Source of the DNA: Hydrurus foetidus
Lineage: Eukaryota
Assembly: GCA_900617105.1 (NCBI GenBank)
Contig: UYFQ01000005.1
Coordinates: 186,001-250,000, forward strand
Length of the DNA: 64,000 bases
Direction: 5' to 3'
This document shows, one piece after another, positions 1-64,000 of the stretch. The translations under genes and the position numbers were made by a program. Positions within the stretch are counted from its first letter, which is position 1. Each line of letters starts with the position of its first letter. The notes below the pieces were generated by a model. It saw only the letters and a list, made by a program, of their open reading frames with translations, was not told the origin of the DNA and made no database searches.

Positions 1-1511
1 GTACTCGTCACGTGAAACTCACCATCCATCAGCGTTACCAGCTGGTGCGAGATCACCAAACCCAGGCCAGTGCCACCGAACTGGCGTGTGCTGGAGCTGT
101 CACCTTGACTGAAAGGCTGGAACATCTTCTGCAACTGCTCTGCCCGCATACCGATGCCGGTGTCGCGCACTGAGAAATGCAAAGAGACACGATCGTCTTC
201 CGGCGCTGATACAGTTGATGGTGAGGCGGGAGTTGAGGATAAAGACACCGACAAAACCACCTCGCCTTGGGCTGTGAATTTGATGGCGTTGCTTAGCAGG
301 CTCACCAGCACTTGGCTGAGGCGAAAAGCATCGCCCACAAAGTACGTAGGCAAGTCGCTCGCCACATCAAACACCAAGCGCAAGGCTTTTTCGCGAGCAC
401 TCTCACTCACCAAATCAGCCACCTCGGTCAGCATGTCATGCAAAGAGAAGGGTGCGGCTTCCAAGCTCATCTTGCCGACATCAATTTTGGCGAAATCCAA
501 AATGTCGTTGATGATGCGCAACAGCGACTGCGAGGCCGTGGTGATTTTGTCCAGGTAGTTGGTTTGCTGGGGCGTGAGGCTGGTTTTCAGCGCCAGATGG
601 CTCATGCCGATGATGGCGTTCATCGGCGTGCGTATCTCATGGCTCATGTTGGCCAAAAAGTCAGTGCGCATGCGGGTGATTTCTTCTGCCATGTCTTTGG
701 CGCGTTTGAGCTCGGTCACGTCAAAGAACCAGGCAATAACACAGGGCGCGTTGTCGTACACGATGTGGATGAACGAGGCCATCACCTGCAAAACTGTATT
801 GGCCTTGGTTCGTATGCCCAAGGGCATATTGAGGATGTTTTCGCCGCGGCGCAGTACCTCTCCGATGTGCCTGTCATGCTCGGGGTTCTCGTAGGTTGTC
901 CAGTCACTGAGGTTGGCAAGCTGCGTTTTAGGTACCTGAAACAAATCCGCACAGGCTTGGTTCACAAACAACAAACCCCGGTCTTTTAGCACCGATACGC
1001 GCAGCGCGACGGGACTTTGCTCCAGCATGTCACGGATTTGATGCTCGCGCTGCGCCATCGCTGCGGTGCGGTTGGCCACTTCACGCTCTAGACCGGTTTT
1101 GTTGTGTTCCAGCTCGGTGATCAATTGCTCACGGGTTTTGACGCTCAAGATGGCGCGCAGCTGCGGCACTTCACGCAACGCTAAGACGGGCAGTTCCACA
1201 TCTACCACCGCATGCGTCGTATCCGTCGTATCACCTGACAGCACGGTAAAAAAGGGGGTGATTTTGTGCAACTGAGGCGAGGTCACGCAACGGGCTTGCA
1301 AACGCAGTGCTTGGGCGCTAAGTGACACATCTATCTGTACGGCACCTACAGCTTGCAGCGAACGGCACAGCACCGTAAAGCCACTCAAGAGGAAATCAGA
1401 TTTATCGGGTGTTACAGCGCAAAGTTGAAGCAGCATGCGCATTTTGGCGCGCGCCAAGTGAACACTGCTCACATCGGCCAATGCCAAGATGCCCAGTGGT
1501 TCAATGGCCAT
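1..1511 (-). CDS. PAS-containing sensor histidine kinase, probably hybrid; runs off the window start; likely stressosome output
   Basis: Manual minus-strand translation from ATG at 1511 (MAIEPLGIL..) gives H-box [19 protein letters not shown]-box LLSNAIKFT and G boxes [13 protein letters not shown]; overlaps the upstream gene's stop. Confidence 0.85.
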
Positions 1512-2661
1512 GGCGCAGCACCGCACAGGCGGCGTCGTCGTGGGCCTTGCCATAGACCCGCAGCACTTCATTAGCAATGCGCCGCACCGGCCAACTTTTA
1601 AGCGAGAGCAATTGACTGCTGTCCACACGTTCGGACATACCGTCAGTTGCCAGCAGCAGCACATCACCCACATTCATCGGCAAAACGATAGGGCGTAGCC
1701 TTGGCATATTGCCCCCCAAAATACCAGGCTGTGCACTGATAGACGTTACTTTGTCTTGCAAGGCGTAAAACAGGGTGTTACCCACACCAGCCACCGTGAC
1801 TTGCGATGACTTTGGCGCGGACGCTGACGAGGTCACGCAAGCGAGACTGATGGCAACACCCCGGCTGCCTTTGATGTCACGGTGCAAGGCGTACAGCAGC
1901 GCCTCAACATCGCCCGAGGCGTGCGCCATCAACCAGCGCTCGCAGTGCAGCGCCAGCGAATGGGCTTCGTCACCATGACCCAGCACGTCGATCATGCCGA
2001 TCAGTACACCCGCAGGCAGTACCTTCACCAGCGGACGGTCGCCACTGACAATTTCGCCAAAGCAGGGGCGGTTGACCGTGGCGTAAGCGTCGGGGTGGGG
2101 GGTAGTGTCGGTAGTGGCGGAGGTCATGGCAGAGGTAACTTGCTGAGGTACACCCTGTGCAGCAACGCTGGGCGAGCGCACCCTGCGGCGCAGATCGGTC
2201 AATACCTTCAGATCAGGACTGAGCCATTTTTTAACCCGCACCGAGGTGCCTACACCGGGGGTAGATTGCAAGTCAAACTCGTCTACCATGCGCTTCACAC
2301 CGGGCAAACCGACACCCAGGGTGCCGGTGCTGCTGAAGTGGTCTTGCATGGCCAGCGCTGTATCTGAGATGCCAGGGCCATGGTCTTGCGCCCACACTTC
2401 CACCGAAACGCGCCCCCTGGTCGTCAACACCATCCGCACACTGCCGCCGTTGTTGGCGTATTTCACGATGTTCATGGCCAGCTCAGACACCACCGTGGCC
2501 ACCGTGGTGGCCAGGGAAGGCGCGATTCGTCGCTGGTGCAGCAAGCTGTAGGTGAACATCACCAAGCCATGCACATCGGCCTCATGTGCAATCGCCATGC
2601 GCTGCTCCGTAGGGCCAAGCGCATCCAATGCAGACAGCGAAGACTCAAGTTCGGGGGGCAT
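1501..2661 (-). CDS. RsbT-like Ser/Thr kinase fused to an RsbX-like SpoIIE/PP2C phosphatase
   Basis: N-term [26 protein letters not shown] (HATPase RsbT type); C-term SGD, IDVLGHG, ATDG, HDDA (PP2C); start taken at MPPELE. Confidence 0.8.
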
Positions 2662-3028
2662 GGTCGCGCTCCAGCAGCTGCAAAGCTTGCTCAATGTCAG
2701 CCGCCCCGAGAATCTGGGTGATGTCCACGTCCATCGCCGACAGCGCAGCGACGATACCGGGCCGCATACCCGCCAATACACAGGTCACACCGAGCAGCTC
2801 CAGCATCCGCACCGTGCGCTCCAGGTGCTGGTAGACCACGTCGTCCATGCCCGCAATGCCCGATATGTCCAGCACGGCACCGCGTGCGCGGTACCGGTGT
2901 GCAGCGGCCAACAGGTCTTCGCGCAGCTGCTGCATCAGCTCAGGCAAGGGGTCTATTTGCAATGATGCAAAAAGTGCCCCCCCAATGCGGCTGACAGGAA
3001 TACGGCGTTCTTCGCTGGTCTGCGACAT
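2645..3028 (-). CDS. rsbS: Stressosome STAS protein RsbS
   Basis: Single STAS domain (IPVSRI, LDISG, LAGMRPGIVAAL); lies between rsbR and rsbT. Confidence 0.8.
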   Translation of the reverse strand: MSQTSEERRIPVSRIGGALFASLQIDPLPELMQQLREDLLAAAHRYRARGAVLDISGIAGMDDVVYQHLERTVRMLELLGVTCVLAGMRPGIVAALSAMDVDITQILGAADIEQALQLLERDHAPRT

Positions 3029-3060
3029 AGCGGTTCAGATGAGCTTTTTTCAGGTGGGTG

Positions 3061-3948
3061 TTATTGGATGCTGCGACCGATCAAGCGAAACGCATGCTCC
3101 AGCGCGTCCCGCAAGGTGGCACTGGTGGAAATCTCTTTCACGTCAAAACCCAAATTCACCATAGTCTGGGCGATGGCCGGCGAGATACCCGACACCAAGC
3201 TGGTGCAGCCCATCAGTCCGGTGGATTTGGTGATTTTGATGAGGTGGTTGGCCACCGCAGAATCCACCACAGCAACCCCTGAGATGTCCATGATGAAGAC
3301 TTTGGCCCGTGTCTCGGCGATGCGGTTCAATACATTCATCATCACGTCTTGCGCACGGCGCGAGTCGATGATGCCCACCATAGGCAGCATCAAAATATCT
3401 TGCCAAATTTGCGTGACGGGCGTGGACATTTCCATCAACGCCTTGCCCTGCTGGGCAATACGCTCGTTCACCGCACGAGCGTAGGTGTCAGACACCACGG
3501 TGATGTCCATGTACACCAGTTTATTGAGCGCTTGCTTGCAGGTCAAAAACTCCTCGATGGGCATCTCGCCTTGGTAAAGCTGCTCGGTCAAGACCGTCAT
3601 GGAGTAGTTCATGGCTGACAAGTAGCTGGGCAACGAGAGACCAATGCGCGAATGGGTATGGCCGATGATGCGGCGATTTTTAAGGTAATTCTCGTCCACA
3701 ACCCCCTCAAAACAGCGCCGCCAATAGTTGATCTGCTCCGCGCGTGCATGGGCCATGATGTCGGGGCTGCTGAACACAATTTGGTACTCGGGCAGACACA
3801 CCACCCATTCGTAAAACTTGTTAGCGTATTCTTCAAGGCGCGGCACGATGACGCGCCCCAGTTTGCGAATATTGGCCAGATTCTCATCGGTAAGACCAAA
3901 AAGGGTCATGAACTGTCTGGCACTTAACTCGCTGATGTCGTTGTACAT
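3061..3948 (-). CDS. rsbR: Stressosome sensor RsbR: protoglobin/sensor globin plus STAS
   Basis: Globin-like N-term (FYEW, IGHTHSRIGL) and C-term STAS (MSTPV..LPMVGIIDSRRA..DISGVAVVDS); GAAGGA RBS upstream of ATG 3948. Confidence 0.85.
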   Translation of the reverse strand: MYNDISELSARQFMTLFGLTDENLANIRKLGRVIVPRLEEYANKFYEWVVCLPEYQIVFSSPDIMAHARAEQINYWRRCFEGVVDENYLKNRRIIGHTHSRIGLSLPSYLSAMNYSMTVLTEQLYQGEMPIEEFLTCKQALNKLVYMDITVVSDTYARAVNERIAQQGKALMEMSTPVTQIWQDILMLPMVGIIDSRRAQDVMMNVLNRIAETRAKVFIMDISGVAVVDSAVANHLIKITKSTGLMGCTSLVSGISPAIAQTMVNLGFDVKEISTSATLRDALEHAFRLIGRSIQ

Positions 3949-4069
3949 GGTGGGAAGTCCTTCTTGTTGAACAAGCATTCACCATTATTTTTATCGGTTT
4001 CCTTGAACCGTGCGCAACCGTAAAGCCCATGACCTCCTTGAACAAGGGTTTTACAAACCCTGCAATAAA

Positions 4070-4975
4070 TCAGGCACTCACAATCCAGCCCTCCAGGGGA
4101 TCAAGGTCAGCGGGCAAGCCATAACGGGCATCCTGCGGGCAATTCAGTGCCCACGCCGCCTGCATCAGGCACAGCACTGCGTCCAGGCTATCGCCACGGG
4201 CATCATCCACCAGCGCATCGCGTTGGGCATGGCTGAGCTTGAGGGCCAGCCCCAAACGGGTTTGGCCGTGCTCCAGCGCGGTGATGAGGTCTTTGCGGGC
4301 AATCAAGCGCTCAGGCGTTTGGGCTTGGGGGTCATCGCTTTTGTAGCTGGTACGTCCTAACACCTCACGGGCCAGCAGGCCGGGGTAGGCTTCCAGCGCA
4401 ATACGGTGGGCTTGACCTAGTGCGTCTCGGCTGACGGGGTGCGCGGCACTGCCCCTGTGCAAACCCGGCAATTCCGCCTGGGCTTGCAACAGCAGCGGCA
4501 CCCCAGCGTGAAGCATGTAGGCAACGGGAGGATTCACCCACTTCATCGACGGGCTGGAGCCTGCGGGAATATCGGTGGCACGGTGGGCGAACTTTTCCCC
4601 CACGGGGCGGGCATCGCAAAAGGCTTTGAAGTGGGTGCGAATGTCGGCTCGGCTGAGCGCACAGTAGTGCTGAACACAGCTCAGCCAATCGGTAGGCCAG
4701 CCGAGTGTTTCAACCAGCTCACGGGGCAGGCCAAAAGGCAAATCAAAGGCACCGAGCCAGCGTGCAGGTGCGGTGGACGGTGCGGTGGTCTGCCCGCTCA
4801 GCCAATCACCACAGGTGTTCAAACTGTCAAAACGCTCTAATTTTGATAGCTTTATACGCCCACCAGATAAGCCACCAATGGCTATAACGATGGGTTTTTT
4901 GCGGCTGGGGCTGCTGGAAAAATCGCACCCCAGCAACTGGCGCTCAGGCAGGGCATCAGACAAGATTTCAGGCAC
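4070..4975 (-). CDS. DUF429 family protein (predicted RNase H-like nuclease)
   Basis: GCDFSS, FDLPFGLP, EAYP, DSLDAVLC, EGWI motifs. Confidence 0.7.
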   Translation of the reverse strand: MPEILSDALPERQLLGCDFSSSPSRKKPIVIAIGGLSGGRIKLSKLERFDSLNTCGDWLSGQTTAPSTAPARWLGAFDLPFGLPRELVETLGWPTDWLSCVQHYCALSRADIRTHFKAFCDARPVGEKFAHRATDIPAGSSPSMKWVNPPVAYMLHAGVPLLLQAQAELPGLHRGSAAHPVSRDALGQAHRIALEAYPGLLAREVLGRTSYKSDDPQAQTPERLIARKDLITALEHGQTRLGLALKLSHAQRDALVDDARGDSLDAVLCLMQAAWALNCPQDARYGLPADLDPLEGWIVSA

Positions 4976-5390
4976 GGCCCACGATTGCGGCGGTGGCCAT
5001 CAGCTCTTCCAACAGCGCCAGCGACACCTTGCCCGACACCGCATACGGGTCAAGCTCAGGCGTTTCCGAGTATTTCAGCAAGATGGAATGGTTGAGTTTG
5101 GCCAGATTGACCTTGCCCATCGTCCAGCCCCCAAAGCGGCGCTCGGTGATTTCTTCGTAGTGCAGCAGCACCACTTCTTTGTGGCGCACATCTTTTTGGA
5201 TATGGCCGTACAGGTCGCTCACGGCGTTGCGCCCGCCTTCAATGGCTTGCAAAAAGATACCGCCACCGTAGCAAAGAATGCCGGTGATACCCAAAGCCGG
5301 GTTGTAGTGGCGCGAACGGATAAGGATGTCGTCGATCGCGTCTGGGCTGCAATCGACGGCGCGGCTGGCGTAAAGCAGGCGTACAAGCAT
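4968..5390 (-). CDS. BLUF blue-light sensor protein
   Basis: LLYASRA, N..GITGIL, FLQAIEG, D.RH and F.GWTM; photoactive Tyr/Gln present. Confidence 0.9.
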   Translation of the reverse strand: MLVRLLYASRAVDCSPDAIDDILIRSRHYNPALGITGILCYGGGIFLQAIEGGRNAVSDLYGHIQKDVRHKEVVLLHYEEITERRFGGWTMGKVNLAKLNHSILLKYSETPELDPYAVSGKVSLALLEELMATAAIVGRA

Positions 5391-5392
5391 GG

Positions 5393-6088
5393 TCAGACTT
5401 TCTTAGGGATAAGGGATAAAAACTCACGGCGCAAGGAGGAATCCTTCAAAAACACACCACGCATGACGGAATTGATCATCTTGCTGTCCATGTCTTTCAC
5501 GCCGCGCCAGCCCATGCAGTAATGGCTGGCTTCCATCACGATGGCGAGGCCATCGGGCTGGGTTTTTTCCATGATGAGATCGGCCAGTTGCACCACGGCT
5601 TCCTCCTGGATTTGGGGGCGACCCATCACCCATTCGGCGAGGCGGGCGTATTTAGAGAGGCCAATCACGTTGGTGTGCTCATTGGGCATGATGCCGATCC
5701 AGATTTTGCCGATCACTGGGCACAGGTGGTGGCTGCACGCGCTGCGCACGGTGATGGGGCCGACGATCATCAGCTCGTTCAGATGGCCCACATTGGGGAA
5801 TTCGGTGATGGTGGGCGCTGGCACGTAGCGCCCCCTGAACACCTCGTTCACGTACATTTTGGCCACACGGCGGGCGGTATCGCCGGTGTTGTGGTCGTTC
5901 TCGGTGTCAATCACCATGCTGCTGAGCACGCCCTTCATCTTGTCGGCCACCTCATCGAGCAGCTTTTCAAGCTCGCCGGGCTGGATGAACTCGGCGATGT
6001 TGTCGTTGGCGAAATAGCGTTTGCGCGAAGCGGCGATGCGTTCCCGAATCTTGACGGATACGGGCGTGCCTTCGTTGTCTGGGTTCAT
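5393..6088 (-). CDS. folE: GTP cyclohydrolase I
   Basis: SACSHHLCP, GLSKYAR, RPQIQE, HYCMGWRGV. Confidence 0.92.
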   Translation of the reverse strand: MNPDNEGTPVSVKIRERIAASRKRYFANDNIAEFIQPGELEKLLDEVADKMKGVLSSMVIDTENDHNTGDTARRVAKMYVNEVFRGRYVPAPTITEFPNVGHLNELMIVGPITVRSACSHHLCPVIGKIWIGIMPNEHTNVIGLSKYARLAEWVMGRPQIQEEAVVQLADLIMEKTQPDGLAIVMEASHYCMGWRGVKDMDSKMINSVMRGVFLKDSSLRREFLSLIPKKV

Positions 6089-6169
6089 AGGGTTCGGGGC
6101 TTGGAGGGTCAGTGAGTGGAAAAGCAGACTATCGTAACCGTTAGCTGATTTTGAGGTGCTGCCGAGGCA

Positions 6170-7381
6170 CTAAAGGTACTTTCGCCCCTGAAACAGCAGC
6201 GCTACGCGCATCGCCGCATAGGCCACAAACTCCATACAGCGCTGGCGCAATGGTCGGCGGGCATACTCGGCGGCGTCCATGCGCGGGCCTTCGTGTTCAA
6301 TGGCGTGCATCAGCTCTTGGCGCAGCCCCGCCGCAAACTCGGGGCTTTGCGCGGTGATATTGGCCTCGCGGGCCAGCAGCAGGCTTAAGGGGTCAAGGTT
6401 GGAAGACCCCACCGTGGCCCATTGGCCGTCCACCACCGCCACTTTGGCATGCAAAAAGCTGGCCGAATACTCGTGAATCTCCACCCCCGCCGCCAGAAGT
6501 GCTCCGTACACCGGGCGGGCCGCGTAGTACTGCATGAAATACTCGTACTTGCCTTGCAACAGCAAACGCACCTTCACCCCTCGCCTTGCGGCGTGAACCA
6601 GCGACAGGCGCAACTTGCGGCCTGGCACAAAGTAGGCATTGGCGATGATGATTTCAGTCCGCGCCTGCCCAATGGCGCGGCGGTAAGCCTGCTCAATGCT
6701 GGCGCGGTGACGCAGGTTGTCGCGCAGCACCAGAGCGGCTTTCAGGGCCGTTTTCAACGGTGCCACAGACGCTGAAGATGCGGGAGGCGGCATGGTGGCC
6801 AAACCCACGACCCGGCGCAAACCCAGCCCCAGCCGCAAACCTGCACCACGTTGTGTTCGCGTCCAGAGTTGCAACATGGCCGCATGAACCTCAGCCACCA
6901 GTGGGCCGCGCAGGTGCACCGCAAAATCAAACCGAGGGCTGCTCAGTGCCCCGAAATTCGGGTCGTGGAAATCGTCCAAGATGTTGATACCGCCACAAAA
7001 CGCCACCTGCTGGTCAATGCAGCACAACTTGCGGTGCAAGCGCCGCCAGTGTGTCGGCCGCAGAATCCCCCAAGTGCCCAGCGGCGCAAACACCTGCCAC
7101 TGCACCCCTGCTGCGCTCATCCGGGCCTGCCATTCGGGGGGCAAAGGCTCGCTGCCAACACCGTCCACCAGCACCTCGGTTTTCACACCGCGCTGTGCGG
7201 CACGCTCCAAGGCGTGCGCTACATCTGCGCCGCCAGCCGTCACATCAAAAATATAGGTTTCCAACCGCACCTCGGTGAGTGCCGCGTCGATGGCGGCAAT
7301 CAGCGCCGGAAAGTACGCACGGCTGCCGCACAGCAGCGTGACCTCGTGCGGTAAGGGGCCGCTCGTCTCGGTCGTCGTCAT
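6170..7381 (-). CDS. clsB: Cardiolipin synthase ClsB (PLD family)
   Basis: Two HKD motifs (LHRKLCCID, LHAKVAVVD) and GSSNLD; downstream of an EEP gene as in ybhP-ybhO. Confidence 0.85.
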   Translation of the reverse strand: MTTTETSGPLPHEVTLLCGSRAYFPALIAAIDAALTEVRLETYIFDVTAGGADVAHALERAAQRGVKTEVLVDGVGSEPLPPEWQARMSAAGVQWQVFAPLGTWGILRPTHWRRLHRKLCCIDQQVAFCGGINILDDFHDPNFGALSSPRFDFAVHLRGPLVAEVHAAMLQLWTRTQRGAGLRLGLGLRRVVGLATMPPPASSASVAPLKTALKAALVLRDNLRHRASIEQAYRRAIGQARTEIIIANAYFVPGRKLRLSLVHAARRGVKVRLLLQGKYEYFMQYYAARPVYGALLAAGVEIHEYSASFLHAKVAVVDGQWATVGSSNLDPLSLLLAREANITAQSPEFAAGLRQELMHAIEHEGPRMDAAEYARRPLRQRCMEFVAYAAMRVALLFQGRKYL

Positions 7382-8148
7382 ACCAGCACCTCAACATCGC
7401 AAAACCCAAACTCCGCAATCAGCGGCAAATGATCCGACATGCGGCCCCAAATGCGCCCACGCGGCACCTCCAGCGACAACGGCCGCAGCCCCCGTGCGTA
7501 GATGCAGTCCAGCTGCACCACTGGCAAGCGGGAGGGGTAAGTGAAGGCCTGTGACGTTTTAACAGCTACTAAGTTGATAGCATTGAACGCTTTATCAACG
7601 CGCCCACCCCAGTCATTGAAGTCCCCAGCCACCAGCAAATGTGCATTCGCGGGAACCTCGCGTGTGACGAACCGGCACAGCTGCTCTGCCTGACGGCGGC
7701 GGCTGGCCGGGATCAACCCCAAATGCACCACCACGACATGCACGGAGCGGCCATGCACCAGCAACTCCACATGCAAAAGGCCACGTTGCTCAAAGCGGTG
7801 GTCAGACATGTCCTCATGCTGGTGGCGCACCACCGGCCAGCGCGAAAGCAGCGCATTGCCATGCTCGCCATGCTTGGTGATGGCGTTGGTGCGGTAAACC
7901 GCCTCGTAGCCCTCGGGCGCTAAAAAATCGGCTTGCGGCAGTGCCGGCCAGTGCTTGAAATGCAAGGCCTCGCGCTGGTGCGATTGGCGCACCTCTTGCA
8001 GGCACACGATGTCCGCATCAAACTGCTCCACCGCATGGCCCAGGTTGTGAATCTCCAGCCGCCGTGCCGCGCCCAAGCCCTGCACGCCTTTGTGGATGTT
8101 GTACGTGGCAACGCGCAGGGTGTCTGGGGCGTGGTGTGCAGAGGTCAT
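7378..8148 (-). CDS. Endonuclease/exonuclease/phosphatase family protein (YbhP-like)
   Basis: ATYNIHKG, CLQEV, AGDFND, SDHLP. Confidence 0.88.
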   Translation of the reverse strand: MTSAHHAPDTLRVATYNIHKGVQGLGAARRLEIHNLGHAVEQFDADIVCLQEVRQSHQREALHFKHWPALPQADFLAPEGYEAVYRTNAITKHGEHGNALLSRWPVVRHQHEDMSDHRFEQRGLLHVELLVHGRSVHVVVVHLGLIPASRRRQAEQLCRFVTREVPANAHLLVAGDFNDWGGRVDKAFNAINLVAVKTSQAFTYPSRLPVVQLDCIYARGLRPLSLEVPRGRIWGRMSDHLPLIAEFGFCDVEVLV

Positions 8149-8167
8149 GGTGTCACCGAGGGCAAAA

Positions 8168-8677
8168 TCAAGTTGCCCCAAGCTTAGGCGCAAACCAAGA
8201 CACACATTGAGGCAACAGCAGCAAAGCCTCCGCATTCGACGGCGAATACGCCAAGTCCGCCGCCGCCCGGTAAGGCAGCCACTGGTGATGCGTGTGTTCA
8301 GCCGGACTGAGCGTGATGGCCGTATCGGCTGGCACGCACAGGCTGAACAGGTGCTCGGTGTTGTGCGTGACACCCGGCGCATAGCGGTGCAGCCACTGCG
8401 GGTAGATGGTGTAGGTGTTTTCCAACTGCCAGTCGTGCAGCGCGGGGGCCAAAGGCGTGCCGGGGCGGCAATCTATGCCCGTTTCTTCCCAAACTTCACG
8501 GCGAGCGGTGTCGGCATACCGCTCATCGGCAAAATCTTTGGAGCCGGTAACGGACTGCCAAAAGTCATAGGTGATGTCCGCACGGCGAATCAGCAAAACA
8601 TCCAAAGCCGGGGTGTGGATGACCACCAGCACGGACTGGGGGATTTTGGGGGGCTTGGGGGCAGGCGTGGGAATCAC
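8168..8677 (-). CDS. nudB: Dihydroneopterin triphosphate diphosphatase (Nudix)
   Basis: KIPQSVLVVI, FWQSVTGS, Nudix box ARREVWEETG, YAPGVTHNTEH. Confidence 0.88.
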   Translation of the reverse strand: MIPTPAPKPPKIPQSVLVVIHTPALDVLLIRRADITYDFWQSVTGSKDFADERYADTARREVWEETGIDCRPGTPLAPALHDWQLENTYTIYPQWLHRYAPGVTHNTEHLFSLCVPADTAITLSPAEHTHHQWLPYRAAADLAYSPSNAEALLLLPQCVSWFAPKLGAT

Positions 8678-8699
8678 ACGTTGGGTTTATACGTTGGGT

Positions 8700-9017
8700 T
8701 TACACGCCGCTGAGCACTGCATCCAAAGCATCACGCAACACATCCGCCTGTGGTGACACGTTGCAGATGACCTTTTTCAGCAGTTTGGCTGGCAAGGGTG
8801 CACACTGGTGGGCAATCAAATAGAGCATCTCACCCTTGATTTCAATGCCACCCGACAAACGCCAGGGTAGCTTTTGGGACGAGGCCGATGTGCGGGCCAG
8901 CGGCATGACCAAGCGCGTGGTCAAGTCACTCAGCAAATCGCTTTGCAGCACCACAAGGTACGGAAAACCACCCCGCTGCGGCACGTCGGGATTTTCGTAA
9001 ACATCAAATTGAGCCAT
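8700..9017 (-). CDS. ccdB: CcdB-family toxin
   Basis: MAQFDVYEN..PYLVVLQSDLL..LTTRLVMPL..ALDAVLSGV. Confidence 0.8.
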   Translation of the reverse strand: MAQFDVYENPDVPQRGGFPYLVVLQSDLLSDLTTRLVMPLARTSASSQKLPWRLSGGIEIKGEMLYLIAHQCAPLPAKLLKKVICNVSPQADVLRDALDAVLSGV

Positions 9018-9025
9018 ATCGCCAG

Positions 9026-9295
9026 CTACCAGGGGCGGTATTCTTGGCCAAACACGCCATACTTTTCAACCCGCGCGTTCTGCTCAGCAATCCAGTCTTT
9101 GTACGTCTCGCTGAACTCCGCTTGCGTCATCTTGGGTTTCGCAGCTTCAGCACGCCGCGCCAAATCCGCATACTGCTCAGCCGACACGATCAGTGCCTCC
9201 AATCGCCCGTTTTTCTCAATGCGAACAGGGCTGATTTTGGCCTGCGAGAGGCAATAGCCAAAACGGTTTTTGGCTTCGGTGGCGGTGAGTTGCAT
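9026..9295 (-). CDS. Antitoxin with Phd/YefM N-terminus and CcdA-like C-terminus
   Basis: N-term TATEAKNRFG..PVRIEKNGR (Phd); C-term WIAEQNARVEKYGVFGQEYRPW (CcdA-like); directly upstream of ccdB. Confidence 0.75.
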   Translation of the reverse strand: MQLTATEAKNRFGYCLSQAKISPVRIEKNGRLEALIVSAEQYADLARRAEAAKPKMTQAEFSETYKDWIAEQNARVEKYGVFGQEYRPW

Positions 9296-9317
9296 GGCAC
9301 AAGCTCCTGGGGTGTTG

Positions 9318-9336
9318 AATGGCTATTTTAGCCATT
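9318..9336. promoter_or_regulatory. Probable autoregulatory operator of the TA operon
   Basis: Perfect inverted repeat AATGGCTA-TTT-TAGCCATT about 20 bp upstream of the antitoxin start. Confidence 0.6.
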
Positions 9337-9367
9337 TTGAATCCCGTCGCGCCATCGCCGCATCACG

Positions 9368-10669
9368 TCATGCCGTGAACACCGTCAGCACTCCCGTGTA
9401 CCCGTACACCTGCTGCCGGGCGATCTCGCCACCGGCGAAGAAGCCCACCAGCGGCACATCGCCCAGGGCGCGGCGCACGGTTTGGAGTTCGGCGCTGGGG
9501 CCACCGAAATGCGGGCCACCGCGACCGGAGCAGCTGACGTAGATGGCACCGACGATGCGCTGGGCGGGTTGTAAGGGGAGTTGTCCTGTGGACTCTGTGG
9601 TTTTAGCCTCGCCCTGGGCAGCGGGCTCAGCCAAAACGGGTTGCGGGCTGAACGTCAATTCGGCAGGTTCCAGCTCTTCGCGGATTTCAGCGCAGATGCG
9701 GATCAAATCGGCTTTGGCGGCGGCGGCGTTGCGTTGGCAAAACGAGAGTTGATCGCCTTCGACCAGCATGTCAGCAATCGCGACACCTTTGCGCCGGGGG
9801 TCTAGGCCGATGATGTGGCGCACGCGGGTGTCAGCACCGAAATTACCGGTGCGCTTCACCGCATCGCTGCCCGCGCTGGTGATACCAACCAACGTAGCAC
9901 GCACGGCGGTCAAAGCTTGCTGGGGACGCTCTAAGGTCACGTTCAGGTCTTCCAGCAGCACGTCCAACGCGGGCTCACCGTCCAGCGTCAGCACCAAGTT
10001 GCCATCGGCTTCGGTGATGCGGCGCACCGGCACACCGGCCAAGGGTTGGCAGCCTTGGGTGACGCGCGACAGCATCGCCACACCATCGCTGAAGGCCACG
10101 CCGCTCAAACCGCCTTGGAACACACCCCGCGCTGCGCCCTGCCCTTTGATGTTGCCGTTGCCGCCCACGGCAAACTGCGCAGACACGGTGCGGCTGGCGG
10201 TCAAGCCGCCAAACAAGTAGCCAGTTTGGGTGCGCCCAGCCAGCTCCACAATCAGCTCGGCCATGTCGGGCGTGCTGGCATCGGCGTGAACCAGCGCGGT
10301 GTGGGCTTCAAAGCCCATGCCATCGCCCACCCCGAGCGGGGCCACGCCAGAGAACACGCGGTACTGGTCGCTGGGCAGGTCGCACAACATCACGGCCAGG
10401 GCAGGTTCGTCGAAATATTCGGCGTTGTTGACGGCCACACCCACGCCCACTGTGCCCGTCCAGTCCGTCACCTCGGGCAGCTCAGCGGCGAGGTAGTCCA
10501 AGATGTCTTGCGATGCCGGGGCGTAGTGGTCGGTGATGTAAAGCACCGCCAAGCCGGGCGCATCGGCGTACTCGGGCAAAGCCATTTGGGCGCGCAACTG
10601 GGCGAGCACCAACGCCCCCGCCATTTGCCATTGCGGGTGGGTGGCGTGGCCGTAGGGGAAGAGCTTCAT
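9368..10669 (-). CDS. FIST N/C domain signal-transduction protein
   Basis: GTVGVG, LFGGL, TQGCQP, YVSCSGRG, GFFAGGEI, YGYTGV. Confidence 0.85.
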   Translation of the reverse strand: MKLFPYGHATHPQWQMAGALVLAQLRAQMALPEYADAPGLAVLYITDHYAPASQDILDYLAAELPEVTDWTGTVGVGVAVNNAEYFDEPALAVMLCDLPSDQYRVFSGVAPLGVGDGMGFEAHTALVHADASTPDMAELIVELAGRTQTGYLFGGLTASRTVSAQFAVGGNGNIKGQGAARGVFQGGLSGVAFSDGVAMLSRVTQGCQPLAGVPVRRITEADGNLVLTLDGEPALDVLLEDLNVTLERPQQALTAVRATLVGITSAGSDAVKRTGNFGADTRVRHIIGLDPRRKGVAIADMLVEGDQLSFCQRNAAAAKADLIRICAEIREELEPAELTFSPQPVLAEPAAQGEAKTTESTGQLPLQPAQRIVGAIYVSCSGRGGPHFGGPSAELQTVRRALGDVPLVGFFAGGEIARQQVYGYTGVLTVFTA

Positions 10670-10712
10670 GCGACGAACTTAGAACTGAGGTTGGATGTAT
10701 CGGGTGGCTTTA

Positions 10713-11612
10713 TCAGGTGGCTTTTTTAGCGACCTTCTTCGCCGCTGTTTTCACCACCGCTTTCACTGGCGCTTTCACCACCGCTTTCACAGCTGCTTTT
10801 ACCGGGGCTTTCACAGCCGGTTTGACTGCTGGTTTCAGTGCTGTTTTTGCTATTTTTGAGGCTATTTTTTTCACTGGTGCGCTGACTGCTTCTACGCTGT
10901 CAGCTACGGTTTTAGTAGCAAGCGCAGACATATCGGTAGCGGCTTTGATCGCGTCTTTGGCCAGCGTTTCTTTGGCCAAGTTGGCCGCAGCGGCTTTCTC
11001 AGTCACATCTTGCATCACGGTGGTGGCAATCTGCTGAAACTGCTGGGTGAGCGCACCCCACCACTGCATGGGGTCGATTTTGCTGTCGGTGCTGGTGCTG
11101 GCGGCTTCATCAACTGCGGGTGCCACAACGGGTGGGGCAACAGGGGGCGAAGCAGGCGGTGGCGTGGGTGCAACGGCAGCGGGCGCCATAGCAGCAGCAA
11201 AGAACTGGGCCACAGGGTTGACTGGGCTTACAGGATTGACGACTGGGGCGGCAACGGGAGCTGCAACAGGCGCTGCAACAGGGGTTGTGGCTGTGTTCAA
11301 GGTAAAGGCTTTGGCCAAATCGCCCATGCTGACGTTCATGCCTTTGAGCGTGGCCAGCGTCATTTTTTGCACTTCCAGCGCCTGGATGGTGGCTTTCAAG
11401 GCCATGGCGTTTTGGTCGAGCCAAAACTGCACGGCTTTGAGTTCTTCAATGCGTTTGTCCAGGTCTTCCACGTTCATCGTGGGGGCCACCCAACCACCCA
11501 TATTGGGCAGTTGGGGGGTGGCGTTCGCAGAGGCTGCGGATTTGGTCAGATTTTGTAAAAAATCAAAACCCGGTACAAATTTACCAAAGCCAAAGTTTTC
11601 AGTGCTGCTCAT
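10713..11612 (-). CDS. phaM: PhaM-family PHA granule/nucleoid-associated protein
   Basis: LDKRIEELKAVQFWLDQN..LKATIQALEVQ; WWGALTQQFQQIA; Ala/Lys/Pro-rich histone-like tail. Confidence 0.75.
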   Translation of the reverse strand: MSSTENFGFGKFVPGFDFLQNLTKSAASANATPQLPNMGGWVAPTMNVEDLDKRIEELKAVQFWLDQNAMALKATIQALEVQKMTLATLKGMNVSMGDLAKAFTLNTATTPVAAPVAAPVAAPVVNPVSPVNPVAQFFAAAMAPAAVAPTPPPASPPVAPPVVAPAVDEAASTSTDSKIDPMQWWGALTQQFQQIATTVMQDVTEKAAAANLAKETLAKDAIKAATDMSALATKTVADSVEAVSAPVKKIASKIAKTALKPAVKPAVKAPVKAAVKAVVKAPVKAVVKTAAKKVAKKAT

Positions 11613-11693
11613 GGGTGTCTCCTGTCGTTATAAGGTGCAGAGGCTGACAGCTTAACCCAATGCAGCGCGGCGAGAACCTCGGTCAGTTTGTGG

Positions 11694-12173
11694 TCAATGG
11701 GCGGGCGCTTTCGCAGGCATGGCCCCGTTAGCGGCGGTGTTCACAGGCACTTTCAATTCCATGCGGCTTTCCACGCCCTTGGCATTTTTGAACACCAAGG
11801 TCATGGGCACCACGGTGTCTTTGAGCAGCGGCGCTTTCAAGTCCATCAGCATGACGTGGTAGCTGCCGGGGCGCAGCTCCACGGCCTTGCCCGCGGGCAA
11901 ATCCAGGCTGGGCAGGGCACGCATCTTCATGATGGCGCCGACCATCTTCATCTCATGCACCTCGGCGACACCTGCCACGGGTGTCGCCACGCCCACCAGC
12001 TGCAGGCTCTCTTTGGCGGTAAGCGTCATGAACGCACCCGTGGCCATTTGGCCAGGCACAGTAGCCCGCGCCCAGGCATCTTTGATCTCGACGGCTTGTG
12101 CAAAGGCTGTATTTGCAAACATAAAAATGGCTGTTGCGCTTGCAAATACAGCGTGAGTAGCTCTTAATTTCAT
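11694..12173 (-). CDS. Copper chaperone PCu(A)C
   Basis: Signal peptide, AWARAT, EVHEM..MKM, HVMLM. Confidence 0.88.
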   Translation of the reverse strand: MKLRATHAVFASATAIFMFANTAFAQAVEIKDAWARATVPGQMATGAFMTLTAKESLQLVGVATPVAGVAEVHEMKMVGAIMKMRALPSLDLPAGKAVELRPGSYHVMLMDLKAPLLKDTVVPMTLVFKNAKGVESRMELKVPVNTAANGAMPAKAPAH

Positions 12174-12211
12174 AGTAATTCTTTCAAAGTTGAACAATTC
12201 AGTGGAACGCT

Positions 12212-12763
12212 TCAATGGTGGGCATGCGGGTTGGCGCTGGGTTCGACTTGCAGCAGCGCCGCCGGGGATTTCATTCCTTGGGTGGACACGCCTTCAGCAG
12301 GCACCTGCACCCACTCGTTGCGGCCTTGGCGTGTGCCGTCGTCACAGGTTTGCACGATTTTGAACCACAACGGGCCAGCCGTGGCAGGCAAGGTGGCACG
12401 CAGGATGAATTCGCCGTAGTGGGCATCCGACAAAGCGGCTTCTTTGCTTTGGGCTGTCCAGCGGATCTCAGCCACGTCTTCAGCCACAGTTTTGCCGTGG
12501 CTGGTGTAGGGCGCAGCCAGCTTGTCGGTACGCACCGTCAAAGCCCAGCCGGGTTTGGGCATGGGCTTGGCGCCCTGCACGCCAGCAGGCATCTGCACAG
12601 CCATGCCCGTGGTGGGCAAGCCTTCGCAACCGTGGCTGACTTTGAAAACAGCGCGGTAGCTGCTGCCCGCAGGCGCTGCGGGTTGGTCGAGCACCACATG
12701 GGCGAATGTGCTTAATGAGCATGCCAGTAAAGCACTGGAAGCTATTAATTTGATAGTTTTCAT
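12212..12763 (-). CDS. YcnI/DUF1775 copper-binding protein
   Basis: Signal peptide ending AH, HGCEG, KPMPKPGW, QTC. Confidence 0.85.
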   Translation of the reverse strand: MKTIKLIASSALLACSLSTFAHVVLDQPAAPAGSSYRAVFKVSHGCEGLPTTGMAVQMPAGVQGAKPMPKPGWALTVRTDKLAAPYTSHGKTVAEDVAEIRWTAQSKEAALSDAHYGEFILRATLPATAGPLWFKIVQTCDDGTRQGRNEWVQVPAEGVSTQGMKSPAALLQVEPSANPHAHH

Positions 12764-12789
12764 GGTGTTTATCGCGCTTGTATCGTGTT

Positions 12790-15162
12790 TTAGAGGTCGA
12801 ACTTCAACTCAGCCACCAAGGTGCGCTGGGTGTAGGGGTGGAAGGCCCAGTATTTGGCGTTGTTCAGGTTATCGATGCCCACGCTCGCCGTCCACTGTTT
12901 GGCGATGCGGTAACGCGCCCGCACGTCGGCCACGAGGTAGCTGCTGACACCTTGGTAGGTCACGCCGTTGGTGTCACTGTTATCGAGTTGGCCAAACTGC
13001 GTGCCGCTGTAGCGCAGGCCGAAGGTGGTGCTCCAAGTTTCGGTGGGCTTGTAGGTGGCAACGAAGCTGGCACGCCAGTCGGGCACGCGGGGGGCGCGTT
13101 TCCCCACGCTGGCGGGGTTTTTGGCGTTGGCGGTGATTTTGGCGTCGGCGTAGGTCAGGCTGCTGCTGAGGTCGAGTCCCTTCACTCCCCACGTTGCGCC
13201 CACGTCAGAAGCCGAATACGCCAACTCCAGCCCTACCGTGCGGATGCGGTCAATGTTCTGGATGTTGGTGACGGTGGGCAACACGCTCACGTTGGTCTGC
13301 GAATACAGCGCGTCACGGGTGTCCTCGTGGAACAGCGTGGCACGCACCGAACCCATGCTCAAACCCTGGGACACATCACGCTCGGCGCTGAATTCGGTTG
13401 ACCACGAGCGCTCGGGCTTCAGGTTGGGGTCGTTGTTGACGATGGCGTTCGCCGTCACCGTGCCCTGGTACAGCTCAGCCACGGTAGGCATGCGCACAGC
13501 ACGGCCGGTGGCGGCTTTCAAGGCCCACACGGGGGTCAGCTGGTGGGCGATGGCGGCTTTGGGTGAGAAGTGCGTCTCTTTGCGTTCTGCCAAACCCAGC
13601 AGGCTGGTGGCGCTGCCCAACTCACCGCCATAGGCACGCCATTGCTCCAAGCGCCCTCCCAGCGTGGTGTTCCAGTCGCGGGCTATCCTCCAGCTGTCTT
13701 GGGCGTACAGGCTTTGCAGGCTGGTGTTGCCGTTGAAGACGGAAACACGGGCAGCGGGCGCACCGCTGATCCAGTCACCGGTGTCGGATACCGTGGTGCG
13801 CAGCTGGTAAGCCTCGCGCTGGTAGCCAAAATCGACCACGTGGGCGCGGGTGGTTGCCACGTCGGGCCGCCATGTGCCTTTGAGGGCCAGGGTGTTCCAA
13901 CCTGTGCCCGCCATGTCCGTGGTACGGCCTGCACCGCCGTTCAGTGCAGCAGGCAGGGCGACGGTGGGGGCACGGGCTTCGTCTTTGGCGTAGTTGTAAA
14001 GGCTGGCAGCGACTTCATAGTCAAACACGCCTTTGGTGTTTGATTTGACGCTCAGGCCGTGGATGACGTGTTCCAGCCGGGCACGGTTGGTAGAAATATC
14101 GGTGTTCGCCAAGGTGTATTGGCGACCATTGATGTTGACGTTGCCGCTGTACACAGGCTTACCTCCCCCGTTAACTGTGGCGTCGCGCAGGTAGCTAGTC
14201 CCCGTGCTGGTGGCGGTGTTGCCCCACCAGCCCAAGGTGTAGCTGGCCCGCACGGTGGACGAGAAGTCATAGGCCACCTTCGCCTTCACATGCTCTTGCA
14301 CGGTGTGGTATTGGGTGGTGGAGCCCAGCACCAGCCAGTCGGCGTTCTGCGGGTTTTTGTCCACAATCGCCCCAGTGACAGGCGTGCCAGCGGCGCTGAC
14401 GGTGCCCGCGCTCACCAGTTTGGCCGGGAAGACCAGGGGCTGGCCATGGCTGTCGAGGCGGTTCACGTTCAAAAACCACGACCAGTCGCCGCTTTTGTTG
14501 CCCAAAGAAGCACTGGCCTGGTTGCCAGAAAAATGGCCGTTGCTGCCGTACTGCGAAAAATTCGAGCTGGCAAAGCCTACCTTGGCGTGCGCCTCAAACT
14601 GGGTGGGCATGCGGGTTTGGAAATCCACCACCGCACCGACAGAGTTGCCCGAGTACGCGGCGGAATACGGGCCGTAAAGCACATCCACCCGCTCGATCTC
14701 TTCCGGCGTGACCAAGCCCCAGCGTGGCGTGTAGTTGGCCCCGTTGCCCAGCAAATTCGCCAGCGGAATGCCATCGGCGTAGACCAGCGAGCGGGCACTG
14801 CGGTCGGTGCCCGTGGCGCGGGAAGCCAGCACGGCGTGGTTGTAATCGCCGATGTAGCGTTTGCGCACATTCAAACTGGGCAGGTACTTGAGCGCGTCTT
14901 CAGCGTCGGTAGCGTTAACGGTTTGCTCGATCTGCACCCCGGTGATGCCCTCGATGGTGGTGGGAATCTGCGCGGGCAACGAGGTGGGGCGGCCACTGGT
15001 GACGGTGACGCTTCCCAGGCTTTTGACGGGCGCATCAGCCGAAGGTGTGGATGGGGAGGCGGATGTTGTGGTCTGCGCGTGGGCTGCAGACGAGAAAACG
15101 ACAAAAGGAAAGGCCAAGGCCACATCAACAAAGATGGCCACGGCAACACGGTTCTTCCGCAT
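12790..15162 (-). CDS. TonB-dependent outer membrane receptor, probably copper-related
   Basis: Plug (ERVDVLYGP..GAVV), beta-barrel, NPNLKPE-like motif, C-term KFDL; operon context. Confidence 0.88.
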   Translation of the reverse strand: MRKNRVAVAIFVDVALAFPFVVFSSAAHAQTTTSASPSTPSADAPVKSLGSVTVTSGRPTSLPAQIPTTIEGITGVQIEQTVNATDAEDALKYLPSLNVRKRYIGDYNHAVLASRATGTDRSARSLVYADGIPLANLLGNGANYTPRWGLVTPEEIERVDVLYGPYSAAYSGNSVGAVVDFQTRMPTQFEAHAKVGFASSNFSQYGSNGHFSGNQASASLGNKSGDWSWFLNVNRLDSHGQPLVFPAKLVSAGTVSAAGTPVTGAIVDKNPQNADWLVLGSTTQYHTVQEHVKAKVAYDFSSTVRASYTLGWWGNTATSTGTSYLRDATVNGGGKPVYSGNVNINGRQYTLANTDISTNRARLEHVIHGLSVKSNTKGVFDYEVAASLYNYAKDEARAPTVALPAALNGGAGRTTDMAGTGWNTLALKGTWRPDVATTRAHVVDFGYQREAYQLRTTVSDTGDWISGAPAARVSVFNGNTSLQSLYAQDSWRIARDWNTTLGGRLEQWRAYGGELGSATSLLGLAERKETHFSPKAAIAHQLTPVWALKAATGRAVRMPTVAELYQGTVTANAIVNNDPNLKPERSWSTEFSAERDVSQGLSMGSVRATLFHEDTRDALYSQTNVSVLPTVTNIQNIDRIRTVGLELAYSASDVGATWGVKGLDLSSSLTYADAKITANAKNPASVGKRAPRVPDWRASFVATYKPTETWSTTFGLRYSGTQFGQLDNSDTNGVTYQGVSSYLVADVRARYRIAKQWTASVGIDNLNNAKYWAFHPYTQRTLVAELKFDL

Positions 15163-15239
15163 GGGGAAACTCCAAAATCTAAAAGAAATAAGCCTCTGCT
15201 GCACACGGGATGTGCAGGAGGCGCTATCAATTCAATAGT

Positions 15240-15617
15240 TCAGGAGAAAACCGGTGGCCCACGGCCCGGAGGCGGGGCCGCCGTGCGGGCCGCAATGATG
15301 GCGCTAGGCAGGCTGCCCAGTGCATAAGACAGCGGCTGAAAAGGCTCAGCCGTGTATTTGACGGTAGGAGGTGGTGCGCCAATGGCCGCGCACATAGGGC
15401 AATCCAGCGTGTGGCTGACACCTGTGCCCGAAGCCTCTTTGACCCCATCGTCCGTTTTGATGAGCACCTTCATGCCGCCCGAGCCTGAGCAAATCAGCTC
15501 AACCGCCTGCGGGTTGACCATCGGGGAGGCCACTGCAACACCAATGGCCAGCATGAACCACACGAGCATCAGACGTGCGATGTGGTGGGCTTGGCGCAGG
15601 GATTGCAGGGGAGACAT
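15240..15617 (-). CDS. DUF2946 family CruR-like leader (TM helix, CxxC, C-terminal RGPP)
   Basis: ELICS..LDCPMC..PPPGRGPPVFS directly upstream of the TBDR. Confidence 0.8.
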   Translation of the reverse strand: MSPLQSLRQAHHIARLMLVWFMLAIGVAVASPMVNPQAVELICSGSGGMKVLIKTDDGVKEASGTGVSHTLDCPMCAAIGAPPPTVKYTAEPFQPLSYALGSLPSAIIAARTAAPPPGRGPPVFS

Positions 15618-15663
15618 GGTATGAATTATCGCCGGGTTTACCCGCGTGGTCGTTGTTCAAACA

Positions 15664-16038
15664 TCACGGGCTCAGCAAGGTGTACGGCACACGCACCCCC
15701 GGCGTATCAGCGGCGAAATCCTTGGTGTTGCGCGTCACCAGCAGCCGTCCATGCACCTGTGCGGTGGCCCAAATGATGGCATCGGGCAGCTTGATTTTGT
15801 GCTGTCGGCGCAACTGGACCGCGGCCTCGCTGACTTTGCTGTCGATGGCGAGGTGTTGGAAGCTGTTTAAAAACTGCCTCACCGGCCCTTCCGTCTCGGA
15901 GGTTTCACCCACCAGCACTTCCATCACCGTGATGATGCTGATGGCTTTATCGGCAGTGCTGTCCATTTCTGCTTTGGCCGCCAGCACGCCGTTCAGGTAG
16001 TCCACCAAAATGTTGGTGTCAAACAGCGCTTTCACCAT
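15664..16038 (-). CDS. vapC: VapC PIN-domain toxin
   Basis: LFDTNILVD, EVLVG, LPDAIIWATA, LVTRNTKDF. Confidence 0.9.
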   Translation of the reverse strand: MVKALFDTNILVDYLNGVLAAKAEMDSTADKAISIITVMEVLVGETSETEGPVRQFLNSFQHLAIDSKVSEAAVQLRRQHKIKLPDAIIWATAQVHGRLLVTRNTKDFAADTPGVRVPYTLLSP

Positions 16039-16244
16039 TCGGAGCGCACCTTGTCTTGGTAGGCCATGCCATCGGTATGACGGTCTTTCCACAGGCCAAA
16101 GGCTTGGTCTGGCGCGGGCTTGTGCAGGGCGATGTAGGACGTGATGGCTTGGCGCACCAATTCTGCCCGCGAAATTTTTTGGGCATGGCAAATGGTTTTC
16201 AGCACTTCGATTTGAACATCAGGGATATCAACGAGAGATCGCAT
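16032..16244 (-). CDS. vapB: RHH/CopG antitoxin
   Basis: SRAELVRQAI, AFGLW, R.EW; overlaps the vapC start. Confidence 0.85.
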   Translation of the reverse strand: MRSLVDIPDVQIEVLKTICHAQKISRAELVRQAITSYIALHKPAPDQAFGLWKDRHTDGMAYQDKVRSEW

Positions 16245-16345
16245 GGCGGCTTCCTTTGCTTGATGATATCAAAATTTGATATCAAACTGCATCTCATAAA
16301 CAAGGCGCAATGAAGCCACACACCATTGGAATCAACGGACTGACA
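16115..16345 (+). repeat. Direct repeat copy 1 (vapB plus promoter); copy 2 at 21697-21857
   Basis: Manual alignment; shared blocks include CGGGCTTGTGCAGGGCGAT, TTCTGCCCGCGAAATTTTTTGGGC, AATGAAGCCAC, GGACTGACA. Confidence 0.85.
16264..16284. promoter_or_regulatory. Probable vapBC operator
   Basis: Perfect 10-bp inverted repeat TGATATCAAA-A-TTTGATATCA 20 bp upstream of vapB. Confidence 0.65.
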
Positions 16346-16350
16346 CAATA

Positions 16351-16438
16351 GTTCAACGCCACAGGTAAGCCGCACCGGAGTGCGAAGCGCGGAGGCATTA
16401 TGTTGCGATTGATTGTTGAAGGCATGCTGTGGTTAAGC
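16351..16438 (-). other. attC site (degenerate)
   Basis: R'' GCTTAAC overlapping the cassette stop and R' GTTGAAC; L boxes pair poorly. Confidence 0.55.
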
Positions 16439-17119
16439 ACGATTTAGTCCAAGAGCGTCGCGAATGGCTTCATTGTCTGGCCAGCTTCGATGAAGCAGCC
16501 ACCAAACGCCGGCTTGGCCAATAGCCCGGCCAATAGCGCCAATGCCTTGAAGATGGGTTTGGCAAAGAGATACCACTGCCGATTCTTCCTCTGGCGTAGC
16601 TTGATGTCCATGAGTTTCTAGAGACAAGAAGCGATAGAAGACGGTATAGATATCCAAGACATCGGCCTCCTTGGCTTGTTCCTCAATATTCTTTCGCTTC
16701 GGAATATTCTTCATCTGCGCAGACTCAAGAAACTCTTTAGAAGCGTCTTTGCCCGTGTGCTTGTTTTTGACCTTGGCTTTTCCTGCCATGAGGTTCATTT
16801 TCAGTGCTTTTGCAAGTTCTGACTTGGCTGCGCCTAGATAAGCATGTGCGTTTTCTATAGACCTTACTGCCCAGAGCGATGTGATTAGTTGCTCAAGCAG
16901 AGAACGCGCGATGATGCCAAGGCAAGCCGAATTCAGATCAGTGCCAAGTGCAGCGGTTCCGCGAATAAGTTCCGCCGCTCGACGCATCTGTTGGCGGACG
17001 ACTTCGTCGCGGGGATCGGGTTGGTCCGCTGCTTCAATCTTAGATGCCTCGATGAGTCGAGATGCATCTTCGCGCATTGCCTGAACAAGTTCATCTAGGG
17101 TGGGAGTTGCTGTGGACAT
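16433..17119 (-). CDS. Cassette ORF, DUF5677-like helical protein (possible HEPN-like)
   Basis: ARSLLE and Y..LS..TH motifs; bounded by attC sites. Confidence 0.55.
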   Translation of the reverse strand: MSTATPTLDELVQAMREDASRLIEASKIEAADQPDPRDEVVRQQMRRAAELIRGTAALGTDLNSACLGIIARSLLEQLITSLWAVRSIENAHAYLGAAKSELAKALKMNLMAGKAKVKNKHTGKDASKEFLESAQMKNIPKRKNIEEQAKEADVLDIYTVFYRFLSLETHGHQATPEEESAVVSLCQTHLQGIGAIGRAIGQAGVWWLLHRSWPDNEAIRDALGLNRA

Positions 17120-17129
17120 GAGCAAAAAA

Positions 17130-17204
17130 TCCTAACGACAAGGTAATGGACAAAGTGCGCAGCACTTTGTCCAGCCGCAGGCGACATTGACCGCCTTGTT
17201 TTGC
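17130..17204 (-). other. attC site (canonical architecture)
   Basis: R'' GCAAAAC, 5 bp, L'' GGTCAATG (extra C) ... L' CATTACC, 5 bp, R' GTTAGGA; internal hairpin GGACAAAGTG/CACTTTGTCC. Confidence 0.85.
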
Positions 17205-17220
17205 TTTTTCAATTTATGCC

Positions 17221-17631
17221 TCATGGCGAAACAAAAATATCGGTAATATCTTTTCCGAGACCGAATCTTGACTCGCTTATTATTATTCTATTGTTGACTT
17301 TTAAGTGAGCTATATCTTTTTTAGGAAAGAGTAGTGCCTTTTCGATATAACCATCTTTAACTATTACCAATAAAAAACCATCCATACTTTCAACTTTTGC
17401 TTTATTTAAAGTGCACTGATAAGACTTGCTGTTTGAATTTCTTGACTTAACTTCAATTTTCCCATATTTCTTTGATATAACATCAAAGCCTTTCTGGCAA
17501 TTTTCTGCTAATTCGCCTTCAAGTTTTTTTGCAACTAATTTTTCAATATATTCACCCGTTACACGAGATACACTTCGAAATCCATTTTTCGACAATAATT
17601 TAATTGCTTGTGCAATTTCATCTTTAATCAT
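17221..17631 (-). CDS. Cassette ORF, small PD-(D/E)XK nuclease-like protein
   Basis: GEYIE...KGFDV...IEVKSR; AT-rich. Confidence 0.6.
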   Translation of the reverse strand: MIKDEIAQAIKLLSKNGFRSVSRVTGEYIEKLVAKKLEGELAENCQKGFDVISKKYGKIEVKSRNSNSKSYQCTLNKAKVESMDGFLLVIVKDGYIEKALLFPKKDIAHLKVNNRIIISESRFGLGKDITDIFVSP

Positions 17632-17670
17632 TTCGATGTTCCCGAAGCTGGCTCTAAAGCATAACGTAAT

Positions 17671-18411
17671 TTATGTTTCATTGTTGATGAGTTGTTTGAG
17701 CTGCGAAATAGTGAGCCACGGCCTTGAACGATGAAGTATTTTATGGCAGTTGGAACACACCATTGCCATGTCAGAAATTTTAGTTTTTTGAGATTGCAGC
17801 ATTTCACAAACGGGAATTGTATGGTGAGCCTCAATATAGTTAAGCCCTCTTTCACCATAAGTTTTATGAAAATCAAAATTGCAGACCTCGCAAAAAAGGC
17901 GTTTATTTTTACTTATAAATTGCTCTTTTGCTTGTGAAATTAATGCTGAATTACGTTCCCGTGCGGTGTGTTTTCTTTCAACTATTTTTCCCTCGGGAAA
18001 ACCTTCTTCAGTTCTCTCGTTGTTTTTGAAGTCAAGGCCTTCAATAGCTAAGAACCAGAACTTTCTCTTTTTGTTGTATGGTATAGCTCCCAAACTGTTG
18101 CAATACTCAATATACTTTGAATCTAAATTATCATCCTTAACTAGCTTGCCAAGCAATTTGGTAATTGCAGGATTGGTTTCTTTTCCATCTTTCTCACGTT
18201 GCACGTGTAACTGCATTGTGTTTTTGGAATAGCCAATATAACGGCTGGTAGCGAAACGTAGTTCCTTACCGATTCTATATGCGATAAAGCAATTTCCCTT
18301 CCGTATTAGTTCTGAACAGAATATTTGCTCATCACTCGTGCCCTCGCACAAGTAATCTTCAAATAATTTTAAATTTTCTTCTATTTCATTTTTTGTTGTT
18401 ACTGTGGACAT
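17671..18411 (-). CDS. Cassette ORF, McrA-like HNH endonuclease
   Basis: FPEG..RERN, CEVC, IEAHH, VCSNCHKILH. Confidence 0.85.
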   Translation of the reverse strand: MSTVTTKNEIEENLKLFEDYLCEGTSDEQIFCSELIRKGNCFIAYRIGKELRFATSRYIGYSKNTMQLHVQREKDGKETNPAITKLLGKLVKDDNLDSKYIEYCNSLGAIPYNKKRKFWFLAIEGLDFKNNERTEEGFPEGKIVERKHTARERNSALISQAKEQFISKNKRLFCEVCNFDFHKTYGERGLNYIEAHHTIPVCEMLQSQKTKISDMAMVCSNCHKILHRSRPWLTISQLKQLINNET

Positions 18412-18430
18412 GTGTCGATCTCAAGATGGA

Positions 18431-18552
18431 ATATAACGCTAAGTTCAATGGCAATTTGTAAGTCGTGAATTTGTGGATTATTTTTGCGAAGCAAAACCAC
18501 AAAGACGCGACTTACAAACTGTCCAGTGCCGAAGGCGCGTGTTGCAACGCCT
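18431..18552 (-). other. attC site lacking its R'' box
   Basis: L'' GTTGCAAC, L' ATTGAAC, R' GTTATAT; long internal stem TTTGTAAGTCG/CGACTTACAAA; R'' position occupied by REP-flanked element. Confidence 0.75.
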
Positions 18553-18560
18553 CAGATGCC

Positions 18561-18854
18561 GGGGTCAGGTTTTGCATTGCCGTATACGTTTTTGTTTTAA
18601 CCATCTAATTTGATAGCTTGATACGCAGTATTCATAAGTTAAAAAGCTTGTTTGATGGTTAAAAATGACTGTTTTAGCGGGTTTTTGGCACCCAAATGCT
18701 CCAGCATTGGTTATGAGCCATTTTCAAGGGCATTCAGAAGATACTGAAGGACTTTAAAAATGCATTAAATGGGTCTATAGACCTTGAAAATACTGCATAG
18801 ACAGTTACTAATTTTGATGAACGAATGGTGAAAAATTGCTGCATTGCAAGACCT
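18561..18854. repeat. REP-bounded non-coding element (REPIN/MITE-like); right REP split by IS110
   Basis: Left GGGGTCAGGTTTTGCATTGC; right GCATTGCAAGACCT joined to GACCCG at 20134 is its inverted copy. Confidence 0.65.
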
Positions 18855-20133
18855 CGTATATTCAATCCGCCGAGCAGTTAAGCTTGAATTGTTTGATTGA
18901 ACAGGCTGGGTCGGGAGAGGCTGGCAAGACTTTGAGCATTGAAGCTCGTGGGTCAGATAAGTCCCCCGATCCATTATTCGTTCCATCAAAGATCGAACGG
19001 TAACTTGGGCCGCTGCCTTGTGCTGGTGAGCCCGCATACGAGGTGGATCATGAATGGTAACGAAGCTCCTGAATCAAGCATTTTGGCAACGACTGACGTG
19101 CATGTGGGTATCGATGTATCCAAGCTCAAACTTGATGTCGCACGCCTGCGGCATGGGAAGTTTCGAAGCAAGGTGTTCAGTAACAATGTTGCAGGGTTCA
19201 AAGCACTTGTAGCGTGGCTACTTGAAGATGGCGTGACGCTCAGCCAAGCGCACCTGTGTTTAGAAGCCACAGGCCCCTACAGCGAAGCATTGGCCGTTTG
19301 GCTGTGTGATGCTGGATGGCGAATCAGTGTGGTCAATCCAGCCCGTGTGAAGGGATTTGCCCAAAGCGAGCTGACACGGAACAAAACTGACAAAGCAGAC
19401 GCCGCCTTGATTGCACGGTTTTGCGCCGCGCTTGCGCCCGAACCATGGTGCCCACCCAGCATGGCCATTCGCCAGCTGCGCAGCTTGGTAGAGCGGCTGC
19501 AAGCGCTCAAAGACATGCACCAGCAAGAAGTTAACCGCATGGAAGCTGCTCATGCAACGGGCGACAAGCTAACGCAGACCTACATTCGCGAGCATGTGGT
19601 CTATCTGGAGGCCGCGATCAAGACACTGCAAAAGGCCATTGACGACCACATTGCGGGCGAGCCTCAATTGCACAGTGATGCCCAGTTGCTCGCCAGTATC
19701 CCAGGCATAGGGGCAGTGACGCTTGCCAAAGTCATGGCTTATGCTGGCAATGTTGAGCGTTTTACCAGTGCAAAGGCCCTCAGTGCTTTTGCCGGTGTAT
19801 GCCCTCAGCAACGGCTGTCAGGCACCAGCGTAAAGGGGCGCAGCATGATCAGCAGGCGTGGGCATGAGGATTTGCGCCGTTCGCTGTACATGCCTGGCAT
19901 GGTGGCACTTCGTTACAACCCGCTGGTTCAGGAAATGGCGCTGCGCTTGAGAGCAAAAGGCATGGCCCCCAAGGCCATCATTGCTGCGGCGATGCATAAA
20001 TTGCTGCATTTGATCTACGGCGTTTTGAAAACGCGCAAACCGTTTGATGCGAACTGGGCTAAAAATACCGCCACCTTGATGGCAGATTCCGTCATTTTTT
20101 CAGTCAGAACTGTTGACTTTCAAGACGGTATCT
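18855..20133 (+). mobile_element. IS110-family insertion sequence (IS621-like)
   Basis: CT core at 18853-54 and 20132-33; removal restores GCAAGACCTGACCC; circle junction forms TTGACT-17bp-TATATT. Confidence 0.9.
18861..19049 (+). ncRNA. IS110 bridge RNA (approximate limits)
   Basis: LTG GCAAGAC 18924-30, RTG GGGTCAG 18950-56, LDG ACGGTAACT 18997-19005 and RDG ATACGAG 19036-42 match target and donor halves and sit in two stem-enclosed loops. Confidence 0.8.
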
Positions 20134-20135
20134 GA
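19050..20135 (+). CDS. IS110 DEDD recombinase/transposase
   Basis: GIDVSK, LEATG, KTDKADA, SIPGIG, QRLSG (catalytic Ser); GAGGTGG RBS. Confidence 0.95.
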   Translation: MNGNEAPESSILATTDVHVGIDVSKLKLDVARLRHGKFRSKVFSNNVAGFKALVAWLLEDGVTLSQAHLCLEATGPYSEALAVWLCDAGWRISVVNPARVKGFAQSELTRNKTDKADAALIARFCAALAPEPWCPPSMAIRQLRSLVERLQALKDMHQQEVNRMEAAHATGDKLTQTYIREHVVYLEAAIKTLQKAIDDHIAGEPQLHSDAQLLASIPGIGAVTLAKVMAYAGNVERFTSAKALSAFAGVCPQQRLSGTSVKGRSMISRRGHEDLRRSLYMPGMVALRYNPLVQEMALRLRAKGMAPKAIIAAAMHKLLHLIYGVLKTRKPFDANWAKNTATLMADSVIFSVRTVDFQDGI

Positions 20136-20200
20136 CCCGATAACTTCTTCATAACTTCTGGTTCAAACAACCCTCAATTGACCGCATCACGGGTGGTTCA

Positions 20201-20285
20201 GTCCAACATGGTTTATCCCCCGCGTTCAATGTTCTCGCTCTTGGCTGGCCTTTGTGGCACGGCGGATAAACGCTGATTGTTAGTT
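20201..20285 (-). other. attC-like site
   Basis: R'' AACTAAC overlapping the stop, R' GTTGGAC, inverted GTTTATCC/GGATAAAC; spacing not canonical. Confidence 0.6.
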
Positions 20286-20789
20286 TTGTTTTTCGTCTGC
20301 ATTCAAGTTATTAGGCAAAGCGGTATAATGTCGTTCAAGGTTTTCAATGCCTGCATTAGAAATATATACCACCAACTTTCCAACTTCTGCGTGTGCAGCT
20401 TGAATTTCTTTGAAATCAGATTCAGCTTGACTTGAAAGAGCAGTTCCGCCCATAAGAACATGTCCGTCACAATCAGGATTTCGCCTTATATCTCCGGCAA
20501 ACTTCTTTACAGTGTCGGGAGATAGCTTGCTTTTAGTTGTCTTAACATCAATTCTTGTTTTTACTCTTGGGGCTTCAGACAAGTTTGGCGATTGCTGATC
20601 TCCTCCTGCTGCAACATTATCTAAATACTGCAGTAAACCCTTGGGATGCTCTATCACAAGATCAGCACCGCCATCAGCGGTATTGGTGTTTGTATGACGA
20701 GTAATATCGCATTTTTCTTCAGTTTCAAAAATATGTGAGAGTAATCTAAGTGCTCTCATTTCACCGTCTTTCCCTTTATTTGTGCTCAT
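20280..20789 (-). CDS. Cassette ORF, Mrr-like restriction-endonuclease fold protein
   Basis: GE..A, DGGADL, IDVKT motifs; AT-rich. Confidence 0.65.
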   Translation of the reverse strand: MSTNKGKDGEMRALRLLSHIFETEEKCDITRHTNTNTADGGADLVIEHPKGLLQYLDNVAAGGDQQSPNLSEAPRVKTRIDVKTTKSKLSPDTVKKFAGDIRRNPDCDGHVLMGGTALSSQAESDFKEIQAAHAEVGKLVVYISNAGIENLERHYTALPNNLNADEKQN

Positions 20790-20795
20790 ATTCCA

Positions 20796-21254
20796 TCACC
20801 CTAACTTCAGTACAACAGAGGTGTCACTGCTATATTTATTATTCTTTAAATTAAATATGTTAATGATGTTAGTAAGGGTTCTAAAACGGTTGATTGAGTC
20901 GTCCATATCGCTTGATTTGATATGACCAGAATTTTTTGGGAGCAGGTTTCTTGAATCCCGAAAATCTTCTTTATTAAGTAGTTTTTCCCTATCTGATTTT
21001 AAAATTGACAAAAATATATATTCCAACCTCTTGATAGCTCCTTCAATATCAGAGTCATTGAAGCACTCTATTAAATAGTGGCTTTCAGAGCCTATCATTT
21101 CAAAGACTTTTTTTTCTATTAGAGGGTAATTAATTTGTAACTCACCAAGTAAAGCTGGTGTAACAAAAGCCGTTTCAATTAGAACGGATTTTTTCTCATA
21201 TAGCTTTCCATCGCTCGCTGACTCGTATGCAACGAGATTAATGCTTTGTGACAT
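20796..21254 (-). CDS. Cassette ORF, hypothetical protein (first gene after attI)
   Basis: 152-aa AT-rich ORF with AGAGG RBS; 6 bp from the next gene. Confidence 0.65.
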   Translation of the reverse strand: MSQSINLVAYESASDGKLYEKKSVLIETAFVTPALLGELQINYPLIEKKVFEMIGSESHYLIECFNDSDIEGAIKRLEYIFLSILKSDREKLLNKEDFRDSRNLLPKNSGHIKSSDMDDSINRFRTLTNIINIFNLKNNKYSSDTSVVLKLG

Positions 21255-21287
21255 TGTTTACCTCTTTGTCTGAGAATGATTCCAAAA

Positions 21288-21312
21288 ACCTAACTTCTAT
21301 GTAGACGAGCGT
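21288..21312 (-). other. Putative attI (core GTTAGGT at 21294-21288)
   Basis: GTTRRRY core between the first cassette and the divergent intI start; no attC stem. Confidence 0.6.
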
Positions 21313-21450
21313 CTATCCTGGGATTCCCAAGCTAGACGACGAAATAAGCTGGCGGATGTGGGAACTGATGCAACATCCCGAGCAGCGCAAAGCCGTTTGC
21401 AGCCTTGGATTGAAGGCTGTACACGGCATAAAAAAGTCTCGGTAAAGTCC

Positions 21451-21582
21451 ATGAATTCCGTCTCCTATATTCCTCAATTACCCCGGTTGCTAGACCAGCT
21501 TCGTGAGGTCTTGCAGTTCAAGCACTATAGCTTGCGAACCGTAGAAGCTTATGCACAAGCTGCACGCTGGGGACAGGTCTGA
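21451..21582 (+). pseudogene. intI: Truncated integron integrase (N-terminal fragment)
   Basis: PRLLDQLREVLQFKHYSLRTVEAY matches the IntI N-terminus, then stops; no catalytic domain. Confidence 0.85.
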
Positions 21583-21696
21583 ATACTGTTCGGTTAAGAC
21601 ATTTTTCCGTGAACGAGATATCTTGTAATCTATTGATTTATATAGAAATTTCACTTCTAAACGAACAGTCTTGAGACCTGAGCCTGTGGACTGACC

Positions 21697-21857
21697 CGGG
21701 CTTGTGCAGGGCGATATAGGAAGTGAAGGCTTGACGTACCCATTCTGCCCGCGAAATTTTTTGGGCTTGGTAAATGGTATGAAAGTTTGATACCAAACTG
21801 AACACCACAAACAAGGTAACAATGAAGCCACCCTCCATTGAAGCGCAAGGACTGACA
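21697..21857 (-). pseudogene. Degenerate second copy of vapB and promoter (direct repeat copy 2)
   Basis: Translates AQKISRAEWVRQAFTSYIALHKP; about 70 bp including the start are missing relative to copy 1. Confidence 0.8.
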
Positions 21858-22588
21858 TGATCGAAAAACACTTGGACATCCCCACCGCTGACGGTGCCAT
21901 GAACACCTTTGTGGTCTACCCGGAAGAAAACGGGCCGCACCCTGTGGTGCTGTTTTACATGGACGCACCGGGCAAGCGCGAAGAGTTGCACGACATGGCG
22001 CGGCGTTTTGCAGCCGTGGGCTATTACGTGATCTTGCCCAACTTGTACTACCGCAAATCGCGCGATTTCTGGTTGAAGGAACGCACCGAAGCCGGTATGG
22101 CCGAGATGTTTGGATACATGGCGACGCTGGACCGCCAAACGACCGAGGTGGACACCGCTGCGCTGCTGCAATTTGCCGACGCACAGCCCGAGGCCAATGC
22201 CTCGCGCATCGGTGCAGTGGGCTACTGCATGAGCGGCCCGTTTGTGATGTGGGCGGCAGCGGCCTTCGCTGGCCGGATCAGCTGCATTGCTTCGATCCAC
22301 GGTGCGGGCATGGCGACCGATGCGCCGGATTCACCGCACTTGATGGCCCCCAAGATCCAATGCGAGGCTTACTTTGCCTGCGCTGAAATCGACAAGTGGG
22401 CACCTCCAGCGGACATTGAAAAACTGGCGCAGTCTCTGAAGGCCGCAGGAACGGCCCACCGGATCGAGTGGTATCCGGGGGTGGAACACGGTTTTGTATT
22501 CCCCAACCGGGTGGGCATCTTCAACCTGGCAGCCGCAGAGCGGCACTGGGAAAGAACGTACAGCCTGTTTGCACGCACTCTGCGTTAA
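21857..22588 (+). CDS. Dienelactone hydrolase family protein
   Basis: GYCMSG nucleophile motif, YPGVEHGF. Confidence 0.9.
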   Translation: MIEKHLDIPTADGAMNTFVVYPEENGPHPVVLFYMDAPGKREELHDMARRFAAVGYYVILPNLYYRKSRDFWLKERTEAGMAEMFGYMATLDRQTTEVDTAALLQFADAQPEANASRIGAVGYCMSGPFVMWAAAAFAGRISCIASIHGAGMATDAPDSPHLMAPKIQCEAYFACAEIDKWAPPADIEKLAQSLKAAGTAHRIEWYPGVEHGFVFPNRVGIFNLAAAERHWERTYSLFARTLR

Positions 22589-22632
22589 CACCAAAATTAA
22601 CGCCAAAATTAGCACCAAAATTAACGCCCAAA
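22585..22632 (+). repeat. Intergenic 12-bp tandem repeat, 4 copies
   Basis: TTAACACCAAAA, TTAACGCCAAAA, TTAGCACCAAAA, TTAACGCCCAAA. Confidence 0.9.
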
Positions 22633-22643
22633 GCACCTCTCCC

Positions 22644-23057
22644 ATGCAAAGCCTCTTCCACCTCGCCTTCCACGTTACCGATCTCGCTGCTGCACGCCGC
22701 TTTTATGGCGACACCCTGGGCTGCGCGGAGGGGCGCAGTACCGGTACCTGGGTGGATTTTGATTTCTTCAACCACCAGATTTCACTACACCTGGGCGAGC
22801 CGTTCAAAACGACGCGCACAGGACGTGTCGGCGAACACCTCGTGCCCATGCCGCATTTTGGGCTGGTGCTGCAACTCGCCGATTGGCAAGCACTGGCGGC
22901 GCGGCTGCAAGCGGCAGCCATTGAATTTGTGCTGCCGCCGCAGGTGCGCTACCCCGGTGAGCCAGGGGAACAGTGGACGATGTTTTTTTGCGATCCGTTT
23001 GGCAACCCGATAGAGATCAAGGGGTTTGCGTCGCTGGCGGGTTTGTACGCGAGCTGA
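22644..23057 (+). CDS. VOC/glyoxalase family protein
   Basis: FHLAF..DL..ARRFY, PHFG, DPFGNPIEIK. Confidence 0.88.
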   Translation: MQSLFHLAFHVTDLAAARRFYGDTLGCAEGRSTGTWVDFDFFNHQISLHLGEPFKTTRTGRVGEHLVPMPHFGLVLQLADWQALAARLQAAAIEFVLPPQVRYPGEPGEQWTMFFCDPFGNPIEIKGFASLAGLYAS

Positions 23058-23059
23058 GG

Positions 23060-24097
23060 TCAGCTCAGCGCCACCACCTCTTGGTCAATCGCGCCGAAGA
23101 CGCTTAAGCCGTCGCGGCCCTTCACCTCGATGCGGATGGTGTCGCCGTACTTCATGAACTCGGTTTTGGGTTTGCCGTCCTGAATGGTCTCGATTGCCCG
23201 CTTTTCGGCGATGCAGCTGTAGCCTTTAGGCCAGTCGGTTTTGACTTTATCGCCCTTGCCGCCCTTGGTCTCTGTGCCCTTGTTGCTGACCGTACCGCTG
23301 CCAACGATGCTGCCTGCACGCACGTTGCGGGTTTTGCAGATGTGGGCGATGAGTTGGCCAAAGTGGAAGGTCATCTCGGGGCCTGCGTCGCACATGCCGA
23401 CTTTGCGGCCATTCCAGGTGCTCTGCACGGTGAGGTGCAGGCGGCCTTTGTCCCAGGCGTTTTCGCCGTTGAAGACGAATTCATCCAGCGTGACGGCGAC
23501 CGGGCTGAAGGCCGTGGCGGGTTTGCTCTGGAAGAAACCGAAGCCTTTGGCCAGCTCGTTCGGGATCAAATTGCGCAAGCTCACGTCGTTGGCCAGCATC
23601 ACCAAACGGATACCGTCCAGCGCTTGTTCGGGGCTGCTGTTCATGCGCACATCGCCGGTGATGACAGCAATTTCGGCTTCGAAATCGATGCCAAAAGCCT
23701 CGCTGGCGCAGACGATGTTGTCAGTCGGGCCAATGAAATCATCGCTGCCGCCCTGGTACATCAGCGGGTCGGCGTAAAAGCTCTGCGGCACTTCACTGTC
23801 GCGGGCGGCGCGCACCAGCTCGACGTGGTTCAGGTAGGCCGAACCGTCCGCCCACTGGTAGGCGCGGGGCAGAGGGGCCATGCACTGCTGGGGGTCGAAT
23901 GTGAAGGCGTGGCGGGCTTTGCCGTTGTTCAGGGTCTCGTACAGGTCTTGGAGTTGCGGGCTGATGAAGCCCCAGTCGTCGAGCAACTGCTGCATCTTGG
24001 TGGCGATGCCCGTGGCGTAGTGGGCGGTGCTGAGGTCGCGTGAGACGACGACCAGTTGGCCGTCGCGGGAACCGTCTTTGTAGGTGGCAAGTTTCAT
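23060..24097 (-). CDS. Fumarylacetoacetate hydrolase family protein
   Basis: MKLATYKDGSRDG, DFEAE, NDVSLR, GSGTVSN. Confidence 0.9.
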   Translation of the reverse strand: MKLATYKDGSRDGQLVVVSRDLSTAHYATGIATKMQQLLDDWGFISPQLQDLYETLNNGKARHAFTFDPQQCMAPLPRAYQWADGSAYLNHVELVRAARDSEVPQSFYADPLMYQGGSDDFIGPTDNIVCASEAFGIDFEAEIAVITGDVRMNSSPEQALDGIRLVMLANDVSLRNLIPNELAKGFGFFQSKPATAFSPVAVTLDEFVFNGENAWDKGRLHLTVQSTWNGRKVGMCDAGPEMTFHFGQLIAHICKTRNVRAGSIVGSGTVSNKGTETKGGKGDKVKTDWPKGYSCIAEKRAIETIQDGKPKTEFMKYGDTIRIEVKGRDGLSVFGAIDQEVVALS

Positions 24098-24282
24098 GGT
24101 GTCTCCATCTTGAGGGGCAGGCGCGTTGAACGAAGCAGAATCATCACGGTAGCTTGATGCCATTTGCATGGCATCTTGCATCTTCATTGAAATTAATGTC
24201 ACAAACGACGTCACTGGAAATTTCGTTTAGTTAAATTAATTCCTCTAATCGAAATTTTAGCAGAACACCGACAATCACGGGT

Positions 24283-25065
24283 ATGGAAAAAACACGCGCA
24301 GGCATTCAATCGGTCGAAGTCGGCTTCACGCTGTTAGAGGTGTTGGCACAAGCACGCGGGCCACTGATGCTGCGCGACTTGGCCGCCGCAGCAGGCATGA
24401 GCGCGGCCAAAGCACACCGCTATTTGGTGAGTTTTCAGCGCTTAGGCTTGGTGGTGCAAGACAGCGGCAACACCCGTTATGACCTGGGGCCGGCGGCGCT
24501 CAAGTTAGGGCTTGCTTCTCTGGCGAGACTTGACAGCATGAAGTTAGCCCGCGAGCGGGTGCCCACTTTGCTGGAGCAAGTCGGCCACCACACGCTGGCG
24601 TTAGCGGTCTGGGGCAACCACGGGCCGACCATCGTGCATTGGGAAGAATCACAACTCGCCGTCACCGTTAACCTGCGTTTGGGCGACGTGATGCCACTGC
24701 TGTCGTCCGCCACAGGCCGCTGCTTTGCCGCCTATGCCCTGCCCGAAGCGATTGCCTCCATGCTGAGCGCCGAATTGGCGCAAGCGCAGAAATCAGCCCG
24801 CAGTGACCTGCCTCAAACGGCAGAACAATTTCAAACCGTGTTGGCCGATGTGCGTTCGCGGGGCTTGGCGCGGGTGGTGGACACGCTGCTGCCCGGCATC
24901 GTCGGGTTTTGCGCCCCCGTGTTTGATGCTGACCGGCACATGACGCTGGGCTTGGTGGTGCTGGGGTCAGCAGCCACACTGGACGTGGCGTGGGACGGCA
25001 GTGTGGCCACAGCGCTGAAGGCAGCGGCGGCGCAGTTGTCTGACGATTTGGGGTACGCCGCATGA
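24283..25065 (+). CDS. IclR-family transcriptional regulator
   Basis: IQSVE..L, HRYL, Y.LG, SATG. Confidence 0.9.
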   Translation: MEKTRAGIQSVEVGFTLLEVLAQARGPLMLRDLAAAAGMSAAKAHRYLVSFQRLGLVVQDSGNTRYDLGPAALKLGLASLARLDSMKLARERVPTLLEQVGHHTLALAVWGNHGPTIVHWEESQLAVTVNLRLGDVMPLLSSATGRCFAAYALPEAIASMLSAELAQAQKSARSDLPQTAEQFQTVLADVRSRGLARVVDTLLPGIVGFCAPVFDADRHMTLGLVVLGSAATLDVAWDGSVATALKAAAAQLSDDLGYAA

Positions 25066-26183
25066 ACTGCCCACCCTCGCTGCCACGCCGAACGCTGGTG
25101 TTGCTGATAGCTTCTGTATTGATAGCACACACTGCCCTTCTGATGGGTGCTCCCAGCGAATTTCGCACCAAACCTGCACCGCTGACGGCGTTCACCACAC
25201 GGGCCATCGCAGCGCCGTCTGCACCATCCGACCCCACCACCGCTGCTGCTGAAGAAGCTCCTGCGCCCCTGACCAGCGCATTACCCGTGGCCACGGTACG
25301 GGCCAAACCACGGGCTGTGGCGCACGCCCCGGCACAACGACCCCAGCCTTTGCCTCAGCCTGCCACAGCCCACACCCCCTACAGTGATTCAGTTCTAGAG
25401 GTTGATCGCCCGTTACAGCATACAGACAGTGCATATATAGCTACAAATTACGTAGCGGATGGCGGAAGCAATGGCAGCAACGCCAATAACATCACTGTCA
25501 GCACCACAGCCAAACCCAGCACCCCCGGTAGCCACGCCGCCGCCGTGCGCCTGCCCGGCTCACGGTATTTGCAGTACGACGTGTCCGGTGAGGCCAAAAA
25601 ATTCCCCTACAGCGCCAGTGCCGATCTGCTGTGGACGCAAGACGGCAGCAGCTACACGGCACGCTTGGCGATCACCGCGTTTTTGCTGGGTTCGCGCATC
25701 CAAACCAGTGCCGGGCAGTTGACGGCGCAAGGCCTCGCCCCGCAGCGCTTCAGCGACAAGCTGAAAACCGAAGTCGCCGCGCATTTCGAGCGCGACAAAG
25801 GCATCGTCAGCTTCAGCGCCAACACGCCGGACGCGCCACTGCTACCCGGTGCGCAAGACCGCCTGAGCGTGCTGCTGCAACTCGGCAGCCTGCTGGCCGG
25901 TGCGCCCAAGCGCTACCCGACGGGCAGCAGCATCAGCATCCAGACCATCGGGGCCAGAGACGCTGACGATTGGCGTTTCACCGTGGGCGAAGAGCAAACC
26001 CTGGCACTGCCCGAAGGCGAGCACAAAGCCCGCAAACTCAGCCGCATCCCCCAGCGCGAGCACGATGTGCGGGTGGACGTGTGGCTGGCGTCTGACCTCG
26101 CTTACTTGCCCGTGCAGCTGCGTTTGACGCAAGACAGCGGCGACTTTGTGCAGTTGCAGCTGAAATCTGTAGCAACGCCTTGA
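25062..26183 (+). CDS. DUF3108 domain protein
   Basis: Pro/Ala linker, GAQDRLS, DVWLA...YLPV. Confidence 0.75.
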   Translation: MNCPPSLPRRTLVLLIASVLIAHTALLMGAPSEFRTKPAPLTAFTTRAIAAPSAPSDPTTAAAEEAPAPLTSALPVATVRAKPRAVAHAPAQRPQPLPQPATAHTPYSDSVLEVDRPLQHTDSAYIATNYVADGGSNGSNANNITVSTTAKPSTPGSHAAAVRLPGSRYLQYDVSGEAKKFPYSASADLLWTQDGSSYTARLAITAFLLGSRIQTSAGQLTAQGLAPQRFSDKLKTEVAAHFERDKGIVSFSANTPDAPLLPGAQDRLSVLLQLGSLLAGAPKRYPTGSSISIQTIGARDADDWRFTVGEEQTLALPEGEHKARKLSRIPQREHDVRVDVWLASDLAYLPVQLRLTQDSGDFVQLQLKSVATP

Positions 26184-26308
26184 AAAGTTAGCCATTTGTA
26201 GCCTTCAACCCGTCCCAAAAGCCCGCATACTGGGAGCAGGTTGAAAAAGACTTGAATTCTTAGGCAAACCATCCATCTAAAAAGCAGAACAACAGAAAGA
26301 AGAACACC

Positions 26309-26614
26309 ATGCAAATGCTTTACGACTCTGAATCTTTTGTGGTTGTGCATGTGCAAACCGACCAGCCTTCACTGATGGGCAAAAACGACCTGCTCGAAGA
26401 CAACGAAGGCCGCAAACTCCCTGCGATGGCCCGCCACGGCTTTGAGATCGTGGACAAACGCTCTGGCAAAGAGCTGTACCTTGATGGCTCGTGGGCTGAG
26501 ATGTTCCAAATGCAAATCATCGCCTGGCAAAAAGACACCCCGACGCAAGAAGAGGTAGAAGACACGCTAGACCGCTACTCCGAATTGGCGCAAAACCCGG
26601 TGGTCATGCACTGA
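26309..26614 (+). CDS. DUF3567 family conserved betaproteobacterial protein
   Basis: MQMLYDS, GFEIVDK..KELYLDG. Confidence 0.75.
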   Translation: MQMLYDSESFVVVHVQTDQPSLMGKNDLLEDNEGRKLPAMARHGFEIVDKRSGKELYLDGSWAEMFQMQIIAWQKDTPTQEEVEDTLDRYSELAQNPVVMH

Positions 26615-26628
26615 AACAGCGTGCAGCC

Positions 26629-27540
26629 TTGGTGCGTTTGACTTCCCTTACCGGCCTGTTGCGGCCCAGCCTGCTCGCAAGCCTTCTGGTGACGGGCTGT
26701 GCATCCACCTCGCCCCTGGCCCCGGTGGACGCCAGCACCGTACAGCCCAACGCAGATACTTTTCTGCAGCCCCTGATAGCGGGCCGCACTGCCCCGCACA
26801 TCCTGCTGCTGGGCGAGCAACACGACGCGCCACAGCACCAGCAACTTGAGCGCGATGTGGTTCGCCTGCTGTTGCGTCATGGCCGCTTGGCGGCACTGGC
26901 GCTCGAAATGGCAGAGCAAGGCAAATCCACCGCAAGCCTCAAAACCGATGCCAGCGACGCGCAAGTTCAAGCCGCCCTGGGTTGGAACGAAGCCGGTTGG
27001 CCGTGGGCAGCCTACGGCCCCGCCATCATGCTGGCCGTGCGTGAGGGTGTACCCGTGCTGGGGGCCAATTTGCCCCGCAACCAGCAACGCGACGCTATGA
27101 AAAATGCAGCACTCGACGCACGCCTTACCATCGCCAGCTTGCAAAAACAGCAAGATTTAATTGAAGCCAGCCACTGCGGCCTGCTGGCGGCAACCCAACT
27201 GCGCCCGATGACCCGTATCCAGATCGCCCGCGACAAAGCGATGGCCGATACCCTGGTGCAAGCCCTGAAGCGCACGCCCCCATTAACACCCGAGCAGCGC
27301 AGCTCAGGCCCGCCTTTGGTGCTGCTGTTGGCGGGTAGCGGCCACGCTGACCGGGCGCTGGGTGTGCCGCAGCACCTGCCACCTCAGGTCAAAGTTGTGT
27401 CGATCCGGTTGCAGGCCATGGGCACAGGCCCCACAGACGAGGCCCAGCCTTTCGATGCCGTCTGGCCTACCGTGGCCTTAGCGCCCAAAGACTACTGCGC
27501 AGAGCTGCGTGCCTCAATGCAGGCCCAGCCCAAGCCCTAA
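26629..27540 (+). CDS. ChaN-family lipoprotein
   Basis: Lipobox VTGC, LLGEQHD, LEM, Q.ARD..MA, AGSGH; start approximate. Confidence 0.8.
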   Translation: MVRLTSLTGLLRPSLLASLLVTGCASTSPLAPVDASTVQPNADTFLQPLIAGRTAPHILLLGEQHDAPQHQQLERDVVRLLLRHGRLAALALEMAEQGKSTASLKTDASDAQVQAALGWNEAGWPWAAYGPAIMLAVREGVPVLGANLPRNQQRDAMKNAALDARLTIASLQKQQDLIEASHCGLLAATQLRPMTRIQIARDKAMADTLVQALKRTPPLTPEQRSSGPPLVLLLAGSGHADRALGVPQHLPPQVKVVSIRLQAMGTGPTDEAQPFDAVWPTVALAPKDYCAELRASMQAQPKP

Positions 27541-28581
27541 CACCGCCGTCAGCACCACGACGGCGATAAAAACGGTCTCACCCAGCAGCATCGCCACCGG
27601 CTGCCAACCGAGCTTGAGCAGCTCTTCAAACGAGGTTTTGACACCTGCTGCGGCAATCGCTGTCACCAGCATCCAGCGCGAGGTGTCACCTGCCAGTTGA
27701 ATAATTTTGGGGCTGAACACCCCCACGCTGGCCAGCAGCACCAGCACGATGAACGCGAGCAAAAAGCCCGGTACCAGCGGCACGGCATCACGGGTGGTTT
27801 TGCTGTCGGCGTTCACGTCAAACTGCGCCTCGGGGTCGGTGTTGGCATGGTTGCGGTAGAGCATGGAAATCACGATCACCACCGGCATCAGCAGCATCAC
27901 GCGGAACAGCTTGACCACCGTGGCGGTGTCACCCGCCTCTGGCCCCAGCATCATCCCTGCCGCCACCACCTGTGCCACATCGTGGATGGTGCCACCCAAA
28001 AAGATGCCCGATTGTTCCGGCGTGGCCCCGATCACCTTGAGCACAAAGGGATAAAGCACCATCGCCACGGTGGAAAGCACCGTCACGCCCACCACGGTGA
28101 GCAGCGTGAAGCGCTCGTTTTCTTTGGTTTGCGGCAGCACCGATGCCACCGCCAGCGCCGCTGAAGCACCGCAAATCGCTACCGCTCCGCCTGACAACAG
28201 CCCTTCGTCACGCGGACGCTTGAAGCCGCGTGCCAACAAGGTGCCCACCACAATCGTGCAGCCTGTGGCGCACACGATCAGCAAAGCGGAGCCCAAACCC
28301 AGCTTCGCCACCTGCGACAGCGTGATGCGTGCGCCCAGCAAGGCCACGCCAAAGCGCAGCACTGTGCGGCCACAAAAGCCAATGCCGGGGCCGACTTGCG
28401 GGTTGTTCATCAAAAAATGAAACGCCAGCCCCATCAGCAAAGCATAGAGCAGCTGGGGACCACCGTAATGTTCAGAAACAAAGGTGGCCGCCAGCGCGAT
28501 GACGAGGCACACCAGCGTGCCAGGCAGGTTTTTGGCGACGAACGCCCGCCAGCGTTGCAGAGTGGATGTCACGGCCAGCAT
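27514..28581 (-). CDS. YeiH/putative sulfate exporter family (SuyZ/TauZ-like)
   Basis: LRFGVALLG, AICGASAA, GGTIHDVAQVV, VKLFRV; last gene of the suy operon. Confidence 0.85.
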   Translation of the reverse strand: MLAVTSTLQRWRAFVAKNLPGTLVCLVIALAATFVSEHYGGPQLLYALLMGLAFHFLMNNPQVGPGIGFCGRTVLRFGVALLGARITLSQVAKLGLGSALLIVCATGCTIVVGTLLARGFKRPRDEGLLSGGAVAICGASAALAVASVLPQTKENERFTLLTVVGVTVLSTVAMVLYPFVLKVIGATPEQSGIFLGGTIHDVAQVVAAGMMLGPEAGDTATVVKLFRVMLLMPVVIVISMLYRNHANTDPEAQFDVNADSKTTRDAVPLVPGFLLAFIVLVLLASVGVFSPKIIQLAGDTSRWMLVTAIAAAGVKTSFEELLKLGWQPVAMLLGETVFIAVVVLTAVLGLGLGLH

Positions 28582-28598
28582 TCGGTATCAGTTCACGG

Positions 28599-29606
28599 TC
28601 AAGCGGGGTTGGCGAGTGCTAGCAGCGGGGTCAAGGTGGCAGGGGGCAATTCCACGCCCTCGGCTTTGGCCTTGAGCGCCAGTGTGTTACGGCGGTAGCC
28701 AGGGATGCGCACGCCGTCGTCTGCGAGCATGGCGGCGATCAAGGCTTCCACACGCTCTTCGTAGACCGCCGTGCCACCCAGTGCTGAGGGGTCAATCACG
28801 ATGAAGGCTTGACCGATGCGGGGCACATTGCCCTCGTCCTCAAAGAAGGTATCGACCTCCAGACCAAAACGGGCGCCCGTGAGCGATGTCACCATCAACT
28901 CGATCATCAGGGCCAGCATCGCACCTTTGGAGCCCCCTGTAGAACCGAAAGGCAGCATCGAGCCTTCCATGCCCGCCTTGGGGTCGGTGGTGGGCTGGCC
29001 GTCTTTGTCGAGCGCCCATCCCAGGGGGATGGATTCGCCCTTTTTGGCGGCCATCATCAGCTTGCCACGCGCCACTTCCGAGAGTGACATGTCAATCATC
29101 ACCGGCTCATCGTTCGCGCGAGGGAAAGCGGCGGCCAGCGGGTTGGTGCCAAAAATCGCCCGCTTGCCACCTGCGGCGGGCATGGCAGCGGGGGAATTCC
29201 CCATGGCGATGCCCACCAAACCAGCTTGGGCCACCGCTTCGAGGTGGTAAGCCGCCACGCCGAAATGGTGGCTGTTGGTGACAGCGGCGATGGCGATGCC
29301 CGTCACTTTGGCCGCAGCAATGGCTTCTTGAATCGCCAAGGCACAGGCCGGGAAGGCAAAGCCCTCACCCGCGTCCACCAAAATGGCGCTGGGCTTTTGT
29401 ACCGCGATTTTGGGAACGGCCTGACCGTTGACACGGCCCGTGCGCAAGTGGCCGGTGTACATGGGGATGCGCGATACGCCGTGCGAGGCCAATCCTTGGG
29501 CATCGGCCGCTACCAATGCAGTAGCAGTGCAGTCGGCCTGCATGGGGGAAGCGCCTGCGTTTTGCAAGGCACGGCTGGCGAGGGCATGGATTTCTTGGAG
29601 GTTCAT
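28599..29606 (-). CDS. comC: Ldh_2 family oxidoreductase, likely (R)-sulfolactate dehydrogenase
   Basis: GLASHG, NSHHFG, FGTNP, SKG; sulfolactate context. Confidence 0.7.
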   Translation of the reverse strand: MNLQEIHALASRALQNAGASPMQADCTATALVAADAQGLASHGVSRIPMYTGHLRTGRVNGQAVPKIAVQKPSAILVDAGEGFAFPACALAIQEAIAAAKVTGIAIAAVTNSHHFGVAAYHLEAVAQAGLVGIAMGNSPAAMPAAGGKRAIFGTNPLAAAFPRANDEPVMIDMSLSEVARGKLMMAAKKGESIPLGWALDKDGQPTTDPKAGMEGSMLPFGSTGGSKGAMLALMIELMVTSLTGARFGLEVDTFFEDEGNVPRIGQAFIVIDPSALGGTAVYEERVEALIAAMLADDGVRIPGYRRNTLALKAKAEGVELPPATLTPLLALANPA

Positions 29607-29674
29607 AACGGGTATTTGCGCAAAGTCTGTCAGTAATGTGTGAAAACCGGGTGGTACAGGGTTGCAGGGGTGTA

Positions 29675-30601
29675 TCAGCCCAAAGCCTTGGCGACTTCAG
29701 CCGCGATCATGCTGGAAACGCGCTCGTTGGACTCGGTCGTCACACCGGCCACATGCGGCGTCAGCACGACGTTGGGGCAATTCTCCCAAGGGCTGCCGGC
29801 CTTGAGCGGTTCAGGCTCAAACACATCAAACGCCGCACCGCCCAAATGCCCGGCACGTAAGGCATCGGCAATCGCCGCTTCGTCGGCAATATGGCCGCGA
29901 GCCGAATTGATGAGGATGGCACCGGCCTTCATCTGTGCCACGCGCTCTTTAGAGAGCAGGTTGCGGGTCTCAGGCGTGAGCGGCACATGCAGGCTGACCA
30001 CATCCGACTGCGCCAGCAAGGTGTCCAGCGTAGCGGGTGTGACACCGGTTTGTGCCCACACCGGCGCATCAGCGGCCAGCATCGGGTCATAGGCCACGAC
30101 GGTCATGCCCAGGCCTTGGGCCAAGCCTGCGGTCAAGCGGCCAATGCCACCAAAGCCAATCAAACCCAAGGTTTTACCAGCGATTTCACGGCCATTCGAG
30201 AGGCGAGCACGTGGCCATTTGCCACCTGCCACGGCAGCGCTGTCTTGGTACACGCCACGCAACAGCAGCATGGCGGTGCCGATGACGTATTCCGCCACGG
30301 CCAACGCGTTTGCACCCGTGGCAGGGATCACCTTCATGCCACGCGCTTCGCAGGCGGCTACGTCGATATTGTCCAGCCCCACGCCCAAGCGGCCAATCAC
30401 TGTGGCTTGTTGGCACGCCGCCAACAGCTCGCCACGCACCTGGGTGCGGTTGCGCACGATGACGGCATCGGCATCCGCCACCTCGCGCAGCAGGCGTGCT
30501 GTGTCGTCCACCAGTGCTGGCTCGTAAACCACGGTGTAGTGGGCTTGGAGTGACTCGACAGCTGAGGTATCCATGAATTCGGTGATGACAATTTTTTTCA
30601 T
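29675..30601 (-). CDS. slcC: D-2-hydroxyacid dehydrogenase, likely (S)-sulfolactate dehydrogenase
   Basis: ITEFMD, VRNRTQV, GRLGVGLDNID, GFGGIG, TPHVAG; context. Confidence 0.7.
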   Translation of the reverse strand: MKKIVITEFMDTSAVESLQAHYTVVYEPALVDDTARLLREVADADAVIVRNRTQVRGELLAACQQATVIGRLGVGLDNIDVAACEARGMKVIPATGANALAVAEYVIGTAMLLLRGVYQDSAAVAGGKWPRARLSNGREIAGKTLGLIGFGGIGRLTAGLAQGLGMTVVAYDPMLAADAPVWAQTGVTPATLDTLLAQSDVVSLHVPLTPETRNLLSKERVAQMKAGAILINSARGHIADEAAIADALRAGHLGGAAFDVFEPEPLKAGSPWENCPNVVLTPHVAGVTTESNERVSSMIAAEVAKALG

Positions 30602-30659
30602 AACAGGAGCTGTTGGTTTGTTGATTTTTGAAAGATTGAAGATATATACAGTGAGCGAA

Positions 30660-31655
30660 TTACTCCGCCTTGATACGCCGTACTTTGATGATCTCACGCC
30701 AACGTGCAATGTCTTTTTGCACAAGGGATGCAAACTCAGCTGGCCCCAAACCTGTGACACTGAAGCCTAAGGCGTTGATACGCGACGCCACATCAGCCGT
30801 CCTGACAATGCGCAACGCCTCCAGCGCGATCCGGTCGATGATGGCTTTGGGGGTTCCTGCAGGCACCATCAGACCCGTCCAGTTTTCAAGTTCCATGTCG
30901 GCCATACCCTGCTCGGAGAAGGTAGGTACATCGGGCAACAGGGCGTGGCGCTTCACCGAGGTGATGGCCAAGGCCCGCAGCTTGCCGGATTTGATGAAGG
31001 CTACCGACTCGGGTAAGTTCGACACCACAAAGTCAATCTGACCACCCATCAAATCGTTCATGGACGGTGCACCGCCTTTGTAGGGAATATGGGTCACGTC
31101 CAACTTGGCATTGCCCGCCAGCAATTCCAGGCCCAAATGAGGCGGCGTACCGTTGCCAGACGACCCAGCACTCAGCGGTTGGGTTTTGGCCCGCTCCAAG
31201 AACTCCTTCAAGGTTTTAGCCGGATTGTTGACGCTAACCACCAACACCAGGGGACTGCTGGCCAGCTGCACAACGGGCACCAGGTTTTTATCAAGGCTGT
31301 AGGGGAGCGCACTGAACAAGGACTGGTTCACGGCGTGCGACAGCGTCACGGCCAACCAGGTGTAGCCATCTGGCGGCGACTTGGCCACCAAATCAGCGCC
31401 CAAGTTCGCACTGCCACCAGGTTTGTTGTCCACGATAACCGGTTGCTTCAACGATTCAGTGAGTTTTTGCCCCACCAAACGGGCCATTACATCGGTCAAT
31501 CCCCCGGCAGCGAAGGGCACGACGTAGCGGACAGAACGAGAAGGGTAATCACTGAAGGCAGCGTTCACGCCAGGGGACTGCGCCCAAGCAGGCAGCAAAA
31601 CGCCTGAACCTAACGTAGCCAGGGCGGCAGAAAAAGTACGGCGGGTAGCGGTCAT
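30660..31655 (-). CDS. Bug/TctC tripartite tricarboxylate transporter substrate-binding protein
   Basis: VPFAAGGLTD..AR, HIPYKGGAP, PDVPT. Confidence 0.9.
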   Translation of the reverse strand: MTATRRTFSAALATLGSGVLLPAWAQSPGVNAAFSDYPSRSVRYVVPFAAGGLTDVMARLVGQKLTESLKQPVIVDNKPGGSANLGADLVAKSPPDGYTWLAVTLSHAVNQSLFSALPYSLDKNLVPVVQLASSPLVLVVSVNNPAKTLKEFLERAKTQPLSAGSSGNGTPPHLGLELLAGNAKLDVTHIPYKGGAPSMNDLMGGQIDFVVSNLPESVAFIKSGKLRALAITSVKRHALLPDVPTFSEQGMADMELENWTGLMVPAGTPKAIIDRIALEALRIVRTADVASRINALGFSVTGLGPAEFASLVQKDIARWREIIKVRRIKAE

Positions 31656-31782
31656 CAGGGGAAGCTCCTGGGAATGGCGTGCGAGCAGAACATGAACCCA
31701 CAGCCCATGCGCGCCACCGCCAGCGTTAAAAAACGCCGCCGCACACAGCGTGTACAACGGCAGACACCTTTAACCGAAAGGT

Positions 31783-32958
31783 TTAAGCGCTTTCAAACAA
31801 GCGCGTCATCACGAACTCACGGTGACCCAACGCCTCGGCTGCGGTGAAGCGGCCATTGATGGTCGCCATCATCACATCCAGCAGTTGGTCGCCGGTTTCG
31901 TCCATGGTGCGCTCGCGCTGGAGCAGACCAGAGCAATCCACATCGATGTGCTCGCTCATGGTGCGCACGGTGCGGGGGTTGGCGCAAACTTTGATCACGG
32001 GAACAATCGCGTTGCCAATCACGTTGCCTTGGCCTGTGGGGAAGAAATGCACCACAAAACCTGCCGCAGCGCACAAAGTCACCATCTCGGCAGCGGCCGA
32101 GGACGAGTCCATGAACCACAGGCCAGGATGACTCGGCATTTCAGCTTTGTCCAACACGCCGTCAACCGTGCATTTTTTGCCGATCTTCTGGATGTTGCCC
32201 AGTGCTTTTTCTTCGATGGTGGTCAAGCCGCCAGCAATATTGCCCTTGGTGGGCTGCGAATCAGACAAGTCGGTCGTCTTATTGCGCTCGATCATGGCCT
32301 GGTAGCGGTTGAACATGGCCATGAACTCGTCACGAACCTTGTCGGTTGCGCAACGCGCAGCGACGATCTTCTCGCCACCGGTGATCTCGGAAGTCTCACC
32401 GAACACCAGCGTCGTACCCAGACCGTGCAGTGTGTCAAAGGCATTGCCGCAGGTGGGGTTGGCACCGCAACCGGAGGTGGTGTCGGATTCGCCGCACTTG
32501 GTGGAAACCCACAGCTCAGAGATAGGGCACTCAACGCGGTGCTGCGAAGTCGCATGCTGAACGTACTGCTTGGCAACCTTGGACGCCTTCATGATGGTCT
32601 CATGGTCACCGTGGCCTTCAATGCCAAATCCCACTACCGGCTTGCCCGTTTTAGCGATGCCTTCAACGACTTTTTGTGTCCAAGCGTCTTCAATGCCGAT
32701 CACGATCACGGCTGACACGTTGGGGTTGCTGCCCGCACCAATCAAGGTTGCAAAGTGCAGATCCAGGTCGGCACCGAATTGCAAACGGCCATAGGGGTGC
32801 GGAATCGCCATCGTGCCTTTGATGTTGTGGGCAACGGCTTCGGCAGACGCGTTCGACAAATCGTCCAACGGCAAAATGATCACGTGGTTGCGCACGCCCA
32901 CACGGCCGTTTTCGCGGCGATAGCCCCAGAAGGTGGAGTCTTTGGTCAGAAATGACAT
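31783..32958 (-). CDS. suyB: (R)-sulfolactate sulfo-lyase beta subunit (UxaA family)
   Basis: [38 protein letters not shown]. Confidence 0.88.
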
Positions 32959-32972
32959 GGGATGTTCCTTGC

Positions 32973-33254
32973 TTACCAGCGTTTGGTTTTGATGTTGTGG
33001 ACATGGGCGTGCTCGCCCACCTTGATGGCGGCAACCACCTTGCCGATGTCAACGCCGTATTTGATAACGGTGTCGCCAACAGCCAAGGCCTTCATGGCCA
33101 CTTTGTGGCCCAAAGGAATATCAGCCGCGCACGGAATTTGAATCGTGCGGTTTTCATCAAGAATCAGCGCAGTGAGCTGTTGACCAGCTTTAACGCCTTC
33201 TGTGACCACAACAGCGACGCTGTCATTAGGGTCATGCAATACACAATGGATCAT
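32973..33254 (-). CDS. suyA: (R)-sulfolactate sulfo-lyase alpha subunit (SAF domain)
   Basis: [26 protein letters not shown]. Confidence 0.88.
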
Positions 33255-33291
33255 GAGGTCTCCTGGGTTGCTAGGTTGAAATTCAACTATA

Positions 33292-33303
33292 TCATCTATA
33301 TGA
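33292..33303. promoter_or_regulatory. Possible GntR/HutC-type operator upstream of suyA
   Basis: Near-palindrome TCATCTATATGA. Confidence 0.4.
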
Positions 33304-33306
33304 ATT

Positions 33307-33561
33307 TCAAACAAGCATTTGATGAGACTCACCCTGTATGTTTTGCCCCACCAAGCGAGATACGTAATCAGCATCCTGCGTATCCACAATAGATACGCGC
33401 AACTCGGCGGGTTTTTGGGCGATGCGTTCAATCCGCAGAACAGGGCGTCCCGGCGTCAACCCGAGCAAAGCCGCACTTTCTTTGGTTGCCGCCACTGCTT
33501 GCACGCGCTCTTCTGCCCCCACCACGGTCACGCCGAAAGCCGACTGGTACAGCTCGTAAAT
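33307..33561 (-). pseudogene. 3' remnant of a GntR/UTRA regulator
   Basis: IYELYQSAFGVTVVGAEERV..PAELRVSIVDT..DYVSRLVGQ parallels the C-term of 42819-43529; no HTH. Confidence 0.85.
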
Positions 33562-34563
33562 TCAGGGAACCAAGATCACCTTGGCCGAAGCCGCTTTGCC
33601 CTGATCTAAATCCTGAAACGCCTGCGCACCTTGACTCATTGGGCGGACATCCACCCAAGCCAAATCACCAAATGCACCGCGGTGGATGGCTGCAACGGTG
33701 GCACGCAGGTCGGCCGTGGTGTAGGTGTAGGTGCCCAGCAATGTGATTTCCGCCAGCGTCAAGCGGCGCATATCAATTTCGCTGGCCCAGTCTTGCAAGC
33801 CAACATGCATGACGACACCACCTGCTTTGACCGAGGCTATGGCAGTGACGCGTGTGATTTTTGAGCCCACAGCGTCCATCACATAGTCATAACTGTTTTC
33901 GTCTGGACTGCTGTCTTTGGGGTTGTAGGTCTTGACCTTGGCATGCTGCTCTAGCTGTTCGCGGCGCAAGGGATTGACTTCGGCCACCGTCAAATCTTGG
34001 CAACCATAGTTCTTGAGGAGCAAAGCCGCGAGCATGCCAATCGCGCCGCCGCCCAAAATGAGGACGCGGCACTCTTGAACAGGGCGAACCAAAACACGCA
34101 TGGATAAGTTGATCGCATGCAGAGCAGTTGCTGCGGGTTCGGTCACAGCAGCGTGAATCGGAGACATGTCTTGCGGCATATCGATCAACGATGCAGCGGG
34201 GATAGACATTTGCTCGGCAAACGCGCCAGGCCGCGTCATACCCACCATGGTGCGGTTAGAACACAAATTGTTACGCCCTTGAACACAAAAATCACAGATC
34301 CCGCAGGTAATCAATGGGTTACCCGTCACCCGTGTGCCCTTGGCGTAGAAAGGCGATGAGCTCTCGAGTACGGTGCCGCAAAATTCATGGCCCAGCACGA
34401 GTCCCGGCTTGCGCCTTGGGTCGTGTCCATGGTAGGCGTGCATGTCGGAACCGCAGATGCCGACCGCTTCAATTTTGAGGATTACTTCACCTTTTTCGAG
34501 CAGTGGATCGGGACGATCGAGTAACTGCACTTCGTTAGGTTGGGTGTAGACCAAGGCTTTCAT
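33562..34563 (-). CDS. hpsP: Zn-dependent dehydrogenase, DHPS 2-dehydrogenase type
   Basis: GICGSD, GHE, CxxCxxC, GGGAIG; in hpsN-hpsO operon. Confidence 0.75.
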   Translation of the reverse strand: MKALVYTQPNEVQLLDRPDPLLEKGEVILKIEAVGICGSDMHAYHGHDPRRKPGLVLGHEFCGTVLESSSPFYAKGTRVTGNPLITCGICDFCVQGRNNLCSNRTMVGMTRPGAFAEQMSIPAASLIDMPQDMSPIHAAVTEPAATALHAINLSMRVLVRPVQECRVLILGGGAIGMLAALLLKNYGCQDLTVAEVNPLRREQLEQHAKVKTYNPKDSSPDENSYDYVMDAVGSKITRVTAIASVKAGGVVMHVGLQDWASEIDMRRLTLAEITLLGTYTYTTADLRATVAAIHRGAFGDLAWVDVRPMSQGAQAFQDLDQGKAASAKVILVP

Positions 34564-34630
34564 GATGAGGTTTCCTTGTTTAATTTCTCGTATGGCTCTG
34601 CGCTGTGCCCAAGCTGAAGGGTGGTTGACA

Positions 34631-35830
34631 TTACGCTGCCGAATGTTGGGTGCGACAGGTCTTCATATAACCAGCCATGAAGGCGACCAATACCTCCGCT
34701 TGATGCACGCTGACACCGTTGTACAAACTGGCTCTCAAGTACTTCCCAACCCCAAATGGGGTCAGCGTTCTTAAGCCGACGATTCCCCGCTCCCAGCCTT
34801 GGACCAAAAAGTCTCGAGTGGTTTCCTCGTCGCCACCGGCGACATCAAAGGGGATGTTCATGCGGCTGCGGATGGAGGGATCTGCGATAGGGGTGGAATA
34901 AAACCCCTCCGATCTGTCGATCAAGTCGTACAGCATGGCCGACTTTGCAATAGCCCGGCGTTCCATTTCATGCACGCCACCTTGCGCGATCATCCATTGC
35001 ATATAGATGTTGACCACCTCGACGTTGAAGGTGGCAATGGTGTTCCACAAATTGCCTTCTCGGACATTGGTGGTATAGCAAAGCACGCCCGGGCAGTACT
35101 TGCTGGGTGTGCCCAGTAAGTCCTTTCGAATCACGCACAGCGTCAACCCGGGGTGACCAATGTTCTTGGACGCGCAGGCATACAAAATGCCCACGTTGCA
35201 GCCCACCCAGTCAATGGGCTTGGTGGAAAAGTCTGACGATGCGTCAATCACCAGGGGGGCTTTGATGCCCAGCTTGGGAAGCTGATGCAACTCAATCCCG
35301 TTCACTGTTTCATTCGAGCAAAGATACACGTACTTGGATTCGGGATCCAAATGCTCAAAAGATGGGTTGTGGGTAAACGTGCCATCTTTGTTCTCGGAGG
35401 AAACAACGATAGGGTGGCAGTATTTTGAGGCCTCGGACAAGGCGCGTTTCGACCAGGTGCCATTAACCAGGTAGGTCGCTTTTTCATCCCCATTAGGGCA
35501 AAGGTTCAGCGGAACCGCAGCAAACTGCCCGTGCCCACCGCCGTGCATGAAAAGAATTTCATACTGTTCAGGAATGTCCATCGCCATGCGGCAATGTTGC
35601 ACCGTATTGGCAAGAATATCCAAAAATTCAGGAGACCGATGAGAGAGGTACATCGAGCACATGCGCTGCGCGTCGAACAAGGCCTTGATGCTTGTCTGTA
35701 CTTCAGCTGCAAGTGATGTAGGCCCAGGGCTAAAATTCAGCGGCGGCACACCGCTCGGCGGAAGCAACGATCCAAGCATGGCCGGATGAGTGTCGGCTGG
35801 TTTCAATGAGGCTTGGTTAAAGCTGGTCAT
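34631..35830 (-). CDS. Divergent SerC-like class V PLP aminotransferase
   Basis: NFSPGP, SHR, GGGHGQF, NETVNG, ASKNIG, RASLYN. Confidence 0.85.
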   Translation of the reverse strand: MTSFNQASLKPADTHPAMLGSLLPPSGVPPLNFSPGPTSLAAEVQTSIKALFDAQRMCSMYLSHRSPEFLDILANTVQHCRMAMDIPEQYEILFMHGGGHGQFAAVPLNLCPNGDEKATYLVNGTWSKRALSEASKYCHPIVVSSENKDGTFTHNPSFEHLDPESKYVYLCSNETVNGIELHQLPKLGIKAPLVIDASSDFSTKPIDWVGCNVGILYACASKNIGHPGLTLCVIRKDLLGTPSKYCPGVLCYTTNVREGNLWNTIATFNVEVVNIYMQWMIAQGGVHEMERRAIAKSAMLYDLIDRSEGFYSTPIADPSIRSRMNIPFDVAGGDEETTRDFLVQGWERGIVGLRTLTPFGVGKYLRASLYNGVSVHQAEVLVAFMAGYMKTCRTQHSAA

Positions 35831-35866
35831 TTGATGTGTCCTTGTTTCTTTTACTTTTATGGCTGC

Positions 35867-36631
35867 TTACTTTGCGGTAAAGCCACCATCAATCATGATG
35901 GTCTGTCCCGTGATGTAACTGGATGCATCGCTAGCCAAAAATACCGTTAAACCGTAAAGATCGGTCAGCTCGCCGTTTCGGCCAATACAGGTTTGATCCG
36001 CATTTTTTTGCGCAGCCTCAGCATTGCCAAAAACAGGCGCAGTTAGCGCAGTGGGGAAAAAGCCTGGCCCGACGGCATTACAGGTAATGCCTTTGCTAGA
36101 CCATTCTTGCGCGATTGCTTTGGTCAACTGAACCACGCCGCCTTTGCCTGCACCGTAAGGTGCGCTGTTTCCAAAGGCGCGGTAACTTTGCAGGCTAGCG
36201 ATATTGATGACGCGTCCCCAGCCTCGCTTAGCCATTGCGGGAGCTAATGCCTGCGTCAAGAAGAACGGCGCACTGAGGTGCAAGTTAATTTGAGTCTGCC
36301 AGCTCTCCGGTGTGACTTGCGCAAAGGGTTCGCGCAGGTTCACACCTGCAGCGTTGACCAGAACATCAACGGGGCCAAGTGCCAGTGCGGCTGCCACACC
36401 CGCTTGCGCAGCTTCGATATTTGCCAGATCGCAAGACAGGCACTGCACGGCAATGCCCTCGGCACGCAGCTTAGCGGCGGCCTGTTCCAGCGCGTCCAGG
36501 CGGCGCGCCATCAGCATCACCTTGGCCCCAGCTAGGCCCAAGGCCATGGCCATGGCTTCGCCGATGCCGGAATTCCCCCCGGTCACCAGTGCCGTCTTGC
36601 CACCGAGACTGAACAATTTGTCGAGCTTCAT
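35867..36631 (-). CDS. hpsO: SDR, DHPS 2-dehydrogenase type
   Basis: [17 protein letters not shown]; directly after hpsN. Confidence 0.75.
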
Positions 36632-36636
36632 CCTGC

Positions 36637-37953
<1,317 letters not shown>

Positions 37954-38026
37954 TTACTCCAAAATTAATAGCAAAGATTAGCCCCCACCGTGCCGAAACA
38001 CGGTGTTTGGCATCGAATTTGTGTGC

Positions 38027-39079
38027 TTACTTGCTGTTGTTGGCGAATTCGCGCAACTTGGGGTCGGCCTGCACCATGTTCATGTACTCACTGGTCACAA
38101 AGTCTTGCACTTGTGGGATGGCTGGCACTGCCCCGGTTTCACGCATGAACACTGCAATTTGCGCAAACCAAGCGTCCATTTGCGAATTGCCGCCAGCACG
38201 GTCCATCTGCTTGATCTGGGTAGCCAAGTCAAAAGTGGGGCGTGTGTCGAACTCTTTCTTCATAGACGCTTCGCTGATGCTGACGCCACCCTTGGCATAA
38301 AAGTCTTTCATCATGGCAATGGCTTCGCTCTGGTGCGCGTTCATCCACTTCCAGCTGCGCAGGTACACGGCCAAAAACTTGGCTACGTTTTGTGGGTTCT
38401 CTTTGGCATAGTCGCCTCGGGCAATCAAGGCACCTGGCACCATGGCACCGCCCTCTTTGCCGCTGCACAGCACTTTGGCTCCGGCTTTTTCTTCCACGGT
38501 GTAGATGTTGGGTGCCCACAGGCCAGCCAAGTCAGTGTTGTTAGAAGACAAGGCTGAGATGATTTCTGACTGGCCCATGTTCTTGAAAACGACGTCCGCT
38601 TTTTTCAGGCCGTACTTCTTCAGGCAAGACTGGATCGCAAAGTCTGCAGTCGAGTTTTGCGTCAAGGTGATGGTTTGGCCTCGCAAAGCGGTTGCTGGGT
38701 CTTTGGCAAACTCGGCTGCTTTTTTGGCACTGCCGACTAAAGCATTGCCAGCGGATTCGTCATTGGTGATACCAATGGTTTTGATACCAAACCGCACATG
38801 GCCGAGCACGGCAGGAACGGAGCCTGTGCCGCCCACGTCCCACGACTTGGCAGCAGCCGACGCAATCTGCGGGACGCCTGCTGGGAACGTACTGAACTCT
38901 GGGGCCAAGCCGACTTCTTTCCACCAGCCTTTTTCGGTAGCCACATGGAAGGGCAATGCCCAGTACAGTGCAGGCTGGTAGCTGATTTTGATGGGTGTGA
39001 GTGCTTGCGCAAATGCCGTGCCCGACAAGCCCAGGGCCAGACCCAGGGCGACGATGGTTTTCAGAGGACGATGCAACAT
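38027..39079 (-). CDS. NitT/TauT-type ABC substrate-binding protein
   Basis: Signal peptide, A.EKGW..E.GL, SsuA/THI5-like layout. Confidence 0.85.
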   Translation of the reverse strand: MLHRPLKTIVALGLALGLSGTAFAQALTPIKISYQPALYWALPFHVATEKGWWKEVGLAPEFSTFPAGVPQIASAAAKSWDVGGTGSVPAVLGHVRFGIKTIGITNDESAGNALVGSAKKAAEFAKDPATALRGQTITLTQNSTADFAIQSCLKKYGLKKADVVFKNMGQSEIISALSSNNTDLAGLWAPNIYTVEEKAGAKVLCSGKEGGAMVPGALIARGDYAKENPQNVAKFLAVYLRSWKWMNAHQSEAIAMMKDFYAKGGVSISEASMKKEFDTRPTFDLATQIKQMDRAGGNSQMDAWFAQIAVFMRETGAVPAIPQVQDFVTSEYMNMVQADPKLREFANNSK

Positions 39080-39154
39080 GAGATTCTCCGTTTCGACAAA
39101 AGAAGGGGTTAATAAGCTAAGAGAGGTTGGTGTTCGATGGGCGAGGGTCAGTGG

Positions 39155-39952
39155 TCAGTGGTCAGTGCCAGCGTGCTCCTCTCGCAAGGACTTCCAGATG
39201 CGGGTGCGCAAGTGGACAAAGCTGTCGAGGTCCATCACATCCTCGATGCGGGAGTGCTGATCCCAGTTCTGTGCCTCGCGCACAGTCTTGATGTCCAGAA
39301 TTTCCTTGACCCGACCCGGGCGCGCGGCCATGATGACCACGCGGTCGGCCAAGTAGACGGCTTCTTCAACGGCGTGGGTGATGAAGAGCACAGTGCGCGG
39401 GTGCTTGCGTGCCAACTTGACCAACTCCTCCTGCATCACAACGCGGGTTTGCGCGTCCAATGCGCCAAACGGCTCGTCCATCAACAGCACGTCGGGGTCA
39501 AGCGCGTAGGCCCGCGCAATCGCCACACGCTGCTGCATGCCACCCGAGAGCTGGTGCGGGTAGGCTGACTCGTAACCCTTGAGGTTCATCAGCCCGATGT
39601 AGCGGTTGATGATCTCGGCACGCTGTGCTTGGGGCAGCTTCTTGGCACGCAGGCCGAAGTCAATGTTGTCGTACACCGATTTCCAAGGAAACAGTGCAAA
39701 CTGCTGGAACACCACGGCGCGGTCAGGCCCTGGCTGCGTAACGGGTTTGTCAGATACCAACAAACGACCCGAGGTGGGAAAGTCCAAGCCGGCTGCCATG
39801 CGCATACAGGTGGTCTTGCCGCAGCCCGAGGGGCCAACAACGGCAACAAACTCTTTGTCGCCCACCGTCAGTTCAAAACCTTCGATGATGGGAATGGTTT
39901 GGCCATTGCGCTGGAAGGCGCGACCGATCTGGCTGAATTCAATGGTGCTCAT
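39155..39952 (-). CDS. NitT/TauT-type ABC ATPase
   Basis: GPSGCGKT, LSGGMQQR, MDEPFGALD. Confidence 0.92.
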   Translation of the reverse strand: MSTIEFSQIGRAFQRNGQTIPIIEGFELTVGDKEFVAVVGPSGCGKTTCMRMAAGLDFPTSGRLLVSDKPVTQPGPDRAVVFQQFALFPWKSVYDNIDFGLRAKKLPQAQRAEIINRYIGLMNLKGYESAYPHQLSGGMQQRVAIARAYALDPDVLLMDEPFGALDAQTRVVMQEELVKLARKHPRTVLFITHAVEEAVYLADRVVIMAARPGRVKEILDIKTVREAQNWDQHSRIEDVMDLDSFVHLRTRIWKSLREEHAGTDH

Positions 39953-39975
39953 GATGACTCATTGTGGTTATGGAT

Positions 39976-40758
39976 TTAGTGGACGCTGCGGTGCTTCAGC
40001 AAGGTGGCTTCGATGCGGCGCAGTGCGAGATCAATCACCACGCCCACCAAGCCGATGGCCAACATACCCGCCATCACGATGTCGGTGGCAATCGCGCTCT
40101 GGCCTTTGACGATCAGATACCCCATGCCGCTAGAAGCCACAATCAGTTCCGCACCCACCAGCGACATCCAGCCCAGACCCGCTGCGATGCGCAGGCCCGC
40201 AATGATGCTGGGCACAGCCGCAGGAAACAGCACCTCTGTGATGGTCTTGAAATGGCCTACACCCAACATACTGGCCGCCTCCAGGAAGCGGATGTCCACC
40301 CCCCTAGCACCGCGATAGGCGTTGATAAGACATGGAGGAAAAGCACCCGCAAAAATAATCAGCGTCGGCCCACCGATGCCGGTGCCAAACCACAGTGCAG
40401 CAAACGGCACCCAAGCTACCGGGGCGATGAAGCGCAGGCCGTCAAACAGCGGGGAGACCACGTCGTCCAGCCAGCGGAACCAGCCCATCATCAACCCCAG
40501 CGGCACGCCGATCACCGCCGCCAAACCAAAACCCAGCCCAAAGCGTTGCAGACTGGAGAGCATGTGCTGCGGCAACGTGTAGCCCGAAAACGGTGTAAGC
40601 GACAGGCTAACAAAGCGTGCGACCACCTCATGCGGCATGGGTAAAAACTGCGGCGGTGCCAAGTGCAGCAAAGCAGCGGCATACCACACCCCCAGAAAAG
40701 CCAGGGCCCCCACAACCGACAGGTGCGCAAAGGGCGCAGAGTTGAAAAATGCCTTCAT
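39976..40758 (-). CDS. NitT/TauT-type ABC permease
   Basis: EAA motif, LVGAEL, TM helices. Confidence 0.9.
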   Translation of the reverse strand: MKAFFNSAPFAHLSVVGALAFLGVWYAAALLHLAPPQFLPMPHEVVARFVSLSLTPFSGYTLPQHMLSSLQRFGLGFGLAAVIGVPLGLMMGWFRWLDDVVSPLFDGLRFIAPVAWVPFAALWFGTGIGGPTLIIFAGAFPPCLINAYRGARGVDIRFLEAASMLGVGHFKTITEVLFPAAVPSIIAGLRIAAGLGWMSLVGAELIVASSGMGYLIVKGQSAIATDIVMAGMLAIGLVGVVIDLALRRIEATLLKHRSVH

Positions 40759-41561
40759 GCCGCCACCCGCCCTGCCCGCCAGGGCATCGCTCGCACCTCA
40801 GCCTTGGCCAGCAGTGCGGTGGTGACGCCACCGCAGATGGCGACACAGAGCATGGCCACCAGAATCATGGCGGGATAAATGTCTTGTGCGCCCTGGTTCA
40901 AGATACTGCCAAGACCAAACAAAGCACCAATCAACTCAGCCGCCACCAGCGTGGTCCAGCTGGCCTGTAACGACAACCGCAAGCCGGTGAAGATCATGGG
41001 AAAAGCGCCAGGCACCAACACCTCAGTCACCATCCGCCACCCACGCACGCCCAGCATTTGCGCCGCCTCCATCACTGGCACGTCGATGTTGCGCACGCCG
41101 GTGTAGCTGTTGATAACAGAGGGTACAAAAGCGGCGACAAAGATCACCAGGATTTTGGCCGCATCGCCCAGACCCAGCCAGACGATGGCCAGTGGTATCC
41201 AGGCCAACGGTGGTATCGGGCGCAGCAGCAAAAATGCTGGGTTGATGAGTGCCTCAGCGCGACGCGAGTGCCCCATCAGCAGCCCCATTGGTACGCCCAC
41301 CGCTACCGCCACGCTGAAGCCCATGGCCACCAGTTTGAGGCTGTGCAGTACATGCTGGTGCAAGCGCCCGTTGCCATAGCCCTCTGTGACGATCTGGCCC
41401 AACGCATCCCAAACCTCACCTGGGGTAGGGAAGCGCGAGGCCGTTACCCAACCCGTCACCGAAGTAGCCACCCACCAGAGCAGCAGAGCCGAGAGCACGG
41501 TGGTCAGGCCCACCCAGGTTCGACGCGAAAAACTCCAGAGTGGAGTCGTAGCAGTTGTCAT
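40755..41561 (-). CDS. NitT/TauT-type ABC permease
   Basis: RPIPPLAW, EAAQMLG, LVAAEL. Confidence 0.9.
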   Translation of the reverse strand: MTTATTPLWSFSRRTWVGLTTVLSALLLWWVATSVTGWVTASRFPTPGEVWDALGQIVTEGYGNGRLHQHVLHSLKLVAMGFSVAVAVGVPMGLLMGHSRRAEALINPAFLLLRPIPPLAWIPLAIVWLGLGDAAKILVIFVAAFVPSVINSYTGVRNIDVPVMEAAQMLGVRGWRMVTEVLVPGAFPMIFTGLRLSLQASWTTLVAAELIGALFGLGSILNQGAQDIYPAMILVAMLCVAICGGVTTALLAKAEVRAMPWRAGRVAA

Positions 41562-41593
41562 GTGGTTTTGTCTCTTGCGTGATTTTCAAAATG

Positions 41594-41613
41594 AAATGTA
41601 AGCGCTTTCATTT
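41594..41613. promoter_or_regulatory. LacI-family operator for the hps operon
   Basis: AAATGTAAGCGCTTTCATTT, CG-centred near-perfect palindrome between divergent genes. Confidence 0.75.
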
Positions 41614-41760
41614 ATTCTTCTCTCTACACCCATTCCTGTCAACAACGAAAAGAGGCTAAAGGTCAAAACCAAGGGTATCTTCTTAGAAAACAGCCATATC
41701 ATGGAAGAAGTACGGTAAAAAATCGTTTCCATAAAATCAGGCACAACATTCCTTTCCCTC

Positions 41761-42768
41761 ATGCACAACAGAATCCGTATCGAAGACGTAGCCCGTGCAG
41801 CAGGCGTGTCCACCGCCACCGTATCGCGTGCGCTGTCGCAGCCTGAGCTTGTACGGCCTGATACGCGAGAGTTAATTCAAAAAACGGTTGCTAAATTGGG
41901 CTATGTGCCCGATGCCGCAGGCCGTGCCCTGGCCTCGGGCCGTACCCGCACGGTGGGCTGCGTGATCCCTACGCTAGACCATGCCATCTTCGCCCGCAGT
42001 ACCAACGCATTGCAGACTACGCTGGCGCAAGCGGGCTATCAACTGCTGGTTGCCAGCCACAACTATGACCCGATGCAGGAGATGGCGCTGGTCGAGGCGC
42101 TGCAACAGCGAGGGGTGGACGCTCTGGTACTGGTGGGTGCGGAACGCCAAGCCAAACTTTGGAAATTGCTGGCCGCATGGCGCAATCCGGTGCTGCTGAC
42201 GTGGGCCTGCGACCCACGCCTGCCCTCGGTAGGGTTTGACAACCACGCCATAGGCGATCTGGCGGCGAGCCATCTGCTGGAATTGGGGCACCGGCGCATT
42301 GCAATGATCTCGGGCTTCATGGCGCACAACGACCGCGCCCAAGCCCGTGTGGCAGGCCTGCGCCACAGGCTTAAGGCTGCCAATCTGAGCCTGCCGGCCA
42401 GTGCCTTGAGTGAGCAAACACTGAACCTCAGCGGAGGCCGCAAAGGACTGATCGCACTGATGCAAGCGCGCATACGCCCTACAGCCATCGTCTGTGGTAA
42501 CGATTTACTGGCCGCAGGCGCACTGCTAGAGGCCCAGCGCCAGGGCTTGAAAGTGCCAGGCGATCTGTCTATCTGCGGCATAGACAACCATGAGCTGGCG
42601 GCAGAAACCAACCCCGGCCTGACCACAGTGAGTCTGCCCGCGCAAGACCTGGGGCGCATCACCGCCACACAAACCCTGGCGGCACTGGCAGGCGAGCCGA
42701 TTGCACAGCAATCACTGCTGCCGTTTGAACTGTTGGTCAGGGGAACGACGGCGACACTGAAGTCCTGA
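41761..42768 (+). CDS. LacI-family regulator (HpsR-like)
   Basis: IEDVARAAGVSTATVSRAL; divergent from the hps operon. Confidence 0.9.
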   Translation: MHNRIRIEDVARAAGVSTATVSRALSQPELVRPDTRELIQKTVAKLGYVPDAAGRALASGRTRTVGCVIPTLDHAIFARSTNALQTTLAQAGYQLLVASHNYDPMQEMALVEALQQRGVDALVLVGAERQAKLWKLLAAWRNPVLLTWACDPRLPSVGFDNHAIGDLAASHLLELGHRRIAMISGFMAHNDRAQARVAGLRHRLKAANLSLPASALSEQTLNLSGGRKGLIALMQARIRPTAIVCGNDLLAAGALLEAQRQGLKVPGDLSICGIDNHELAAETNPGLTTVSLPAQDLGRITATQTLAALAGEPIAQQSLLPFELLVRGTTATLKS

Positions 42769-42818
42769 TTTACCTGCCACACGAGCGATTATGGGCATCT
42801 GGTGGAAGGTTTGATCCG

Positions 42819-43529
42819 TCAGCTTTGACCTACCAAACGCGCCACATAGTCGTGGTCACGCGTGTCCACCACCGAGACGCGCAACTCTGCAGGCTGCTGG
42901 TTAAAGGTGAATGCGACCCGTTCCAAGTGCAGCACTGGAGCTCCCTGATTCAAGCCCAGTACGTGGGCCGATGCGGCACTGCACGGCTCAGCCCTTACAC
43001 GCTCGTCCGCGCCAACCACCGTGATGCCAAATGCACTTTGGTACAGCTCGTAGATCGTTCCGTGGCGTTGGGTGAATTGCGCCTGATTCAAGCCTGGGAA
43101 CTTGGTCGCGTCGAGCACGATGTGGTCGTGAATGACACGCCGCTCCTTCAGCGACAGAGCATTTTCTATGCGGTACACCGCCGCCCCGACCGCAATGCCG
43201 AGCGCTGGTGCTTCTGCGGCCAAAGCGCGACTTTTGCCAAAATGCAGCAACTGCACCTGCGGAAACTCTGGCGCACCCTGGCGTGCAGCGATCTTGAAAA
43301 ACTGGAACATAAACCGCTCGTTGTCCAGCTTACCTACAAAGGTGCCACGGCCTTGCTGGCGCACCAAAATATGGTCAGCGACAAGCTCATCGACAGCTCG
43401 CCGTACAGTGCCAATCGACACCCCAAAGCGCTTGGCCAATTCACTCTCATTGGCCAGGCCACCGCCGGGCGGCACAGCGCCCGAAACGATATCGGCGACC
43501 AGTTTTTGTTTGACTTTACGGTAGAGCAT
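42819..43529 (-). CDS. GntR/HutC-family regulator (UTRA)
   Basis: ESELAKRFGVSIGTVRRA, QGRGTFV. Confidence 0.9.
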   Translation of the reverse strand: MLYRKVKQKLVADIVSGAVPPGGGLANESELAKRFGVSIGTVRRAVDELVADHILVRQQGRGTFVGKLDNERFMFQFFKIAARQGAPEFPQVQLLHFGKSRALAAEAPALGIAVGAAVYRIENALSLKERRVIHDHIVLDATKFPGLNQAQFTQRHGTIYELYQSAFGITVVGADERVRAEPCSAASAHVLGLNQGAPVLHLERVAFTFNQQPAELRVSVVDTRDHDYVARLVGQS

Positions 43530-43686
43530 GGCAAATGCTAGCAGAAGGATTTGGGCCGCTGCTTTATGCTTCCCTGCGTCAATAAATTGCTCAGGCCCTG
43601 TGGTGTCTTAAGCTGCGTAGTGAACCCAGCATTCCTGGACGGAGCTGATTGCGCGTTCTGGGTTTCGCTCCAGCAGCGTCATATTT

Positions 43687-44373
43687 TCATTGGCAGCCTC
43701 GCGTAGTTTGGCCTTTCATGCGATCGGCCAAGGCTCCGGGGCGTTTGCATAAGAATTGCGTGAGCAAATCTGGATAGTCGAGCGTCACGGCGCGGACTAC
43801 CGACGGACGCAGCGCCAGTGCCGTGCGCCACGCCTGCACTTTGGGCAGATTGGCAAAATAGGGTTGTACAGCAAAGTGATCCAATACATCAAAGTATCTG
43901 AATACGGGGCCAAATACGATGTCAACCATGCAAAAGCGTTCACCCTCGAAGTAAGGGCCAGCACCCAGTTTTGCTTCTAGTTGAGTCAACTTGGTTCGTA
44001 TTTCCAACGTTTTTTGCGCAAGCGATGCTTCGTCAGGAGCGTTATAGATTGCGGCAATGCTGCTGAGAACCGCAGATCCAAACTCCATCCAACCACGGTG
44101 ACGCGCCCTTTGCAGTGCACTGTCTGGGTGCAACCGCGGCAAGATGGTGTCATCCAAGTACTCACAAATCACGGCGGATTCAAATATGGCCTCGCCGTCT
44201 GCCAAGAGCACAGGAGTCTTACCCAAAGGCGACACAGCCAAGAACCAGTTGGGTTTGTGGGCCAAATCAATATCGATTCGTTCAAACGCAATCCCCTTTT
44301 CGGTCAGGGCGATGGCTGCGCGTTGCACGTAGGGGCACAGCGCATGGCTGACCAGTGTGAGGGTGTTAGCCAT
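43687..44373 (-). CDS. Glutathione S-transferase family protein
   Basis: LCPYVQRA, SPLGKTPVL, FESAVICEY. Confidence 0.9.
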   Translation of the reverse strand: MANTLTLVSHALCPYVQRAAIALTEKGIAFERIDIDLAHKPNWFLAVSPLGKTPVLLADGEAIFESAVICEYLDDTILPRLHPDSALQRARHRGWMEFGSAVLSSIAAIYNAPDEASLAQKTLEIRTKLTQLEAKLGAGPYFEGERFCMVDIVFGPVFRYFDVLDHFAVQPYFANLPKVQAWRTALALRPSVVRAVTLDYPDLLTQFLCKRPGALADRMKGQTTRGCQ

Positions 44374-44382
44374 GGTGAGGCC

Positions 44383-44805
44383 TTAAAACGACGGGATAAA
44401 CCGGCTAGACCGGCGCATTGCCGCAGCACCGTCACCCAGCAGCCACAACGAAAATGAAACGATGGTCAAAAATACCGGGTATTCCCAGCCGCCGTTGGGA
44501 CTGGTATGCACCCAGCCATTGCCAAAATGCACGCTGGCAGCAACCGCCATGATGGGCAGCAAGAGCAGTGAAACCTGGCGAGCATAGATTCCCAGCACCA
44601 GCGCAACACCGCCCAACAACTCTACGGCAAACACGGGGTAAGCCATAAAACCCGGAAAACCCACGCTTTGAAAGAACTGGGCGGTACCCGGAAGTGTGAA
44701 GACCAAGAGCTTGAGCAGTGCGTGAGCGATCCACATCGTGCCAAAGCTAACACGCAGCACAGTGATGCCGAGTTCGGTGGGTCGTGATGAAACATTGTTT
44801 TGCAT
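44383..44805 (-). CDS. DoxX family membrane protein
   Basis: LRV..G..IAH..K, GGWEYP. Confidence 0.88.
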   Translation of the reverse strand: MQNNVSSRPTELGITVLRVSFGTMWIAHALLKLLVFTLPGTAQFFQSVGFPGFMAYPVFAVELLGGVALVLGIYARQVSLLLLPIMAVAASVHFGNGWVHTSPNGGWEYPVFLTIVSFSLWLLGDGAAAMRRSSRFIPSF

Positions 44806-44897
44806 AGAAATTTACCTTTAAAAACAGAGTAAGTTTGAAGTTTAATATTTCAAATATGCAATGAAAATATGCAGTAGTGCATTCATAATTTGCAAAT

Positions 44898-45770
44898 ATG
44901 CAATACAAAATAAGTACAGATGACTTAGAAACCGTGCTGGCCTTGGTTCAGTGCGGCAACCTTGCCAGAGCGGGGGAACGGTTGGAGGTGGATGCGTCTA
45001 CCGTGTTTCGCTCGGTACAAAAGCTGGAAAAGGGACTAGGCCGACGTTTATTTGAACGCTCTCGCCAGGGCTATATGCCTCTGGAATTAGCGTTGAGCTT
45101 GGCATCTCACGCGGAACAGGTGGCGGCGCAACTTGAAGCAGCGCGGTCAGTGGCGCAGCAAAACCCCGAGCAGGTGGCAGGTTCCGTGCGCATTACCACC
45201 ACAGACACCATTCTTCATGGGTTGATTGCGCCAGCGCTCAAGCTGCTACAGCCAAACCACCCATTCCTCCGCTATGACTTGCACGCCGGCAATGAACTTG
45301 CCAGTCTGACTCGACGCGATGCAGACATTGCAGTGCGAGCCACCAAGCGCCCCCCGCAACATTTGGTTGGGAAGCAGGTGGGGCCCATAAGAGTTGCCCT
45401 TTACGCATCTACAAGCAGCGGTTTGCGCAGCTTTGATGGCGACGTGGCTATACGTGAATGCTGGGTGGTGCCTGATGATGCCTTGCCCGATCATCCCTCT
45501 GTAGTTTGGCGTAAAAAGCACTTCCCCAAAATCATTCCGACCTATAGGGTCAACAGTGTGCTGTCCGTTGCAGAGCTTGTCGGGAAGGGCTTGGGCATTG
45601 GCCTTCTGCCTCTATTTTTGGCCCAGGGTCGGTCGGATTTGGTTCAACTGACCGATGCGCTGGACGAATGCCAAACCGAACTCTGGCTACTCGCCCATAC
45701 CGAATCTCGCCACCTGCGCAGGGTGGCTACAGTGTTTGGGCATTTGGCAAAAACCTTGGTGCTAACTTAA
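44898..45770 (+). CDS. LysR-family regulator
   Basis: N-term HTH STVFR..LE..LG..LFER; divergent from doxX-gst. Confidence 0.9.
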   Translation: MQYKISTDDLETVLALVQCGNLARAGERLEVDASTVFRSVQKLEKGLGRRLFERSRQGYMPLELALSLASHAEQVAAQLEAARSVAQQNPEQVAGSVRITTTDTILHGLIAPALKLLQPNHPFLRYDLHAGNELASLTRRDADIAVRATKRPPQHLVGKQVGPIRVALYASTSSGLRSFDGDVAIRECWVVPDDALPDHPSVVWRKKHFPKIIPTYRVNSVLSVAELVGKGLGIGLLPLFLAQGRSDLVQLTDALDECQTELWLLAHTESRHLRRVATVFGHLAKTLVLT

Positions 45771-45818
45771 CGCAGCCTCGCATTCAATGGCTCTACGCAC
45801 ATGCTTAAGCCGTAGCGC
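45729..45818 (+). repeat. 90-bp direct repeat copy A (copy B at 48293-48382)
   Basis: ACAGTGTTTGGGCATT..GCAAAAACCTTGGTG..GCATTCAATGGCTCTACG..GCCGTAGCGC in both copies. Confidence 0.9.
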
Positions 45819-45834
45819 CGGATCGATTCCGAGG

Positions 45835-47409
45835 CTATCCGTTCCCATGAGAGTACCCATCGGTCAACTTAAACACACTGACCACCTCAACCATGCGACC
45901 GGCTTGCTGGTTCAAGCTGTCGGCGGCGGCGGCGGCCTGCTCCACCAGGGCGGCATTCTGCTGGGTCGCATTGTCAAGCTGGGAAATAGCCTGGTTGATC
46001 TGATCGATACCACTGGTCTGCTCATGAGCGGAGGAACTGATTTCGCCAATCAAATCGGCCACGCGCTTGACCTGGGTCACGATGTCGTTCATCGACTCAC
46101 CCGCCTCTCCCACTAATTGGCTACCGGTTTCGACCTTTTCGACACTGGCACCGATCAGGTTCTTGATTTCCTTGGCGGCCTCTGCCGAGCGCCCGGCCAA
46201 ACTGCGCACTTCGCTGGCCACCACGGCAAAGCCTCGTCCCTGCTCGCCGGCACGGGCTGCTTCAACAGCCGCGTTGAGCGCGAGGATATTGGTCTGAAAT
46301 GCGATGCCGTCAATTACGCTGATGATGTCCGAAATTTTGCGCGACGCAACCGTAATTTCCTGCATGGTTGCCACCACTTGACCGACAACTTGACCACCCT
46401 TCACAGCAGCCGAGCTGGCCGAGCCCGCCATTTGATTGGCTTGGCGGGCAGTATCCGCGTTGTTTTTAACCGTGGAGCTGAGCTCTTCCATTGAGGCAGC
46501 AGTTTCTTCAAGGTTGCTTGCCTGCATTTCGGTACGTTGAGACAAATCCGCATTGCCCGAAGCAATCTCATTGGCGCCTGTCGAAATATTTTCTGCACCA
46601 GCGCGTACTTCTCTAACCATGCGAGAAAGCCCATCACGCATTTCATGCAAGCCACTCAAGAGATGCGCCGCCTCATCACGCCCTGTGATCTGTATGGCGC
46701 TTGCCAAGTCACCGCGCGCAACACGGCCGGTGGCGTCAAGAGCGACCTGCAATGGCCGGGTGATGCTCATCGTGAGACGCCAGGCCATCAGGCCAGCCAA
46801 CACCAGCACCAGTGCCGCGCTCACACTGATCACGCCGACGGTGGCACGATTGCTCGCGTTGGCCTGCTCGGTGGCATCCTGTGTATGCTGCTTTTGCAAG
46901 GCAATAAAAGTGACCAACTCGGCGGATGCCTTGGTCAATAGGGGATCAATCTTGCCGGTGATGACTGCACCTGCTTGCTCGGCATTGAACTGCGCCGCCA
47001 GGTCAACCGCATTTTTGAAATGCGCATCCATTTGGGTGTCAATTTCCGCCAGCCGGGTAAATAACTCACGCTCTTTTGTACCCAGACCGGCGGTTTCAAG
47101 CTTGCCCTTGGCCGCAAGATAGGCTGCGCGATATTTTTTGGCCTCGGCTTCGTCTTTTTGCACGCCTTCAACTTTGGTTTGCAGGCCCATGTTGCGCACC
47201 GAAATCGCGCTGCTGAGCATCGAGTCGCGCATGCCCACCGCCAACTCCTGCTGAATGCTGGCTTTCTGCAAAGTTTCCAGCAATGCCGCCCGGCTGGACC
47301 CGTTGCTAACGATCGTGCCGATCAGCATTCCGCTGGACGCCAGCAGAATCAAGCCAAAGCCCAGCCCAAGCCGGGGGCCAATTTTCATGTCGCGCAAATT
47401 CATAGACAC
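45835..47409 (-). CDS. Methyl-accepting chemotaxis protein
   Basis: Two TMs, [34 protein letters not shown]. Confidence 0.95.
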
Positions 47410-47486
47410 TCTCTAACCGTGAGATAAAAGCAACTATGCCCTGCGCTACCCCGAAGGGCATTGCAGGGCATCAATGAGCCTTTGTA

Positions 47487-47957
47487 TCAGCCTTTATATA
47501 TACCGCAGCCAACCAATGTGTCACCCACACGTTCAAGGTACATGGCTTTGCCTTCGATCTTCTGAGTCGATGGATTCAAAAATTTGTAGCCTTCCACCCA
47601 GCCTTTGCCCTTGCTTTTTGCCAAGTCAACGAACATCTGGATCAATGGTTTTCCATCAGGGTCCTTGAGGCCGATCAAATCTTTACCGACCAGCTTGGGG
47701 TTCGCACCTTGAGCGAGGTTCTTGCCATTCAAGTCATACACAATGATGTAAAGATCGCGATCCTTGAATGATTTGCCATTAGTGAACTCATCGTAAGCCT
47801 TTTCAGGACCATTGGCCTTGATATACGCGACGGCTTTTTTCGTCATGGCTTCGGCTTCAGCCGCCGTACCTTGATCAGCCGCCTGTGCGGCACCTGCCAT
47901 CAGGAAGCTCAATGCAGTGGTGCTCAATAACACTTTGAGAAGAGAAAAAATCTTCAT
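47487..47957 (-). CDS. Stand-alone periplasmic single Cache domain protein
   Basis: Signal peptide, FKDRDLY, DPDGK, GWV.Y, K..Y, GCGIY. Confidence 0.85.
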   Translation of the reverse strand: MKIFSLLKVLLSTTALSFLMAGAAQAADQGTAAEAEAMTKKAVAYIKANGPEKAYDEFTNGKSFKDRDLYIIVYDLNGKNLAQGANPKLVGKDLIGLKDPDGKPLIQMFVDLAKSKGKGWVEGYKFLNPSTQKIEGKAMYLERVGDTLVGCGIYKG

Positions 47958-48074
47958 AACAGATGCGCCTGGTTTGTTAAAACAAAAAGAAACGAAAACC
48001 AATGTCTGCAACAAACTCGTGTGACAGTATTGTTCGGTCAGTCTACGCTGATTGCTGATGAAACTCCCCACCAG

Positions 48075-48192
48075 GGTTATTCCTGCAAGGGTCGGTGGGG
48101 CTACCCCTTGTGCAACACACCTCGCATGGTGGAGACGGCGGTGCACCTCACAGATTACGTCTTCCCCCGCCTGCCGGTGCGCAAGCTGCACG
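48075..48192 (+). pseudogene. Relic of an IS91/ISCR-like transposase Zn-binding region
   Basis: SCKGR..PLCNTPRMVETAVHLTDYVFPRLPVR resembles SCKxRxxCPSC..RM...A.HL...V.P..PVRQW. Confidence 0.6.
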
Positions 48193-48292
48193 GATCAGCC
48201 TTCAAAGCCAAGGTGGGCTGAGAAGCGGTACATGGGGTCATGATGGTCAACGAAATAGGCCAAGCGCACGAAGTGCATCCCGTACAGGTTAA

Positions 48293-48382
48293 ACAGTGTT
48301 TGGGCATTCGGCAAAAACCTTGGTGTAACTTAGCGCAGCCATTGCATTCAATGGCTCTACGTACATGCTTACGCCGTAGCGC
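48293..48382 (+). repeat. 90-bp direct repeat copy B
   Basis: Aligns with 45729-45818. Confidence 0.9.
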
Positions 48383-48746
48383 GTGGACGGCTAATGAACT
48401 TGCCGTGCGGCAAAGTAGAAAGGCGGCGAAACATGTATCCGCAATAGCCCTTGATGGCCAAGCACTTGTTGATCTCATCCACCGGCAACGGCCCAGACAC
48501 CACCACAATATCATTGGCACTTTCAGTCGCGCCCGATGCGCGCAACCGCCTTCGCGCAGTGGTTGCCCACGACTGAATACGGCTAGGCACCCCGTGTTCA
48601 TGGAGTTTGCCCGTACTGACATCAAAGGCAATTGCAACAGTATCGGTCTTCAAACACAACTTATGCTCGCCTGTCGCCAAACTTTGCGGGGTGTTCAAGT
48701 CATACAGGCAGTAGCTGCCCTCTTTCAATTGGTATTGCAAGGCCAT
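48369..48746 (-). CDS. Hypothetical protein
   Basis: 125-aa ORF with GAGGAG RBS. Confidence 0.65.
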   Translation of the reverse strand: MALQYQLKEGSYCLYDLNTPQSLATGEHKLCLKTDTVAIAFDVSTGKLHEHGVPSRIQSWATTARRRLRASGATESANDIVVVSGPLPVDEINKCLAIKGYCGYMFRRLSTLPHGKFISRPRATA

Positions 48747-48895
48747 TCGGTCTCCTCAGTTGCGTAAATTCTGAGGCAGCACAATAAAAAATAAAACCAG
48801 AACAAAGGGGGAATTTGCGGGCTTTTGAAAGGTCAGCTTAGGCCGTGCCCCCTACGCACCATCCAAAGAGCATTACGCCACGCGCACAAAGCGGC

Positions 48896-49690
48896 TCAAC
48901 CGACAACCGACACCTGCGCCAGACCAGCATCCACGATCAAACTTTGACCCGTGATCCCTGCGCTCTCTTCACTGGCCAAGAACAACGTAGGCCGGGCCAC
49001 ATGCTCTGATTCCAAGCGGAATTTGAGGCATTGCAGGTCAATGAATTTTTGGTCTTCTTCGGGGTTGCGCCACAGAGCACTTTGGCGCTCGGTGACGATG
49101 GCACCGGGCACCAAGGCGTTCACGCGGATGCCGAATTCGCCCAGTTCTCTGGCGAGGCTGCGGGTCATGCCGCTGATCGCCGCTTTGCTGGTGGTGTAGC
49201 CGATCAAGTTGGGGCGGCCACGCATCCAGCTGATGCTGCCCATGTTGATGATGCTGCCGGGGAGCCCTGCGGCGCGGAGTTGGCGGGCCACGGTTTGGGT
49301 GGCGAAGACGTGGTGGCGCAAGTTGAGGTTGAGGCAGTTGTCCCAGTAGTCGGGGGTTAACTCGTCCAGGCTGTGGCGATCGTCGCGCCCGGCATTGTTG
49401 ACCAGCACCTGGATAGGGCCGAAGTGCTGGCCTACGCGCTCCAGCAGGGCTTGGACAGCAGGGACATCGCGCACATCGCAGGCTTCGTAGTACGGTGTGT
49501 GACAAAGGGGCGGTTGGCCTGCTTGGGTGATCTCAGCGATCAGCGCATCGCCGCCGCCTGGTTTAGTGCCGCAAAACGCAACTTTCGCGCCTTGCGCAGC
49601 AAACGACTTGACCAGCTCAGCGCCTATGCCTGAGCTGCCGCCTGAAATGAAGACGGTTTTGCCGGCCAGTGTGGGGTAGCTTGCACGCAT
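48896..49690 (-). CDS. SDR sugar 1-dehydrogenase (candidate sulfoquinovose dehydrogenase)
   Basis: SGGSSGIG, NNAGRDDRH, YTTSK; XylB-like. Confidence 0.8.
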   Translation of the reverse strand: MRASYPTLAGKTVFISGGSSGIGAELVKSFAAQGAKVAFCGTKPGGGDALIAEITQAGQPPLCHTPYYEACDVRDVPAVQALLERVGQHFGPIQVLVNNAGRDDRHSLDELTPDYWDNCLNLNLRHHVFATQTVARQLRAAGLPGSIINMGSISWMRGRPNLIGYTTSKAAISGMTRSLARELGEFGIRVNALVPGAIVTERQSALWRNPEEDQKFIDLQCLKFRLESEHVARPTLFLASEESAGITGQSLIVDAGLAQVSVVG

Positions 49691-49742
49691 GAATACTCCT
49701 GAATAAATAGCAGCATACGCCTATAGGACGTGCTGAAATGGG

Positions 49743-50600
49743 CTAAATAGGTTTGATTTTTACCTGCATCCAGGCTACCGTGGTGGCCTGGGGCTGTAGG
49801 ACGCGCACGCCCAGTGCCACCAACGCATCTTGCGTGCGCAGCGTGCCCAAGGCGTTGTTCACGTGGCTGACGGGTTCGATGGCGATAAAGTCTTTGCTGG
49901 GGTGGGTGAACACCACCAGATGGTTCAGCGACGATTGCAACTGGGTTTGAAACTGGCCATCGCGCAGGTGCAGCGTGCCTGCCCAGCCGTCAAAGCAGTG
50001 GTCTATGTCCAGCGCGTCACAGACGGCTTGCAGGCCGGAGGAGGTTTCGCGGTGTGCAGGCAGCTTGTCGTCGCCCATCGCCCAGCGGCCCGCCGCTTCA
50101 AACTGCACTTGGCTGCCAGGGCGTTTGACGAGAAACGGATGCCAGCCCAAGCCCACGGGTGCCGGGTGAGCGGCCTCGTTGGTAAGTGCCAAGCGCAGGG
50201 TGAGGCCTTGGTCGTCCAGTAGAAAGGTTTGCATGCAGGTGAACGCGAACGGCCATGCGGTATCGGGCAAGTGGGTGTAGCGCAAAGTGGCGGTGGTGTC
50301 GCTGGCAGTGACAACCTCCCAAGCACGCTCCCAAGCTGCGCCGTGGATGGCGTGGGCTTCGGGGGCGAAATTCGGCGTTAAGGGGTACACAGCGCCCGCC
50401 CAGTGCATTTGCGCGTTGCCGATGCGGTTGGAAAAGGGCACCAGCGGGTAGCTGGCGCTGGTGCGCACGCTGTGCAACCGCGCTGCGGGCGTGGAGCGCA
50501 GCACGGGCACGCCTGAGCGCCACAGGCCAGCGATGCAGCCACCCAGATCCGGCCTCAGCGCCAAGCGCAAATCACCGCAGACCAGCGCCAAACCCGCCAT
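49743..50600 (-). CDS. Aldose 1-epimerase (candidate SQ mutarotase)
   Basis: PFSNRI, AIHG, GWHP, IEPVSH. Confidence 0.85.
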   Translation of the reverse strand: MAGLALVCGDLRLALRPDLGGCIAGLWRSGVPVLRSTPAARLHSVRTSASYPLVPFSNRIGNAQMHWAGAVYPLTPNFAPEAHAIHGAAWERAWEVVTASDTTATLRYTHLPDTAWPFAFTCMQTFLLDDQGLTLRLALTNEAAHPAPVGLGWHPFLVKRPGSQVQFEAAGRWAMGDDKLPAHRETSSGLQAVCDALDIDHCFDGWAGTLHLRDGQFQTQLQSSLNHLVVFTHPSKDFIAIEPVSHVNNALGTLRTQDALVALGVRVLQPQATTVAWMQVKIKPI

Positions 50601-51724
50601 CAGTAGCCTGCGGGCAGCACGTCGCTCAGGGCCACGGGCAGACCGGTTTCTATGCTGCGGTGAGCGGCCAGGCCAGTGGCCACGCTGCGCATACCGTCTT
50701 CCAGGCTGACCTCAGGGGGCAAGCCTTGGCGGATGGCGTGGGCGAACTTTTGGTGTTCGATGTACGAAGCACCAAAGTGCTGCCCGGCGTAGCGGATGTT
50801 GGTGTCCCACACCCGGCGCACGGCCACGCCTTTGCCGCTGCCCGAAGGCTGGCCCCATACTTTGCGCGTGCCCCAGTCTTCACGGCGACCGTGGCGCAGG
50901 GTAAGCGAGGGAATCAGCGATTCCAGCTTGCCCTCGTCACCCACCACGGTGACATGCTCGTTGTCCACGGAGTTCTCAGCGAACATGCACAAATCGAGCA
51001 TGGCGCGGGCACCGCTGGCGTATTCGACGATGACGTAGGCGCTGTCCAGAATGTCGGGTTGCTGGCCGTCGTAGCGCTCGTTCAGGTGGTTGACACGTTG
51101 TGCACCCGAGGCGAACACGCGCACCGGCTTCTCTTGCAAGATGAAATCCATCAGGTTGAAGTAGTGGCAGCATTTCTCAACCAAGGTGCCACCGGTGTTG
51201 GCGGTGAAACGGTTCCAGTCGTCCACCTTGGGGTAAAACGGCTCGCGGTGTTCACGAATCGCCACTTGGTGCAAGCGCCCTACCGCCCCACCATGGGCCA
51301 TGCGGATCATCTCGGCCACGGGCGGCATGTAGCGGTACTCTTGCGCTACCCACACCAGCGGGCTGCGGCCCTGGGCTTTTTGCAGCAAATCCAGACAATC
51401 GGCCACGTTGGTGCAGAGCGGTTTTTCGATCAATAAATGCGCCTTGGTGGGCAAGGCCAGGCGCATCACATCGGCGTGGGTGAAGTTGGGCGTGGCAATG
51501 ACGATGGCATCACACAGATCACTGTCAAGCAGGTCTTCAAAGCGCTCAAACAGGCGGGGAGTGACGGCGGCACCACTCAGCAAGGCGCTGGCGGCTTGGC
51601 GGCTGGCCTCGTGAGGGTCGGCCAGAGCCACAACTTGCGCACCGTCGAGCGCCCGGATGTTTTCGATGTGCTCGCGGCCCATGCTGCCGCAACCAATGAT
51701 GCCGTAGCGAATTGTCTGAATCAT
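50600..51724 (-). CDS. Gfo/Idh/MocA protein, probable NAD+-dependent sulfoquinovosidase (GH188 type)
   Basis: GCGSMG, IEKP, EYRYMPP, REHREPF..KV.DWNRF...TGGTLVEKCCH; cluster context. Confidence 0.65.
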   Translation of the reverse strand: MIQTIRYGIIGCGSMGREHIENIRALDGAQVVALADPHEASRQAASALLSGAAVTPRLFERFEDLLDSDLCDAIVIATPNFTHADVMRLALPTKAHLLIEKPLCTNVADCLDLLQKAQGRSPLVWVAQEYRYMPPVAEMIRMAHGGAVGRLHQVAIREHREPFYPKVDDWNRFTANTGGTLVEKCCHYFNLMDFILQEKPVRVFASGAQRVNHLNERYDGQQPDILDSAYVIVEYASGARAMLDLCMFAENSVDNEHVTVVGDEGKLESLIPSLTLRHGRREDWGTRKVWGQPSGSGKGVAVRRVWDTNIRYAGQHFGASYIEHQKFAHAIRQGLPPEVSLEDGMRSVATGLAAHRSIETGLPVALSDVLPAGY

Positions 51725-51761
51725 GATGTTGAGTTGAAAAAGGGAAAAGTAGATGGCTGAA

Positions 51762-52592
51762 TCACCCTTTGAGACCGCCTTGCGTCAGCCCACCTACCAC
51801 ACGCTCTTGAAAGATCGCAATCAGCACCGCAATCGGTACGATCGCCACAATCAAGGCGGCGGAGATGATGGGCCAGGGGAAACTGAACTCACCTTGGTAC
51901 AGGCTGATGCCCACCGGCAAAGTGCGCATGGTGGCCCCGGAGTTGAGCGACAGGGCGAGCAAAAACTCGTCCCAAGCGTTCACAAAGGCCAAAATGCCAG
52001 CGGTAAAAATACCGGGTGCCGCCAAGGGCACCACCACCTGCCACAAGGCCCCCATGCGGGTACAGCCGTCGATCATGGCGGCGTTTTCCAGGTCTTTGGG
52101 AATGCTCTGGAAGAAGCTCACCAACACCAGCGTACACACGGGCAGATTCAGCACCACATAGGGCAACACCAGGGCGGTATAGCTGTTGAGCAGACCCAGC
52201 GTGCGCATGGTCTCGAAAATCGGCACCAACAGCGTGACCAGCGGGAACATGCTGGACGCGACAATGGCCGTCAAAATCATCTGCTTGTGCTTGAGGTTCA
52301 GCCGAGCAATGGCGTACGCGGCAAAGGCGGAAACCAACAGCGATAGCGCGGTAGATACCAGCGCCACCCAAAGGCTGTTGCCCAAATAGCGCAGCAGTGG
52401 CTGGTCGGTGAAGGCCTGCACGTAGTTTTCAAACGTAGGGCTGTGCGGGAACCAGGTGATCGGTTTTTGCACCAGCTCCACTTCCTTTTTCAAGGAGGTG
52501 AACAAAATCCACACGGCGGGGAAAAAACCGTTGAAGACCACCATCACCGCTGCGGCAATGCGCAAGTTGGTGGAAGACCATAAATTGTTCAT
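51762..52592 (-). CDS. Carbohydrate ABC permease
   Basis: LENAAMIDGC, AWDEFL. Confidence 0.9.
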   Translation of the reverse strand: MNNLWSSTNLRIAAAVMVVFNGFFPAVWILFTSLKKEVELVQKPITWFPHSPTFENYVQAFTDQPLLRYLGNSLWVALVSTALSLLVSAFAAYAIARLNLKHKQMILTAIVASSMFPLVTLLVPIFETMRTLGLLNSYTALVLPYVVLNLPVCTLVLVSFFQSIPKDLENAAMIDGCTRMGALWQVVVPLAAPGIFTAGILAFVNAWDEFLLALSLNSGATMRTLPVGISLYQGEFSFPWPIISAALIVAIVPIAVLIAIFQERVVGGLTQGGLKG

Positions 52593-53494
52593 GCTGAGCG
52601 TCCGATCCGCTTGAGGTAAAAGCCCGTGACCACCAGCGAGAGCAAGAACATGCACACCGCCAATGTAGAACCATAGCCCACATCGAGGTAATCGATGGTG
52701 GTTTTGTGGATGAGCATCGACAGGGTTTCGGTCGCATTGCCCGGTCCGCCTTTGGTCATGGTGTAAGGAATATCAAAGGTTTGCAGCGCAGTAATGGTGC
52801 GAAAAATCATTGCTACGATGATGCTGGGCATCAGCATAGGGATGGTGATTTGCCAAAACTGTTGCCAGCGGCTCGCACCGTCCACCTCCGCAGCTTCATA
52901 GAGCGTTTTGGGGATCATTTGCAAACCGGCCAACAAAATCAGCGCCATGAAAGACGATGTTTTCCAGATGATGGTGATGCAAATCGCCGCAAACGCCCAG
53001 TTGGGTTTAAGCAACCACATGGTGGCGGATTCCCCACCCAGGCGACGCACCACGTCGTTGATGACACCGTATTCGGTGTGGAAGAACCACGCAAAAATCA
53101 ACCCACAAAAGCTCAAAGGCAAGGCCCAGGGCAGCAGCAGCGCCAAGCGCACCGGCCACTTGCGCTTGAACGGCAGGTTCGCCAACATGGCCAACCCCAA
53201 ACCCACCACCAAGGCACCGGGGACGGTGATGAAGGTAATGAGCAGGGTGTTTTTGGTGGCGTTCCAAAAATCAGCGTCATTGAAGACATCGGCGTAGTTG
53301 CTCCAGCCCACAAACTTGACAGCACCGGAGCCGCCCGACAGGCGCAGGTCAAAAAAGCTGTTGAAAATCAACTTGCCTATCGGGTAGGCCACGATCATCG
53401 CCAGCAAAATGAAGGCCGGAGCCAGCAGCAAAAAGCCCAGTGTCTTTTCAGACGGGTCACGCAAGGTGTCACGCAGTTTGGCAAACACAGGCAT
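52589..53494 (-). CDS. Carbohydrate ABC permease
   Basis: LYEAAEVDGA, GGPGNAT. Confidence 0.9.
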   Translation of the reverse strand: MPVFAKLRDTLRDPSEKTLGFLLLAPAFILLAMIVAYPIGKLIFNSFFDLRLSGGSGAVKFVGWSNYADVFNDADFWNATKNTLLITFITVPGALVVGLGLAMLANLPFKRKWPVRLALLLPWALPLSFCGLIFAWFFHTEYGVINDVVRRLGGESATMWLLKPNWAFAAICITIIWKTSSFMALILLAGLQMIPKTLYEAAEVDGASRWQQFWQITIPMLMPSIIVAMIFRTITALQTFDIPYTMTKGGPGNATETLSMLIHKTTIDYLDVGYGSTLAVCMFLLSLVVTGFYLKRIGRSA

Positions 53495-53498
53495 CCCC

Positions 53499-54761
53499 TC
53501 AGCGCATGATGCGGTTCAAGCGGCTTTCGATCTCGCCCACGCCTTCAGCTGCTGTTTTGGTACGCGCCAGCACGGCGCTGGTGGTGGTGCGAATCACGTC
53601 GCTGACCTCTCCGTACCGGGCGCTGATGGGGCGGCTTTGCCCTGCCACCACCACAGCAGCGGCATCTTTGAACCATGGCACTTCTTTCACTACTTCAGGG
53701 TCGCTATAAACGCTTTGCACGGTGGGCAACAGCGAGCCTTCTTTGGCCAAAAACTTAGACGATGCGGGCGAAGAGATGAACTGCACGATTTTGGCCGCTG
53801 CGGCCTTGTTTTTACTGAACGCACTCACCGCCCACTGCCAGCCCCCCACACAGGTGGCGCTCTTGCCCCCGGCCATGGCGGGCAAGGGCATCACGCCGAC
53901 TTTGCCTTTGACGTTGCTGTCAGCATCGTCTTTGAAGCGGTCCCACGCAAAACCCCAGTTGATGCCGAACACCACTTGACCGGCTTTGAACTCGTTCACG
54001 GTGTCTGGTGTTTTGACTTCGGCTATGTTCTTTTTGGCCACACCCTGGTCCACCAAATTCAGCCACATGTCCATGCCTTTGGTGGCAGCTGCTTTGTCGA
54101 GTGTCATCTTGCCGGCGGCATCGTTGAAGGCTTTGCCTTGGCTCCAGTAGGGCAGCATGAAGGTGCATACCGCGCCTTCAATAGGCGCGCCTTGGAAGCT
54201 CAGGCCTTGCAGGTTGGGATTCTTTTCACCGGCCATGATGGTTTTGGAGGCAGCGGCCAGCTCATCCCAAGTTTTAGGTTCCTTGAGCGCGTATTTTTCG
54301 AGCAGGTCTTTGCGGTAGTACATGAACATCGCATCGGCAAACGCCGGCATGGCGGCGAGCTTGCCGTTCACCACGTTGGCCGTGCTGTACACCGGCAAAT
54401 AAGGGGCCAATGCGGCCGGGCCACCGAGGTAAGCGTCCAGTGGCTCCAGCCACCCAGCAGCCATGTACTGCGCAGGGTTCACGATATCGATCATGTACAC
54501 GTCGATGGTTTCATCTTTGGCGTTCAGCACAGTACTGAGGTACTGGCGTTGCAGCTCCGACGTGGCACCGCCCGTTTCCATGTCGATTTTGACGCTGGGG
54601 TTTTGTTTTTGGTACTCGTCAAACAGCTTTCGCATCAGGTCAGGGCGCTGATTTTGCCCACCCGAAAAAATGCGAACCGTGGTTTGCTGGGCCAAGGCGA
54701 TGTGGCTGGCCGAGGCGCAAGCCAGGGCAGCGAGAACTTGAAGGACTGTACGTTTTTGCAT
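53499..54761 (-). CDS. Carbohydrate ABC substrate-binding protein
   Basis: Signal peptide, YYRKDLL, PKTWDEL, GGWQWAV. Confidence 0.9.
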   Translation of the reverse strand: MQKRTVLQVLAALACASASHIALAQQTTVRIFSGGQNQRPDLMRKLFDEYQKQNPSVKIDMETGGATSELQRQYLSTVLNAKDETIDVYMIDIVNPAQYMAAGWLEPLDAYLGGPAALAPYLPVYSTANVVNGKLAAMPAFADAMFMYYRKDLLEKYALKEPKTWDELAAASKTIMAGEKNPNLQGLSFQGAPIEGAVCTFMLPYWSQGKAFNDAAGKMTLDKAAATKGMDMWLNLVDQGVAKKNIAEVKTPDTVNEFKAGQVVFGINWGFAWDRFKDDADSNVKGKVGVMPLPAMAGGKSATCVGGWQWAVSAFSKNKAAAAKIVQFISSPASSKFLAKEGSLLPTVQSVYSDPEVVKEVPWFKDAAAVVVAGQSRPISARYGEVSDVIRTTTSAVLARTKTAAEGVGEIESRLNRIMR

Positions 54762-54837
54762 GGTTGTCTCCGTTATAAATACCGTCGAGGTGAATCGTGA
54801 GGGGTAAAACGAGCAGCGCAGTGCTGCGAAAGGGGTC

Positions 54838-55914
54838 TCAGTGCAACGCCGCACCGGTTTGGCTGTCAAACAAATGCATATGTGCTTTGCTCAGGTAAAT
54901 CGGCACGGTGGTGCCAGGGGCCAGGTTGAAGCTGGCCGCACAGCGCGCCACCAACTCCACCTCACCCAAGCTGAACGTGACCAGCGTCTCGGCTCCCAGT
55001 GGCTCACTCAGCACAACTTTGGCGGGCAACTCAACCGCACCCAACGTGCCGGTGGGCGAAAGACCAATGTTCTCGGGGCGAATGCCAAAGGTCATGGTCT
55101 TGGGCGGCGCTGCGGGGATCAGACCTGTGGGCGCATCGAAAGCAGCAGAACCCACAGTGATGCGCGGCCCTTGTACGTTACAAGCTACTAAATTCATAGC
55201 AGGTGAGCCTGTAAAACCAGCTACAAACAGCGCTGCAGGCGTGTTGTAGATGTCGAAAGGTGTGGCGTACTGCATTTTGTTTCCCGCGCTCAGCACGGCG
55301 ATACGGTCAGCCAGCGTCATGGCTTCCACCTGATCGTGCGTCACGTAGATGATGGTGGCACCGAGGCGCTGGTGCAGTTTTTTGATCTCGGTGCGCATCT
55401 CACCACGCAGTTGGGCATCGAGGTTGGAAAGCGGTTCGTCAAACAAAAAAACCTTGGGTTGGCGCACGATGGCGCGGCCAATCGCCACCCGTTGGCGTTG
55501 CCCGCCCGACAGCGCACCGGGTTTGCGCTCCAGCATGTGGTCAATGCGCAGCAGCTTGGCCGCATCCATCACGCGGCGCTTGATTTCAGCCTCATCCGTG
55601 CCGCGAAGGCGCAGACCGAAGGCCATGTTGTCGTACAGACTTTTGTGCGGGTACAGCGCATAGTCTTGGAACACCATCGCAATGTCGCGGTTACGTGGGG
55701 GTTCGTCGTTCACGCGCTTTCCCCCGATCAGCACGTCACCGCTGCTGATCGTTTCCAGCCCTGCGATCATGCGCAGCAGCGTGGATTTGCCACAGCCCGA
55801 GGGGCCGACAAATACCACAAATTCGCCATCTTTGATCTGCAAATCAATGCCGTGGATAACTTTGGTCTTGCCGTCATACGATTTGGCAACCTGCTTGAGT
55901 TCTACGTTCGCCAT
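54838..55914 (-). CDS. Carbohydrate ABC ATPase (MalK/UgpC type)
   Basis: GPSGCGKS, LSGGQRQR, FDEPLSNLD, TOBE tail. Confidence 0.93.
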   Translation of the reverse strand: MANVELKQVAKSYDGKTKVIHGIDLQIKDGEFVVFVGPSGCGKSTLLRMIAGLETISSGDVLIGGKRVNDEPPRNRDIAMVFQDYALYPHKSLYDNMAFGLRLRGTDEAEIKRRVMDAAKLLRIDHMLERKPGALSGGQRQRVAIGRAIVRQPKVFLFDEPLSNLDAQLRGEMRTEIKKLHQRLGATIIYVTHDQVEAMTLADRIAVLSAGNKMQYATPFDIYNTPAALFVAGFTGSPAMNLVACNVQGPRITVGSAAFDAPTGLIPAAPPKTMTFGIRPENIGLSPTGTLGAVELPAKVVLSEPLGAETLVTFSLGEVELVARCAASFNLAPGTTVPIYLSKAHMHLFDSQTGAALH

Positions 55915-55956
55915 CTTGTCTCCTGGTTTTTTTAGGGTTAAAAGTACAAAGCCGCG

Positions 55957-56757
55957 TCAATAGCCCTGGCTGTGAATTTGGATGTCTTGAGAGCGAATGG
56001 CAGACAAGGTGCTGGCGCAGTTGCGCATCAGCAAGCCCAAATCTGACGCGCAGGCCAGAAAATCGAACCCCATCGCGCGGTAAGTGGCCACCGCTTCGGG
56101 TGTGCCGCCTACTGTGCCTATGGGCTTGCCCACAGCGTGGACACGGCGCACGGCATCGTGCGTGACGGCCAGCACGTCAGGGTGCATCAGGTTGCCCACA
56201 TGGCCCATGGCACCGCTCAGGTCACCCGGCCCGATAAACAAGGCATCCACACCGGGAACACTGGCGATCTCTTCGAGACGCTCCAGCGCGTAAGGGGATT
56301 CAATCTGCACGATCACGCCGATGCCGTCGTTGGCGACTTTAAAATAGTCTTTCACCGTACCAAAGCGCGAGCCCCGGCTCATGGCGGCCATGCCGCGCAC
56401 GCCCTGCGGTGCATATTTCGTAGCAGCTACCGCACGTCTGGCCTCGTCAGCGTCTTGAATGAAGGGGAACAACACCGTCTGCGCACCGGCATCGAGCACG
56501 CGCTTGACCATCACCGTGTCGTTCCACGGCACGCGGGTCACGGGCACCATCGGCGTACCGGCGATGGCTTGCAGCACATGCACAACATCCATCTGGTCCA
56601 GCGGTGTGTGCTCCATATCAACCACAGCCCAGTCAAAACCCGCGCAACCCACCGCTTCGGCAATCACCGGGCTGGCCGACATGATCCAGGTACCTACGGG
56701 GTAGCCGCCGGGCAAGTCGGTGCGGGCGAGCAGAGAAAAGAAAGGGTTTTTCATCAA
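55957..56757 (-). CDS. HpcH/HpaI aldolase (candidate KDSG aldolase)
   Basis: DMEH, TRVPWND, KRVLDAGA, QIES, FIGPGDLS. Confidence 0.88.
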   Translation of the reverse strand: MMKNPFFSLLARTDLPGGYPVGTWIMSASPVIAEAVGCAGFDWAVVDMEHTPLDQMDVVHVLQAIAGTPMVPVTRVPWNDTVMVKRVLDAGAQTVLFPFIQDADEARRAVAATKYAPQGVRGMAAMSRGSRFGTVKDYFKVANDGIGVIVQIESPYALERLEEIASVPGVDALFIGPGDLSGAMGHVGNLMHPDVLAVTHDAVRRVHAVGKPIGTVGGTPEAVATYRAMGFDFLACASDLGLLMRNCASTLSAIRSQDIQIHSQGY

Positions 56758-58487
56758 AATATCACCGGTTCAGGAAGTTGTTCAGGGCTTTGCAAAAAGT
56801 CGAAATCGCAGCCTTCGTGGGCTTGCGTCACGTGCTGCTGGTACAGGCGCACATAGCCACGTGGGGTGATGGCGGCGGGCTTGGGCAGTGCCGTACGGCG
56901 CTGCGCCAATTCGTCGTCGCTGACGTGCAGGTGCAGCAAGCGGCGCGCTAAATCCAGCTCAATCACGTCGCCATTGCGCACCAGCGCCAAGCAACCGCCC
57001 ACTGCGCTTTCAGGCGAGATATGCAGCACGCAGGTGCCGTAGTGGGTGCCACTCATGCGGGCATCGGAGAGGCGCAGCATGTCGCGCACACCGGCTTGCA
57101 GCAGCTTTTGAGGAATCGGCAGGTTGCCCCACTCGGGCATCCCCGGCCCGCCTACGGGGCCAGCGTTGCGCAGCACCAGCACGGTGTTGGCATCGCAGTC
57201 CAACTCGGGGTCAGCCATTGCTGCCAGCATAGCGGGCGGATTGTCAAACACCAGGGCACGGCCTTGGTGCTGTAGCAAGCTGGGCGTGGCGGCGCTGGGT
57301 TTGATGACGGCCCCTTCGGGGGCCAGATTGCCATGTAGCACGGCCAGTGCGGTCTGTGCCACGGGCGTGTCCAGCGGGCGAATGACGGTATCGTCATGCA
57401 CTTGGGCTGTGGCAATTTGCTCACCCAGGGTGATGCCGCTGATGGTCAACTCGTCCAATGACAGGTGTTCACTGATGACTTTCATCAGTGCGGGCAGGCC
57501 ACCGGCGTAGTAGAAGTCTTCCATCAACTTGTCGCCGTTGGGGAACAGGTTGGCGATGACGGGCACCTTGCGGCCCATCGCGTCCAGATCACTCAAATTC
57601 AATGCCACACCCGCCCGATGAGCCATCGCGATGAGGTGAACGCAGGCGTTGGTGGATCCTCCCAAGGCCATTTGCACAGCCAGTGCGTTCTGAAAAGAAC
57701 CACGGGTCAGGATGCGTTTCGGGGTTAAATCTTCCCAGACCATTTCCACAATCCGCTGTCCACAATCTGTCGCCATGCGGGTGTGGGCCGAATCCATCGC
57801 TGGGATCGAGCTGGCACCAGACAGCGTCAAGCCCAACGCTTCAACGATGCTGGTCATGGTGGAGGCCGTGCCCATGGTGTTGCAGGTGCCGGGCGCGCGG
57901 GTCATGCGGCCTTCCAGCGATTGCAGCTCTTTGGCGTCTATTTTTCCGGCCTGGAATTCATCCCAAAACATGCGGGTGTGGGTACCAGCACCGACAGTTT
58001 GCGAGACACCGTTTTTGACATACCGGTCGTTCAGCATGAAACCTGCGGGGCAAAACAGCATGGGAATGCCCGCACTGCACGCGCCCATTACCGTGCCAGG
58101 CGTGGTTTTGTCACAGCCCGCCAGAATCACCACACCGTCGCAGGGCAGGCTTCGCAGCAGCTCTTCAACTTCCATCGCCAAAAAGTTGCGGTACAGCATG
58201 GTGGTGGGCTTAACCATCACTTCGCCTAAGCTCATTGCGGGCAGCTCTACCGGAAAAGCACCGGCCAGCAAGATGCCGCGTTTTACCGCTTCGGCGCGCT
58301 CGCGCAAGTGGGAATGGCAGGGCGACAAGTCGCTCCAGGTGTTCAGCACAGCGATGAGAGGGCGTTCCATCACGTCCTCTCGCCGGATGCCCTGCTGCTG
58401 CATACGTTGACGGTGCGCAAAGCCCCGCATACCCGCGTCTGAGAACCAGAGGCGGCTGCGCAATTCAGACAAAGTTTTTTTAATCAC
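56754..58487 (-). CDS. IlvD/Edd sugar-acid dehydratase (candidate sulfogluconate dehydratase)
   Basis: PCH, GCDKT, GTCNTMGTAS, GGSTN, GMPE, SDARMSGT; start uncertain. Confidence 0.88.
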   Translation of the reverse strand: MIKKTLSELRSRLWFSDAGMRGFAHRQRMQQQGIRREDVMERPLIAVLNTWSDLSPCHSHLRERAEAVKRGILLAGAFPVELPAMSLGEVMVKPTTMLYRNFLAMEVEELLRSLPCDGVVILAGCDKTTPGTVMGACSAGIPMLFCPAGFMLNDRYVKNGVSQTVGAGTHTRMFWDEFQAGKIDAKELQSLEGRMTRAPGTCNTMGTASTMTSIVEALGLTLSGASSIPAMDSAHTRMATDCGQRIVEMVWEDLTPKRILTRGSFQNALAVQMALGGSTNACVHLIAMAHRAGVALNLSDLDAMGRKVPVIANLFPNGDKLMEDFYYAGGLPALMKVISEHLSLDELTISGITLGEQIATAQVHDDTVIRPLDTPVAQTALAVLHGNLAPEGAVIKPSAATPSLLQHQGRALVFDNPPAMLAAMADPELDCDANTVLVLRNAGPVGGPGMPEWGNLPIPQKLLQAGVRDMLRLSDARMSGTHYGTCVLHISPESAVGGCLALVRNGDVIELDLARRLLHLHVSDDELAQRRTALPKPAAITPRGYVRLYQQHVTQAHEGCDFDFLQSPEQLPEPVIF

Positions 58488-58510
58488 AAGAGTTCGGTAC
58501 TTGGCGTTGA

Positions 58511-58526
58511 GTGTTACCGCTAACAT
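58511..58526. promoter_or_regulatory. LacI-family (gluconate repressor type) operator
   Basis: GTGTTA-CCGC-TAACAT matches ATGTTA-N4-TAACAT between divergent genes. Confidence 0.75.
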
Positions 58527-58552
58527 TAACCGCTGTTGGCTACACTGTCATA

Positions 58553-59608
58553 GTGACAAACCCTAACCTTCTCAAAAAATTATTCAACAGCCGTGCCACA
58601 GGTCGAAGCACCTTGGTGGACGTGGCGGCCATCGCAGGTGTCACCACCATGACGATCTCGCGCTACTTGCGCGAACCTGAGCGCGTATCGCCTCTTACCT
58701 CCGCCAAAATCAAGGAAGCGCTTGACTCCACCGGCTACACGCCGAACAAGCAGGCGGGAGGTCTGGCCAGCGGCAAATCCCCGGTGATTGCAGCGGTGAT
58801 CCCCAATGTGGGCAACACATTGTTTGCAGAAACAGTGCAAGCGCTGTGTGACGTGTTCCACGGCTCGGGCTACGAGCTGCTCTTGTCTGCCACCAATTAC
58901 GACTTGGAACGCGAAGAAGAGCAGGTGCGTGCCATGCTGGGCTGGCTGCCTGCCGCGCTCATCATCACCGGGCGACGCCACACCGATGCCACCTTGCAAA
59001 TGATGCGCAACGCCCGTGACCGAGGCATGCCTGTGGTCGAAATCTGGGACAAAACAACCCGTCCGTCTGAGTTCATCCAGGTGGGGTTCAACCACCAAGA
59101 GGCCGGTGTCCTCATGGCCAAACACCTGATAGCGCGCGGCTACACAGATTTGACCTATGTGGACAGCGGCGTGCCTGACGATTTCCGTGCCCATGAACGC
59201 GGCCTGAGCTTTGTACGCCATGCCAAAGCGGCAGGCTGCACCGCCACCACGGTAATCGCCCCACGCGGCGAACCTATGGCAGCCGGACGTGCCACCCTGC
59301 GCACCCTGTACATGACAGGTCTGCCTCGGGCCTTGGCTTTTGCCAACGACCACTTGGCGGTGGGGGCTTATCTCCATGCCCAATCGGTAGGCTTGGCGGT
59401 GCCCGACACCGTAGCCATGCTGGGTTTTGGCGATATTGCCCTCGCCACCGAACTGGGCTCAGGCATCAGCAGCGTTGCCACCCAGCGGCACCAGATCGGG
59501 TTCGCTACGGCAACGCGCATTTTGCAAGCGCTGAGTGGCACAACGGCCAACACAGCCAACCTGCCCCCCGAGTTACGCCCCGAGGTGATTCACCGCTCCA
59601 GCACCTGA
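58553..59608 (+). CDS. LacI-family regulator (GntR/IdnR subgroup)
   Basis: TLVDVAAIAGVTTMTISRYL, GYTPN; start approximate. Confidence 0.88.
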   Translation: MTNPNLLKKLFNSRATGRSTLVDVAAIAGVTTMTISRYLREPERVSPLTSAKIKEALDSTGYTPNKQAGGLASGKSPVIAAVIPNVGNTLFAETVQALCDVFHGSGYELLLSATNYDLEREEEQVRAMLGWLPAALIITGRRHTDATLQMMRNARDRGMPVVEIWDKTTRPSEFIQVGFNHQEAGVLMAKHLIARGYTDLTYVDSGVPDDFRAHERGLSFVRHAKAAGCTATTVIAPRGEPMAAGRATLRTLYMTGLPRALAFANDHLAVGAYLHAQSVGLAVPDTVAMLGFGDIALATELGSGISSVATQRHQIGFATATRILQALSGTTANTANLPPELRPEVIHRSST

Positions 59609-59732
59609 GCAGCCAGCACGCTAGCCGTCACGCCTGTTATGAATTTGCAACACTTCACCGAAATTTGAAGACTGAACCGGTGACTTCGGGTTAACCCGCC
59701 TACACGTCGCCGCATTTAGCGCGAGACTTCAC

Positions 59733-59764
59733 ACCGTTAAATGTTAGCGATAACATTTAACGGT
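59733..59764. promoter_or_regulatory. Second operator within a perfect 14-bp-arm palindrome upstream of the porin
   Basis: ACCGTTAAATGTTA-GCGA-TAACATTTAACGGT. Confidence 0.75.
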
Positions 59765-59838
59765 CACGCGGTACACAAAATTTCTCTGTCGAAATTTTGT
59801 GTACCGCCAAGTTTCAATTCACCTTTCGGAGATACAAC

Positions 59839-60966
59839 ATGTTTCAACGCAAATGGGTGTCAGCCGCTGTGCTGACACTGCTCAGCGGCGCAGCCGCAGC
59901 ACAGTCCAGCGTCACGATTTACGGGCGCGTGGACACCGGTATCGTTACCGGTAAATTTGACTCCACGGGCAACCGCACTTTGGTGCAAAGCGGGCCATAT
60001 ACCGCATCCCGCCTGGGCTTTCGGGGCACCGAAGACCTGGGTGGTGGGCTGCGTGCCACCTTTGGCTTGGAAGCGGGTCTGAACATCGACACCGGCACCG
60101 GTGGGGCCACCGGCGGCGGCATTAACTTCAACCGTGGCTCGCAGGTGGCACTGGCCAGCGACAGCTGGGGTGAATTCGCTTTGGGCAAGATGTACATGCC
60201 CACCTTTTGGGTGTACCTAGGGTCTGACCCTGGCATTGGCGGGTTGGGCTTGGGCTCAATGGGCGCGTCCATCATGCAGCAGCACACCGCACTGACGGGC
60301 AAAACCGGTTGGGGTGGTTTTTACGACAACACCGTGCGCTACCGCACCCCCAACATGTCAGGACTGAAAGGTGAAATTGCCTACAGCTTGGGTTCAGAAA
60401 ACGCGAGCAACAGCGCTGCCAAAAACGATGGCAAAACCGCTGGCTTAAACGTGCAGTACGAGCAAGGCGCGATGTACTTGGGCGGCGCTTACCAAAAATT
60501 CACCGCAGCCATCGCAGGTACCACCGCTGGCACCTTCATCGGGGATGCGAACCAAACCACCTGGATGCTGGCTGGCCGCTACAAAATGGCGCCTGCCACC
60601 GTGGGCGTGAACTATGGCCGCACCAAAAATTCTACCGCCTGCCAAGCCACAGGCAATGCCGTGGGCTGCGACATGAGCACGTTCGCCATCAATTCGCGCT
60701 TTGACCTGACGGGCCAAAGTTCGATGGACGTGAGTTGGGCACAGCTCAAAGCCGACTCGGGCAGCTTGAGTGGCGCCAAGGCCAACACCTTGGCCATCGG
60801 CTACACCTACTACCTCTCTAAGCGCACTTGGATTTACACCCAGGCCGTGAAGATGAACAACAACAACCTTTCCAAATGGGGTCTGAACGGCGGTTTGGGC
60901 GTTGCGAACGACACCAAAGGTCTCAGTCCACAAGCCTTCTCCATCGGCGTGTTGCACATGTTCTAA
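59839..60966 (+). CDS. Gram-negative (betaproteobacterial) porin
   Basis: AQSSVTIYG, SRLGFRGTEDLGGGL, YYLSKRT, C-terminal Phe. Confidence 0.92.
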   Translation: MFQRKWVSAAVLTLLSGAAAAQSSVTIYGRVDTGIVTGKFDSTGNRTLVQSGPYTASRLGFRGTEDLGGGLRATFGLEAGLNIDTGTGGATGGGINFNRGSQVALASDSWGEFALGKMYMPTFWVYLGSDPGIGGLGLGSMGASIMQQHTALTGKTGWGGFYDNTVRYRTPNMSGLKGEIAYSLGSENASNSAAKNDGKTAGLNVQYEQGAMYLGGAYQKFTAAIAGTTAGTFIGDANQTTWMLAGRYKMAPATVGVNYGRTKNSTACQATGNAVGCDMSTFAINSRFDLTGQSSMDVSWAQLKADSGSLSGAKANTLAIGYTYYLSKRTWIYTQAVKMNNNNLSKWGLNGGLGVANDTKGLSPQAFSIGVLHMF

Positions 60967-61133
60967 GCGCCAGCACCAAGTTGGCCCCAAGCACCGTACC
61001 ACCCCAGGGGGAGCGAGCCCCACCAAGGCTGGGTTGGTGCCGCACCCGCGCTTGGGGCCTGAAAAACCTCAAGCGCCGGTCACACATACCGCACTGGGCG
61101 CGGTGTCGCCCCATGCTGCGACAATTCAGCCCC

Positions 61134-61982
61134 ATGAGCCCCACCTATATCCTGACCCTATCCTGCCCCGACCGTGCGGGCATCGTCCATGCTGTTTCTG
61201 GCTTTTTGTTTGAACATGGCGGCAACATCGAAGAAGCGGCCCAGTACAACGACAGCGGCACCGGTTTGTTCTTCATGCGCGTGCAGTTCGCGTGCAGCCA
61301 GTTCACCCACAGCGAGTTGACGCAAAAAATCGGTGACTTCGCACAGGCTTTTGCAATGGACTGGAAGCTGCACGCCACCGCCCAGCCCATGCCCACCGTG
61401 CTGCTGGTCAGCAAAGAAGGCCATTGCCTCAACGACTTGCTGTTCCGCTGGAAAAGCGGCCTGTTGCCCGTGGACATCCGCGCCATCATCAGCAACCACC
61501 GCGATTTTTACCAGCTGGCGGCCAGCTACAACGTGCCCTTTCACCACATCCCCGTGACCGCCGCCACCAAGGCCCAGGTTGAGGCCAAGCAGCTGGAAAT
61601 TATCAACGGCGAAGGTGCAGAGCTGGTGGTGCTGGCACGCTACATGCAAATTTTGTCAAACGACCTGTGCCAGCAGCTCGCAGGCCGCGCCATCAACATC
61701 CACCACAGCTTTTTGCCCAGCTTCAAGGGTGCCAAACCCTACTACCAAGCGCATGAACGCGGCGTGAAATTGATAGGCGCGACCGCCCATTACGTGACCG
61801 CTGACCTGGACGAAGGCCCCATCATCGAGCAAGACGTGGCCCGAGCCGACCACAGCAAAACCGTGGAAGACTTGACCGCGATGGGCCGCGACACCGAAAG
61901 CCAAGTGCTAGCTCGCGCCGTGAAATGGCACAGCGAGCACCGCGTGCTGCTGAACGGGCACAAGACCGTGATCTTCAAGTAA
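61134..61982 (+). CDS. purU: Formyltetrahydrofolate deformylase
   Basis: ACT domain CPDRAGIV, LARYMQIL, INIHHSFLP, DLDEGPIIEQ. Confidence 0.95.
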   Translation: MSPTYILTLSCPDRAGIVHAVSGFLFEHGGNIEEAAQYNDSGTGLFFMRVQFACSQFTHSELTQKIGDFAQAFAMDWKLHATAQPMPTVLLVSKEGHCLNDLLFRWKSGLLPVDIRAIISNHRDFYQLAASYNVPFHHIPVTAATKAQVEAKQLEIINGEGAELVVLARYMQILSNDLCQQLAGRAINIHHSFLPSFKGAKPYYQAHERGVKLIGATAHYVTADLDEGPIIEQDVARADHSKTVEDLTAMGRDTESQVLARAVKWHSEHRVLLNGHKTVIFK

Positions 61983-61988
61983 GGGCTG

Positions 61989-62858
61989 ATGAACACCCGC
62001 ATCCCCCCCATCCAATGCCTGCTGACCTTCGAGGCTTTGGCCCGTCTGCGCTCGGGCACCCAAGCCGCCGAAGAACTCTGCGTGACCCCCAGTGCCGTCA
62101 GCCACCGGGTCAAGCAACTGGAGCAACTGCTGGGGACGCGGTTGTTTGGTCGGGCGGATTTTTCGCTCACCACAGAAGGCAGCGAATACCTCGCCCATGT
62201 GCGCGAAGGGCTGGCGATGCTGTCGCGCTTTCCCAGCAGCGAGGCCGTGCCAGGCAAACGCAAGCTGCGTCTCGCCGTCACGCCCACGTTCGCCCGCTCG
62301 CTCTTGATGCCGCGCTTGCGGCAGTTCATGGAAGCCTACCCCGAGATTGACCTGACGTTGCAAGTGTCCATCCCACTGTTGGACGTGGTGGCCGAAGATG
62401 CCGACTTGACCATCCGCTTTGGCACCGGGCGCTATGCCGATGTGGAAAGCATTTGCCTTGTCAAAGACGATGTGACCCCTCTGGCTTCCCCCGCCTACCT
62501 GCGTGTCCACGGCCCGTTTGACACGCCCGCCGATTTGCAGCGTGCCCAGCTCTTGCGCAGCCCGCTGGAACCCTGGCGCACCTGGTTTGCCGCACACGAG
62601 CTCGATTGGCCTGAACCGGTTGACGGCTCCAGCTTCAACGACATTGGCCTGATGTGCGACGCTGCCGAGCAGGGCTTGGGCGTCGGGCTGGTGCGCCTCA
62701 AACTTGGAAAACCGTGGCTGGACAACGCCTCGTTGGTGCGCATCTACCCGCGCAACGTGCCCTCGCCACACGCCCACTACCTGTGCTGGCACAGTGGCGC
62801 AATGGACCGCTGGGAATGTTCAGCGTTTGCAGAGTGGCTCAAAAAAAGTCTGGAGTGA
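61989..62858 (+). CDS. LysR-family regulator (GcvA-like)
   Basis: AAEELCVTPSAVSHRVKQLE. Confidence 0.9.
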   Translation: MNTRIPPIQCLLTFEALARLRSGTQAAEELCVTPSAVSHRVKQLEQLLGTRLFGRADFSLTTEGSEYLAHVREGLAMLSRFPSSEAVPGKRKLRLAVTPTFARSLLMPRLRQFMEAYPEIDLTLQVSIPLLDVVAEDADLTIRFGTGRYADVESICLVKDDVTPLASPAYLRVHGPFDTPADLQRAQLLRSPLEPWRTWFAAHELDWPEPVDGSSFNDIGLMCDAAEQGLGVGLVRLKLGKPWLDNASLVRIYPRNVPSPHAHYLCWHSGAMDRWECSAFAEWLKKSLE

Positions 62859-62987
62859 TCCCTGTAACAGGGTACTCACAGTACATTGGCAGGGCACGTG
62901 ATGCCCATTTCAAAGTACGCTTAAAAAATCATCAATGTGGCCGCCCCAGCTTGGCCCTAAAGTCAGCACGCTGAAAAGGAAACTTGC

Positions 62988-64000
62988 ATGAATGCCATCA
63001 CACCCCCTGCAATGCTACAAAAAAAAGAGCTAAAGATGCATGTGATACATGCGCTGCAAGCCGTTTTACCTGCCCACGCCCTGCTGTGGAGCCCCGAAGA
63101 CACCACACCCTACGAGTGCGACGGCCTCACCGCCTACCGCGAGCGCCCGCTGGCTGTTGCCCTGCCTGAGACCGAGGCCCAGGTGCAGGCCGTGCTGCAA
63201 ACCTGCCACCGCCTGAAAGTGCCCGTGGTCGCACGCGGTGCAGGCACGGGCCTTTCTGGCGGGGCCATGCCGCACGCCTTGGGGATCACGCTCAGCATGG
63301 CCAAGTTCAACCAGATCATCGCGCTGGACAAGCTCAGCCGCACCGCCGTTGTGCAGTGCGGGGTACGCAACCTCGCCATCAGCGAAGCGGCTGCCCCGTT
63401 GGGCCTGTACTACGCGCCCGACCCGTCCAGCCAAATCGCCTGCACCATAGGTGGCAACGTGGCCGAAAACTCTGGCGGCGTGCATTGCCTGAAATACGGC
63501 CTCACATTGCACAACGTGTTCAAAGTCAAAGGCTTCACCATCGAAGGCGAGGCCGTCGAGTTCGGCTCCGACGCGCTGGACAACCCCGGTTTTGACCTGC
63601 TGCCCCTCATCATCGGCAGCGAAGGCATGCTGGCCGTGACCACAGAAGTCACCGTCAAACTCATCCCCAAGCCGCAATTGGCACGGTGCATCATGGCCAG
63701 CTTTGACGACATGCGCAAAGCGGGCGATGCCGTCGCCACCCTGATCGCCGAGGGCATCATCCCGGCTGGCCTGGAGATGATGGACAAGCCCATGACCGCC
63801 GCCGTCGAAGACTTTGTACACGCCGGGTACGACCTCAGCGCCGCCGCGATTTTGCTGTGCGAAAGCGACGGCACGCCCGAAGAAGTGGAAGAAGAAATCG
63901 GCCGCATGAGCACCGTATTGCGCCACTGCGGTGCCACGGCCCTGACCGTCAGCCAAAGTGAAGCCGAGCGTCTGCGCTTTTGGAGTGGCCGCAAAAACGC
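62988..64000 (+). CDS. glcD: Glycolate oxidase subunit GlcD-like FAD-linked oxidase; runs off the window end
   Basis: Manual translation: YECDGLTAY, ARGAGTGLSGGA, YAPDPSSQIACTIGGNVAENSGG, GSEGML. Confidence 0.85.
   Translation, partial: MNAITPPAMLQKKELKMHVIHALQAVLPAHALLWSPEDTTPYECDGLTAYRERPLAVALPETEAQVQAVLQTCHRLKVPVVARGAGTGLSGGAMPHALGITLSMAKFNQIIALDKLSRTAVVQCGVRNLAISEAAAPLGLYYAPDPSSQIACTIGGNVAENSGGVHCLKYGLTLHNVFKVKGFTIEGEAVEFGSDALDNPGFDLLPLIIGSEGMLAVTTEVTVKLIPKPQLARCIMASFDDMRKAGDAVATLIAEGIIPAGLEMMDKPMTAAVEDFVHAGYDLSAAAILLCESDGTPEEVEEEIGRMSTVLRHCGATALTVSQSEAERLRFWSGRKN

What the first reader, a model, noticed from the sequence alone, without database searches (positions are those of the whole stretch)
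18846..20138. IS110 with a fully readable bridge RNA programmed against a REP (GCAAGAC-CT-GACCC)
Seen: target halves GCAAGACCT (18846-54) and CTGACCC (20132-38) match LTG GCAAGACTT and RTG GGGTCAG. Circle-junction halves ACGGTATCT and CTCGTAT match LDG ACGGTAACT (8/9) and RDG ATACGAG (7/7). Guides lie within stems (GGGTCGGGAG/CCCCCGATCC, GAGC/GCTC, GATC/GATC, GGGC/GCCC). Circularisation joins TTGACT (20113-18) to TATATT (18857-62) at 17-bp spacing. Known: IS621 bridge-RNA recombination has this layout. Inference: an intact, reprogrammable bridge recombinase with its own target specificity.
Basis: partly seen in the sequence, partly recalled or inferred. Interest (0 to 1): 0.75.

Follow-up and report, generated by a model that had tools for sequence, protein, structure and literature searches.

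The report
RNA-guided transposon targeting other transposons' ends
This is an intact jumping gene of a known RNA-guided family whose predicted guide RNA spells out both its own ends and its landing site, and that landing site is the end repeat of a different, little-studied tyrosine-transposase element rather than a classic REP hairpin.

Summary
Observation confirmed base for base. The element (18855-20133) encodes an intact IS621-like recombinase behind a 195-nt left end that folds as a two-loop bridge RNA (96.6% paired cells over 25 relatives). Guides track targets: 214 of 280 left-target bases in 40 distinct pairs, shuffles at most 177. Other copies in public assemblies share the ends. The label 'REP' needs correcting: the site has no GTAG/CGTC tag and no hairpin. 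It is the GGGGWSAS-type terminal inverted repeat (TIR) of HTH-bearing Y1 transposases (TIRYT): 30 of 30 such genes carry it within 300 bp, 25 on both sides. The specificity is shared by a wide clade, not private. Extras: both handshake guides and 7-nt right guides sit in the insertion-favouring state; the target supplies the stop codon (65 of 75 scorable relatives); a sister branch is retargeted to attC-like sites. Expression and circles were not shown. Known mechanism, new member; this target class was not found in my searches.

The parts
18561..18580 (+). Facing partner arm of the target repeat (starts GGGGTCAG, fits GGGGWSAS 8/8); 17/20 identical to the reconstituted target arm, 260 bp away; the pair bounds a gene-less MITE-like unit
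   Evidence: motif
18846..18852 (+). Left target half (GCAAGAC), part of the TIR arm 18841-18854
   Evidence: other copies keep it
18853..18854 (+). Left CT core
18855..18862 (+). Right donor half (18855-59) overlapping the -10 box (18857-62) of the junction promoter
   Evidence: activity inferred from IS621
18869..19049 (+). Predicted bridge RNA, about 180 nt (5' end inferred from the -10 box); 5' stem-loop 18875-18899
18907..18973 (+). Target-binding loop: LTG 18924-32, inner stem 18934-47, RTG 18950-56, handshake AT 18957-58
18991..19049 (+). Donor-binding loop: LDG 18997-19005, inner stem 19007-33, RDG 19036-42, handshake GT 19043-44
19050..20135 (+). IS110 recombinase, 361 aa, D22/E72/D114/D117 and S257; runs through the right end, stop codon completed by the target
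20113..20118 (+). -35 box of the junction promoter, inside the coding sequence
20125..20133 (+). Left donor half (20125-31) and right CT core (20132-33)
20134..20139 (+). Right target half, outer end of the TIR arm (reads CGGGTCAG on the minus strand with the core, 7/8 to GGGGWSAS)
20140..20159 (+). 9-nt direct repeat just outside the TIR end, a signature frequent outside TIRYT TIRs

Best explanation
The stretch is an intact IS621-like IS110 element whose left end is predicted to make a bridge RNA that would steer the recombinase to a CT 6-7 bases inside the terminal inverted repeat (TIR) of HTH-bearing Y1 tyrosine-transposase elements (TIRYT/TIRtrons) and their dispersed copies. Steps: (1, inferred from IS621) the element excises as a circle, joining -35 and -10 into a promoter; (2, inferred) the ~180-nt RNA is made; (3, shown by sequence and co-change) LTG/RTG read the TIR, LDG/RDG read the circle junction; (4, inferred from structures) a DEDD/Ser tetramer swaps strands at CT, with both handshake dinucleotides pairing only after the swap, favouring insertion over excision; (5, shown) insertion completes the recombinase stop codon. 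The repeat is a multi-copy, non-coding landing site kept up by another mobile element.
For: Protein: PF01548 + PF02371, NF033542 225 bits vs cut-off 140, IS621 E 5e-77, catalytic residues aligned. RNA: 96.6% paired cells vs 81.0 shuffled and at most 46.5 slid; 20 of 25 pairs change on both sides. Guides: left 214/280 in 40 distinct pairs vs shuffle mean 138, max 177; of 18 elements with a guide 3+ bases off this one, 15 match their own guide better; right 269/275 (n=55) vs max 264; RDG 46/46; target-loop handshake fits donor bases 6-7 in 54 of 55, including 8 with both changed. Ends: other flanks join at 18842-47 and 20138 in six runs. Target: exact 13-mer in 97 of 301 genomes, up to 75 copies, reversed control at most 2; within 300 bp of 30 of 30 TIRYT-like genes, both sides in 25; 31 of 49 TIRYT-positive vs 66 of 252 other genomes, p 1e-6; IS core 39-40 nt from a TIRYT start in L048 and L150; flanking duplication signature 14/33 vs 1/33, and 37/78 vs 3/78 at TIRYT loci; published consensus GGGGWSAS.
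Against: No transcript and no circle junction seen: no joint in 7 DNA contig sets, and the one RNA run laid no read, which is no test. The host genome is not held, so a TIRYT gene and the repeat count in this host are unknown; no TIRYT gene lies between the two arms. The TIRYT query was picked because it lay beside the repeat, so its kin are expected to share it. Shuffles ignore kinship: the tree shows only a few independent guide changes (quick tree). Only 15 of 56 insertion sites have a facing arm within the upstream DNA held and 6 of 24 repeat copies do. Some sites fit poorly (L031, L033, L034, L037, L082) and one copy in run X4 lacks GACCC after the core. 18 of 49 TIRYT-positive genomes lack the exact 13-mer.
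Confidence: 0.85

Rival explanations
1. Same bridge mechanism, but the target is a classic REP/BIME hairpin as for IS621, and a target stem-loop helps recognition as for ISPpu10.
For: The repeat is dispersed, high-copy and often in facing pairs 20-100 nt apart that can fold; the neighbouring Y1 protein scores 77.2 bits on the RAYT model NF047646; ISPpu10 uses a target stem-loop (abstract).
Against: No GTAG/CGTC tag within 30 nt, empty site folds at only -2.8/-3.8 kcal/mol; the RAYT score is under the cut-off of 80; the Y1 proteins carry an HTH and are bracketed by inverted arms; most sites have no near partner arm.
Confidence: 0.08
2. The element is a complete but now inactive relic; the guides are readable only because decay has not yet erased them.
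For: No circle or RNA seen; insertion-biased handshakes would make excision rare.
Against: ORF and catalytic residues intact; in run X1 the body collapses into one contig with 1 difference and depth 219 against 52 on the flanks, with several different flanks; 95-99% alike copies at other sites in other studies.
Confidence: 0.05
3. The match to the TIR is incidental: the element recognises a short motif by protein or inserts loosely, and the loops merely record past flanks.
For: Outer LTG positions 1-2 match in only 22 of 40 pairs; several off-target sites.
Against: Positions 3-7 match in 32-36 of 40; guides and flanks change together, also in nested branches; RNA guidance is shown for IS621 and ISEc21.
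Confidence: 0.02

Closest known systems
IS621 and ISCro4/IS622 bridge recombinases (PMC11208160 passages and supplements 3-6 searched; PMC11208158 passages and section 11; PMC13626964 abstract and section 6; PDB 8wt6, 9t56)
   Same: DEDD + Ser recombinase (E 5e-77), left-end RNA with 5' stem-loop and two guide loops, CT core, junction promoter, handshake dinucleotides, near-identical donor, insertion into a dispersed repeat.
   Different: Target is a TIRYT TIR, not a REP; RTG and RDG are contiguous 7-mers and both handshakes fully pair after exchange, the state that was engineered into IS621; the ORF runs through the right end and takes its stop from the target; 361 aa with a longer tail.
IS4321/IS5075 (IS1111 group), known here only from the cited title in PMC11187229 and PMC11208160
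   Same: IS110-family element aimed at the terminal inverted repeats of another transposon.
   Different: Those are IS1111-group elements (downstream RNA, sub-terminal repeats) aimed at Tn21-family ends; this is an IS110-group element aimed at Y1-transposase TIRs.
TIRYT/TIRtrons, TnpA-REP subclass 2.1 (PMC3733652 passages; 10.1101/279083 passages and section 19)
   Same: GGGGWSAS arms flanking Y1+HTH genes; moderate repeat families in singles, dimers and clusters.
   Different: The passages I read do not mention an IS inserting into these TIRs; TIRYT activity is untested there.
IS1111-attC group, ISKpn4/ISPst6 (PMC11187229 passages)
   Same: A sister branch of this clade also lands in attC-like sites.
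   Different: That branch is IS110-group with a left-end RNA and inserts in the RYYYAAC box; the window's own element does not target attC.

Membership tests
IS110 group bridge recombinase (IS621-like) | DEDD RuvC domain plus Tnp domain with catalytic Ser | tested here: met
IS110 group bridge recombinase (IS621-like) | Long left non-coding end, short right end, no long sub-terminal inverted repeats | tested here: met
   195-nt left end, right end inside the ORF; no inverted pair of 14+ nt joining the two ends
IS110 group bridge recombinase (IS621-like) | Shared core dinucleotide at both junctions | tested here: met
   CT in 55 of 56 left junctions
IS110 group bridge recombinase (IS621-like) | RNA fold with two guide-bearing internal loops | tested here: met
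   (25 sequences; structure taken from the window's fold)
IS110 group bridge recombinase (IS621-like) | Guides co-vary with target and donor | tested here: met
   few independent events
IS110 group bridge recombinase (IS621-like) | Circular intermediate with junction promoter | tested here: inconclusive
   motif present; no joint in 7 contig sets, which drop rare forms
IS110 group bridge recombinase (IS621-like) | RNA expressed, bound, and needed for recombination | not testable with these tools
   no RNA holder listed; bench work needed
Classic REP (GTAG/CGTC) as target | GTAG or CGTC tag at one end | tested here: not met
Classic REP (GTAG/CGTC) as target | 20-40 bp self-complementary hairpin | tested here: not met
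   empty site -2.8/-3.8 kcal/mol
Classic REP (GTAG/CGTC) as target | Many dispersed copies per genome | tested here: met
   in related genomes up to 75; host genome not held
TIRYT terminal inverted repeat as target | GGGGWSAS motif | tested here: met
   8/8 partner arm, 7/8 target arm; consensus
TIRYT terminal inverted repeat as target | Brackets a Y1 (HUH) transposase gene with C-terminal HTH as inverted arms | tested here: met
   25 of 30 both sides, 5 one side; Y1_Tnp and HTH; shown in other genomes, not in this window
TIRYT terminal inverted repeat as target | Bound, cut or moved by the TIRYT protein | not testable with these tools
   also untested in PMC3733652

The most novel reading that the evidence does not exclude
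A widespread clade of bridge recombinases is a dedicated parasite of TIRYT/TIRtron ends, and has switched by a few guide changes between TIRs and integron attC sites while always keeping a target-made stop codon (TGA or TAA), so that the circle would encode a longer recombinase than the inserted copy: a natural record of guide reprogramming under a coding constraint, in a scaffold already set for efficient insertion.
Probability: 0.55. Interest if true: 0.58.

Novelty: new member of a known kind. Interest (0 to 1): 0.42.

Why it matters
The mechanism is the published one, so the surprise is modest. What is added: a target class for bridge RNAs that I did not find in print (searches; supplements); dozens of natural guide/target pairs, including paired handshake changes and a switch to attC-like sites, that can test targeting rules; a natural RNA already carrying the extended right guides and post-exchange handshakes that raise IS621 insertion, which makes it a reasonable tool candidate; and a marker for finding the poorly studied TIRtrons.

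Tried and rejected
Host genome: not held. Rfam: only a sub-threshold miRNA hit on a nearby hairpin. Plasmid collection: no recombinase match at 1e-90 and no match to the L078 attC-like site. RNA: no RNA holder listed; run X23 laid 0 reads, no test. Circle or empty-site joints: none in contigs, no evidence either way. The 260-bp spacer has no relative among my loci and one 29-nt hit in 401 genomes. A guide pattern for the attC-type branch found 0 of 25 genomes. My first attC test used too narrow a pattern and found 0 of 11; the wider one passed 1 of 11 own sites. A motif search of papers returned only unrelated listings. In some searches the left junction was mis-anchored on the guide for the few loci where guide equals target (extension 0 for L036, L040, L051, L073 is that artefact). 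The LTG of L082 was mis-called and left in. The tree is the quick version. Rejected: IS1111 group (RNA is upstream), classic REP, chance match.

Full report
Observation. The four guide matches together were found in 0 of 20,000 dinucleotide shuffles of the left end. The element runs 18855-20133 between two CT cores. The ORF is 19050-20135, 361 aa, with PF01548 and PF02371, NCBIfam NF033542 at 225 bits against a cut-off of 140, and best solved relatives IS621 and ISCro4 (E 5e-77 and 1e-75). D22, E72, D114, D117 and S257 align with the IS621 catalytic motifs.

The RNA. The left end folds at z = -2.66 into a 5' stem-loop and two guide loops as described for IS621 (passages). On 25 sequences (the window and 24 of 46 relatives with usable ends, chosen for spread) the five stems taken from the window's fold give 96.6% paired cells against 81.0% shuffled and at most 46.5% when slid; 20 of 25 pairs change on both sides.

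Guides follow targets. I fetched 2 genome and 80 metagenome loci. Of these 83 elements, window included, 66 had enough upstream DNA; L074 (no RNA-like end), L015 and L019 (no guide call) were dropped, leaving 63. Left target versus LTG: 214 of 280 bases in 40 distinct pairs, shuffle mean 138, maximum 177 of 10,000; positions 3-7 match in 32-36 of 40, positions 1-2 in 22 of 40. Of 18 elements whose guide differs from this one at three or more bases, 15 fit their own guide better; L031 and L038 fit the window's guide better and L082 was mis-called. Right target versus RTG: 269 of 275 (n = 55), maximum shuffle 264; 7 elements have both changed to the AACCC type, 3 have that guide on a GACCC site. 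RDG matches 46 of 46. These shuffles ignore kinship. A quick tree (63 distinct rows; L016, L031 dropped as short) puts the AACCC-guide elements in one branch with two TIR-type members nested inside, and the changed-handshake elements in one branch with one nested pair of the other type, so the independent events are few.

Handshakes. The target-loop dinucleotide after the RTG complements donor bases 6-7 in 54 of 55 elements, including 8 where both differ. In the window the donor-loop dinucleotide also complements target bases 6-7; 5 of 47 elements have both bases so. In IS621, pairing after strand exchange, with extended RTG and RDG, raises insertion and lowers excision (sections read). This RNA has that state naturally, so insertion bias is predicted, not shown.

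Ends and activity. In run X1, which may be the source sample, the body is one contig with one difference, depth 219 against 52-53 on the flanks (suggestive of about four copies; the tool warns that depth is no copy number), with other flanks joining at 18842-18847 and 20138. Runs X4, X5, X9 and X10 show other flanks at the same left boundary, X5 at the same right one, and one X4 contig leaves straight after the right core. No circle joint was seen, and no RNA run held the stretch.

The target is not a classic REP. The empty site has no GTAG/CGTC tag within 30 nt and folds at -2.8 or -3.8 kcal/mol. It is nevertheless a real repeat: the exact 13-mer occurs in 97 of 301 genomes of the order holding L001, up to 75 times, the reversed control at most twice. 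Copies sit beside Y1 transposase genes with a C-terminal HTH. With one such protein as query, 49 of 301 genomes hit; of the 30 loci returned, 25 carry the motif (2 mismatches allowed) as inverted arms on both sides of the gene within 300 bp and 5 on one side. The 13-mer is in 31 of 49 hit genomes against 66 of 252 others (p 1e-6), and 14 of the 21 genomes with five or more copies have a hit. The query was chosen beside the repeat, which biases this. Di Nocera 2013 named such genes TIRYT and gave the arm consensus GGGGWSAS (passages); Quentin 2018 placed them in subclass 2.1 and found no REPs there. In L048 and L150 the IS core lies 39-40 nt from a TIRYT start, in the upstream arm. In the window a partner arm at 18561-80 faces the target arm across 260 bp, 17 of 20 identical, probably a gene-less derivative. 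Short direct repeats of 8+ nt lie just outside the arm in 14 of 33 IS sites (control 1 of 33) and 37 of 78 arms at TIRYT loci (control 3 of 78); the window has one. Against a strict TIR reading: only 15 of 56 IS sites have a facing arm in the upstream DNA held, and the host's own TIRYT could not be looked for.

Stop codon from the target. In 65 of 83 elements the ORF ends on the core T plus target GA (55) or AA (10); 10 stop inside the element and 8 could not be scored. 119 of 120 protein relatives end in DGI, DGN or GGI. In the circle the window's ORF would run on by 49 residues. Both right-guide types give a stop, which suggests a constraint on retargeting; that is inference. I did not find this described: 0 uses of 'stop codon' in PMC11208160, and the passages shown from the seekRNA preprint concern other matters; the other papers of one search were seen as listings only.

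A sister branch reads attC. For the AACCC-guide elements the site reads RYYYAAC wherever the left flank is held (8 of 11). L078's site folds as a full attC-like hairpin; L036 and L079 have an intact look-alike site one gene upstream; a long ORF stops 3 nt before the core in 4 of 8 (two near-identical), against 4 of 29 within 25 nt for TIR-type sites. The other sites did not pass the fold test, three being cut by contig ends, so this is likely for part of the branch only. The attC anatomy is recalled, not from a call. Earlier notes of this scan report IS621-like attC targeting elsewhere; they are leads only.

Comparison and verdict. It works like IS621 and meets every sequence-testable feature of the IS110 group. 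Targeting another transposon's ends has precedent in IS4321/IS5075 (title cited). No paper in the library joins IS110 with TIRYT: the term gave 11 papers, two relevant. The stored Durrant supplements hold no target with this core context and no RNA with these guides, though supplement 4 was cut and supplement 2 unreadable. Verdict: new member of a known kind, with a corrected and apparently unreported target class; interest 0.42.

Noticed in passing
window 16300-21500: Genes all on the minus strand (HNH, DUF5677, three without family) separated by attC-like hairpins near 20289-20165, 18547-18431, 17204-17130, 16438-16351 and 21401-21334: probably an integron-type cassette array. None passed my strict end-pairing fold test; no integrase among 33 of 52 long ORFs scanned. 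The TIR pair with the IS sits between two of these sites.
   Followed up: partly
window 20159-20282 and 18543-18638: Both stretches are multi-copy in run X1 and have other flanks in X4 or X5: a repeated attC-like site and a second element sharing the TIR-proximal end.
   Followed up: no
window 16105-16345 and 21687-21857: Direct repeats of 88% and 79% identity bracket the array, one beside a PIN-domain gene.
   Followed up: no
L036, L078, L079, L051, L054, L041, L042: Sister branch with RTG GGGTTAG inserted in attC-like sites; L051/L054's right flank looks like the left end of another IS110.
   Followed up: partly
L113-L142 and IS right flanks: Short tandem-like duplications directly outside TIRYT TIR ends (37 of 78), perhaps a footprint of TIRYT activity; unexplained.
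   Followed up: partly
window 19003 (LDG position 7): The LDG mismatches donor base 7 here and in most relatives (34 of 55 have this exact pair), but matches in the basal branch and in the changed-handshake branch; conserved and unexplained.
   Followed up: no
run X9, window 18847-19049: A contig carries the whole left end and then leaves just before the start codon: a possible recombinase-less derivative or a diverged gene.
   Followed up: no

Follow-up and report, generated by a model that had tools for sequence, protein, structure and literature searches.

A sulfo-ED gene set for sulfoquinovose joined to a sulfolactate sulfo-lyase gene set

The window, that is, the whole stretch of 64,000 nucleotides of bacterial DNA that we analysed, carries sulfo-Entner-Doudoroff (sulfo-ED) genes for sulfoquinovose (SQ), a sulfur-containing sugar of plants and algae, joined to a sulfolactate sulfo-lyase gene set. 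Its open reading frames place the limits of the locus at the stop codons of yeiH (27514) and of a porin gene (60966). The sulfo-ED cluster spans 48.9-61.0 kb, and the other side comprises gntR, a DHPS block (hpsNOP) and suyAB-tctC-slcC-comC-yeiH. Between the gntR start (43529) and the stop of the SQ dehydrogenase gene (48896) we measured a gap of ~5.4 kb, in agreement with the original prediction of two clusters about 5 kb apart within these limits. A single Logan contig (run X1) spans 31200-51100 with even depth and 0 differences, and may represent the source sample rather than an independent one. The gap is occupied by:

43687..48191: spacer genes (GST, DoxX, LysR, MCP, Cache protein), missing here in close relatives

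The sulfolactate side is composed of the following features:

27514..28581, minus strand: yeiH/SuyZ-like membrane protein, proposed sulfite/sulfate exporter (PF03601, 3.7e-65)
28599..29606, minus strand: comC-like (R)-sulfolactate dehydrogenase (PF02615)
29675..30601, minus strand: slcC-like (S)-sulfolactate dehydrogenase, with ATG 30601 as its likely start (PF02826/PF00389)
30660..31655, minus strand: TctC-family solute receptor, candidate sulfolactate binder (PF03401)
31783..32958, minus strand: suyB, sulfolactate sulfo-lyase large subunit (PF04295/PF20629)
32973..33254, minus strand: suyA, 93 aa, with its likely start at 33254 (61% to the small UxaA gene that precedes C. pinatubonensis suyB)
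33281..33305, minus strand: palindrome preceding suyA, a candidate GntR operator/promoter (conserved in L001, L002 but for one change)
42819..43529, minus strand: HutC/GntR regulator of the suy module, a mosaic gene (PF00392 and PF07702)

Domains and identities to the suy genes of S. mexicanum and C. pinatubonensis uphold the SlcC/ComC-SuyAB module that had been proposed. SuyB shares 84% identity with the UxaA gene that follows hpsRNOUP in C. pinatubonensis HN-2, the next UxaA tier lying at ~40%, and TctC is 54% identical to the TctC gene 3' of suyB in C. pinatubonensis; a Pfam search with SuyA gave no match. SlcC and ComC share 56% and 43% with the slcC-like and comC-like genes of the S. mexicanum suy cluster, and the best NCBIfam match of ComC is L-sulfolactate dehydrogenase (230 bits, below the cut-off of 500). 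YeiH, 42-48% identical to the S. mexicanum and P. versutus genes that adjoin suyB, is plausibly a sulfite exporter (TIGR00698, 131 bits, below the cut-off of 232.6). The first 180 nt of gntR show 87-90% nucleotide identity to L001, and the remainder 53-74%.

Between gntR and suyA lies the hps block:

33340..33561, minus strand: 3' remnant of a gntR gene, ~75 codons without a start (in-frame GntR C-terminus)
33562..34563, minus strand: hpsP, Zn-dependent DHPS dehydrogenase (best PDB match 8WWD, 2.9e-83)
34631..35830, minus strand: SerC-like class V aminotransferase (PF00266; NF003764 above cut-off)
35867..36631, minus strand: hpsO, SDR DHPS dehydrogenase (8WWF, 2.2e-76; 64% to C. pinatubonensis hpsO)
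36637..37950, minus strand: hpsN, (R)-DHPS 3-dehydrogenase (8V35, 5.8e-232; 79% to C. pinatubonensis HpsN)
38027..41561, minus strand: ABC importer of the SsuA/NMT1 type with a binding protein, an ATPase and two permeases, DHPS being the likely substrate (profile matches)
41597..41610, minus strand: LacI-type palindrome before the hps operon
41761..42768, plus strand: LacI regulator, HpsR-like (48% to C. pinatubonensis hps LacI)

HpsN keeps the equivalents of His126, Glu318, His319, Asp352 and His411 (at 127, 319, 320, 353 and 412), and HpsP is 58% identical to a C. pinatubonensis hps-cluster gene. The ABC set also adjoins hpsN in L139, L144-L146, L148 and P. versutus. The aminotransferase, matched at E<=1e-110 in 1 of 251 family genomes, in identical context, is a candidate cysteate/sulfopyruvate transaminase. 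The gntR remnant is ~65% identical in nucleotides to the 3' end of L001/L002 gntR and looks like the scar of an insertion. In view of this remnant, and of its absence from close relatives, the hps block appears to be a later arrival with its own LacI and operator. This add-on (hpsNOP, importer and aminotransferase) would scavenge external DHPS, and perhaps also amino-sulfonates, into the SuyAB sink.

The SQ side contains:

48896..49690, minus strand: SQ 1-dehydrogenase, SDR (9GWU, 3.8e-74; key residues)
49743..50600, minus strand: aldose 1-epimerase, likely SQ mutarotase (PF01263)
50600..51724, minus strand: GH188 NAD+-dependent sulfoquinovosidase, SqgA-like (8QC3, 1.8e-97; 8QC2, 3.9e-94)
51762..53494, minus strand: two ABC permeases (65-72% to those of Rhizobiaceae sulfo-ED clusters)
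53499..54761, minus strand: SmoF-like binding protein for SQ/SQGro, with its likely start at 54761 (7NBZ, 1.2e-135)
54838..55914, minus strand: ABC ATPase (profile matches)
55957..56757, minus strand: HpcH-family KDSG aldolase (PF03328; 52% to canonical Rhizobium/Shinella sulfo-ED aldolase)
56754..58487, minus strand: IlvD/Edd-family sulfogluconate dehydratase, likely start 58487 (PF00920)
58512..58525: predicted LacI operator TGTTASCGNTAACA before the dehydratase
58553..59608, plus strand: LacI regulator of the sulfo-ED operon (the majority of related loci likewise have it diverging from the dehydratase)
59742..59755: second copy of TGTTASCGNTAACA, before the porin (also in G001, G002)
59839..60966, plus strand: Gram-negative porin, operator upstream (PF13609), likely co-regulated with the sulfo-ED operon

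Published sulfonate-binding residues are retained in three entry proteins. GH188 keeps the equivalents of Lys107, Tyr136, Arg166, Lys172, Glu189, His193 and His321 (best non-GH188 match only 1e-26); the SQ dehydrogenase keeps those of Asp99, Arg101, Ser147, Arg152, Arg154, Tyr160, Lys164 and Gln198, but not the NAD-determining Asp45; and the SmoF-like protein, whose match after 7NBZ is at 1e-60, keeps those of Gln12, Ser43, Gly166, Thr220, Asp67, Asp113, Trp276 and Arg345, with His13 replaced by Asn. Dehydratase, aldolase and SDR are 52-63% identical to canonical sulfo-ED clusters, the dehydratase 61-63% to its counterpart in those carrying GH31, lactonase, TauE and GabD. Together, these residues and identities support the sulfo-ED assignment. 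No lactonase was found within the cluster, and SGL homologues (49-53%) are encoded elsewhere in the genome of 5/5 relatives.

The linkage of sulfo-ED and suy genes recurs more than chance would give. SuyB is encoded in 40 of 50 sulfo-ED relatives, and 21 of the 40 carry it no more than 16 kb away on the same contig. In a family sample it was found in 20/24 genomes with a GH188 orthologue as opposed to 16/227 without (Fisher odds ratio 66, p 3e-16, over 251 genomes and uncorrected for kinship). The linked state changes 14 times on a 51-row GH188 tree, and linked loci are therefore not one clade. In L001, L002, L127 and L128 the sulfo-ED genes run directly into gntR-suyAB-tctC-slcC-comC-yeiH on one strand, and in G001, G003, G094 and G242 they are joined to suyAB-slcC-comC.

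What the locus lacks is an enzyme for sulfolactaldehyde (SLA). As originally noted, no SLA dehydrogenase is visible in the window: the 68 ORFs scanned include no PF00171 aldehyde dehydrogenase, SMP-30 lactonase or GH31, nor the oxygenase family of the sulfo-SMO/sulfo-SDO routes. A GabD-type dehydrogenase encoded in trans likely converts SLA to sulfolactate. GabD-like genes (at least 57% identical to an in-cluster SLA dehydrogenase) occur in 36/50 relatives, including G003, G094 and G242, and in R. pomeroyi an unlinked GabD-2 oxidises SLA (PMC11131964). The two closest relatives gave no intact GabD match, the G001 match being a chimeric ORF minus ~108 N-terminal residues and G002 having none above 41%, and 12 of the 40 SuyB-positive genomes gave no match at E<=1e-130; an unknown enzyme, as in Paracoccus Merri, is possible.

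The original prediction had HpsN oxidise the aldolase-derived SLA directly, a step that our analysis did not sustain and that we consider very unlikely. HpsN is a genuine orthologue of an enzyme accepting free SLA ~12-fold better than R-DHPS (PMC11382572), its gene lies within the locus, and hps genes are joined to sulfo-ED clusters also in G018, G019 and G040. The C. pinatubonensis enzyme, however, favours R-DHPS by a factor of 10^6, gives an R-SL product complex and used 48% of racemic SLA, the consumed form being assigned as R-SLA from this half-consumption and not by direct measurement (PMC11382572). Because HpsN apparently takes R-SLA whereas the sulfo-ED aldolase gives S-SLA (PMC12421959), it likely acts on the wrong mirror image; were it to act on SLA, the product would be R-sulfolactate, leaving SlcC and ComC jobless. 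Moreover, the fused clusters of G001, G003, G094 and G242 come with only a 35-36% HisD match in assemblies that may be incomplete, 11/40 SuyB-positive sulfo-ED genomes are without an HpsN-like match at E<=1e-80, and 9 more have only a 46-53% paralogue. Close HpsN occurs in 5/12 GabD-negative and 10/28 GabD-positive genomes and therefore does not track GabD absence, and the block sits under its own LacI. A detour in this strain, in which (S)-DHPS would be formed from (S)-SLA by reduction, have its centre inverted by HpsP/HpsO and be oxidised by HpsN to (R)-sulfolactate, would agree with the position of the three hps genes, which immediately precede suyA on the same strand, with the C. pinatubonensis racemase model cited in PMC9594981 and with HpsP connecting S-DHPS and SLA (PMC11131964). 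We find it improbable, since Roseobacteraceae HpsO/HpsP oxidise C3 and not C2, so the centre would not be inverted (PMC11131964), and it is unworkable in G001, G002, G003, G094 and G242, where HpsP had no match.

It is unlikely, too, that the modules serve separately, with sulfolactate (or DHPS) excreted on SQ and used later or only when neighbours supply it, and with their clustering reflecting a shared niche. The sulfo-ED operator occurs with <=1 mismatch in 44/97 loci. In the window, as in G001 and G002, no copy of it was found ahead of suyA, of gntR or of any aldehyde dehydrogenase, and the modules are therefore separately regulated, with three distinct regulators and no operator in common. 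The TctC receptor for an external solute lies within the suy operon, a SuyB match is absent in 10/50 sulfo-ED relatives, and known sulfo-ED strains excrete sulfolactate. Against this, the window has no TauE-type exporter and only 1/80 related loci has one, whereas both canonical clusters inspected do; the modules are fused on one strand in L001, L002, L127 and L128; and intracellular sulfolactate could induce the GntR-controlled operon. Finally, the dehydratase is labelled L-arabinonate dehydratase (869.5 bits, cut-off 882) and the SDR D-xylose dehydrogenase (297, cut-off 400), as if the substrate were a plain aldose degraded non-phosphorylatively (L-arabinose/D-xylose); sulfofucose is another candidate. 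Such substrates are highly improbable, given the sulfonate-binding residues, including both arginines that 4LVU, the second PDB match of the SQ dehydrogenase, lacks. Canonical sulfo-ED dehydratases get the same 'araD' label, and the sulfofucose dehydratase is of the enolase family, not PF00920 (PMC12421959).

We thus favour, with a probability of about 0.62, single-cell conversion of SQ into 2 pyruvate and sulfite, SLA being oxidised by a GabD-type dehydrogenase encoded elsewhere and not by HpsN. Of the original scheme, the sulfo-ED identity, the SlcC/ComC-SuyAB module and the conserved linkage stand, and the role of HpsN falls. From the genes, residues, linkage and mosaic history observed we infer activities, flux, co-induction and the trans-encoded enzyme as follows. 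SQ or SQ-glycerol would enter via porin and SmoF-type ABC importer, and GH188 would release SQ. Epimerase, SQ dehydrogenase, dehydratase and aldolase would then yield pyruvate and (S)-SLA, the lactone opening of itself or through a trans-encoded lactonase. The trans-encoded dehydrogenase would form (S)-sulfolactate, which SlcC and ComC would invert via sulfopyruvate to (R)-sulfolactate; both are retained, as an (S)-sulfolactate intermediate requires. SuyAB would release pyruvate and sulfite, and YeiH would export the sulfite. Single-cell mineralisation is likely because linkage and co-occurrence of sulfo-ED and SuyB recur. If true, one cell does a job usually split between two species; a 2026 review describes single-organism sulfoglycolytic mineralisation as undemonstrated.

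The locus resembles canonical sulfo-ED systems in its SDR SQ dehydrogenase, PF00920 dehydratase, PF03328 aldolase, ABC uptake and LacI, with 52-72% identity to Rhizobiaceae cluster genes. It differs in that GH188 replaces GH31, lactonase, GabD/SlaB and TauE are absent from the cluster, the SQ dehydrogenase is without Asp45, suyAB-slcC-comC is linked, and the proposed route does not end in the excreted sulfolactate of known strains. C. pinatubonensis hpsRNOUP-suyAB is similar on the other side (HpsR 48%, HpsN 79%, HpsO 64%, HpsP 58%, SuyA 61%, SuyB 84%, TctC 54%), but here the ABC importer and SerC-like aminotransferase replace the MFS HpsU, slcC, comC and yeiH are added after, and C. pinatubonensis does not use SQ. 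Sulfo-SMO and sulfo-SDO likewise let a single cell use SQ completely and release sulfite, with a SmoF-type importer, but cut the C-S bond of the C6 sugar with O2.

Precedents for the proposed route exist. Paracoccus wurundjeri Merri has a tandem pathway in which ED-type cleavage, yielding pyruvate and S-SLA, is joined to SlcC, ComC and SuyAB, and there too the SLA dehydrogenase is absent from the cluster and the SLA step unassigned (PMC12421959). Its substrate is the rare sulfofucose, handled by an enolase-family dehydratase, whereas the markers here point to abundant SQ and its glycosides; the Merri route was shown by growth, proteomics and enzymes, and ours is predicted from the genome. Extended sulfoglycolysis has been predicted for Ensifer sp. 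HO-A22 from sulfo-ED and DHPS clusters (PMC10599462), and for Thermotogae/Chloroflexi from sulfo-TAL and SuyAB (PMC9594981); like ours, these predictions have SQ mineralised by one genome through sulfoglycolysis and SuyAB. They concern other lineages, and what is added here is recurrent physical linkage in Comamonadaceae/Sphaerotilaceae, together with co-occurrence counts.

ORF calls and family scans place the two halves of a possible one-cell sulfoquinovose (SQ) pathway close together, in the following layout:

48.9–61.0 kb, minus strand from 58.5 kb downwards: IlvD/Edd dehydratase, HpcH aldolase, sugar ABC system, Gfo/Idh/MocA protein, aldose epimerase and SDR (48896–49690), along with a divergent LacI and a porin
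5.4 kb between the clusters: GST, DoxX, LysR, MCP and Cache protein
27514–43529: gntR, divergent LacI, SsuA-type ABC system, hpsN, hpsO, SerC-like aminotransferase (34631–35830) and hpsP, then suyA, suyB, tctC, slcC, comC and yeiH in that order

The measured spacer agrees with the distance of about 5 kb given in the original prediction, which was also right that the locus misses a sulfolactaldehyde (SLA) dehydrogenase: the sugar cluster holds neither a PF00171 protein nor a reductase, and no aldehyde dehydrogenase (PF00171), lactonase (PF08450), GH31 or TauE was found among the 68 window ORFs scanned. An exact-sequence look-up matched one of eight window proteins. Elsewhere the window carries consecutive SpoIIE/HATPase, protoglobin-STAS, BLUF and GTP cyclohydrolase I genes (1501–6088), a possible light/oxygen-sensing partner-switch cluster; a CcdB-family ORF (8700–9017); a copper-handling set of PCuAC, DUF1775, TonB receptor and DUF2946 (11694–15617); and a low-GC island (16000–22000, 43–48% versus about 59%) with an HNH endonuclease, DUF5677, an IS110 transposase and unknown ORFs, with a PIN ORF at its edge.

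Judged by homology and retained residues, the sugar cluster is a sulfo-Entner-Doudoroff (sulfo-ED) cluster. Its Gfo/Idh/MocA protein matches the GH188 sulfoquinovosidases 8QC3 (1e-97) and 8QC2 (4e-94) in the PDB, the next unrelated match being at 1e-26, and keeps Lys107, Tyr136, Arg166, Lys172, Glu189, His193 and His321 of the reference described in PMC10755693. A sulfo-ED cluster can carry its sulfoquinovosidase as either GH31 or GH188; here it is GH188, and its catalytic residues are kept alongside the Arg166/Lys172 sulfonate site. The best PDB match of the SDR is 9GWU, the SQ dehydrogenase of P. putida; the sugar and sulfonate residues reported in PMC12133307, including Arg152 and Arg154, which 4LVU, the second match, lacks, are retained along with the catalytic Ser-Tyr-Lys. 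The binding protein matches SmoF at 1e-135 and retains the Gln12-Ser43-Gly166-Thr220 pocket (PMC8940949). These residue equivalences were counted by hand from printed alignments. Both the SG dehydratase (PF00920) and the KDSG aldolase (PF03328) are present, and the dehydratase is 61–63% identical to two inspected plasmid matches, each from a classic sulfo-ED cluster that also carries lactonase, GH31, TauE and GabD. In place of the NAD-determining Asp45 of P. putida, the SDR has at residues 38–43 an FCGT(K/R) motif that most related loci share, a change that may confer NADP+ preference.

Two other substrates were considered and set aside. The automatic arabinonate/xylose labels are misleading, as canonical sulfo-ED clusters carry the same label, and a sulfofucose route would call for the enolase-superfamily sulfogalactonate dehydratase (PF13378/PF02746), which is absent; the dehydratase here belongs to PF00920. 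No SGL lactonase was found in the window, nor in 14 of the 15 loci with suy, slc or com genes within 10 kb among the best 80 of 326 relatives; sulfo-ED variants lacking it are discussed in PMC12421959 and PMC13372026. In 20 of these 80 loci (for example the relatives' loci L019, L026, L031 and L123) there are glycerol-3-phosphate dehydrogenase-like genes, accompanied in some cases by an inositol-monophosphatase-like or FGGY kinase gene; they likely serve the use of glycerol from SQ-glycerol.

The second cluster resembles the hpsRNOUP-suyAB cluster of Cupriavidus pinatubonensis HN-2, to which HpsN, HpsO, HpsP, SuyA, SuyB and TctC are 54–84% identical. SuyA and SuyB form a split UxaA-type pair, 61% and 84% identical to that of HN-2, a strain distinct from the characterised JMP134; a PDB search with SuyB returned no SuyB structure, the only match being galactarate dehydratase. 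SlcC, ComC and YeiH are 56%, 43% and 42% identical to predicted genes following suyB in S. mexicanum, an organism listed as a carrier of their homologues in PMC12421959. Both the slcC-like D-2-hydroxyacid dehydrogenase and the comC-like Ldh_2 gene beside suyAB fit in family and synteny, with predicted genes as references. ComC scores under the NF040650 cut-off, and YeiH matches PF03601 with a TIGR00698 score under the cut-off, so that the roles assigned to both rest on family and synteny. We take YeiH/SuyZ to be a putative sulfite exporter.

We then considered how often the two halves travel together. A scan that used the GH188 protein as query yielded 326 confirmed relatives; their best 80 loci, all titled Betaproteobacteria or kin, were taken. 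Among these best 80, suy, slc or com genes lay within 10 kb in 15; within the fetched flanks of those 15, hpsN occurred in none, and a GabD-type gene and a lactonase in one each. Whole-genome searches for 50 of the 80 loci, mostly the longer ones, recovered SuyB at ≥75% in 40, and in at least 21 of these 40 a single contig carried suyB no more than 16 kb from GH188 (from coordinates and wider cuts; a lower bound, contigs being broken). Of 251 genomes sampled evenly across the family of the relative G001, 24 carried a GH188 orthologue (four further matches at 44–46% were not counted), 36 SuyB and 20 both (odds ratio 66, p 3e-16, a statistic that ignores kinship). Leaving out nine GH188-positive genomes already studied, SuyB was present in 12 of 15 GH188-positive genomes versus 16 of 227 others. 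The linked state required 14 changes on the GH188 tree (51 rows; shuffled mean 16.8, 55 of 500 shuffles as low), showing that linkage is not confined to one clade. Gene order varies: the suy module follows directly after the SQ dehydrogenase in L001, L002, L127 and L128, lies upstream of the dehydratase in L003, L034, L070 and L120, and sits across LacI in L028, L060 and L073. Linkage was also seen in records not labelled MAGs, namely Comamonadaceae bacterium G21597-S1, Piscinibacter defluvii SH-1 and Polaromonas sp. P2-4. We regard the sulfo-ED plus SlcC/ComC-SuyAB tandem as real and conserved, and as likely functional. Two sulfo-ED clusters (L120, G035 C4, and L047) lie in the relative's genome G035; GabD and lactonase are part of one of them, and suyAB-slcC-comC is joined to the other.

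What oxidises SLA is a separate matter. The original prediction assigned this step to HpsN, and the window protein does keep the His126 sulfonate ligand and the equivalents of Glu318, His319, Asp352 and His411; hps genes are also joined to sulfo-ED clusters in three relatives (G018, G019 and G040), which counts in its favour. That HpsN accepts free SLA holds for the C. pinatubonensis enzyme, which in PMC11382572 consumed only 48% of racemic SLA, assigned by the authors to R-SLA, and preferred R-DHPS 10^6-fold. For S-SLA, the product of sulfo-ED aldolases (PMC12421959), it is not supported, since the published results for this orthologue (79% identity) indicate R-SLA alone. An R-specific HpsN would moreover make SlcC and ComC superfluous, which counts against an HpsN step. 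Among the 40 SuyB-positive sulfo-ED genomes, HpsN was close in 15, of a 56–62% type in five, represented only by a 46–53% paralogue in nine and absent in 11; searches for HpsN and HpsP in the genomes G001, G003, G094 and G242, whose assemblies may be incomplete, gave only HisD and no HpsP. Given the enantiomer mismatch and the relatives without HpsN, the proposal that HpsN oxidises aldolase-made SLA is not supported, and on these comparisons HpsN probably serves DHPS use as an accessory enzyme and does not supply the missing step. The SerC-like aminotransferase sits between hpsO and hpsP, a slot taken by a class III aminotransferase in L025 and L123; this may mean that cysteate or cysteinolate feeds into the SuyAB sink. 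L-cysteinolate is a substrate of a Bilophila HpsN (PMC12814064).

For the SLA step, a GabD-type dehydrogenase acting in trans is favoured. The in-cluster SLA dehydrogenases of relatives are GabD-type (eight of the best 80 of 326 loci), and RlGabD is described as specific for D-SLA (PMC10599462) and an R. pomeroyi GabD-2 as oxidising SLA (PMC11131964). Supply in trans is favoured by the GabD-like genes found in 36 of 50 relatives, G094 and G242 among them. In-cluster GabD and suy/slc/com linkage (1/12 versus 6/25 long loci) are too few to claim mutual exclusion. In G002 and G039 no GabD above 41% was found, and the sole trace in G001 is a chimeric ORF (L132, 5923–7569), in which a UxaA-like N-terminus, judged by eye, is in frame with a GabD minus about 108 N-terminal residues, through either deletion or assembly error. 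As Paracoccus wurundjeri Merri makes sulfolactate without a GabD/SlaB homologue (PMC12421959), the want of an intact GabD in these three genomes leaves room for an undescribed SLA enzyme. Searching 27 genomes for the missing SLA dehydrogenase through the sulfo-ED LacI operator gave exact matches in 22, and no site led to an aldehyde dehydrogenase: sites in G001 and G002 preceded only dehydratase and porin, and extra sites marked a PhyH/TctC locus in G003, an enolase-family/TctC locus in G005 and, in G035, a further sulfo-ED cluster. Aldehyde dehydrogenases beside some linked clusters belong to other families (piperideine-6-carboxylate and methylmalonate-semialdehyde dehydrogenases), and with 12–18 PF00171 matches each in G001, G002, G094, G242 and G039 no single candidate is singled out.

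A subunit like the sulfite-oxidising SoeA was found in three of five relatives. In G018 (L136, 3806–8418), molybdopterin, 4Fe-4S and DmsC genes, SoeABC-like, directly follow comC, which would join sulfite oxidation to the cluster.

By gene order and identity, the window is a mosaic in which inserts have been added to a compact ancestor. The closest relatives, L001 and L002 (92–95% GH188 identity), run sulfo-ED, gntR, suyA, suyB, tctC, slcC, comC, yeiH, without spacer and without hps block, and one contig of sequencing run X6 spans both gaps: it leaves out 9968 and 5375 bases of the window and has 505 and 921 other letters in their place. An in-frame 3′ gntR remnant lies between hpsP and suyA, and the full upstream gntR is L001-like at its 5′ end only. 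The window SuyB is 97% identical to that of the relative G086 versus 92% for L001, and the hps block is 73–91% identical to that of G086, where a GH188 orthologue was not found. We infer that recombination at gntR/suyA brought in a DHPS module from a specialist on C3-sulfonates. Run X1, which may be the source sample, shows the arrangement unbroken.

The three modules also look separately controlled, since suyA and the hps operon are preceded by palindromes different from that of the sulfo-ED cluster. The latter, of LacI type, precedes dehydratase and porin with no further window site at up to one mismatch, and recurs in 44 of 97 loci scanned. Coupling would require intracellular sulfolactate as inducer of the GntR operon. 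A one-mismatch copy of the hps-operon palindrome (31782–31795) overlaps the suyB stop upstream of tctC-slcC-comC-yeiH, and could reflect hps-LacI control of these genes or chance. Scanning 27000–46500 for promoters and terminators gave no excess over shuffles.

If the pathway runs, it would yield twice the pyruvate per SQ and release sulfite directly in sulfate-poor waters, bypassing the two-species relay. In one bacterial group the two halves are as a rule inherited together (40 of 50 sulfo-ED genomes). Both were present in 20 of the 251 genomes sampled, frequently fused into a single locus, and carriers not labelled MAGs render the single-cell pathway testable. Comamonadaceae are among the 13C-SQ-labelled taxa in a 2026 SIP study (PMC13372026). 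The broader idea, tentative and as a whole rather doubtful, is that freshwater Comamonadaceae and their kin form a large guild of single-cell SQ mineralisers that has been overlooked, and that an undescribed enzyme takes the (S)-sulfolactaldehyde step where GabD and HpsN are both absent, the same gap as in Merri.

Open-access main texts gave no account of a Comamonadaceae sulfo-ED/suy linkage; supplementary tables of PMC10755693, PMC13372026 and PMC10599462 may list such clusters. Single-organism sulfoglycolytic SQ mineralisation is called undemonstrated in PMC13436972, an SQ tandem is predicted for Ensifer sp. HO-A22 (PMC10599462) and for sulfo-TAL clusters (PMC9594981), and for sulfofucose such a tandem has been proven (PMC12421959). 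Both modules are already known, and what seems new is their linkage in Comamonadaceae.

What the first reader, a model, noticed from the sequence alone, without database searches (positions are those of the whole stretch)
34631..35830. SerC paralog with a remodelled phosphate pocket inside hpsNOP: candidate cysteate/cysteinolate aminotransferase
Seen: the PLP lysine and first His-Arg pair (SHR) are kept, but the second pair of SerC (GHR..GG.RAS) reads GLRTLTPFGVGKYLRAS and AQKN is ASKN; the gene lies between hpsO and hpsP. Known: both His-Arg pairs bind the phosphoserine phosphate; cysteate is a sulfonate analogue of phosphoserine. Inference: it converts cysteate to sulfopyruvate (feeding ComC) or cysteinolate to 2-oxo-3-hydroxypropanesulfonate, the HpsO/HpsP intermediate, giving an entry route for algal amino-sulfonates.
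Basis: partly seen in the sequence, partly recalled or inferred. Interest (0 to 1): 0.8.

Follow-up and report, generated by a model that had tools for sequence, protein, structure and literature searches.

The report
Diatom-derived cysteinolate transaminase in DHPS operon
A freshwater bacterium carries, inside its operon for eating the algal sulfur compound DHPS, a second and remodelled copy of a serine-pathway enzyme whose closest named non-bacterial relatives are diatom proteins, and it likely strips the amino group from the algal osmolyte cysteinolate, which would also point to the unknown diatom enzyme that makes this compound.

Summary
The 399-aa SerC-fold protein keeps the PLP lysine, the first His-Arg pair and the carboxylate arginine, and has lost the second His-Arg pair. 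It lies between hpsO and hpsP. It is not the housekeeping serC: 5 of 5 relatives tested carry both. It belongs to a compact family with three parts: freshwater Burkholderiales, marine bacteria and diatoms (56-69% identical for named diatoms). The freshwater clade nests inside the diatom sequences, and bacterial monophyly is rejected (AU p=0.007). Context favours cysteinolate over cysteate. Marine copies sit beside hpsO (8 of 26 loci) and a cysteinolate-racemase (CuyC) orthologue (7 of 26), with no comC or suyB seen. In freshwater genomes the gene and CuyC exclude each other (0 of 21). An unrelated omega-aminotransferase fills the same operon slot in 2 of 9 operons that lack it. Best reading: a D-cysteinolate transaminase feeding HpsO, HpsN and SuyAB. 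Cysteate is the main rival. No activity is shown, and one paper disputes that HpsO and HpsP use the 2-oxo intermediate. Algal cysteinolate biosynthesis is unsolved, so the diatom orthologues are direct candidates.

The parts
34631..35830 (-). SerC/PSAT paralogue, class V PLP aminotransferase; candidate cysteinolate transaminase of the diatom-type family
   Evidence: trees
35867..36631 (-). hpsO, short-chain (R)-DHPS dehydrogenase
   Evidence: 9pvq 343 bits, HpsO 8wwf 260 bits
33562..34563 (-). hpsP, zinc-dependent (S)-DHPS dehydrogenase
   Evidence: 8wwd 283 bits, next hit 136 bits; that 8wwd is HpsP is inferred from the neighbouring entries 8wwe and 8wwf
36637..37950 (-). hpsN, (R)-DHPS 3-dehydrogenase
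   Evidence: 8v35, 773 bits
38027..41561 (-). SsuA/TauA-type ABC importer: binding protein, ATPase and two permeases; substrate untested
41761..42768 (+). divergent LacI-family regulator (hpsR-like)
   Evidence: conserved at this place in relatives
42819..43529 (-). GntR/UTRA regulator that travels with the cluster in several relatives
32973..33254 (-). suyA-like small subunit; start inferred from the 93-aa length of its homologues
   Evidence: (TIGR03248 N-terminal match)
31783..32958 (-). suyB-like sulfolactate sulfo-lyase subunit (UxaA family); name inferred from family and context
30660..31757 (-). TctC-type binding protein
29675..30601 (-). D-2-hydroxyacid dehydrogenase, slcC-like; family assignment of SlcC is recalled
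28599..29606 (-). comC-like Ldh_2 dehydrogenase; best model L-sulfolactate dehydrogenase, 230 bits, below its cut-off of 500
27514..28581 (-). YeiH-family putative sulfate/sulfite exporter

Best explanation
The gene encodes a second, remodelled SerC-fold PLP enzyme inside a DHPS operon, and it likely transaminates the algal osmolyte D-cysteinolate to 2-oxo-3-hydroxypropanesulfonate, which HpsO would reduce to (R)-DHPS for HpsN and SuyAB. Shown: the fold, the residue changes, the paralogy, the neighbourhoods and the tree. Inferred: (1) a transamination, since all PLP-binding residues and the catalytic lysine are kept; (2) cysteinolate as substrate, from gene context; (3) the D isomer, because freshwater carriers lack the racemase CuyC, D is the form that predominates in nature, and D-cysteinolate has the geometry of L-serine with its carboxylate replaced by CH2-SO3, so its sulfonate could pair with the kept Arg366 while its neutral CH2OH faces the pocket that lost His-Arg; (4) the freshwater clade was likely acquired from a diatom, where the same reversible reaction would join cysteinolate and DHPS biosynthesis. 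The gain for the bacterium would be carbon, nitrogen and sulfur from one more algal sulfonate.
For: Paralogue: 5 of 5 genomes hold a canonical serC at 502-568 bits and this gene at 316-321 bits. Context: hps genes flank it in 19 of 21 genome loci, hpsO is directly upstream in 18 (17, one cut copy), and comC lies in the locus in only 9. Marine clade, 26 loci, many short: hpsO 8, CuyC-like 7, hpsP 2, hpsN 1, comC 0, suyB 0. The CuyC-like neighbour is 76% identical to A0A1W2DY92, which is listed in supplement file 4 of PMC12814064 together with the assayed G1V6E7. The TRAP binding protein there best matches the DHPS-binding BwHpsK. CuyC was found in 0 of 21 carrier genomes but in 20 of 301 family genomes with the same query. 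Among DHPS-type hpsN genomes the split is 0 of 19 against 6 of 12, Fisher p=0.0013. Of 9 operons fetched that lack the gene, 7 have hpsO joined to hpsP and 2 carry an omega-aminotransferase (AptA model, 609 and 620 bits, cut-off 500) in the same slot; one further cluster reads hpsN-cuyC-hpsO-hpsP. HpsN does not act on D-cysteinolate (PMC12814064). Diatom members: Fragilariopsis OEU10008.1, Chaetoceros, Thalassiosira, Skeletonema. Freshwater clade sister to Fragilariopsis at 96/93, inside Chaetoceros at 96/95; AU p=0.0073 against one bacterial clade. Cysteinolate and the 2-oxo compound were both detected in DHPS-producing diatoms (PMC11131964).
Against: No activity, expression or ligand-bound model exists; the AlphaFold model is a monomer without PLP. 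PMC11131964 reports that Ruegeria HpsO and HpsP oxidise carbon 3 to sulfolactaldehyde; if so, nothing known consumes the 2-oxo product. The two compounds have the same mass, and three other papers keep the 2-dehydrogenase model. The pocket gains His100 and Arg129, which could hold a sulfonate in the side-chain site as cysteate needs. ComC-like genes occur in 18 of 21 carrier genomes. In 7 marine loci the gene sits beside CuyC, which a D-specific enzyme would not need unless it runs towards cysteinolate. 2 of 21 genome loci and 9 of 29 freshwater-clade metagenome loci show no hps gene nearby (a tenth, L108, has hpsO). Five marine loci have TauE with taurine-type transporters or MocR regulators instead. 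The exclusion count uses related and incomplete genomes. Haptophytes and dinoflagellates also hold cysteinolate, but no named member from them appeared.
Confidence: 0.5

Rival explanations
1. It is a dedicated L-cysteate:2-oxoglutarate aminotransferase (Coa). It makes sulfopyruvate, which ComC reduces to (R)-sulfolactate for SuyAB, and in diatoms it would do the cysteate step proposed for DHPS synthesis.
For: Arg366, Trp126 and His64-Arg65 are kept and Arg129/His100 gained, which suits an alpha-amino acid with a monoanionic side chain. ComC-like genes in 18 of 21 carrier genomes; CuyA over cut-off in only 4 of 21. CuyC plus HpsN yield L-cysteate, which would explain CuyC adjacency. The Coa gene is described as unidentified in Ruegeria.
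Against: The gene tracks hpsO, not comC or suyB (0 of 26 marine loci, 9 of 21 genome loci). It excludes CuyC in freshwater genomes. An omega-aminotransferase fills the same slot. General aspartate aminotransferases already transaminate cysteate in methanogens. The SlcC/ComC pair explains comC without it.
Confidence: 0.25
2. It acts on a different amino-sulfonate or isomer: L-cysteinolate after CuyC, taurine, or a terminal amine such as 3-amino-2-hydroxypropanesulfonate that gives sulfolactaldehyde. In some hosts it would serve nitrogen scavenging with sulfonate export through TauE.
For: CuyC adjacency in 7 of 26 marine loci; TauE in 5, taurine-ABC binding proteins in 3, MocR in 4. Sulfolactaldehyde is the reported HpsO/HpsP product. 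An earlier unchecked note describes another SerC copy beside xsc.
Against: Freshwater carriers lack CuyC, and HpsN already oxidises L-cysteinolate. Two of the TauE loci already hold a class III aminotransferase. No xsc appeared among the neighbours that were annotated (not every ORF was scanned).
Confidence: 0.17
3. It is unrelated to sulfonates, for example a serine or phosphoserine transaminase isozyme carried along by chance.
For: It passes one SerC model cut-off. Some copies lie in unrelated neighbourhoods.
Against: Two distinct clades of the family sit in or beside hps operons, including one marine-clade copy in the same slot (L057). A canonical serC is present. The loop change is invariant in 126 rows.
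Confidence: 0.08

Closest known systems
Phosphoserine aminotransferase SerC/PSAT (class V; human 8A5V, Arabidopsis 6CZX-6CZZ, E. coli 1BJN)
   Same: Same fold (TM 0.84, rmsd 2.1 A), PLP residues, first His-Arg pair and carboxylate arginine.
   Different: 35-38% identity only; second His-Arg pair replaced by an invariant RTxTPF loop; Gln before the lysine is Ser; His100 and Arg129 gained; extra copy in a sulfonate operon.
hpsRNOUP-suyAB DHPS cluster of Cupriavidus pinatubonensis (as described in PMC11382572)
   Same: hpsN, hpsO, hpsP, suyAB and a LacI-type regulator; HpsN aligns over its full length at 773 bits.
   Different: ABC importer instead of HpsU, and a PLP enzyme inserted between hpsO and hpsP.
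CuyC-HpsN-CuyB-CuyA route for D-cysteinolate (PMC12814064)
   Same: Same proposed substrate; a PLP enzyme gives entry into HpsN chemistry; CuyC orthologues neighbour the marine copies.
   Different: That route racemises and keeps nitrogen until CuyA. The route proposed here removes nitrogen first and needs no racemase. CuyC is a DegT-family protein, unrelated in family.
Cysteate aminotransferase activity (Coa; MA1816 in Methanosarcina)
   Same: PLP transamination of a C3 amino-sulfonate.
   Different: Done by general aspartate aminotransferases or unidentified genes; no link to HpsO or diatoms is described in the passages read.

Membership tests
SerC/PSAT (functional phosphoserine aminotransferase) | Class V PLP fold | tested here: met
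   Pfam PF00266; Foldseek TM 0.84 to human PSAT
SerC/PSAT (functional phosphoserine aminotransferase) | PLP-binding residues and catalytic lysine (Trp, Thr, Asp, Lys, Asn-Thr) | tested here: met
   126 of 126 family rows; Gln before the lysine is Ser or Pro
SerC/PSAT (functional phosphoserine aminotransferase) | First His-Arg pair and carboxylate-binding Arg | tested here: met
   His64, Arg65, Arg366 in 126 of 126
SerC/PSAT (functional phosphoserine aminotransferase) | Second His-Arg pair in the gate loop | tested here: not met
   Leu356-Thr357; 0 of 126 rows have it; role
SerC/PSAT (functional phosphoserine aminotransferase) | Curated equivalog score | tested here: inconclusive
   Above NF003764 cut-off, below TIGR01364 cut-off
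SerC/PSAT (functional phosphoserine aminotransferase) | Is the genome's only serC | tested here: not met
   5 of 5 relatives hold a canonical copy; the window's own genome is not held
SerC/PSAT (functional phosphoserine aminotransferase) | Transaminates phosphohydroxypyruvate | not testable with these tools
   needs an assay
hpsNOP-suyAB DHPS cluster | hpsN, hpsO, hpsP orthologues in one operon with suyAB | tested here: met
   suyAB named by family and context only
CuyC cysteinolate racemase | DegT/DnrJ family PF01041 | tested here: not met
   only PF00266 matches
Coa cysteate aminotransferase | L-cysteate:2-oxoglutarate activity | not testable with these tools
   defined by activity; no sequence model was found to test against
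Coa cysteate aminotransferase | Linkage to comC and suyAB | tested here: inconclusive
   comC in 9 of 21 genome loci and 18 of 21 genomes, 0 of 26 marine loci

The most novel reading that the evidence does not exclude
This family is the missing algal enzyme that interconverts D-cysteinolate and 2-oxo-3-hydroxypropanesulfonate in diatom sulfonate biosynthesis. Freshwater Burkholderiales took the gene from a diatom and placed it in their DHPS operon to run the producer's own reaction backwards, giving a racemase-free route for cysteinolate.
Probability: 0.35. Interest if true: 0.9.

Novelty: new variant of a known kind. Interest (0 to 1): 0.75.

Why it matters
DHPS and cysteinolate reach millimolar levels in phytoplankton, and papers of 2024-2025 still call their algal biosynthesis unknown or not fully understood. 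The bacterial operon context gives a function clue for a diatom gene that databases label only as phosphoserine aminotransferase or hypothetical. Named diatom proteins (OEU10008.1, EJK58373.1, A0A6S8XSC8) can be assayed directly. If right, it adds a second bacterial route for cysteinolate, a marker gene for it in lakes and marine sediments, and a case of an algal gene captured by the bacteria that feed on the alga. Even under the cysteate reading it would name a gene for an activity described as unassigned.

Tried and rejected
Own genome: not held, so paralogy was tested in five relatives only. Durham et al. 2019 is not held; it may name a diatom aminotransferase candidate that I could not check. 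Literature: ten searches. One search asked for 'cysteinolate aminotransferase', 'cysteinolate transaminase' and 'cysteinolic acid aminotransferase' and found no paper with these phrases; the library lacks most subscription journals. Supplements of PMC12814064 hold no 'PF00266' or 'phosphoserine'; supplements of the other papers were not opened. ESM Atlas: only generic SerC clusters. Whole-record search of marine metagenome loci was not possible, so hpsN, comC or cuyA elsewhere in those genomes is untested. Composition: GC 0.53 and GC3 0.65 are within the range of the operon, so no recent-transfer signal. A racemase role replacing CuyC was rejected because the two genes are adjacent in 7 marine loci. 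A compensating lysine in the new loop was rejected because position 363 varies. The class III neighbour in L037 could not be tied to a solved taurine transaminase. One careful tree did not finish and its quick version was used; one search gave no tree. No complex was predicted.

Full report
Observation. The ORF at 34631-35830 (-) encodes 399 aa with no internal stop. It matches Pfam Aminotran_5 and the SerC models at 317 bits, above one curated cut-off and below the other. The AlphaFold model (mean pLDDT 92, monomer, no ligand) overlays PSAT structures at TM 0.84. In PSAT the phosphate of phosphoserine is held by two His-Arg pairs and the carboxylate by a separate Arg and a Trp (passages of PMC6043687 and PMC10031235). 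Here His64-Arg65, Trp126 and Arg366 are kept; the second pair aligns to Leu356-Thr357 in a loop three residues longer; AQKN reads ASKN. Across 126 family rows (the window, 87 of the stored homologues and 38 locus proteins, picked by me for the tree) the loop residues Thr355, Thr357, Pro358 and Phe359 are invariant and none has the His-Arg/Lys pair, which 11 of 11 canonical rows keep. The family also fixes His100 (125 of 126) and Arg129 (124 of 126), at positions that the Arabidopsis paper places at the cofactor phosphate and the substrate phosphate. The pocket is rebuilt, not just emptied.

Surroundings. The gene lies in one strand with an SsuA/TauA-type ABC importer, hpsN, hpsO, then hpsP, suyAB-like genes, a TctC protein, slcC-like and comC-like dehydrogenases and a YeiH exporter. 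A scan of species genomes returned 22 loci, 21 of them at 83-93% identity; 20 are titled Burkholderiales or Betaproteobacteria and one Cytophagales, which looks mislabelled. hps genes flank the gene in 19 of 21. Five of five genomes tested also hold a canonical serC. The gene is an accessory: 2 of 301 family genomes hold it, against 14 of 301 with a full-length HpsN at 77% identity or more.

The family. Homologue searches found a compact family: only 11 of the top 150 representatives at 50% clustering carry the loop motif. Named members include Fragilariopsis cylindrus, two Chaetoceros species, several Thalassiosira species and Skeletonema dohrnii (56-69% identical to the window protein), unnamed MMETSP transcripts (57-70%), Vibrio sp. 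JC009, Psychromonas sp. and an Oligoflexales bin. The Fragilariopsis and T. profunda proteins lie on contigs of 0.95 and 2.0 Mb, so they are not stray bacterial reads in transcriptomes. In four trees the freshwater bacterial clade is sister to a group with Fragilariopsis and lies inside Chaetoceros (96/93 and 96/95 in the mixture-model tree of 22 rows rooted on canonical SerC). Holding 10 bacterial rows together against 9 others is rejected at p-AU 0.0073 (LG+G4, Oligoflexales left out, grouping chosen after the first tree was seen). The simplest reading is transfer from a diatom to the freshwater clade. The position of the marine bacterial clade shifts between trees, so the origin of the whole family is open. 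That diatoms also keep a canonical PSAT is recalled, not tested.

Which substrate. Four lines favour cysteinolate. First, in 26 loci of the marine clade (many short) the neighbours are hpsO in 8, a DegT-family PLP gene in 7, hpsP in 2, hpsN in 1, and comC or suyB in none. The DegT protein is 76% identical to A0A1W2DY92, which stands in supplement file 4 of PMC12814064 with the assayed cysteinolate racemase G1V6E7; I take that file to be the paper's list of 911 CuyC candidates. Its nearest named relatives are from sulfate reducers. The TRAP binding protein of these loci best matches BwHpsK, which binds DHPS. A transaminase between HpsO and CuyC joins the ketone to cysteinolate. Second, CuyC was found in 0 of 21 freshwater carrier genomes, while the same query found it in 20 of 301 family genomes, mostly beside a second HpsN. 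Among DHPS-type hpsN genomes the split is 0 of 19 against 6 of 12 (p=0.0013; genomes are related and incomplete). Since HpsN does not act on D-cysteinolate, carriers need another entry. Third, of 9 operons fetched from the 12 genomes without the gene, 7 join hpsO to hpsP and 2 hold an omega-aminotransferase in the same slot; that such enzymes prefer beta- and omega-amines is established knowledge, and cysteinolate is a substituted taurine. Fourth, by CIP reasoning D-cysteinolate has the geometry of L-serine with CH2-SO3 in place of the carboxylate, which fits a kept Arg366 and a lost phosphate clamp; this is inference only.

Against. L-cysteate fits the residues equally well, comC-like genes are in 18 of 21 carrier genomes and CuyA in only 4 of 21 over cut-off. 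PMC11131964 (section 21 read) assigns sulfolactaldehyde, not the 2-oxo compound, as the product of Ruegeria HpsO and HpsP; the two are isomers, and passages of PMC12814064, PMC11382572 and PMC13335735 keep the racemase model. Two of 21 genome loci and 9 of 29 freshwater-clade metagenome loci show no hps gene nearby. Five marine loci have TauE with taurine-type transport or MocR regulators. No named haptophyte or dinoflagellate member appeared, though these groups hold cysteinolate. Nothing here shows activity or expression of the window's gene.

Comparison with what is known. It works like a class V transaminase but fails the defining second His-Arg pair of PSAT, so it should not be filed as SerC. 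The operon is the known hpsNOP-suyAB type with an added enzyme. The published cysteinolate route uses CuyC, HpsN, CuyB and CuyA (PMC12814064, parts 1-3 of 5 and supplement searches read). That paper calls algal cysteinolate biosynthesis unknown; PMC11131964 says DHPS synthesis is thought to pass from cysteinolate through the 2-oxo compound and detected both in diatoms. The freshwater diatom Navicula pelliculosa is reported to hold both cysteinolate and DHPS (passage of PMC8703288). PMC12713407 and bioRxiv 2020.10.26.355578 were read as passages. Durham et al. 2019 and Mayer et al. 2010 were seen only as cited. My ten searches found no description of this family or of a cysteinolate transaminase, within a library that lacks most subscription journals.

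Verdict. A real, conserved and apparently undescribed SerC-derived family shared by diatoms and sulfonate-degrading bacteria. Odds: D-cysteinolate transaminase 0.5, cysteate transaminase 0.25, other amino-sulfonate or isomer 0.17, unrelated 0.08. Diatom-to-bacterium transfer of the window's clade about 0.8. Interest 0.75, because one enzyme assay would test an open question in algal sulfur metabolism.

Noticed in passing
L125:6778-8130 and L126:2793-4103 (genomes G072, G271): An omega-aminotransferase paralogue (73% between the two, at most 59% to other family copies) sits between hpsO and hpsP; a second candidate cysteinolate transaminase of unrelated class.
   Followed up: partly
L131:7852-12216 (G073); also L116-L121, L129, L130: A second HpsN type (about 60% identical to the window's) lies directly beside cuyC in many Comamonadaceae-family genomes, in one case as hpsN-cuyC-hpsO-hpsP; likely a dedicated L-cysteinolate dehydrogenase clade.
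   Followed up: partly
L057:1-11223: An hps operon 69-82% identical to the window's, but the gene in the slot belongs to the marine clade (57%), so the slot was filled or replaced twice.
   Followed up: partly
L005:7551-9170, L002:12224-17188; similar-sized ORF in L008: Choline-sulfatase-like genes with TctC proteins are inserted in or beside the hps operon in several carriers; L002 also has cuyA and a TauA-like ABC system.
   Followed up: partly
L037, L038, L049, L054, L056, L058: Marine copies beside TauE, MocR regulators and taurine-type ABC or TRAP transporters, suggesting use of an amino-sulfonate as nitrogen source with export of the product.
   Followed up: partly
L012, L019, L074, L080, L083, L091, L093, L094, L097-L099: Freshwater-clade copies standing alone, some beside an EamA transporter or a phage Gp49-like/HTH pair, suggesting the gene moves on its own.
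   Followed up: no
proteins P0193, P0199, P0201, P0206: Thalassiosirales members carry long low-complexity C-terminal tails that share a short conserved motif of unknown role.
   Followed up: no
proteins P0365-P0367, P0369, P0372, P0377; loci L103, L107: Deeper-branching relatives with the same loop but TPKN, APKN or SSKN at the lysine; mostly unnamed, one from EukProt; may extend the family to other algae.
   Followed up: partly
L007 (JASGCK010000020.1): Titled Cytophagales but its operon is 72-90% identical to the window's and the genome was drawn in the family sample of Limnohabitans; the label is probably wrong.
   Followed up: no
window 48896-59383 (-): A sugar-acid catabolic cluster: IlvD/Edd dehydratase, HpcH aldolase, sugar ABC importer, Gfo/Idh/MocA, aldose epimerase and SDR.
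   Followed up: no
window 18939-20135 (+): IS110-family transposase.
   Followed up: no

What the first reader, a model, noticed from the sequence alone, without database searches (positions are those of the whole stretch)
48896..59608. Probable sulfo-Entner-Doudoroff operon with an NAD+-dependent (GH188-type) sulfoquinovosidase and no lactonase
Seen: dehydratase, HpcH aldolase, sugar ABC, Gfo/Idh/MocA, mutarotase and SDR under a LacI. Known: Pseudomonas/Rhizobium sulfo-ED uses SDR, lactonase, IlvD/Edd dehydratase, HpcH aldolase, mutarotase, GH31 SQase and SLA dehydrogenase; GH188 SQases are annotated Gfo/Idh/MocA. Inference from recalled motifs: SQ-glycoside catabolism; lactonase, GH31 and SLA dehydrogenase are absent from the cluster.
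Basis: partly seen in the sequence, partly recalled or inferred. Interest (0 to 1): 0.7.

Follow-up and report, generated by a model that had tools for sequence, protein, structure and literature searches.

The report
Sulfosugar breakdown operon linked to desulfonation
This bacterium carries an operon predicted to import and split the abundant plant and algal sulfur-sugar sulfoquinovose, and a nearby gene set that likely strips off the sulfur, so one cell would likely finish a job that is usually shared between two species.

Summary
The Gfo/Idh/MocA protein matches solved GH188 sulfoquinovosidases with every catalytic residue kept. The SDR and the binding protein keep the sulfonate-binding residues of P. 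putida SQ dehydrogenase and of SmoF. Lactonase, GH31 and SLA dehydrogenase are absent from the whole window. GH188 in sulfo-ED clusters and lactonase-less clusters are already in print, and this scan noted a similar operon before on other DNA. (1) A DHPS/sulfolactate desulfonation cluster (hpsNOP, suyAB, slcC/comC-like) lies 5-21 kb away. In close relatives the suyAB block follows the operon directly, and several relatives fuse both into one gene run. In a family sample, 17 of 21 genomes with the SQ dehydrogenase carry suyB, against 12 of 180 without it. (2) The dehydrogenase has Gly in place of NAD-selecting Asp45, so it may use NADP+. (3) A conserved LacI operator also precedes the porin. 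An unlinked lactonase probably fills that gap. The enzyme that oxidises sulfolactaldehyde is not identified. Verdict: a new variant of a known pathway, on genomic evidence only.

The parts
48896..49690 (-). SQ 1-dehydrogenase (SDR), PpSQDH type, with Gly41 in place of NAD-selecting Asp45
   Evidence: Best PDB hit 9GWU, E 3.8e-74. D99, R101, R152, R154, Q198, Y160 and K164 equivalents kept (residues). Gly at the Asp45 position in 71 of 72 related loci, a gap in 1.
49743..50600 (-). Aldose 1-epimerase, candidate SQ mutarotase
   Evidence: Pfam PF01263. Closer to epimerases next to unlinked lactonases (52-53%) than to those in the other SQ clusters (39-48%), apart from L001/L002. Substrate not tested.
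50600..51724 (-). GH188 NAD+-dependent sulfoquinovosidase (SqgA), Tyr variant at the L170 position
   Evidence: PDB 8QC3 E 1.8e-97 and 8QC2 E 3.9e-94; the next Gfo/Idh/MocA family hit is E 1e-26. K101, Y130, R160, K166, E183, H187 and H316 are kept, and invariant in 80 of 80 relatives.
51762..53494 (-). Two carbohydrate ABC permeases
   Evidence: PF00528
53499..54761 (-). SmoF-type SQ/SQ-glycerol binding protein
   Evidence: PDB 7NBZ E 8.6e-136; next hit 6.9e-61. 8 of 9 ligand residues listed in PMC8940949 are kept (Q12, S43, D67, D113, G166, T220, W276, R345; H13 is Asn).
54838..55914 (-). ABC ATPase (UgpC/MalK type)
55957..56754 (-). HpcH/HpaI aldolase, predicted KDSG aldolase
   Evidence: PF03328; 52% identical to the aldolase of a Rhizobium sulfo-ED cluster
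56754..58487 (-). IlvD/Edd dehydratase, predicted sulfogluconate dehydratase
   Evidence: 61% identical to WP_017967307.1, the accession named as the suspected SG dehydratase of R. leguminosarum SRDI565
58512..58525 (.). Palindromic LacI-type operator TGTTAsCGsTAACA
   Evidence: Conserved in all 9 aligned intergenic regions. Exact match in 42 of 115 loci held at that point. In the window: 2 sites with up to 2 mismatches, chance mean 0.48.
58553..59608 (+). LacI/GntR-type repressor
   Evidence: start inferred
59742..59755 (.). Second operator copy, upstream of the porin
   Evidence: 1 mismatch, inside a 14-bp perfect inverted repeat
59839..60966 (+). Porin, probable outer-membrane entry for SQ glycosides
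   Evidence: PF13609; operator upstream; same position in L001 and L002
42819..43529 (-). GntR/UTRA regulator of the suyAB block
   Evidence: sits between the SDR and suyA in L001, L002, L108 and L109
41761..42768 (+). HpsR-like LacI regulator
   Evidence: 48% identical to the regulator of the C. pinatubonensis HN-2 hps cluster
38027..41561 (-). Sulfonate-type ABC transporter (binding protein, ATPase, two permeases), probably for C3 sulfonates
   Evidence: TIGR01728 SsuA family; 52-69% identical to the ABC genes beside suyAB-like genes in Paracoccus versutus
36637..37950 (-). HpsN, (R)-DHPS 3-dehydrogenase
   Evidence: PDB 8V35, E 5.8e-232; 79% identical to annotated hpsN
35867..36631 (-). HpsO-like SDR
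   Evidence: PDB 8WWF HpsO, E 2e-76; 64% identical to annotated hpsO
34631..35830 (-). SerC-like class V aminotransferase inside the hps cluster; role unassigned
33562..34563 (-). HpsP-like Zn dehydrogenase
   Evidence: 58% identical to the gene at the hpsP position in C. pinatubonensis HN-2
31783..33254 (-). SuyA (32973-33254) and SuyB (31783-32958), (R)-sulfolactate sulfo-lyase
   Evidence: 61% and 84% identical to the two UxaA-family genes in the hpsRNOUP-suyAB cluster of C. pinatubonensis HN-2 (cluster order)
27514..31655 (-). TctC-type binding protein, SlcC-like D-2-hydroxyacid dehydrogenase (29675-30601), ComC-like Ldh_2 dehydrogenase (28599-29606), YeiH/SuyZ-like exporter (27514-28581)
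   Evidence: Pfam and NCBIfam. The SlcC and ComC names rest on family and context, not on comparison with the characterised enzymes.

Best explanation
The operon is predicted to import SQ-glycerol, release sulfoquinovose with a GH188 enzyme and split it by the sulfo-Entner-Doudoroff route into pyruvate and sulfolactaldehyde, which the same cell likely passes to the nearby SuyAB module to give a second pyruvate and sulfite. Proposed steps: the porin and a SmoF-type ABC transporter bring in SQGro or SQ, and relieve the LacI repressor at two operators. GH188 cleaves the glycoside with NAD+ as a catalytic cofactor. The epimerase sets the anomer. The SDR oxidises SQ to sulfogluconolactone, possibly with NADP+. 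The lactone is opened by an unlinked SMP-30 lactonase or by itself. The dehydratase and aldolase give pyruvate and (S)-SLA. (S)-SLA is oxidised to (S)-sulfolactate by an unlinked GabD-type enzyme; this step is inferred and no gene was found in the window. The SlcC/ComC-like pair turns (S)- into (R)-sulfolactate, SuyAB cleaves it, and YeiH exports the sulfur oxyanion. Shown: gene content, conserved active-site residues, operator and linkage. Inferred: every activity. My odds are 0.93 for the SQ/sulfo-ED part and about 0.65 for full mineralisation in one cell.
For: GH188, PpSQDH and SmoF are each the clear best solved-structure match, with sulfonate-binding residues kept. The next-best SDRs (4LVU, 7WWX) lack the R-G-R motif. 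The dehydratase and aldolase are 61% and 52% identical to a Rhizobium sulfo-ED cluster whose dehydratase has the accession of the SRDI565 enzyme. In L001 and L002 gntR-suyAB-tctC-slcC-comC-yeiH follows the SDR directly, and the window is the same layout with two insertions. L003 and L034 (and L070, with transporter genes inside the run) have suyA-suyB-slcC-comC-dehydratase-aldolase-GH188-SDR on one strand, with gaps of -4 to 28 bp in L034 (some starts approximate). I count six different gene orders linking the two modules. SuyB (79-97% identical) was found in 60 of 78 genomes behind the loci. In a 201-genome family sample, 17 of 21 SQDH-positive genomes carry it against 12 of 180 others (Fisher p 1e-13, not corrected for kinship). 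An unlinked lactonase was found in 10 of 10 lactonase-less genomes tested. A homolog also lies on a contig of the same depth as the window's contigs (52.5 against 50.6-52.6) in the runs that hold the window.
Against: There is no biochemical, growth or expression data. No SLA dehydrogenase gene lies in the window or in any of 30 loci of this SDR clade. A GabD-like gene at 59% or more was found in 7 of 9 genomes tested, but not in G002 (best 39%) or G034; these are MAGs of unstated completeness. HpsN cannot fill the gap, since it is specific for R-SLA while sulfoglycolysis gives the S form (PMC11382572). The SQ operator is not found at the suyAB or hps block in the window, so co-regulation is not shown. 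4 of 21 SQDH-positive genomes lack suyB, and 12 genomes have suyB without the SDR. The dehydratase scores 869.5 against a cut-off of 882 for L-arabinonate dehydratase, and the SDR's best NCBIfam model is D-xylose dehydrogenase, below its cut-off. No whole genome is held for the window.
Confidence: 0.65

Rival explanations
1. Ordinary two-tier case: the operon does sulfo-ED and the cell excretes sulfolactate or DHPS, while the hps/suy block is a separate scavenging unit for C3 sulfonates made by others.
For: The modules have separate regulators and share no operator in the window. No SLA dehydrogenase is linked. The C3 block has its own transporters. The hps part is absent from the closest relatives. 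P. putida and R. leguminosarum excrete sulfolactate.
Against: Relatives carry fused same-strand runs of both modules, and co-occurrence is strong. The window has no TauE exporter. A cell that holds slcC/comC/suyAB would be expected to use internal sulfolactate.
Confidence: 0.25
2. The substrate is another sulfosugar or sulfosugar glycoside, such as sulfofucose.
For: The GH188 has Tyr at the L170 position and the SDR is diverged. Tandem ED plus SuyAB without a known SLA dehydrogenase is shown for sulfofucose in Paracoccus wurundjeri.
Against: The sulfofucose route uses an enolase-family dehydratase, not IlvD/Edd. The sugar-hydroxyl contacts of PpSQDH, SmoF and SqgA are kept. The L170 contact is through the backbone amide.
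Confidence: 0.05
3. A non-phosphorylative pentose (xylose or arabinose) or inositol pathway, as automatic annotation suggests.
For: The top NCBIfam models are XylB, AraD and IolG.
Against: All three score below their cut-offs. The Rhizobium SG dehydratase is itself annotated araD. Sulfonate-specific residues occur in three separate proteins. The operon is linked to suyAB.
Confidence: 0.03

Closest known systems
[quoted passage not shown]
   Same: SDR SQ dehydrogenase, IlvD/Edd dehydratase, HpcH aldolase and LacI regulator; a SmoF-type ABC importer as in Rhizobium; a mutarotase as in P. putida.
   Different: GH188 instead of GH31; no lactonase, GabD or TauE in the cluster; Asp45 replaced by Gly; linked to suyAB/slcC/comC, whereas those two organisms excrete sulfolactate.
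GH188 SqgA (ArSqgA 8QC3/8QC6, FlSqgA 8QC2; Kaur et al. 2023, PMC10755693)
   Same: All catalytic and side-chain sulfonate-binding residues are kept. The paper already reports sqgA in sulfo-ED clusters and lists Comamonadaceae members.
   Different: Tyr in place of L170 in 80 of 80 relatives. PMC11465081 describes Tyr variants, with actinobacterial examples in sulfo-EMP-like clusters.
Tandem sulfofucolytic-ED / SlcC-ComC-SuyAB pathway of Paracoccus wurundjeri (PMC12421959)
   Same: ED-type cleavage and sulfolactate lyase in one cell; no classical SLA dehydrogenase; some related clusters lack a lactonase.
   Different: The substrate is sulfofucose, the dehydratase is of the enolase family, and the strain does not grow on SQ.
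hpsRNOUP-suyAB DHPS pathway of Cupriavidus pinatubonensis
   Same: HpsR, N, O, P and SuyAB at 48-84% identity, in the same order.
   Different: An ABC importer replaces HpsU, a SerC-like gene is inserted, and slcC/comC-like genes and yeiH are added. C. pinatubonensis cannot use SQ.
Predicted extended clusters: Ensifer sp. HO-A22 (sulfo-ED plus DHPS genes), Thermotogae/Chloroflexi sulfo-TAL plus SuyAB, lactonase-less Elstera clusters
   Same: These are published predictions of one-cell mineralisation, or of a lactonase-free sulfo-ED.
   Different: They are isolated examples in other lineages. Here coupling is the majority state across a Burkholderiales family sample, with fused operons.

Membership tests
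GH188 sulfoquinovosidase | High similarity to SqgA, well above other Gfo/Idh/MocA proteins | tested here: met
   E 1e-97 to 1e-94 against 1e-26 for the next family
GH188 sulfoquinovosidase | Catalytic K107, Y136, E189, H193, H321 | tested here: met
   K101, Y130, E183, H187, H316
GH188 sulfoquinovosidase | Sulfonate triad R166, K172 and the backbone of L170 | tested here: met
   R160, K166; L170 is Tyr164, a described variant with a backbone contact
GH188 sulfoquinovosidase | CAZy/dbCAN GH188 HMM score; NAD+-dependent hydrolysis of SQ glycosides | not testable with these tools
   No CAZy library and no assay available
Sulfo-ED pathway | SQ dehydrogenase with R152/R154 sulfonate pocket and D99, R101, Q198 | tested here: met
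Sulfo-ED pathway | NAD+-selecting Asp45 of PpSQDH | tested here: not met
   Gly41, followed by Thr-Lys; Lys or Arg at that third position in 70 of 72 relatives. The Rhizobium, Shinella and Ralstonia copies keep Asp. This is a feature of PpSQDH, not of the pathway.
Sulfo-ED pathway | IlvD/Edd SG dehydratase and HpcH KDSG aldolase | tested here: met
   61% and 52% identity to the Rhizobium cluster; no sulfonate residues are known to me for these two enzymes
Sulfo-ED pathway | SGL lactonase in the cluster | tested here: not met
   Absent from the window; unlinked homolog likely
Sulfo-ED pathway | SLA dehydrogenase (GabD/SlaB) or reductase in the cluster | tested here: not met
   GabD absent; none of the 11 genes from the SDR to the porin has a YihU-type (PF03446) match; the rest of the genome is not available
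Sulfo-ED pathway | Growth on SQ with a sulfogluconate intermediate | not testable with these tools
   Needs culture
SmoF-type SQ binding protein | Q12-S43-G166-T220 sulfonate pocket and D67, D113, W276, R345 | tested here: met
   All eight kept, H13 is Asn; the Q12 position varies among relatives
SuyAB sulfolactate lyase / hps DHPS pathway | Split UxaA-family pair in an hpsNOP context | tested here: met
SlcC/ComC sulfolactate racemase system | Orthology to the characterised Chromohalobacter enzymes | tested here: inconclusive
   The families fit (PF02826, PF02615; best model L-sulfolactate dehydrogenase, 230 against a cut-off of 500). No direct comparison was made.
Pentose Weimberg/Dahms pathway | XylB / AraD equivalog cut-offs | tested here: not met
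   297 against 400 and 869.5 against 882

The most novel reading that the evidence does not exclude
A widespread group of Comamonadaceae-type Burkholderiales mineralises sulfoquinovose completely, in one cell and without an oxygenase. It uses a streamlined sulfo-ED/SuyAB operon with an NADP+-using SQ dehydrogenase, no dedicated lactonase and an SLA-oxidising activity outside the known cluster genes. Such clusters would be missed by screens that demand a lactonase, and could explain 13C-SQ-labelled Comamonadaceae for which no pathway was predicted.
Probability: 0.35. Interest if true: 0.72.

Novelty: new variant of a known kind. Interest (0 to 1): 0.52.

Why it matters
SQ is made at about 10 billion tonnes a year. 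Reviews treat sulfo-ED as a half pathway whose sulfolactate must be mineralised by other bacteria, and call freshwater SQ turnover poorly resolved. PMC12421959 calls coexistence of both halves in one bacterium unusual. About one in ten genomes of this family sample carries the dehydrogenase (21 of 201), and most of these carry suyB, so one-cell mineralisation could be common in this lineage. A 2026 isotope study labelled two Comamonadaceae ASVs but predicted no pathway for their nearest genomes, using a screen that required all core enzymes including the lactonase. The minimal fused operons also give a tractable handle on the open 'missing SLA oxidation step', and on a possible cofactor switch in SQ dehydrogenase.

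Tried and rejected
Pentose and inositol annotation: rejected (see rivals). HpsN as the missing SLA dehydrogenase: rejected, because it is R-specific and the closest relatives have no close copy (best 59% in 5 genomes). The HpsP-like Zn dehydrogenase as SLA dehydrogenase: not supported. A same-family candidate was inactive in P. wurundjeri, and the gene was not found in 5 relatives (no positive control in that call). Clustering of unassigned ORFs in the 80 loci found lactonase, GabD, TauE, GlpD and a TonB receptor, but no conserved new candidate for SLA oxidation in the window's clade. The ALDH beside L060 lacks R171/R289. Weak GH31 homologs (25-28%) occur in 3 of 80 loci. The careful tree did not finish, so the quick tree was used; 7 of 72 locus SDRs were left out as partial or broken. 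The lactonase-free clade may reflect a single loss, so 0 of 30 is not 30 independent events. No RNA holder was listed, and two poly(A) RNA runs gave no reads, which is no test. Felux et al. 2015 was not held, so it is cited only through other papers. No SuyAB structure was found by sequence. No fold or complex prediction was run. The two genomes nearest the labelled ASVs could not be looked up by name with these tools.


Full report
Observation. The nine minus-strand genes from 58487 down to 48896 form one tight run with gaps of -1 to 76 bp, opposite a LacI gene. Pfam gives IlvD/Edd, HpcH, ABC ATPase, binding protein, two permeases, Gfo/Idh/MocA, aldose epimerase and SDR. Lactonase, GH31, GabD and TauE probes find nothing in the 64 kb window. 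No whole genome is held. The closest genome loci are unnamed Betaproteobacteria MAGs (95% and 92% for the GH188 protein), then Rhodoferax and Polaromonas MAGs. The host is therefore inferred to be a Comamonadaceae-type member of the Burkholderiales.

Three independent sulfonate signatures. (a) The Gfo/Idh/MocA protein hits 8QC3 and 8QC2 at E 1e-97 and 1e-94, against 1e-26 for the next family. PMC10755693 identifies these entries as the GH188 enzymes ArSqgA and FlSqgA. Mapping its residue list on the printed alignment gives K101, Y130, R160, K166, E183, H187 and H316, all invariant in 80 of 80 relatives. L170 is Tyr164, a variant described in PMC11465081, whose contact is through the backbone. 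(b) The SDR's best hit is SQ 1-dehydrogenase 9GWU. It keeps D99, R101, R152, R154 and Q198, while the next hits lack the R-G-R motif. (c) The binding protein's best hit is SmoF, E 8.6e-136, with 8 of 9 ligand residues kept. The dehydratase is 61% identical to WP_017967307.1, the suspected SG dehydratase of R. leguminosarum SRDI565, which RefSeq calls araD. This explains the misleading pentose labels.

Cofactor. PpSQDH prefers NAD+ strongly over NADP+ (described as a million-fold), and the paper ties this to Asp45. Here that position is Gly, as in 71 of 72 related loci, with Lys or Arg two residues on in 70 of 72. Rhizobium, Shinella and Ralstonia copies keep Asp. I infer use or tolerance of NADP+, at about 0.6; the basic residue is not at the textbook position, as recalled from SDR classification. 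A search for 'sulfoquinovose dehydrogenase' with 'NADP' listed 4 papers; none of the listed titles or abstract openings mentions an NADP+-preferring SQ dehydrogenase.

Regulation. A palindrome TGTTAsCGsTAACA is conserved between lacI and the dehydratase in 9 of 9 aligned regions and matches exactly in 42 of 115 loci then held. In the window it occurs there and before the porin. With 2 mismatches allowed, 9 of 100 shuffles also gave 2 matches, so the porin site rests on its position and its perfect 14-bp arms. It does not occur at the C3 block.

The missing lactonase. The genome scan kept the best 80 of 326 matching stretches; 72 of the 80 hold the SDR. SDRs at 72% or more identity to the window's have a lactonase in 0 of 30 loci and a GabD in 0 of 30. 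The other SDRs have them in 28 of 42 and 9 of 42. Among loci of at least 19 kb the lactonase counts are 0 of 12 and 19 of 25. A quick tree of 66 SDRs puts 29 lactonase-less rows, with the window, in one clade at support 100, so this may be a single loss. An unlinked SMP-30 lactonase, 51-55% identical to the cluster type, is in 10 of 10 lactonase-less genomes tested, and homologs are in 120 of 201 family genomes (cluster copies included). In the two runs that hold the window in full, a 4.2 kb contig of matching depth (52.5 against 50.6-52.6) carries the homolog at about 81% DNA identity; I did not check its frame. Supply from elsewhere in the genome, or spontaneous opening of the lactone, is therefore the simplest reading. 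Lactonase-less clusters are already noted for Elstera and for sulfofucose clusters.

At 27514-43529 the window holds gntR, hpsR, a sulfonate ABC transporter, hpsN, hpsO, a SerC-like gene, hpsP, suyA, suyB, tctC, slcC-like, comC-like and yeiH. The hps and suy genes are 48-84% identical to the C. pinatubonensis HN-2 cluster. In L001 and L002 the gntR-suyAB-tctC-slcC-comC-yeiH block follows the SDR directly. The window is this layout with a 5 kb and a 9 kb insertion, the second carrying the hps genes. L108 and L109 have the same joined run. L003, L034 and L070 place suyAB-slcC-comC in front of the dehydratase on one strand, and other loci use divergent or convergent layouts; I count six orders. 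C3 genes lie within the fetched flanks in 16 of 72 SDR loci, and in 9 of 12 full-length loci of the window's clade against 4 of 25 of the other. SuyB was found in 60 of 78 genomes (two loci were left out as second loci of one genome). As a control, 201 genomes drawn from the family of G001 gave 21 with the SDR and 29 with SuyB, 17 with both. The tool gave no completeness values, and the count is not corrected for kinship.

The gap. Sulfoglycolysis yields S-SLA, and HpsN takes only R-SLA. An unlinked GabD-like gene at 59% or more, keeping the proposed sulfonate arginines R171/R289, is in 7 of 9 genomes tested. It was not found in G002 or G034. I take an unlinked GabD as the likeliest SLA dehydrogenase. 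In the window, reduction to S-DHPS followed by HpsO/P/N is a second route, but it needs an SLA reductase that I did not find. The same step is unresolved in P. wurundjeri.

Comparison and novelty. The locus works like sulfo-ED and the glycosidase is a GH188 member. By gene content it is not a canonical sulfo-ED cluster, since lactonase and SLA dehydrogenase are missing. GH188 in sulfo-ED clusters and in Comamonadaceae is published. One-cell mineralisation is shown for sulfofucose and predicted for Ensifer HO-A22 and some sulfo-TAL clusters. I found no account of fused sulfo-ED/suyAB operons in Burkholderiales in searches, which cover only the open library. In PMC13372026 two labelled Comamonadaceae ASVs have no predicted pathway, and the screen required all core enzymes. 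Whether their genomes carry this cluster is untested. Earlier scan notes reported a similar operon on other DNA. Lake-water, freshwater and biofilm metagenomes hold 0.23-0.30 of the operon's words, and one of them was laid and gave short pieces.

Papers seen. PMC10755693: parts 1-3 of 4 and term searches in its supplements. PMC11465081: body text. PMC12421959: parts 1-2 of 9 and passages. PMC13372026: passages, sections 22-23, and supplement rows (30 of 39 Burkholderiales places). PMC10599462: passages and section 12. PMC12133307, PMC12890257, PMC13436972, PMC11382572, PMC8940949, PMC9594981 and bioRxiv 10.1101/2019.12.17.868638: passages only. Felux 2015: not seen. Figures and unread supplements (for example Figure 5 and Table S3 of PMC10755693, Fig. 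S10 of PMC13372026) may already show clusters like this one.

Verdict. The feature is real and was correctly read. It is a new variant of a known pathway. Its interest lies in the coupling to desulfonation, the likely cofactor switch and the missing SLA step. Interest 0.52.

Noticed in passing
window 34631-35830 (-): A SerC-like class V aminotransferase sits between hpsO and hpsP, where C. pinatubonensis has the MFS importer hpsU. It could link cysteate or cysteinolate to sulfopyruvate; untested.
   Followed up: no
L040 14381, L053 5129, L056 8006, L061 14382, L068 5941: The SQ operator lies beside a TonB-dependent receptor gene next to the SQ cluster in these loci, a candidate outer-membrane importer for SQ glycosides.
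   Followed up: partly
L036 14023-15618 and 19 other loci: A GlpD glycerol-3-phosphate dehydrogenase lies next to the SQ cluster, usually just after the SDR, in 20 of 42 loci of the other SDR clade and 0 of 30 of the window's clade. This fits use of the glycerol from SQGro.
   Followed up: partly
L105 (Ralstonia wenshanensis plasmid CP076412.1): A sulfo-ED-like cluster with neither an annotated glycosidase nor a lactonase, with porin and GlpD; its SDR keeps Asp45.
   Followed up: no
L013, L034, L052, L060, L065, L070, L110: Several window-clade clusters lack the ABC binding protein, and some (L052, L060, L065, L110) have a TctC-type binding protein in its place between aldolase and GH188, suggesting a second mode of SQ uptake.
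   Followed up: no
window 43562-48896: A 5 kb insertion relative to L001/L002: glutathione S-transferase, DoxX, LysR, chemoreceptor, single-Cache protein and a 125-aa ORF with no family match.
   Followed up: partly
window 16001-22000: A low-GC stretch (43-48% against about 59%) with what looks by eye like an IS110-type transposase ORF at 18939-20135; not checked.
   Followed up: no
window 59768-59807: A perfect 17-bp inverted repeat between the porin operator and the porin start.
   Followed up: no
L016, L025, L039, L043: Several genes are split into two ORFs, probably long-read frameshift errors; this matters if Polaromonas sp. P2-4 is chosen as a test strain.
   Followed up: no
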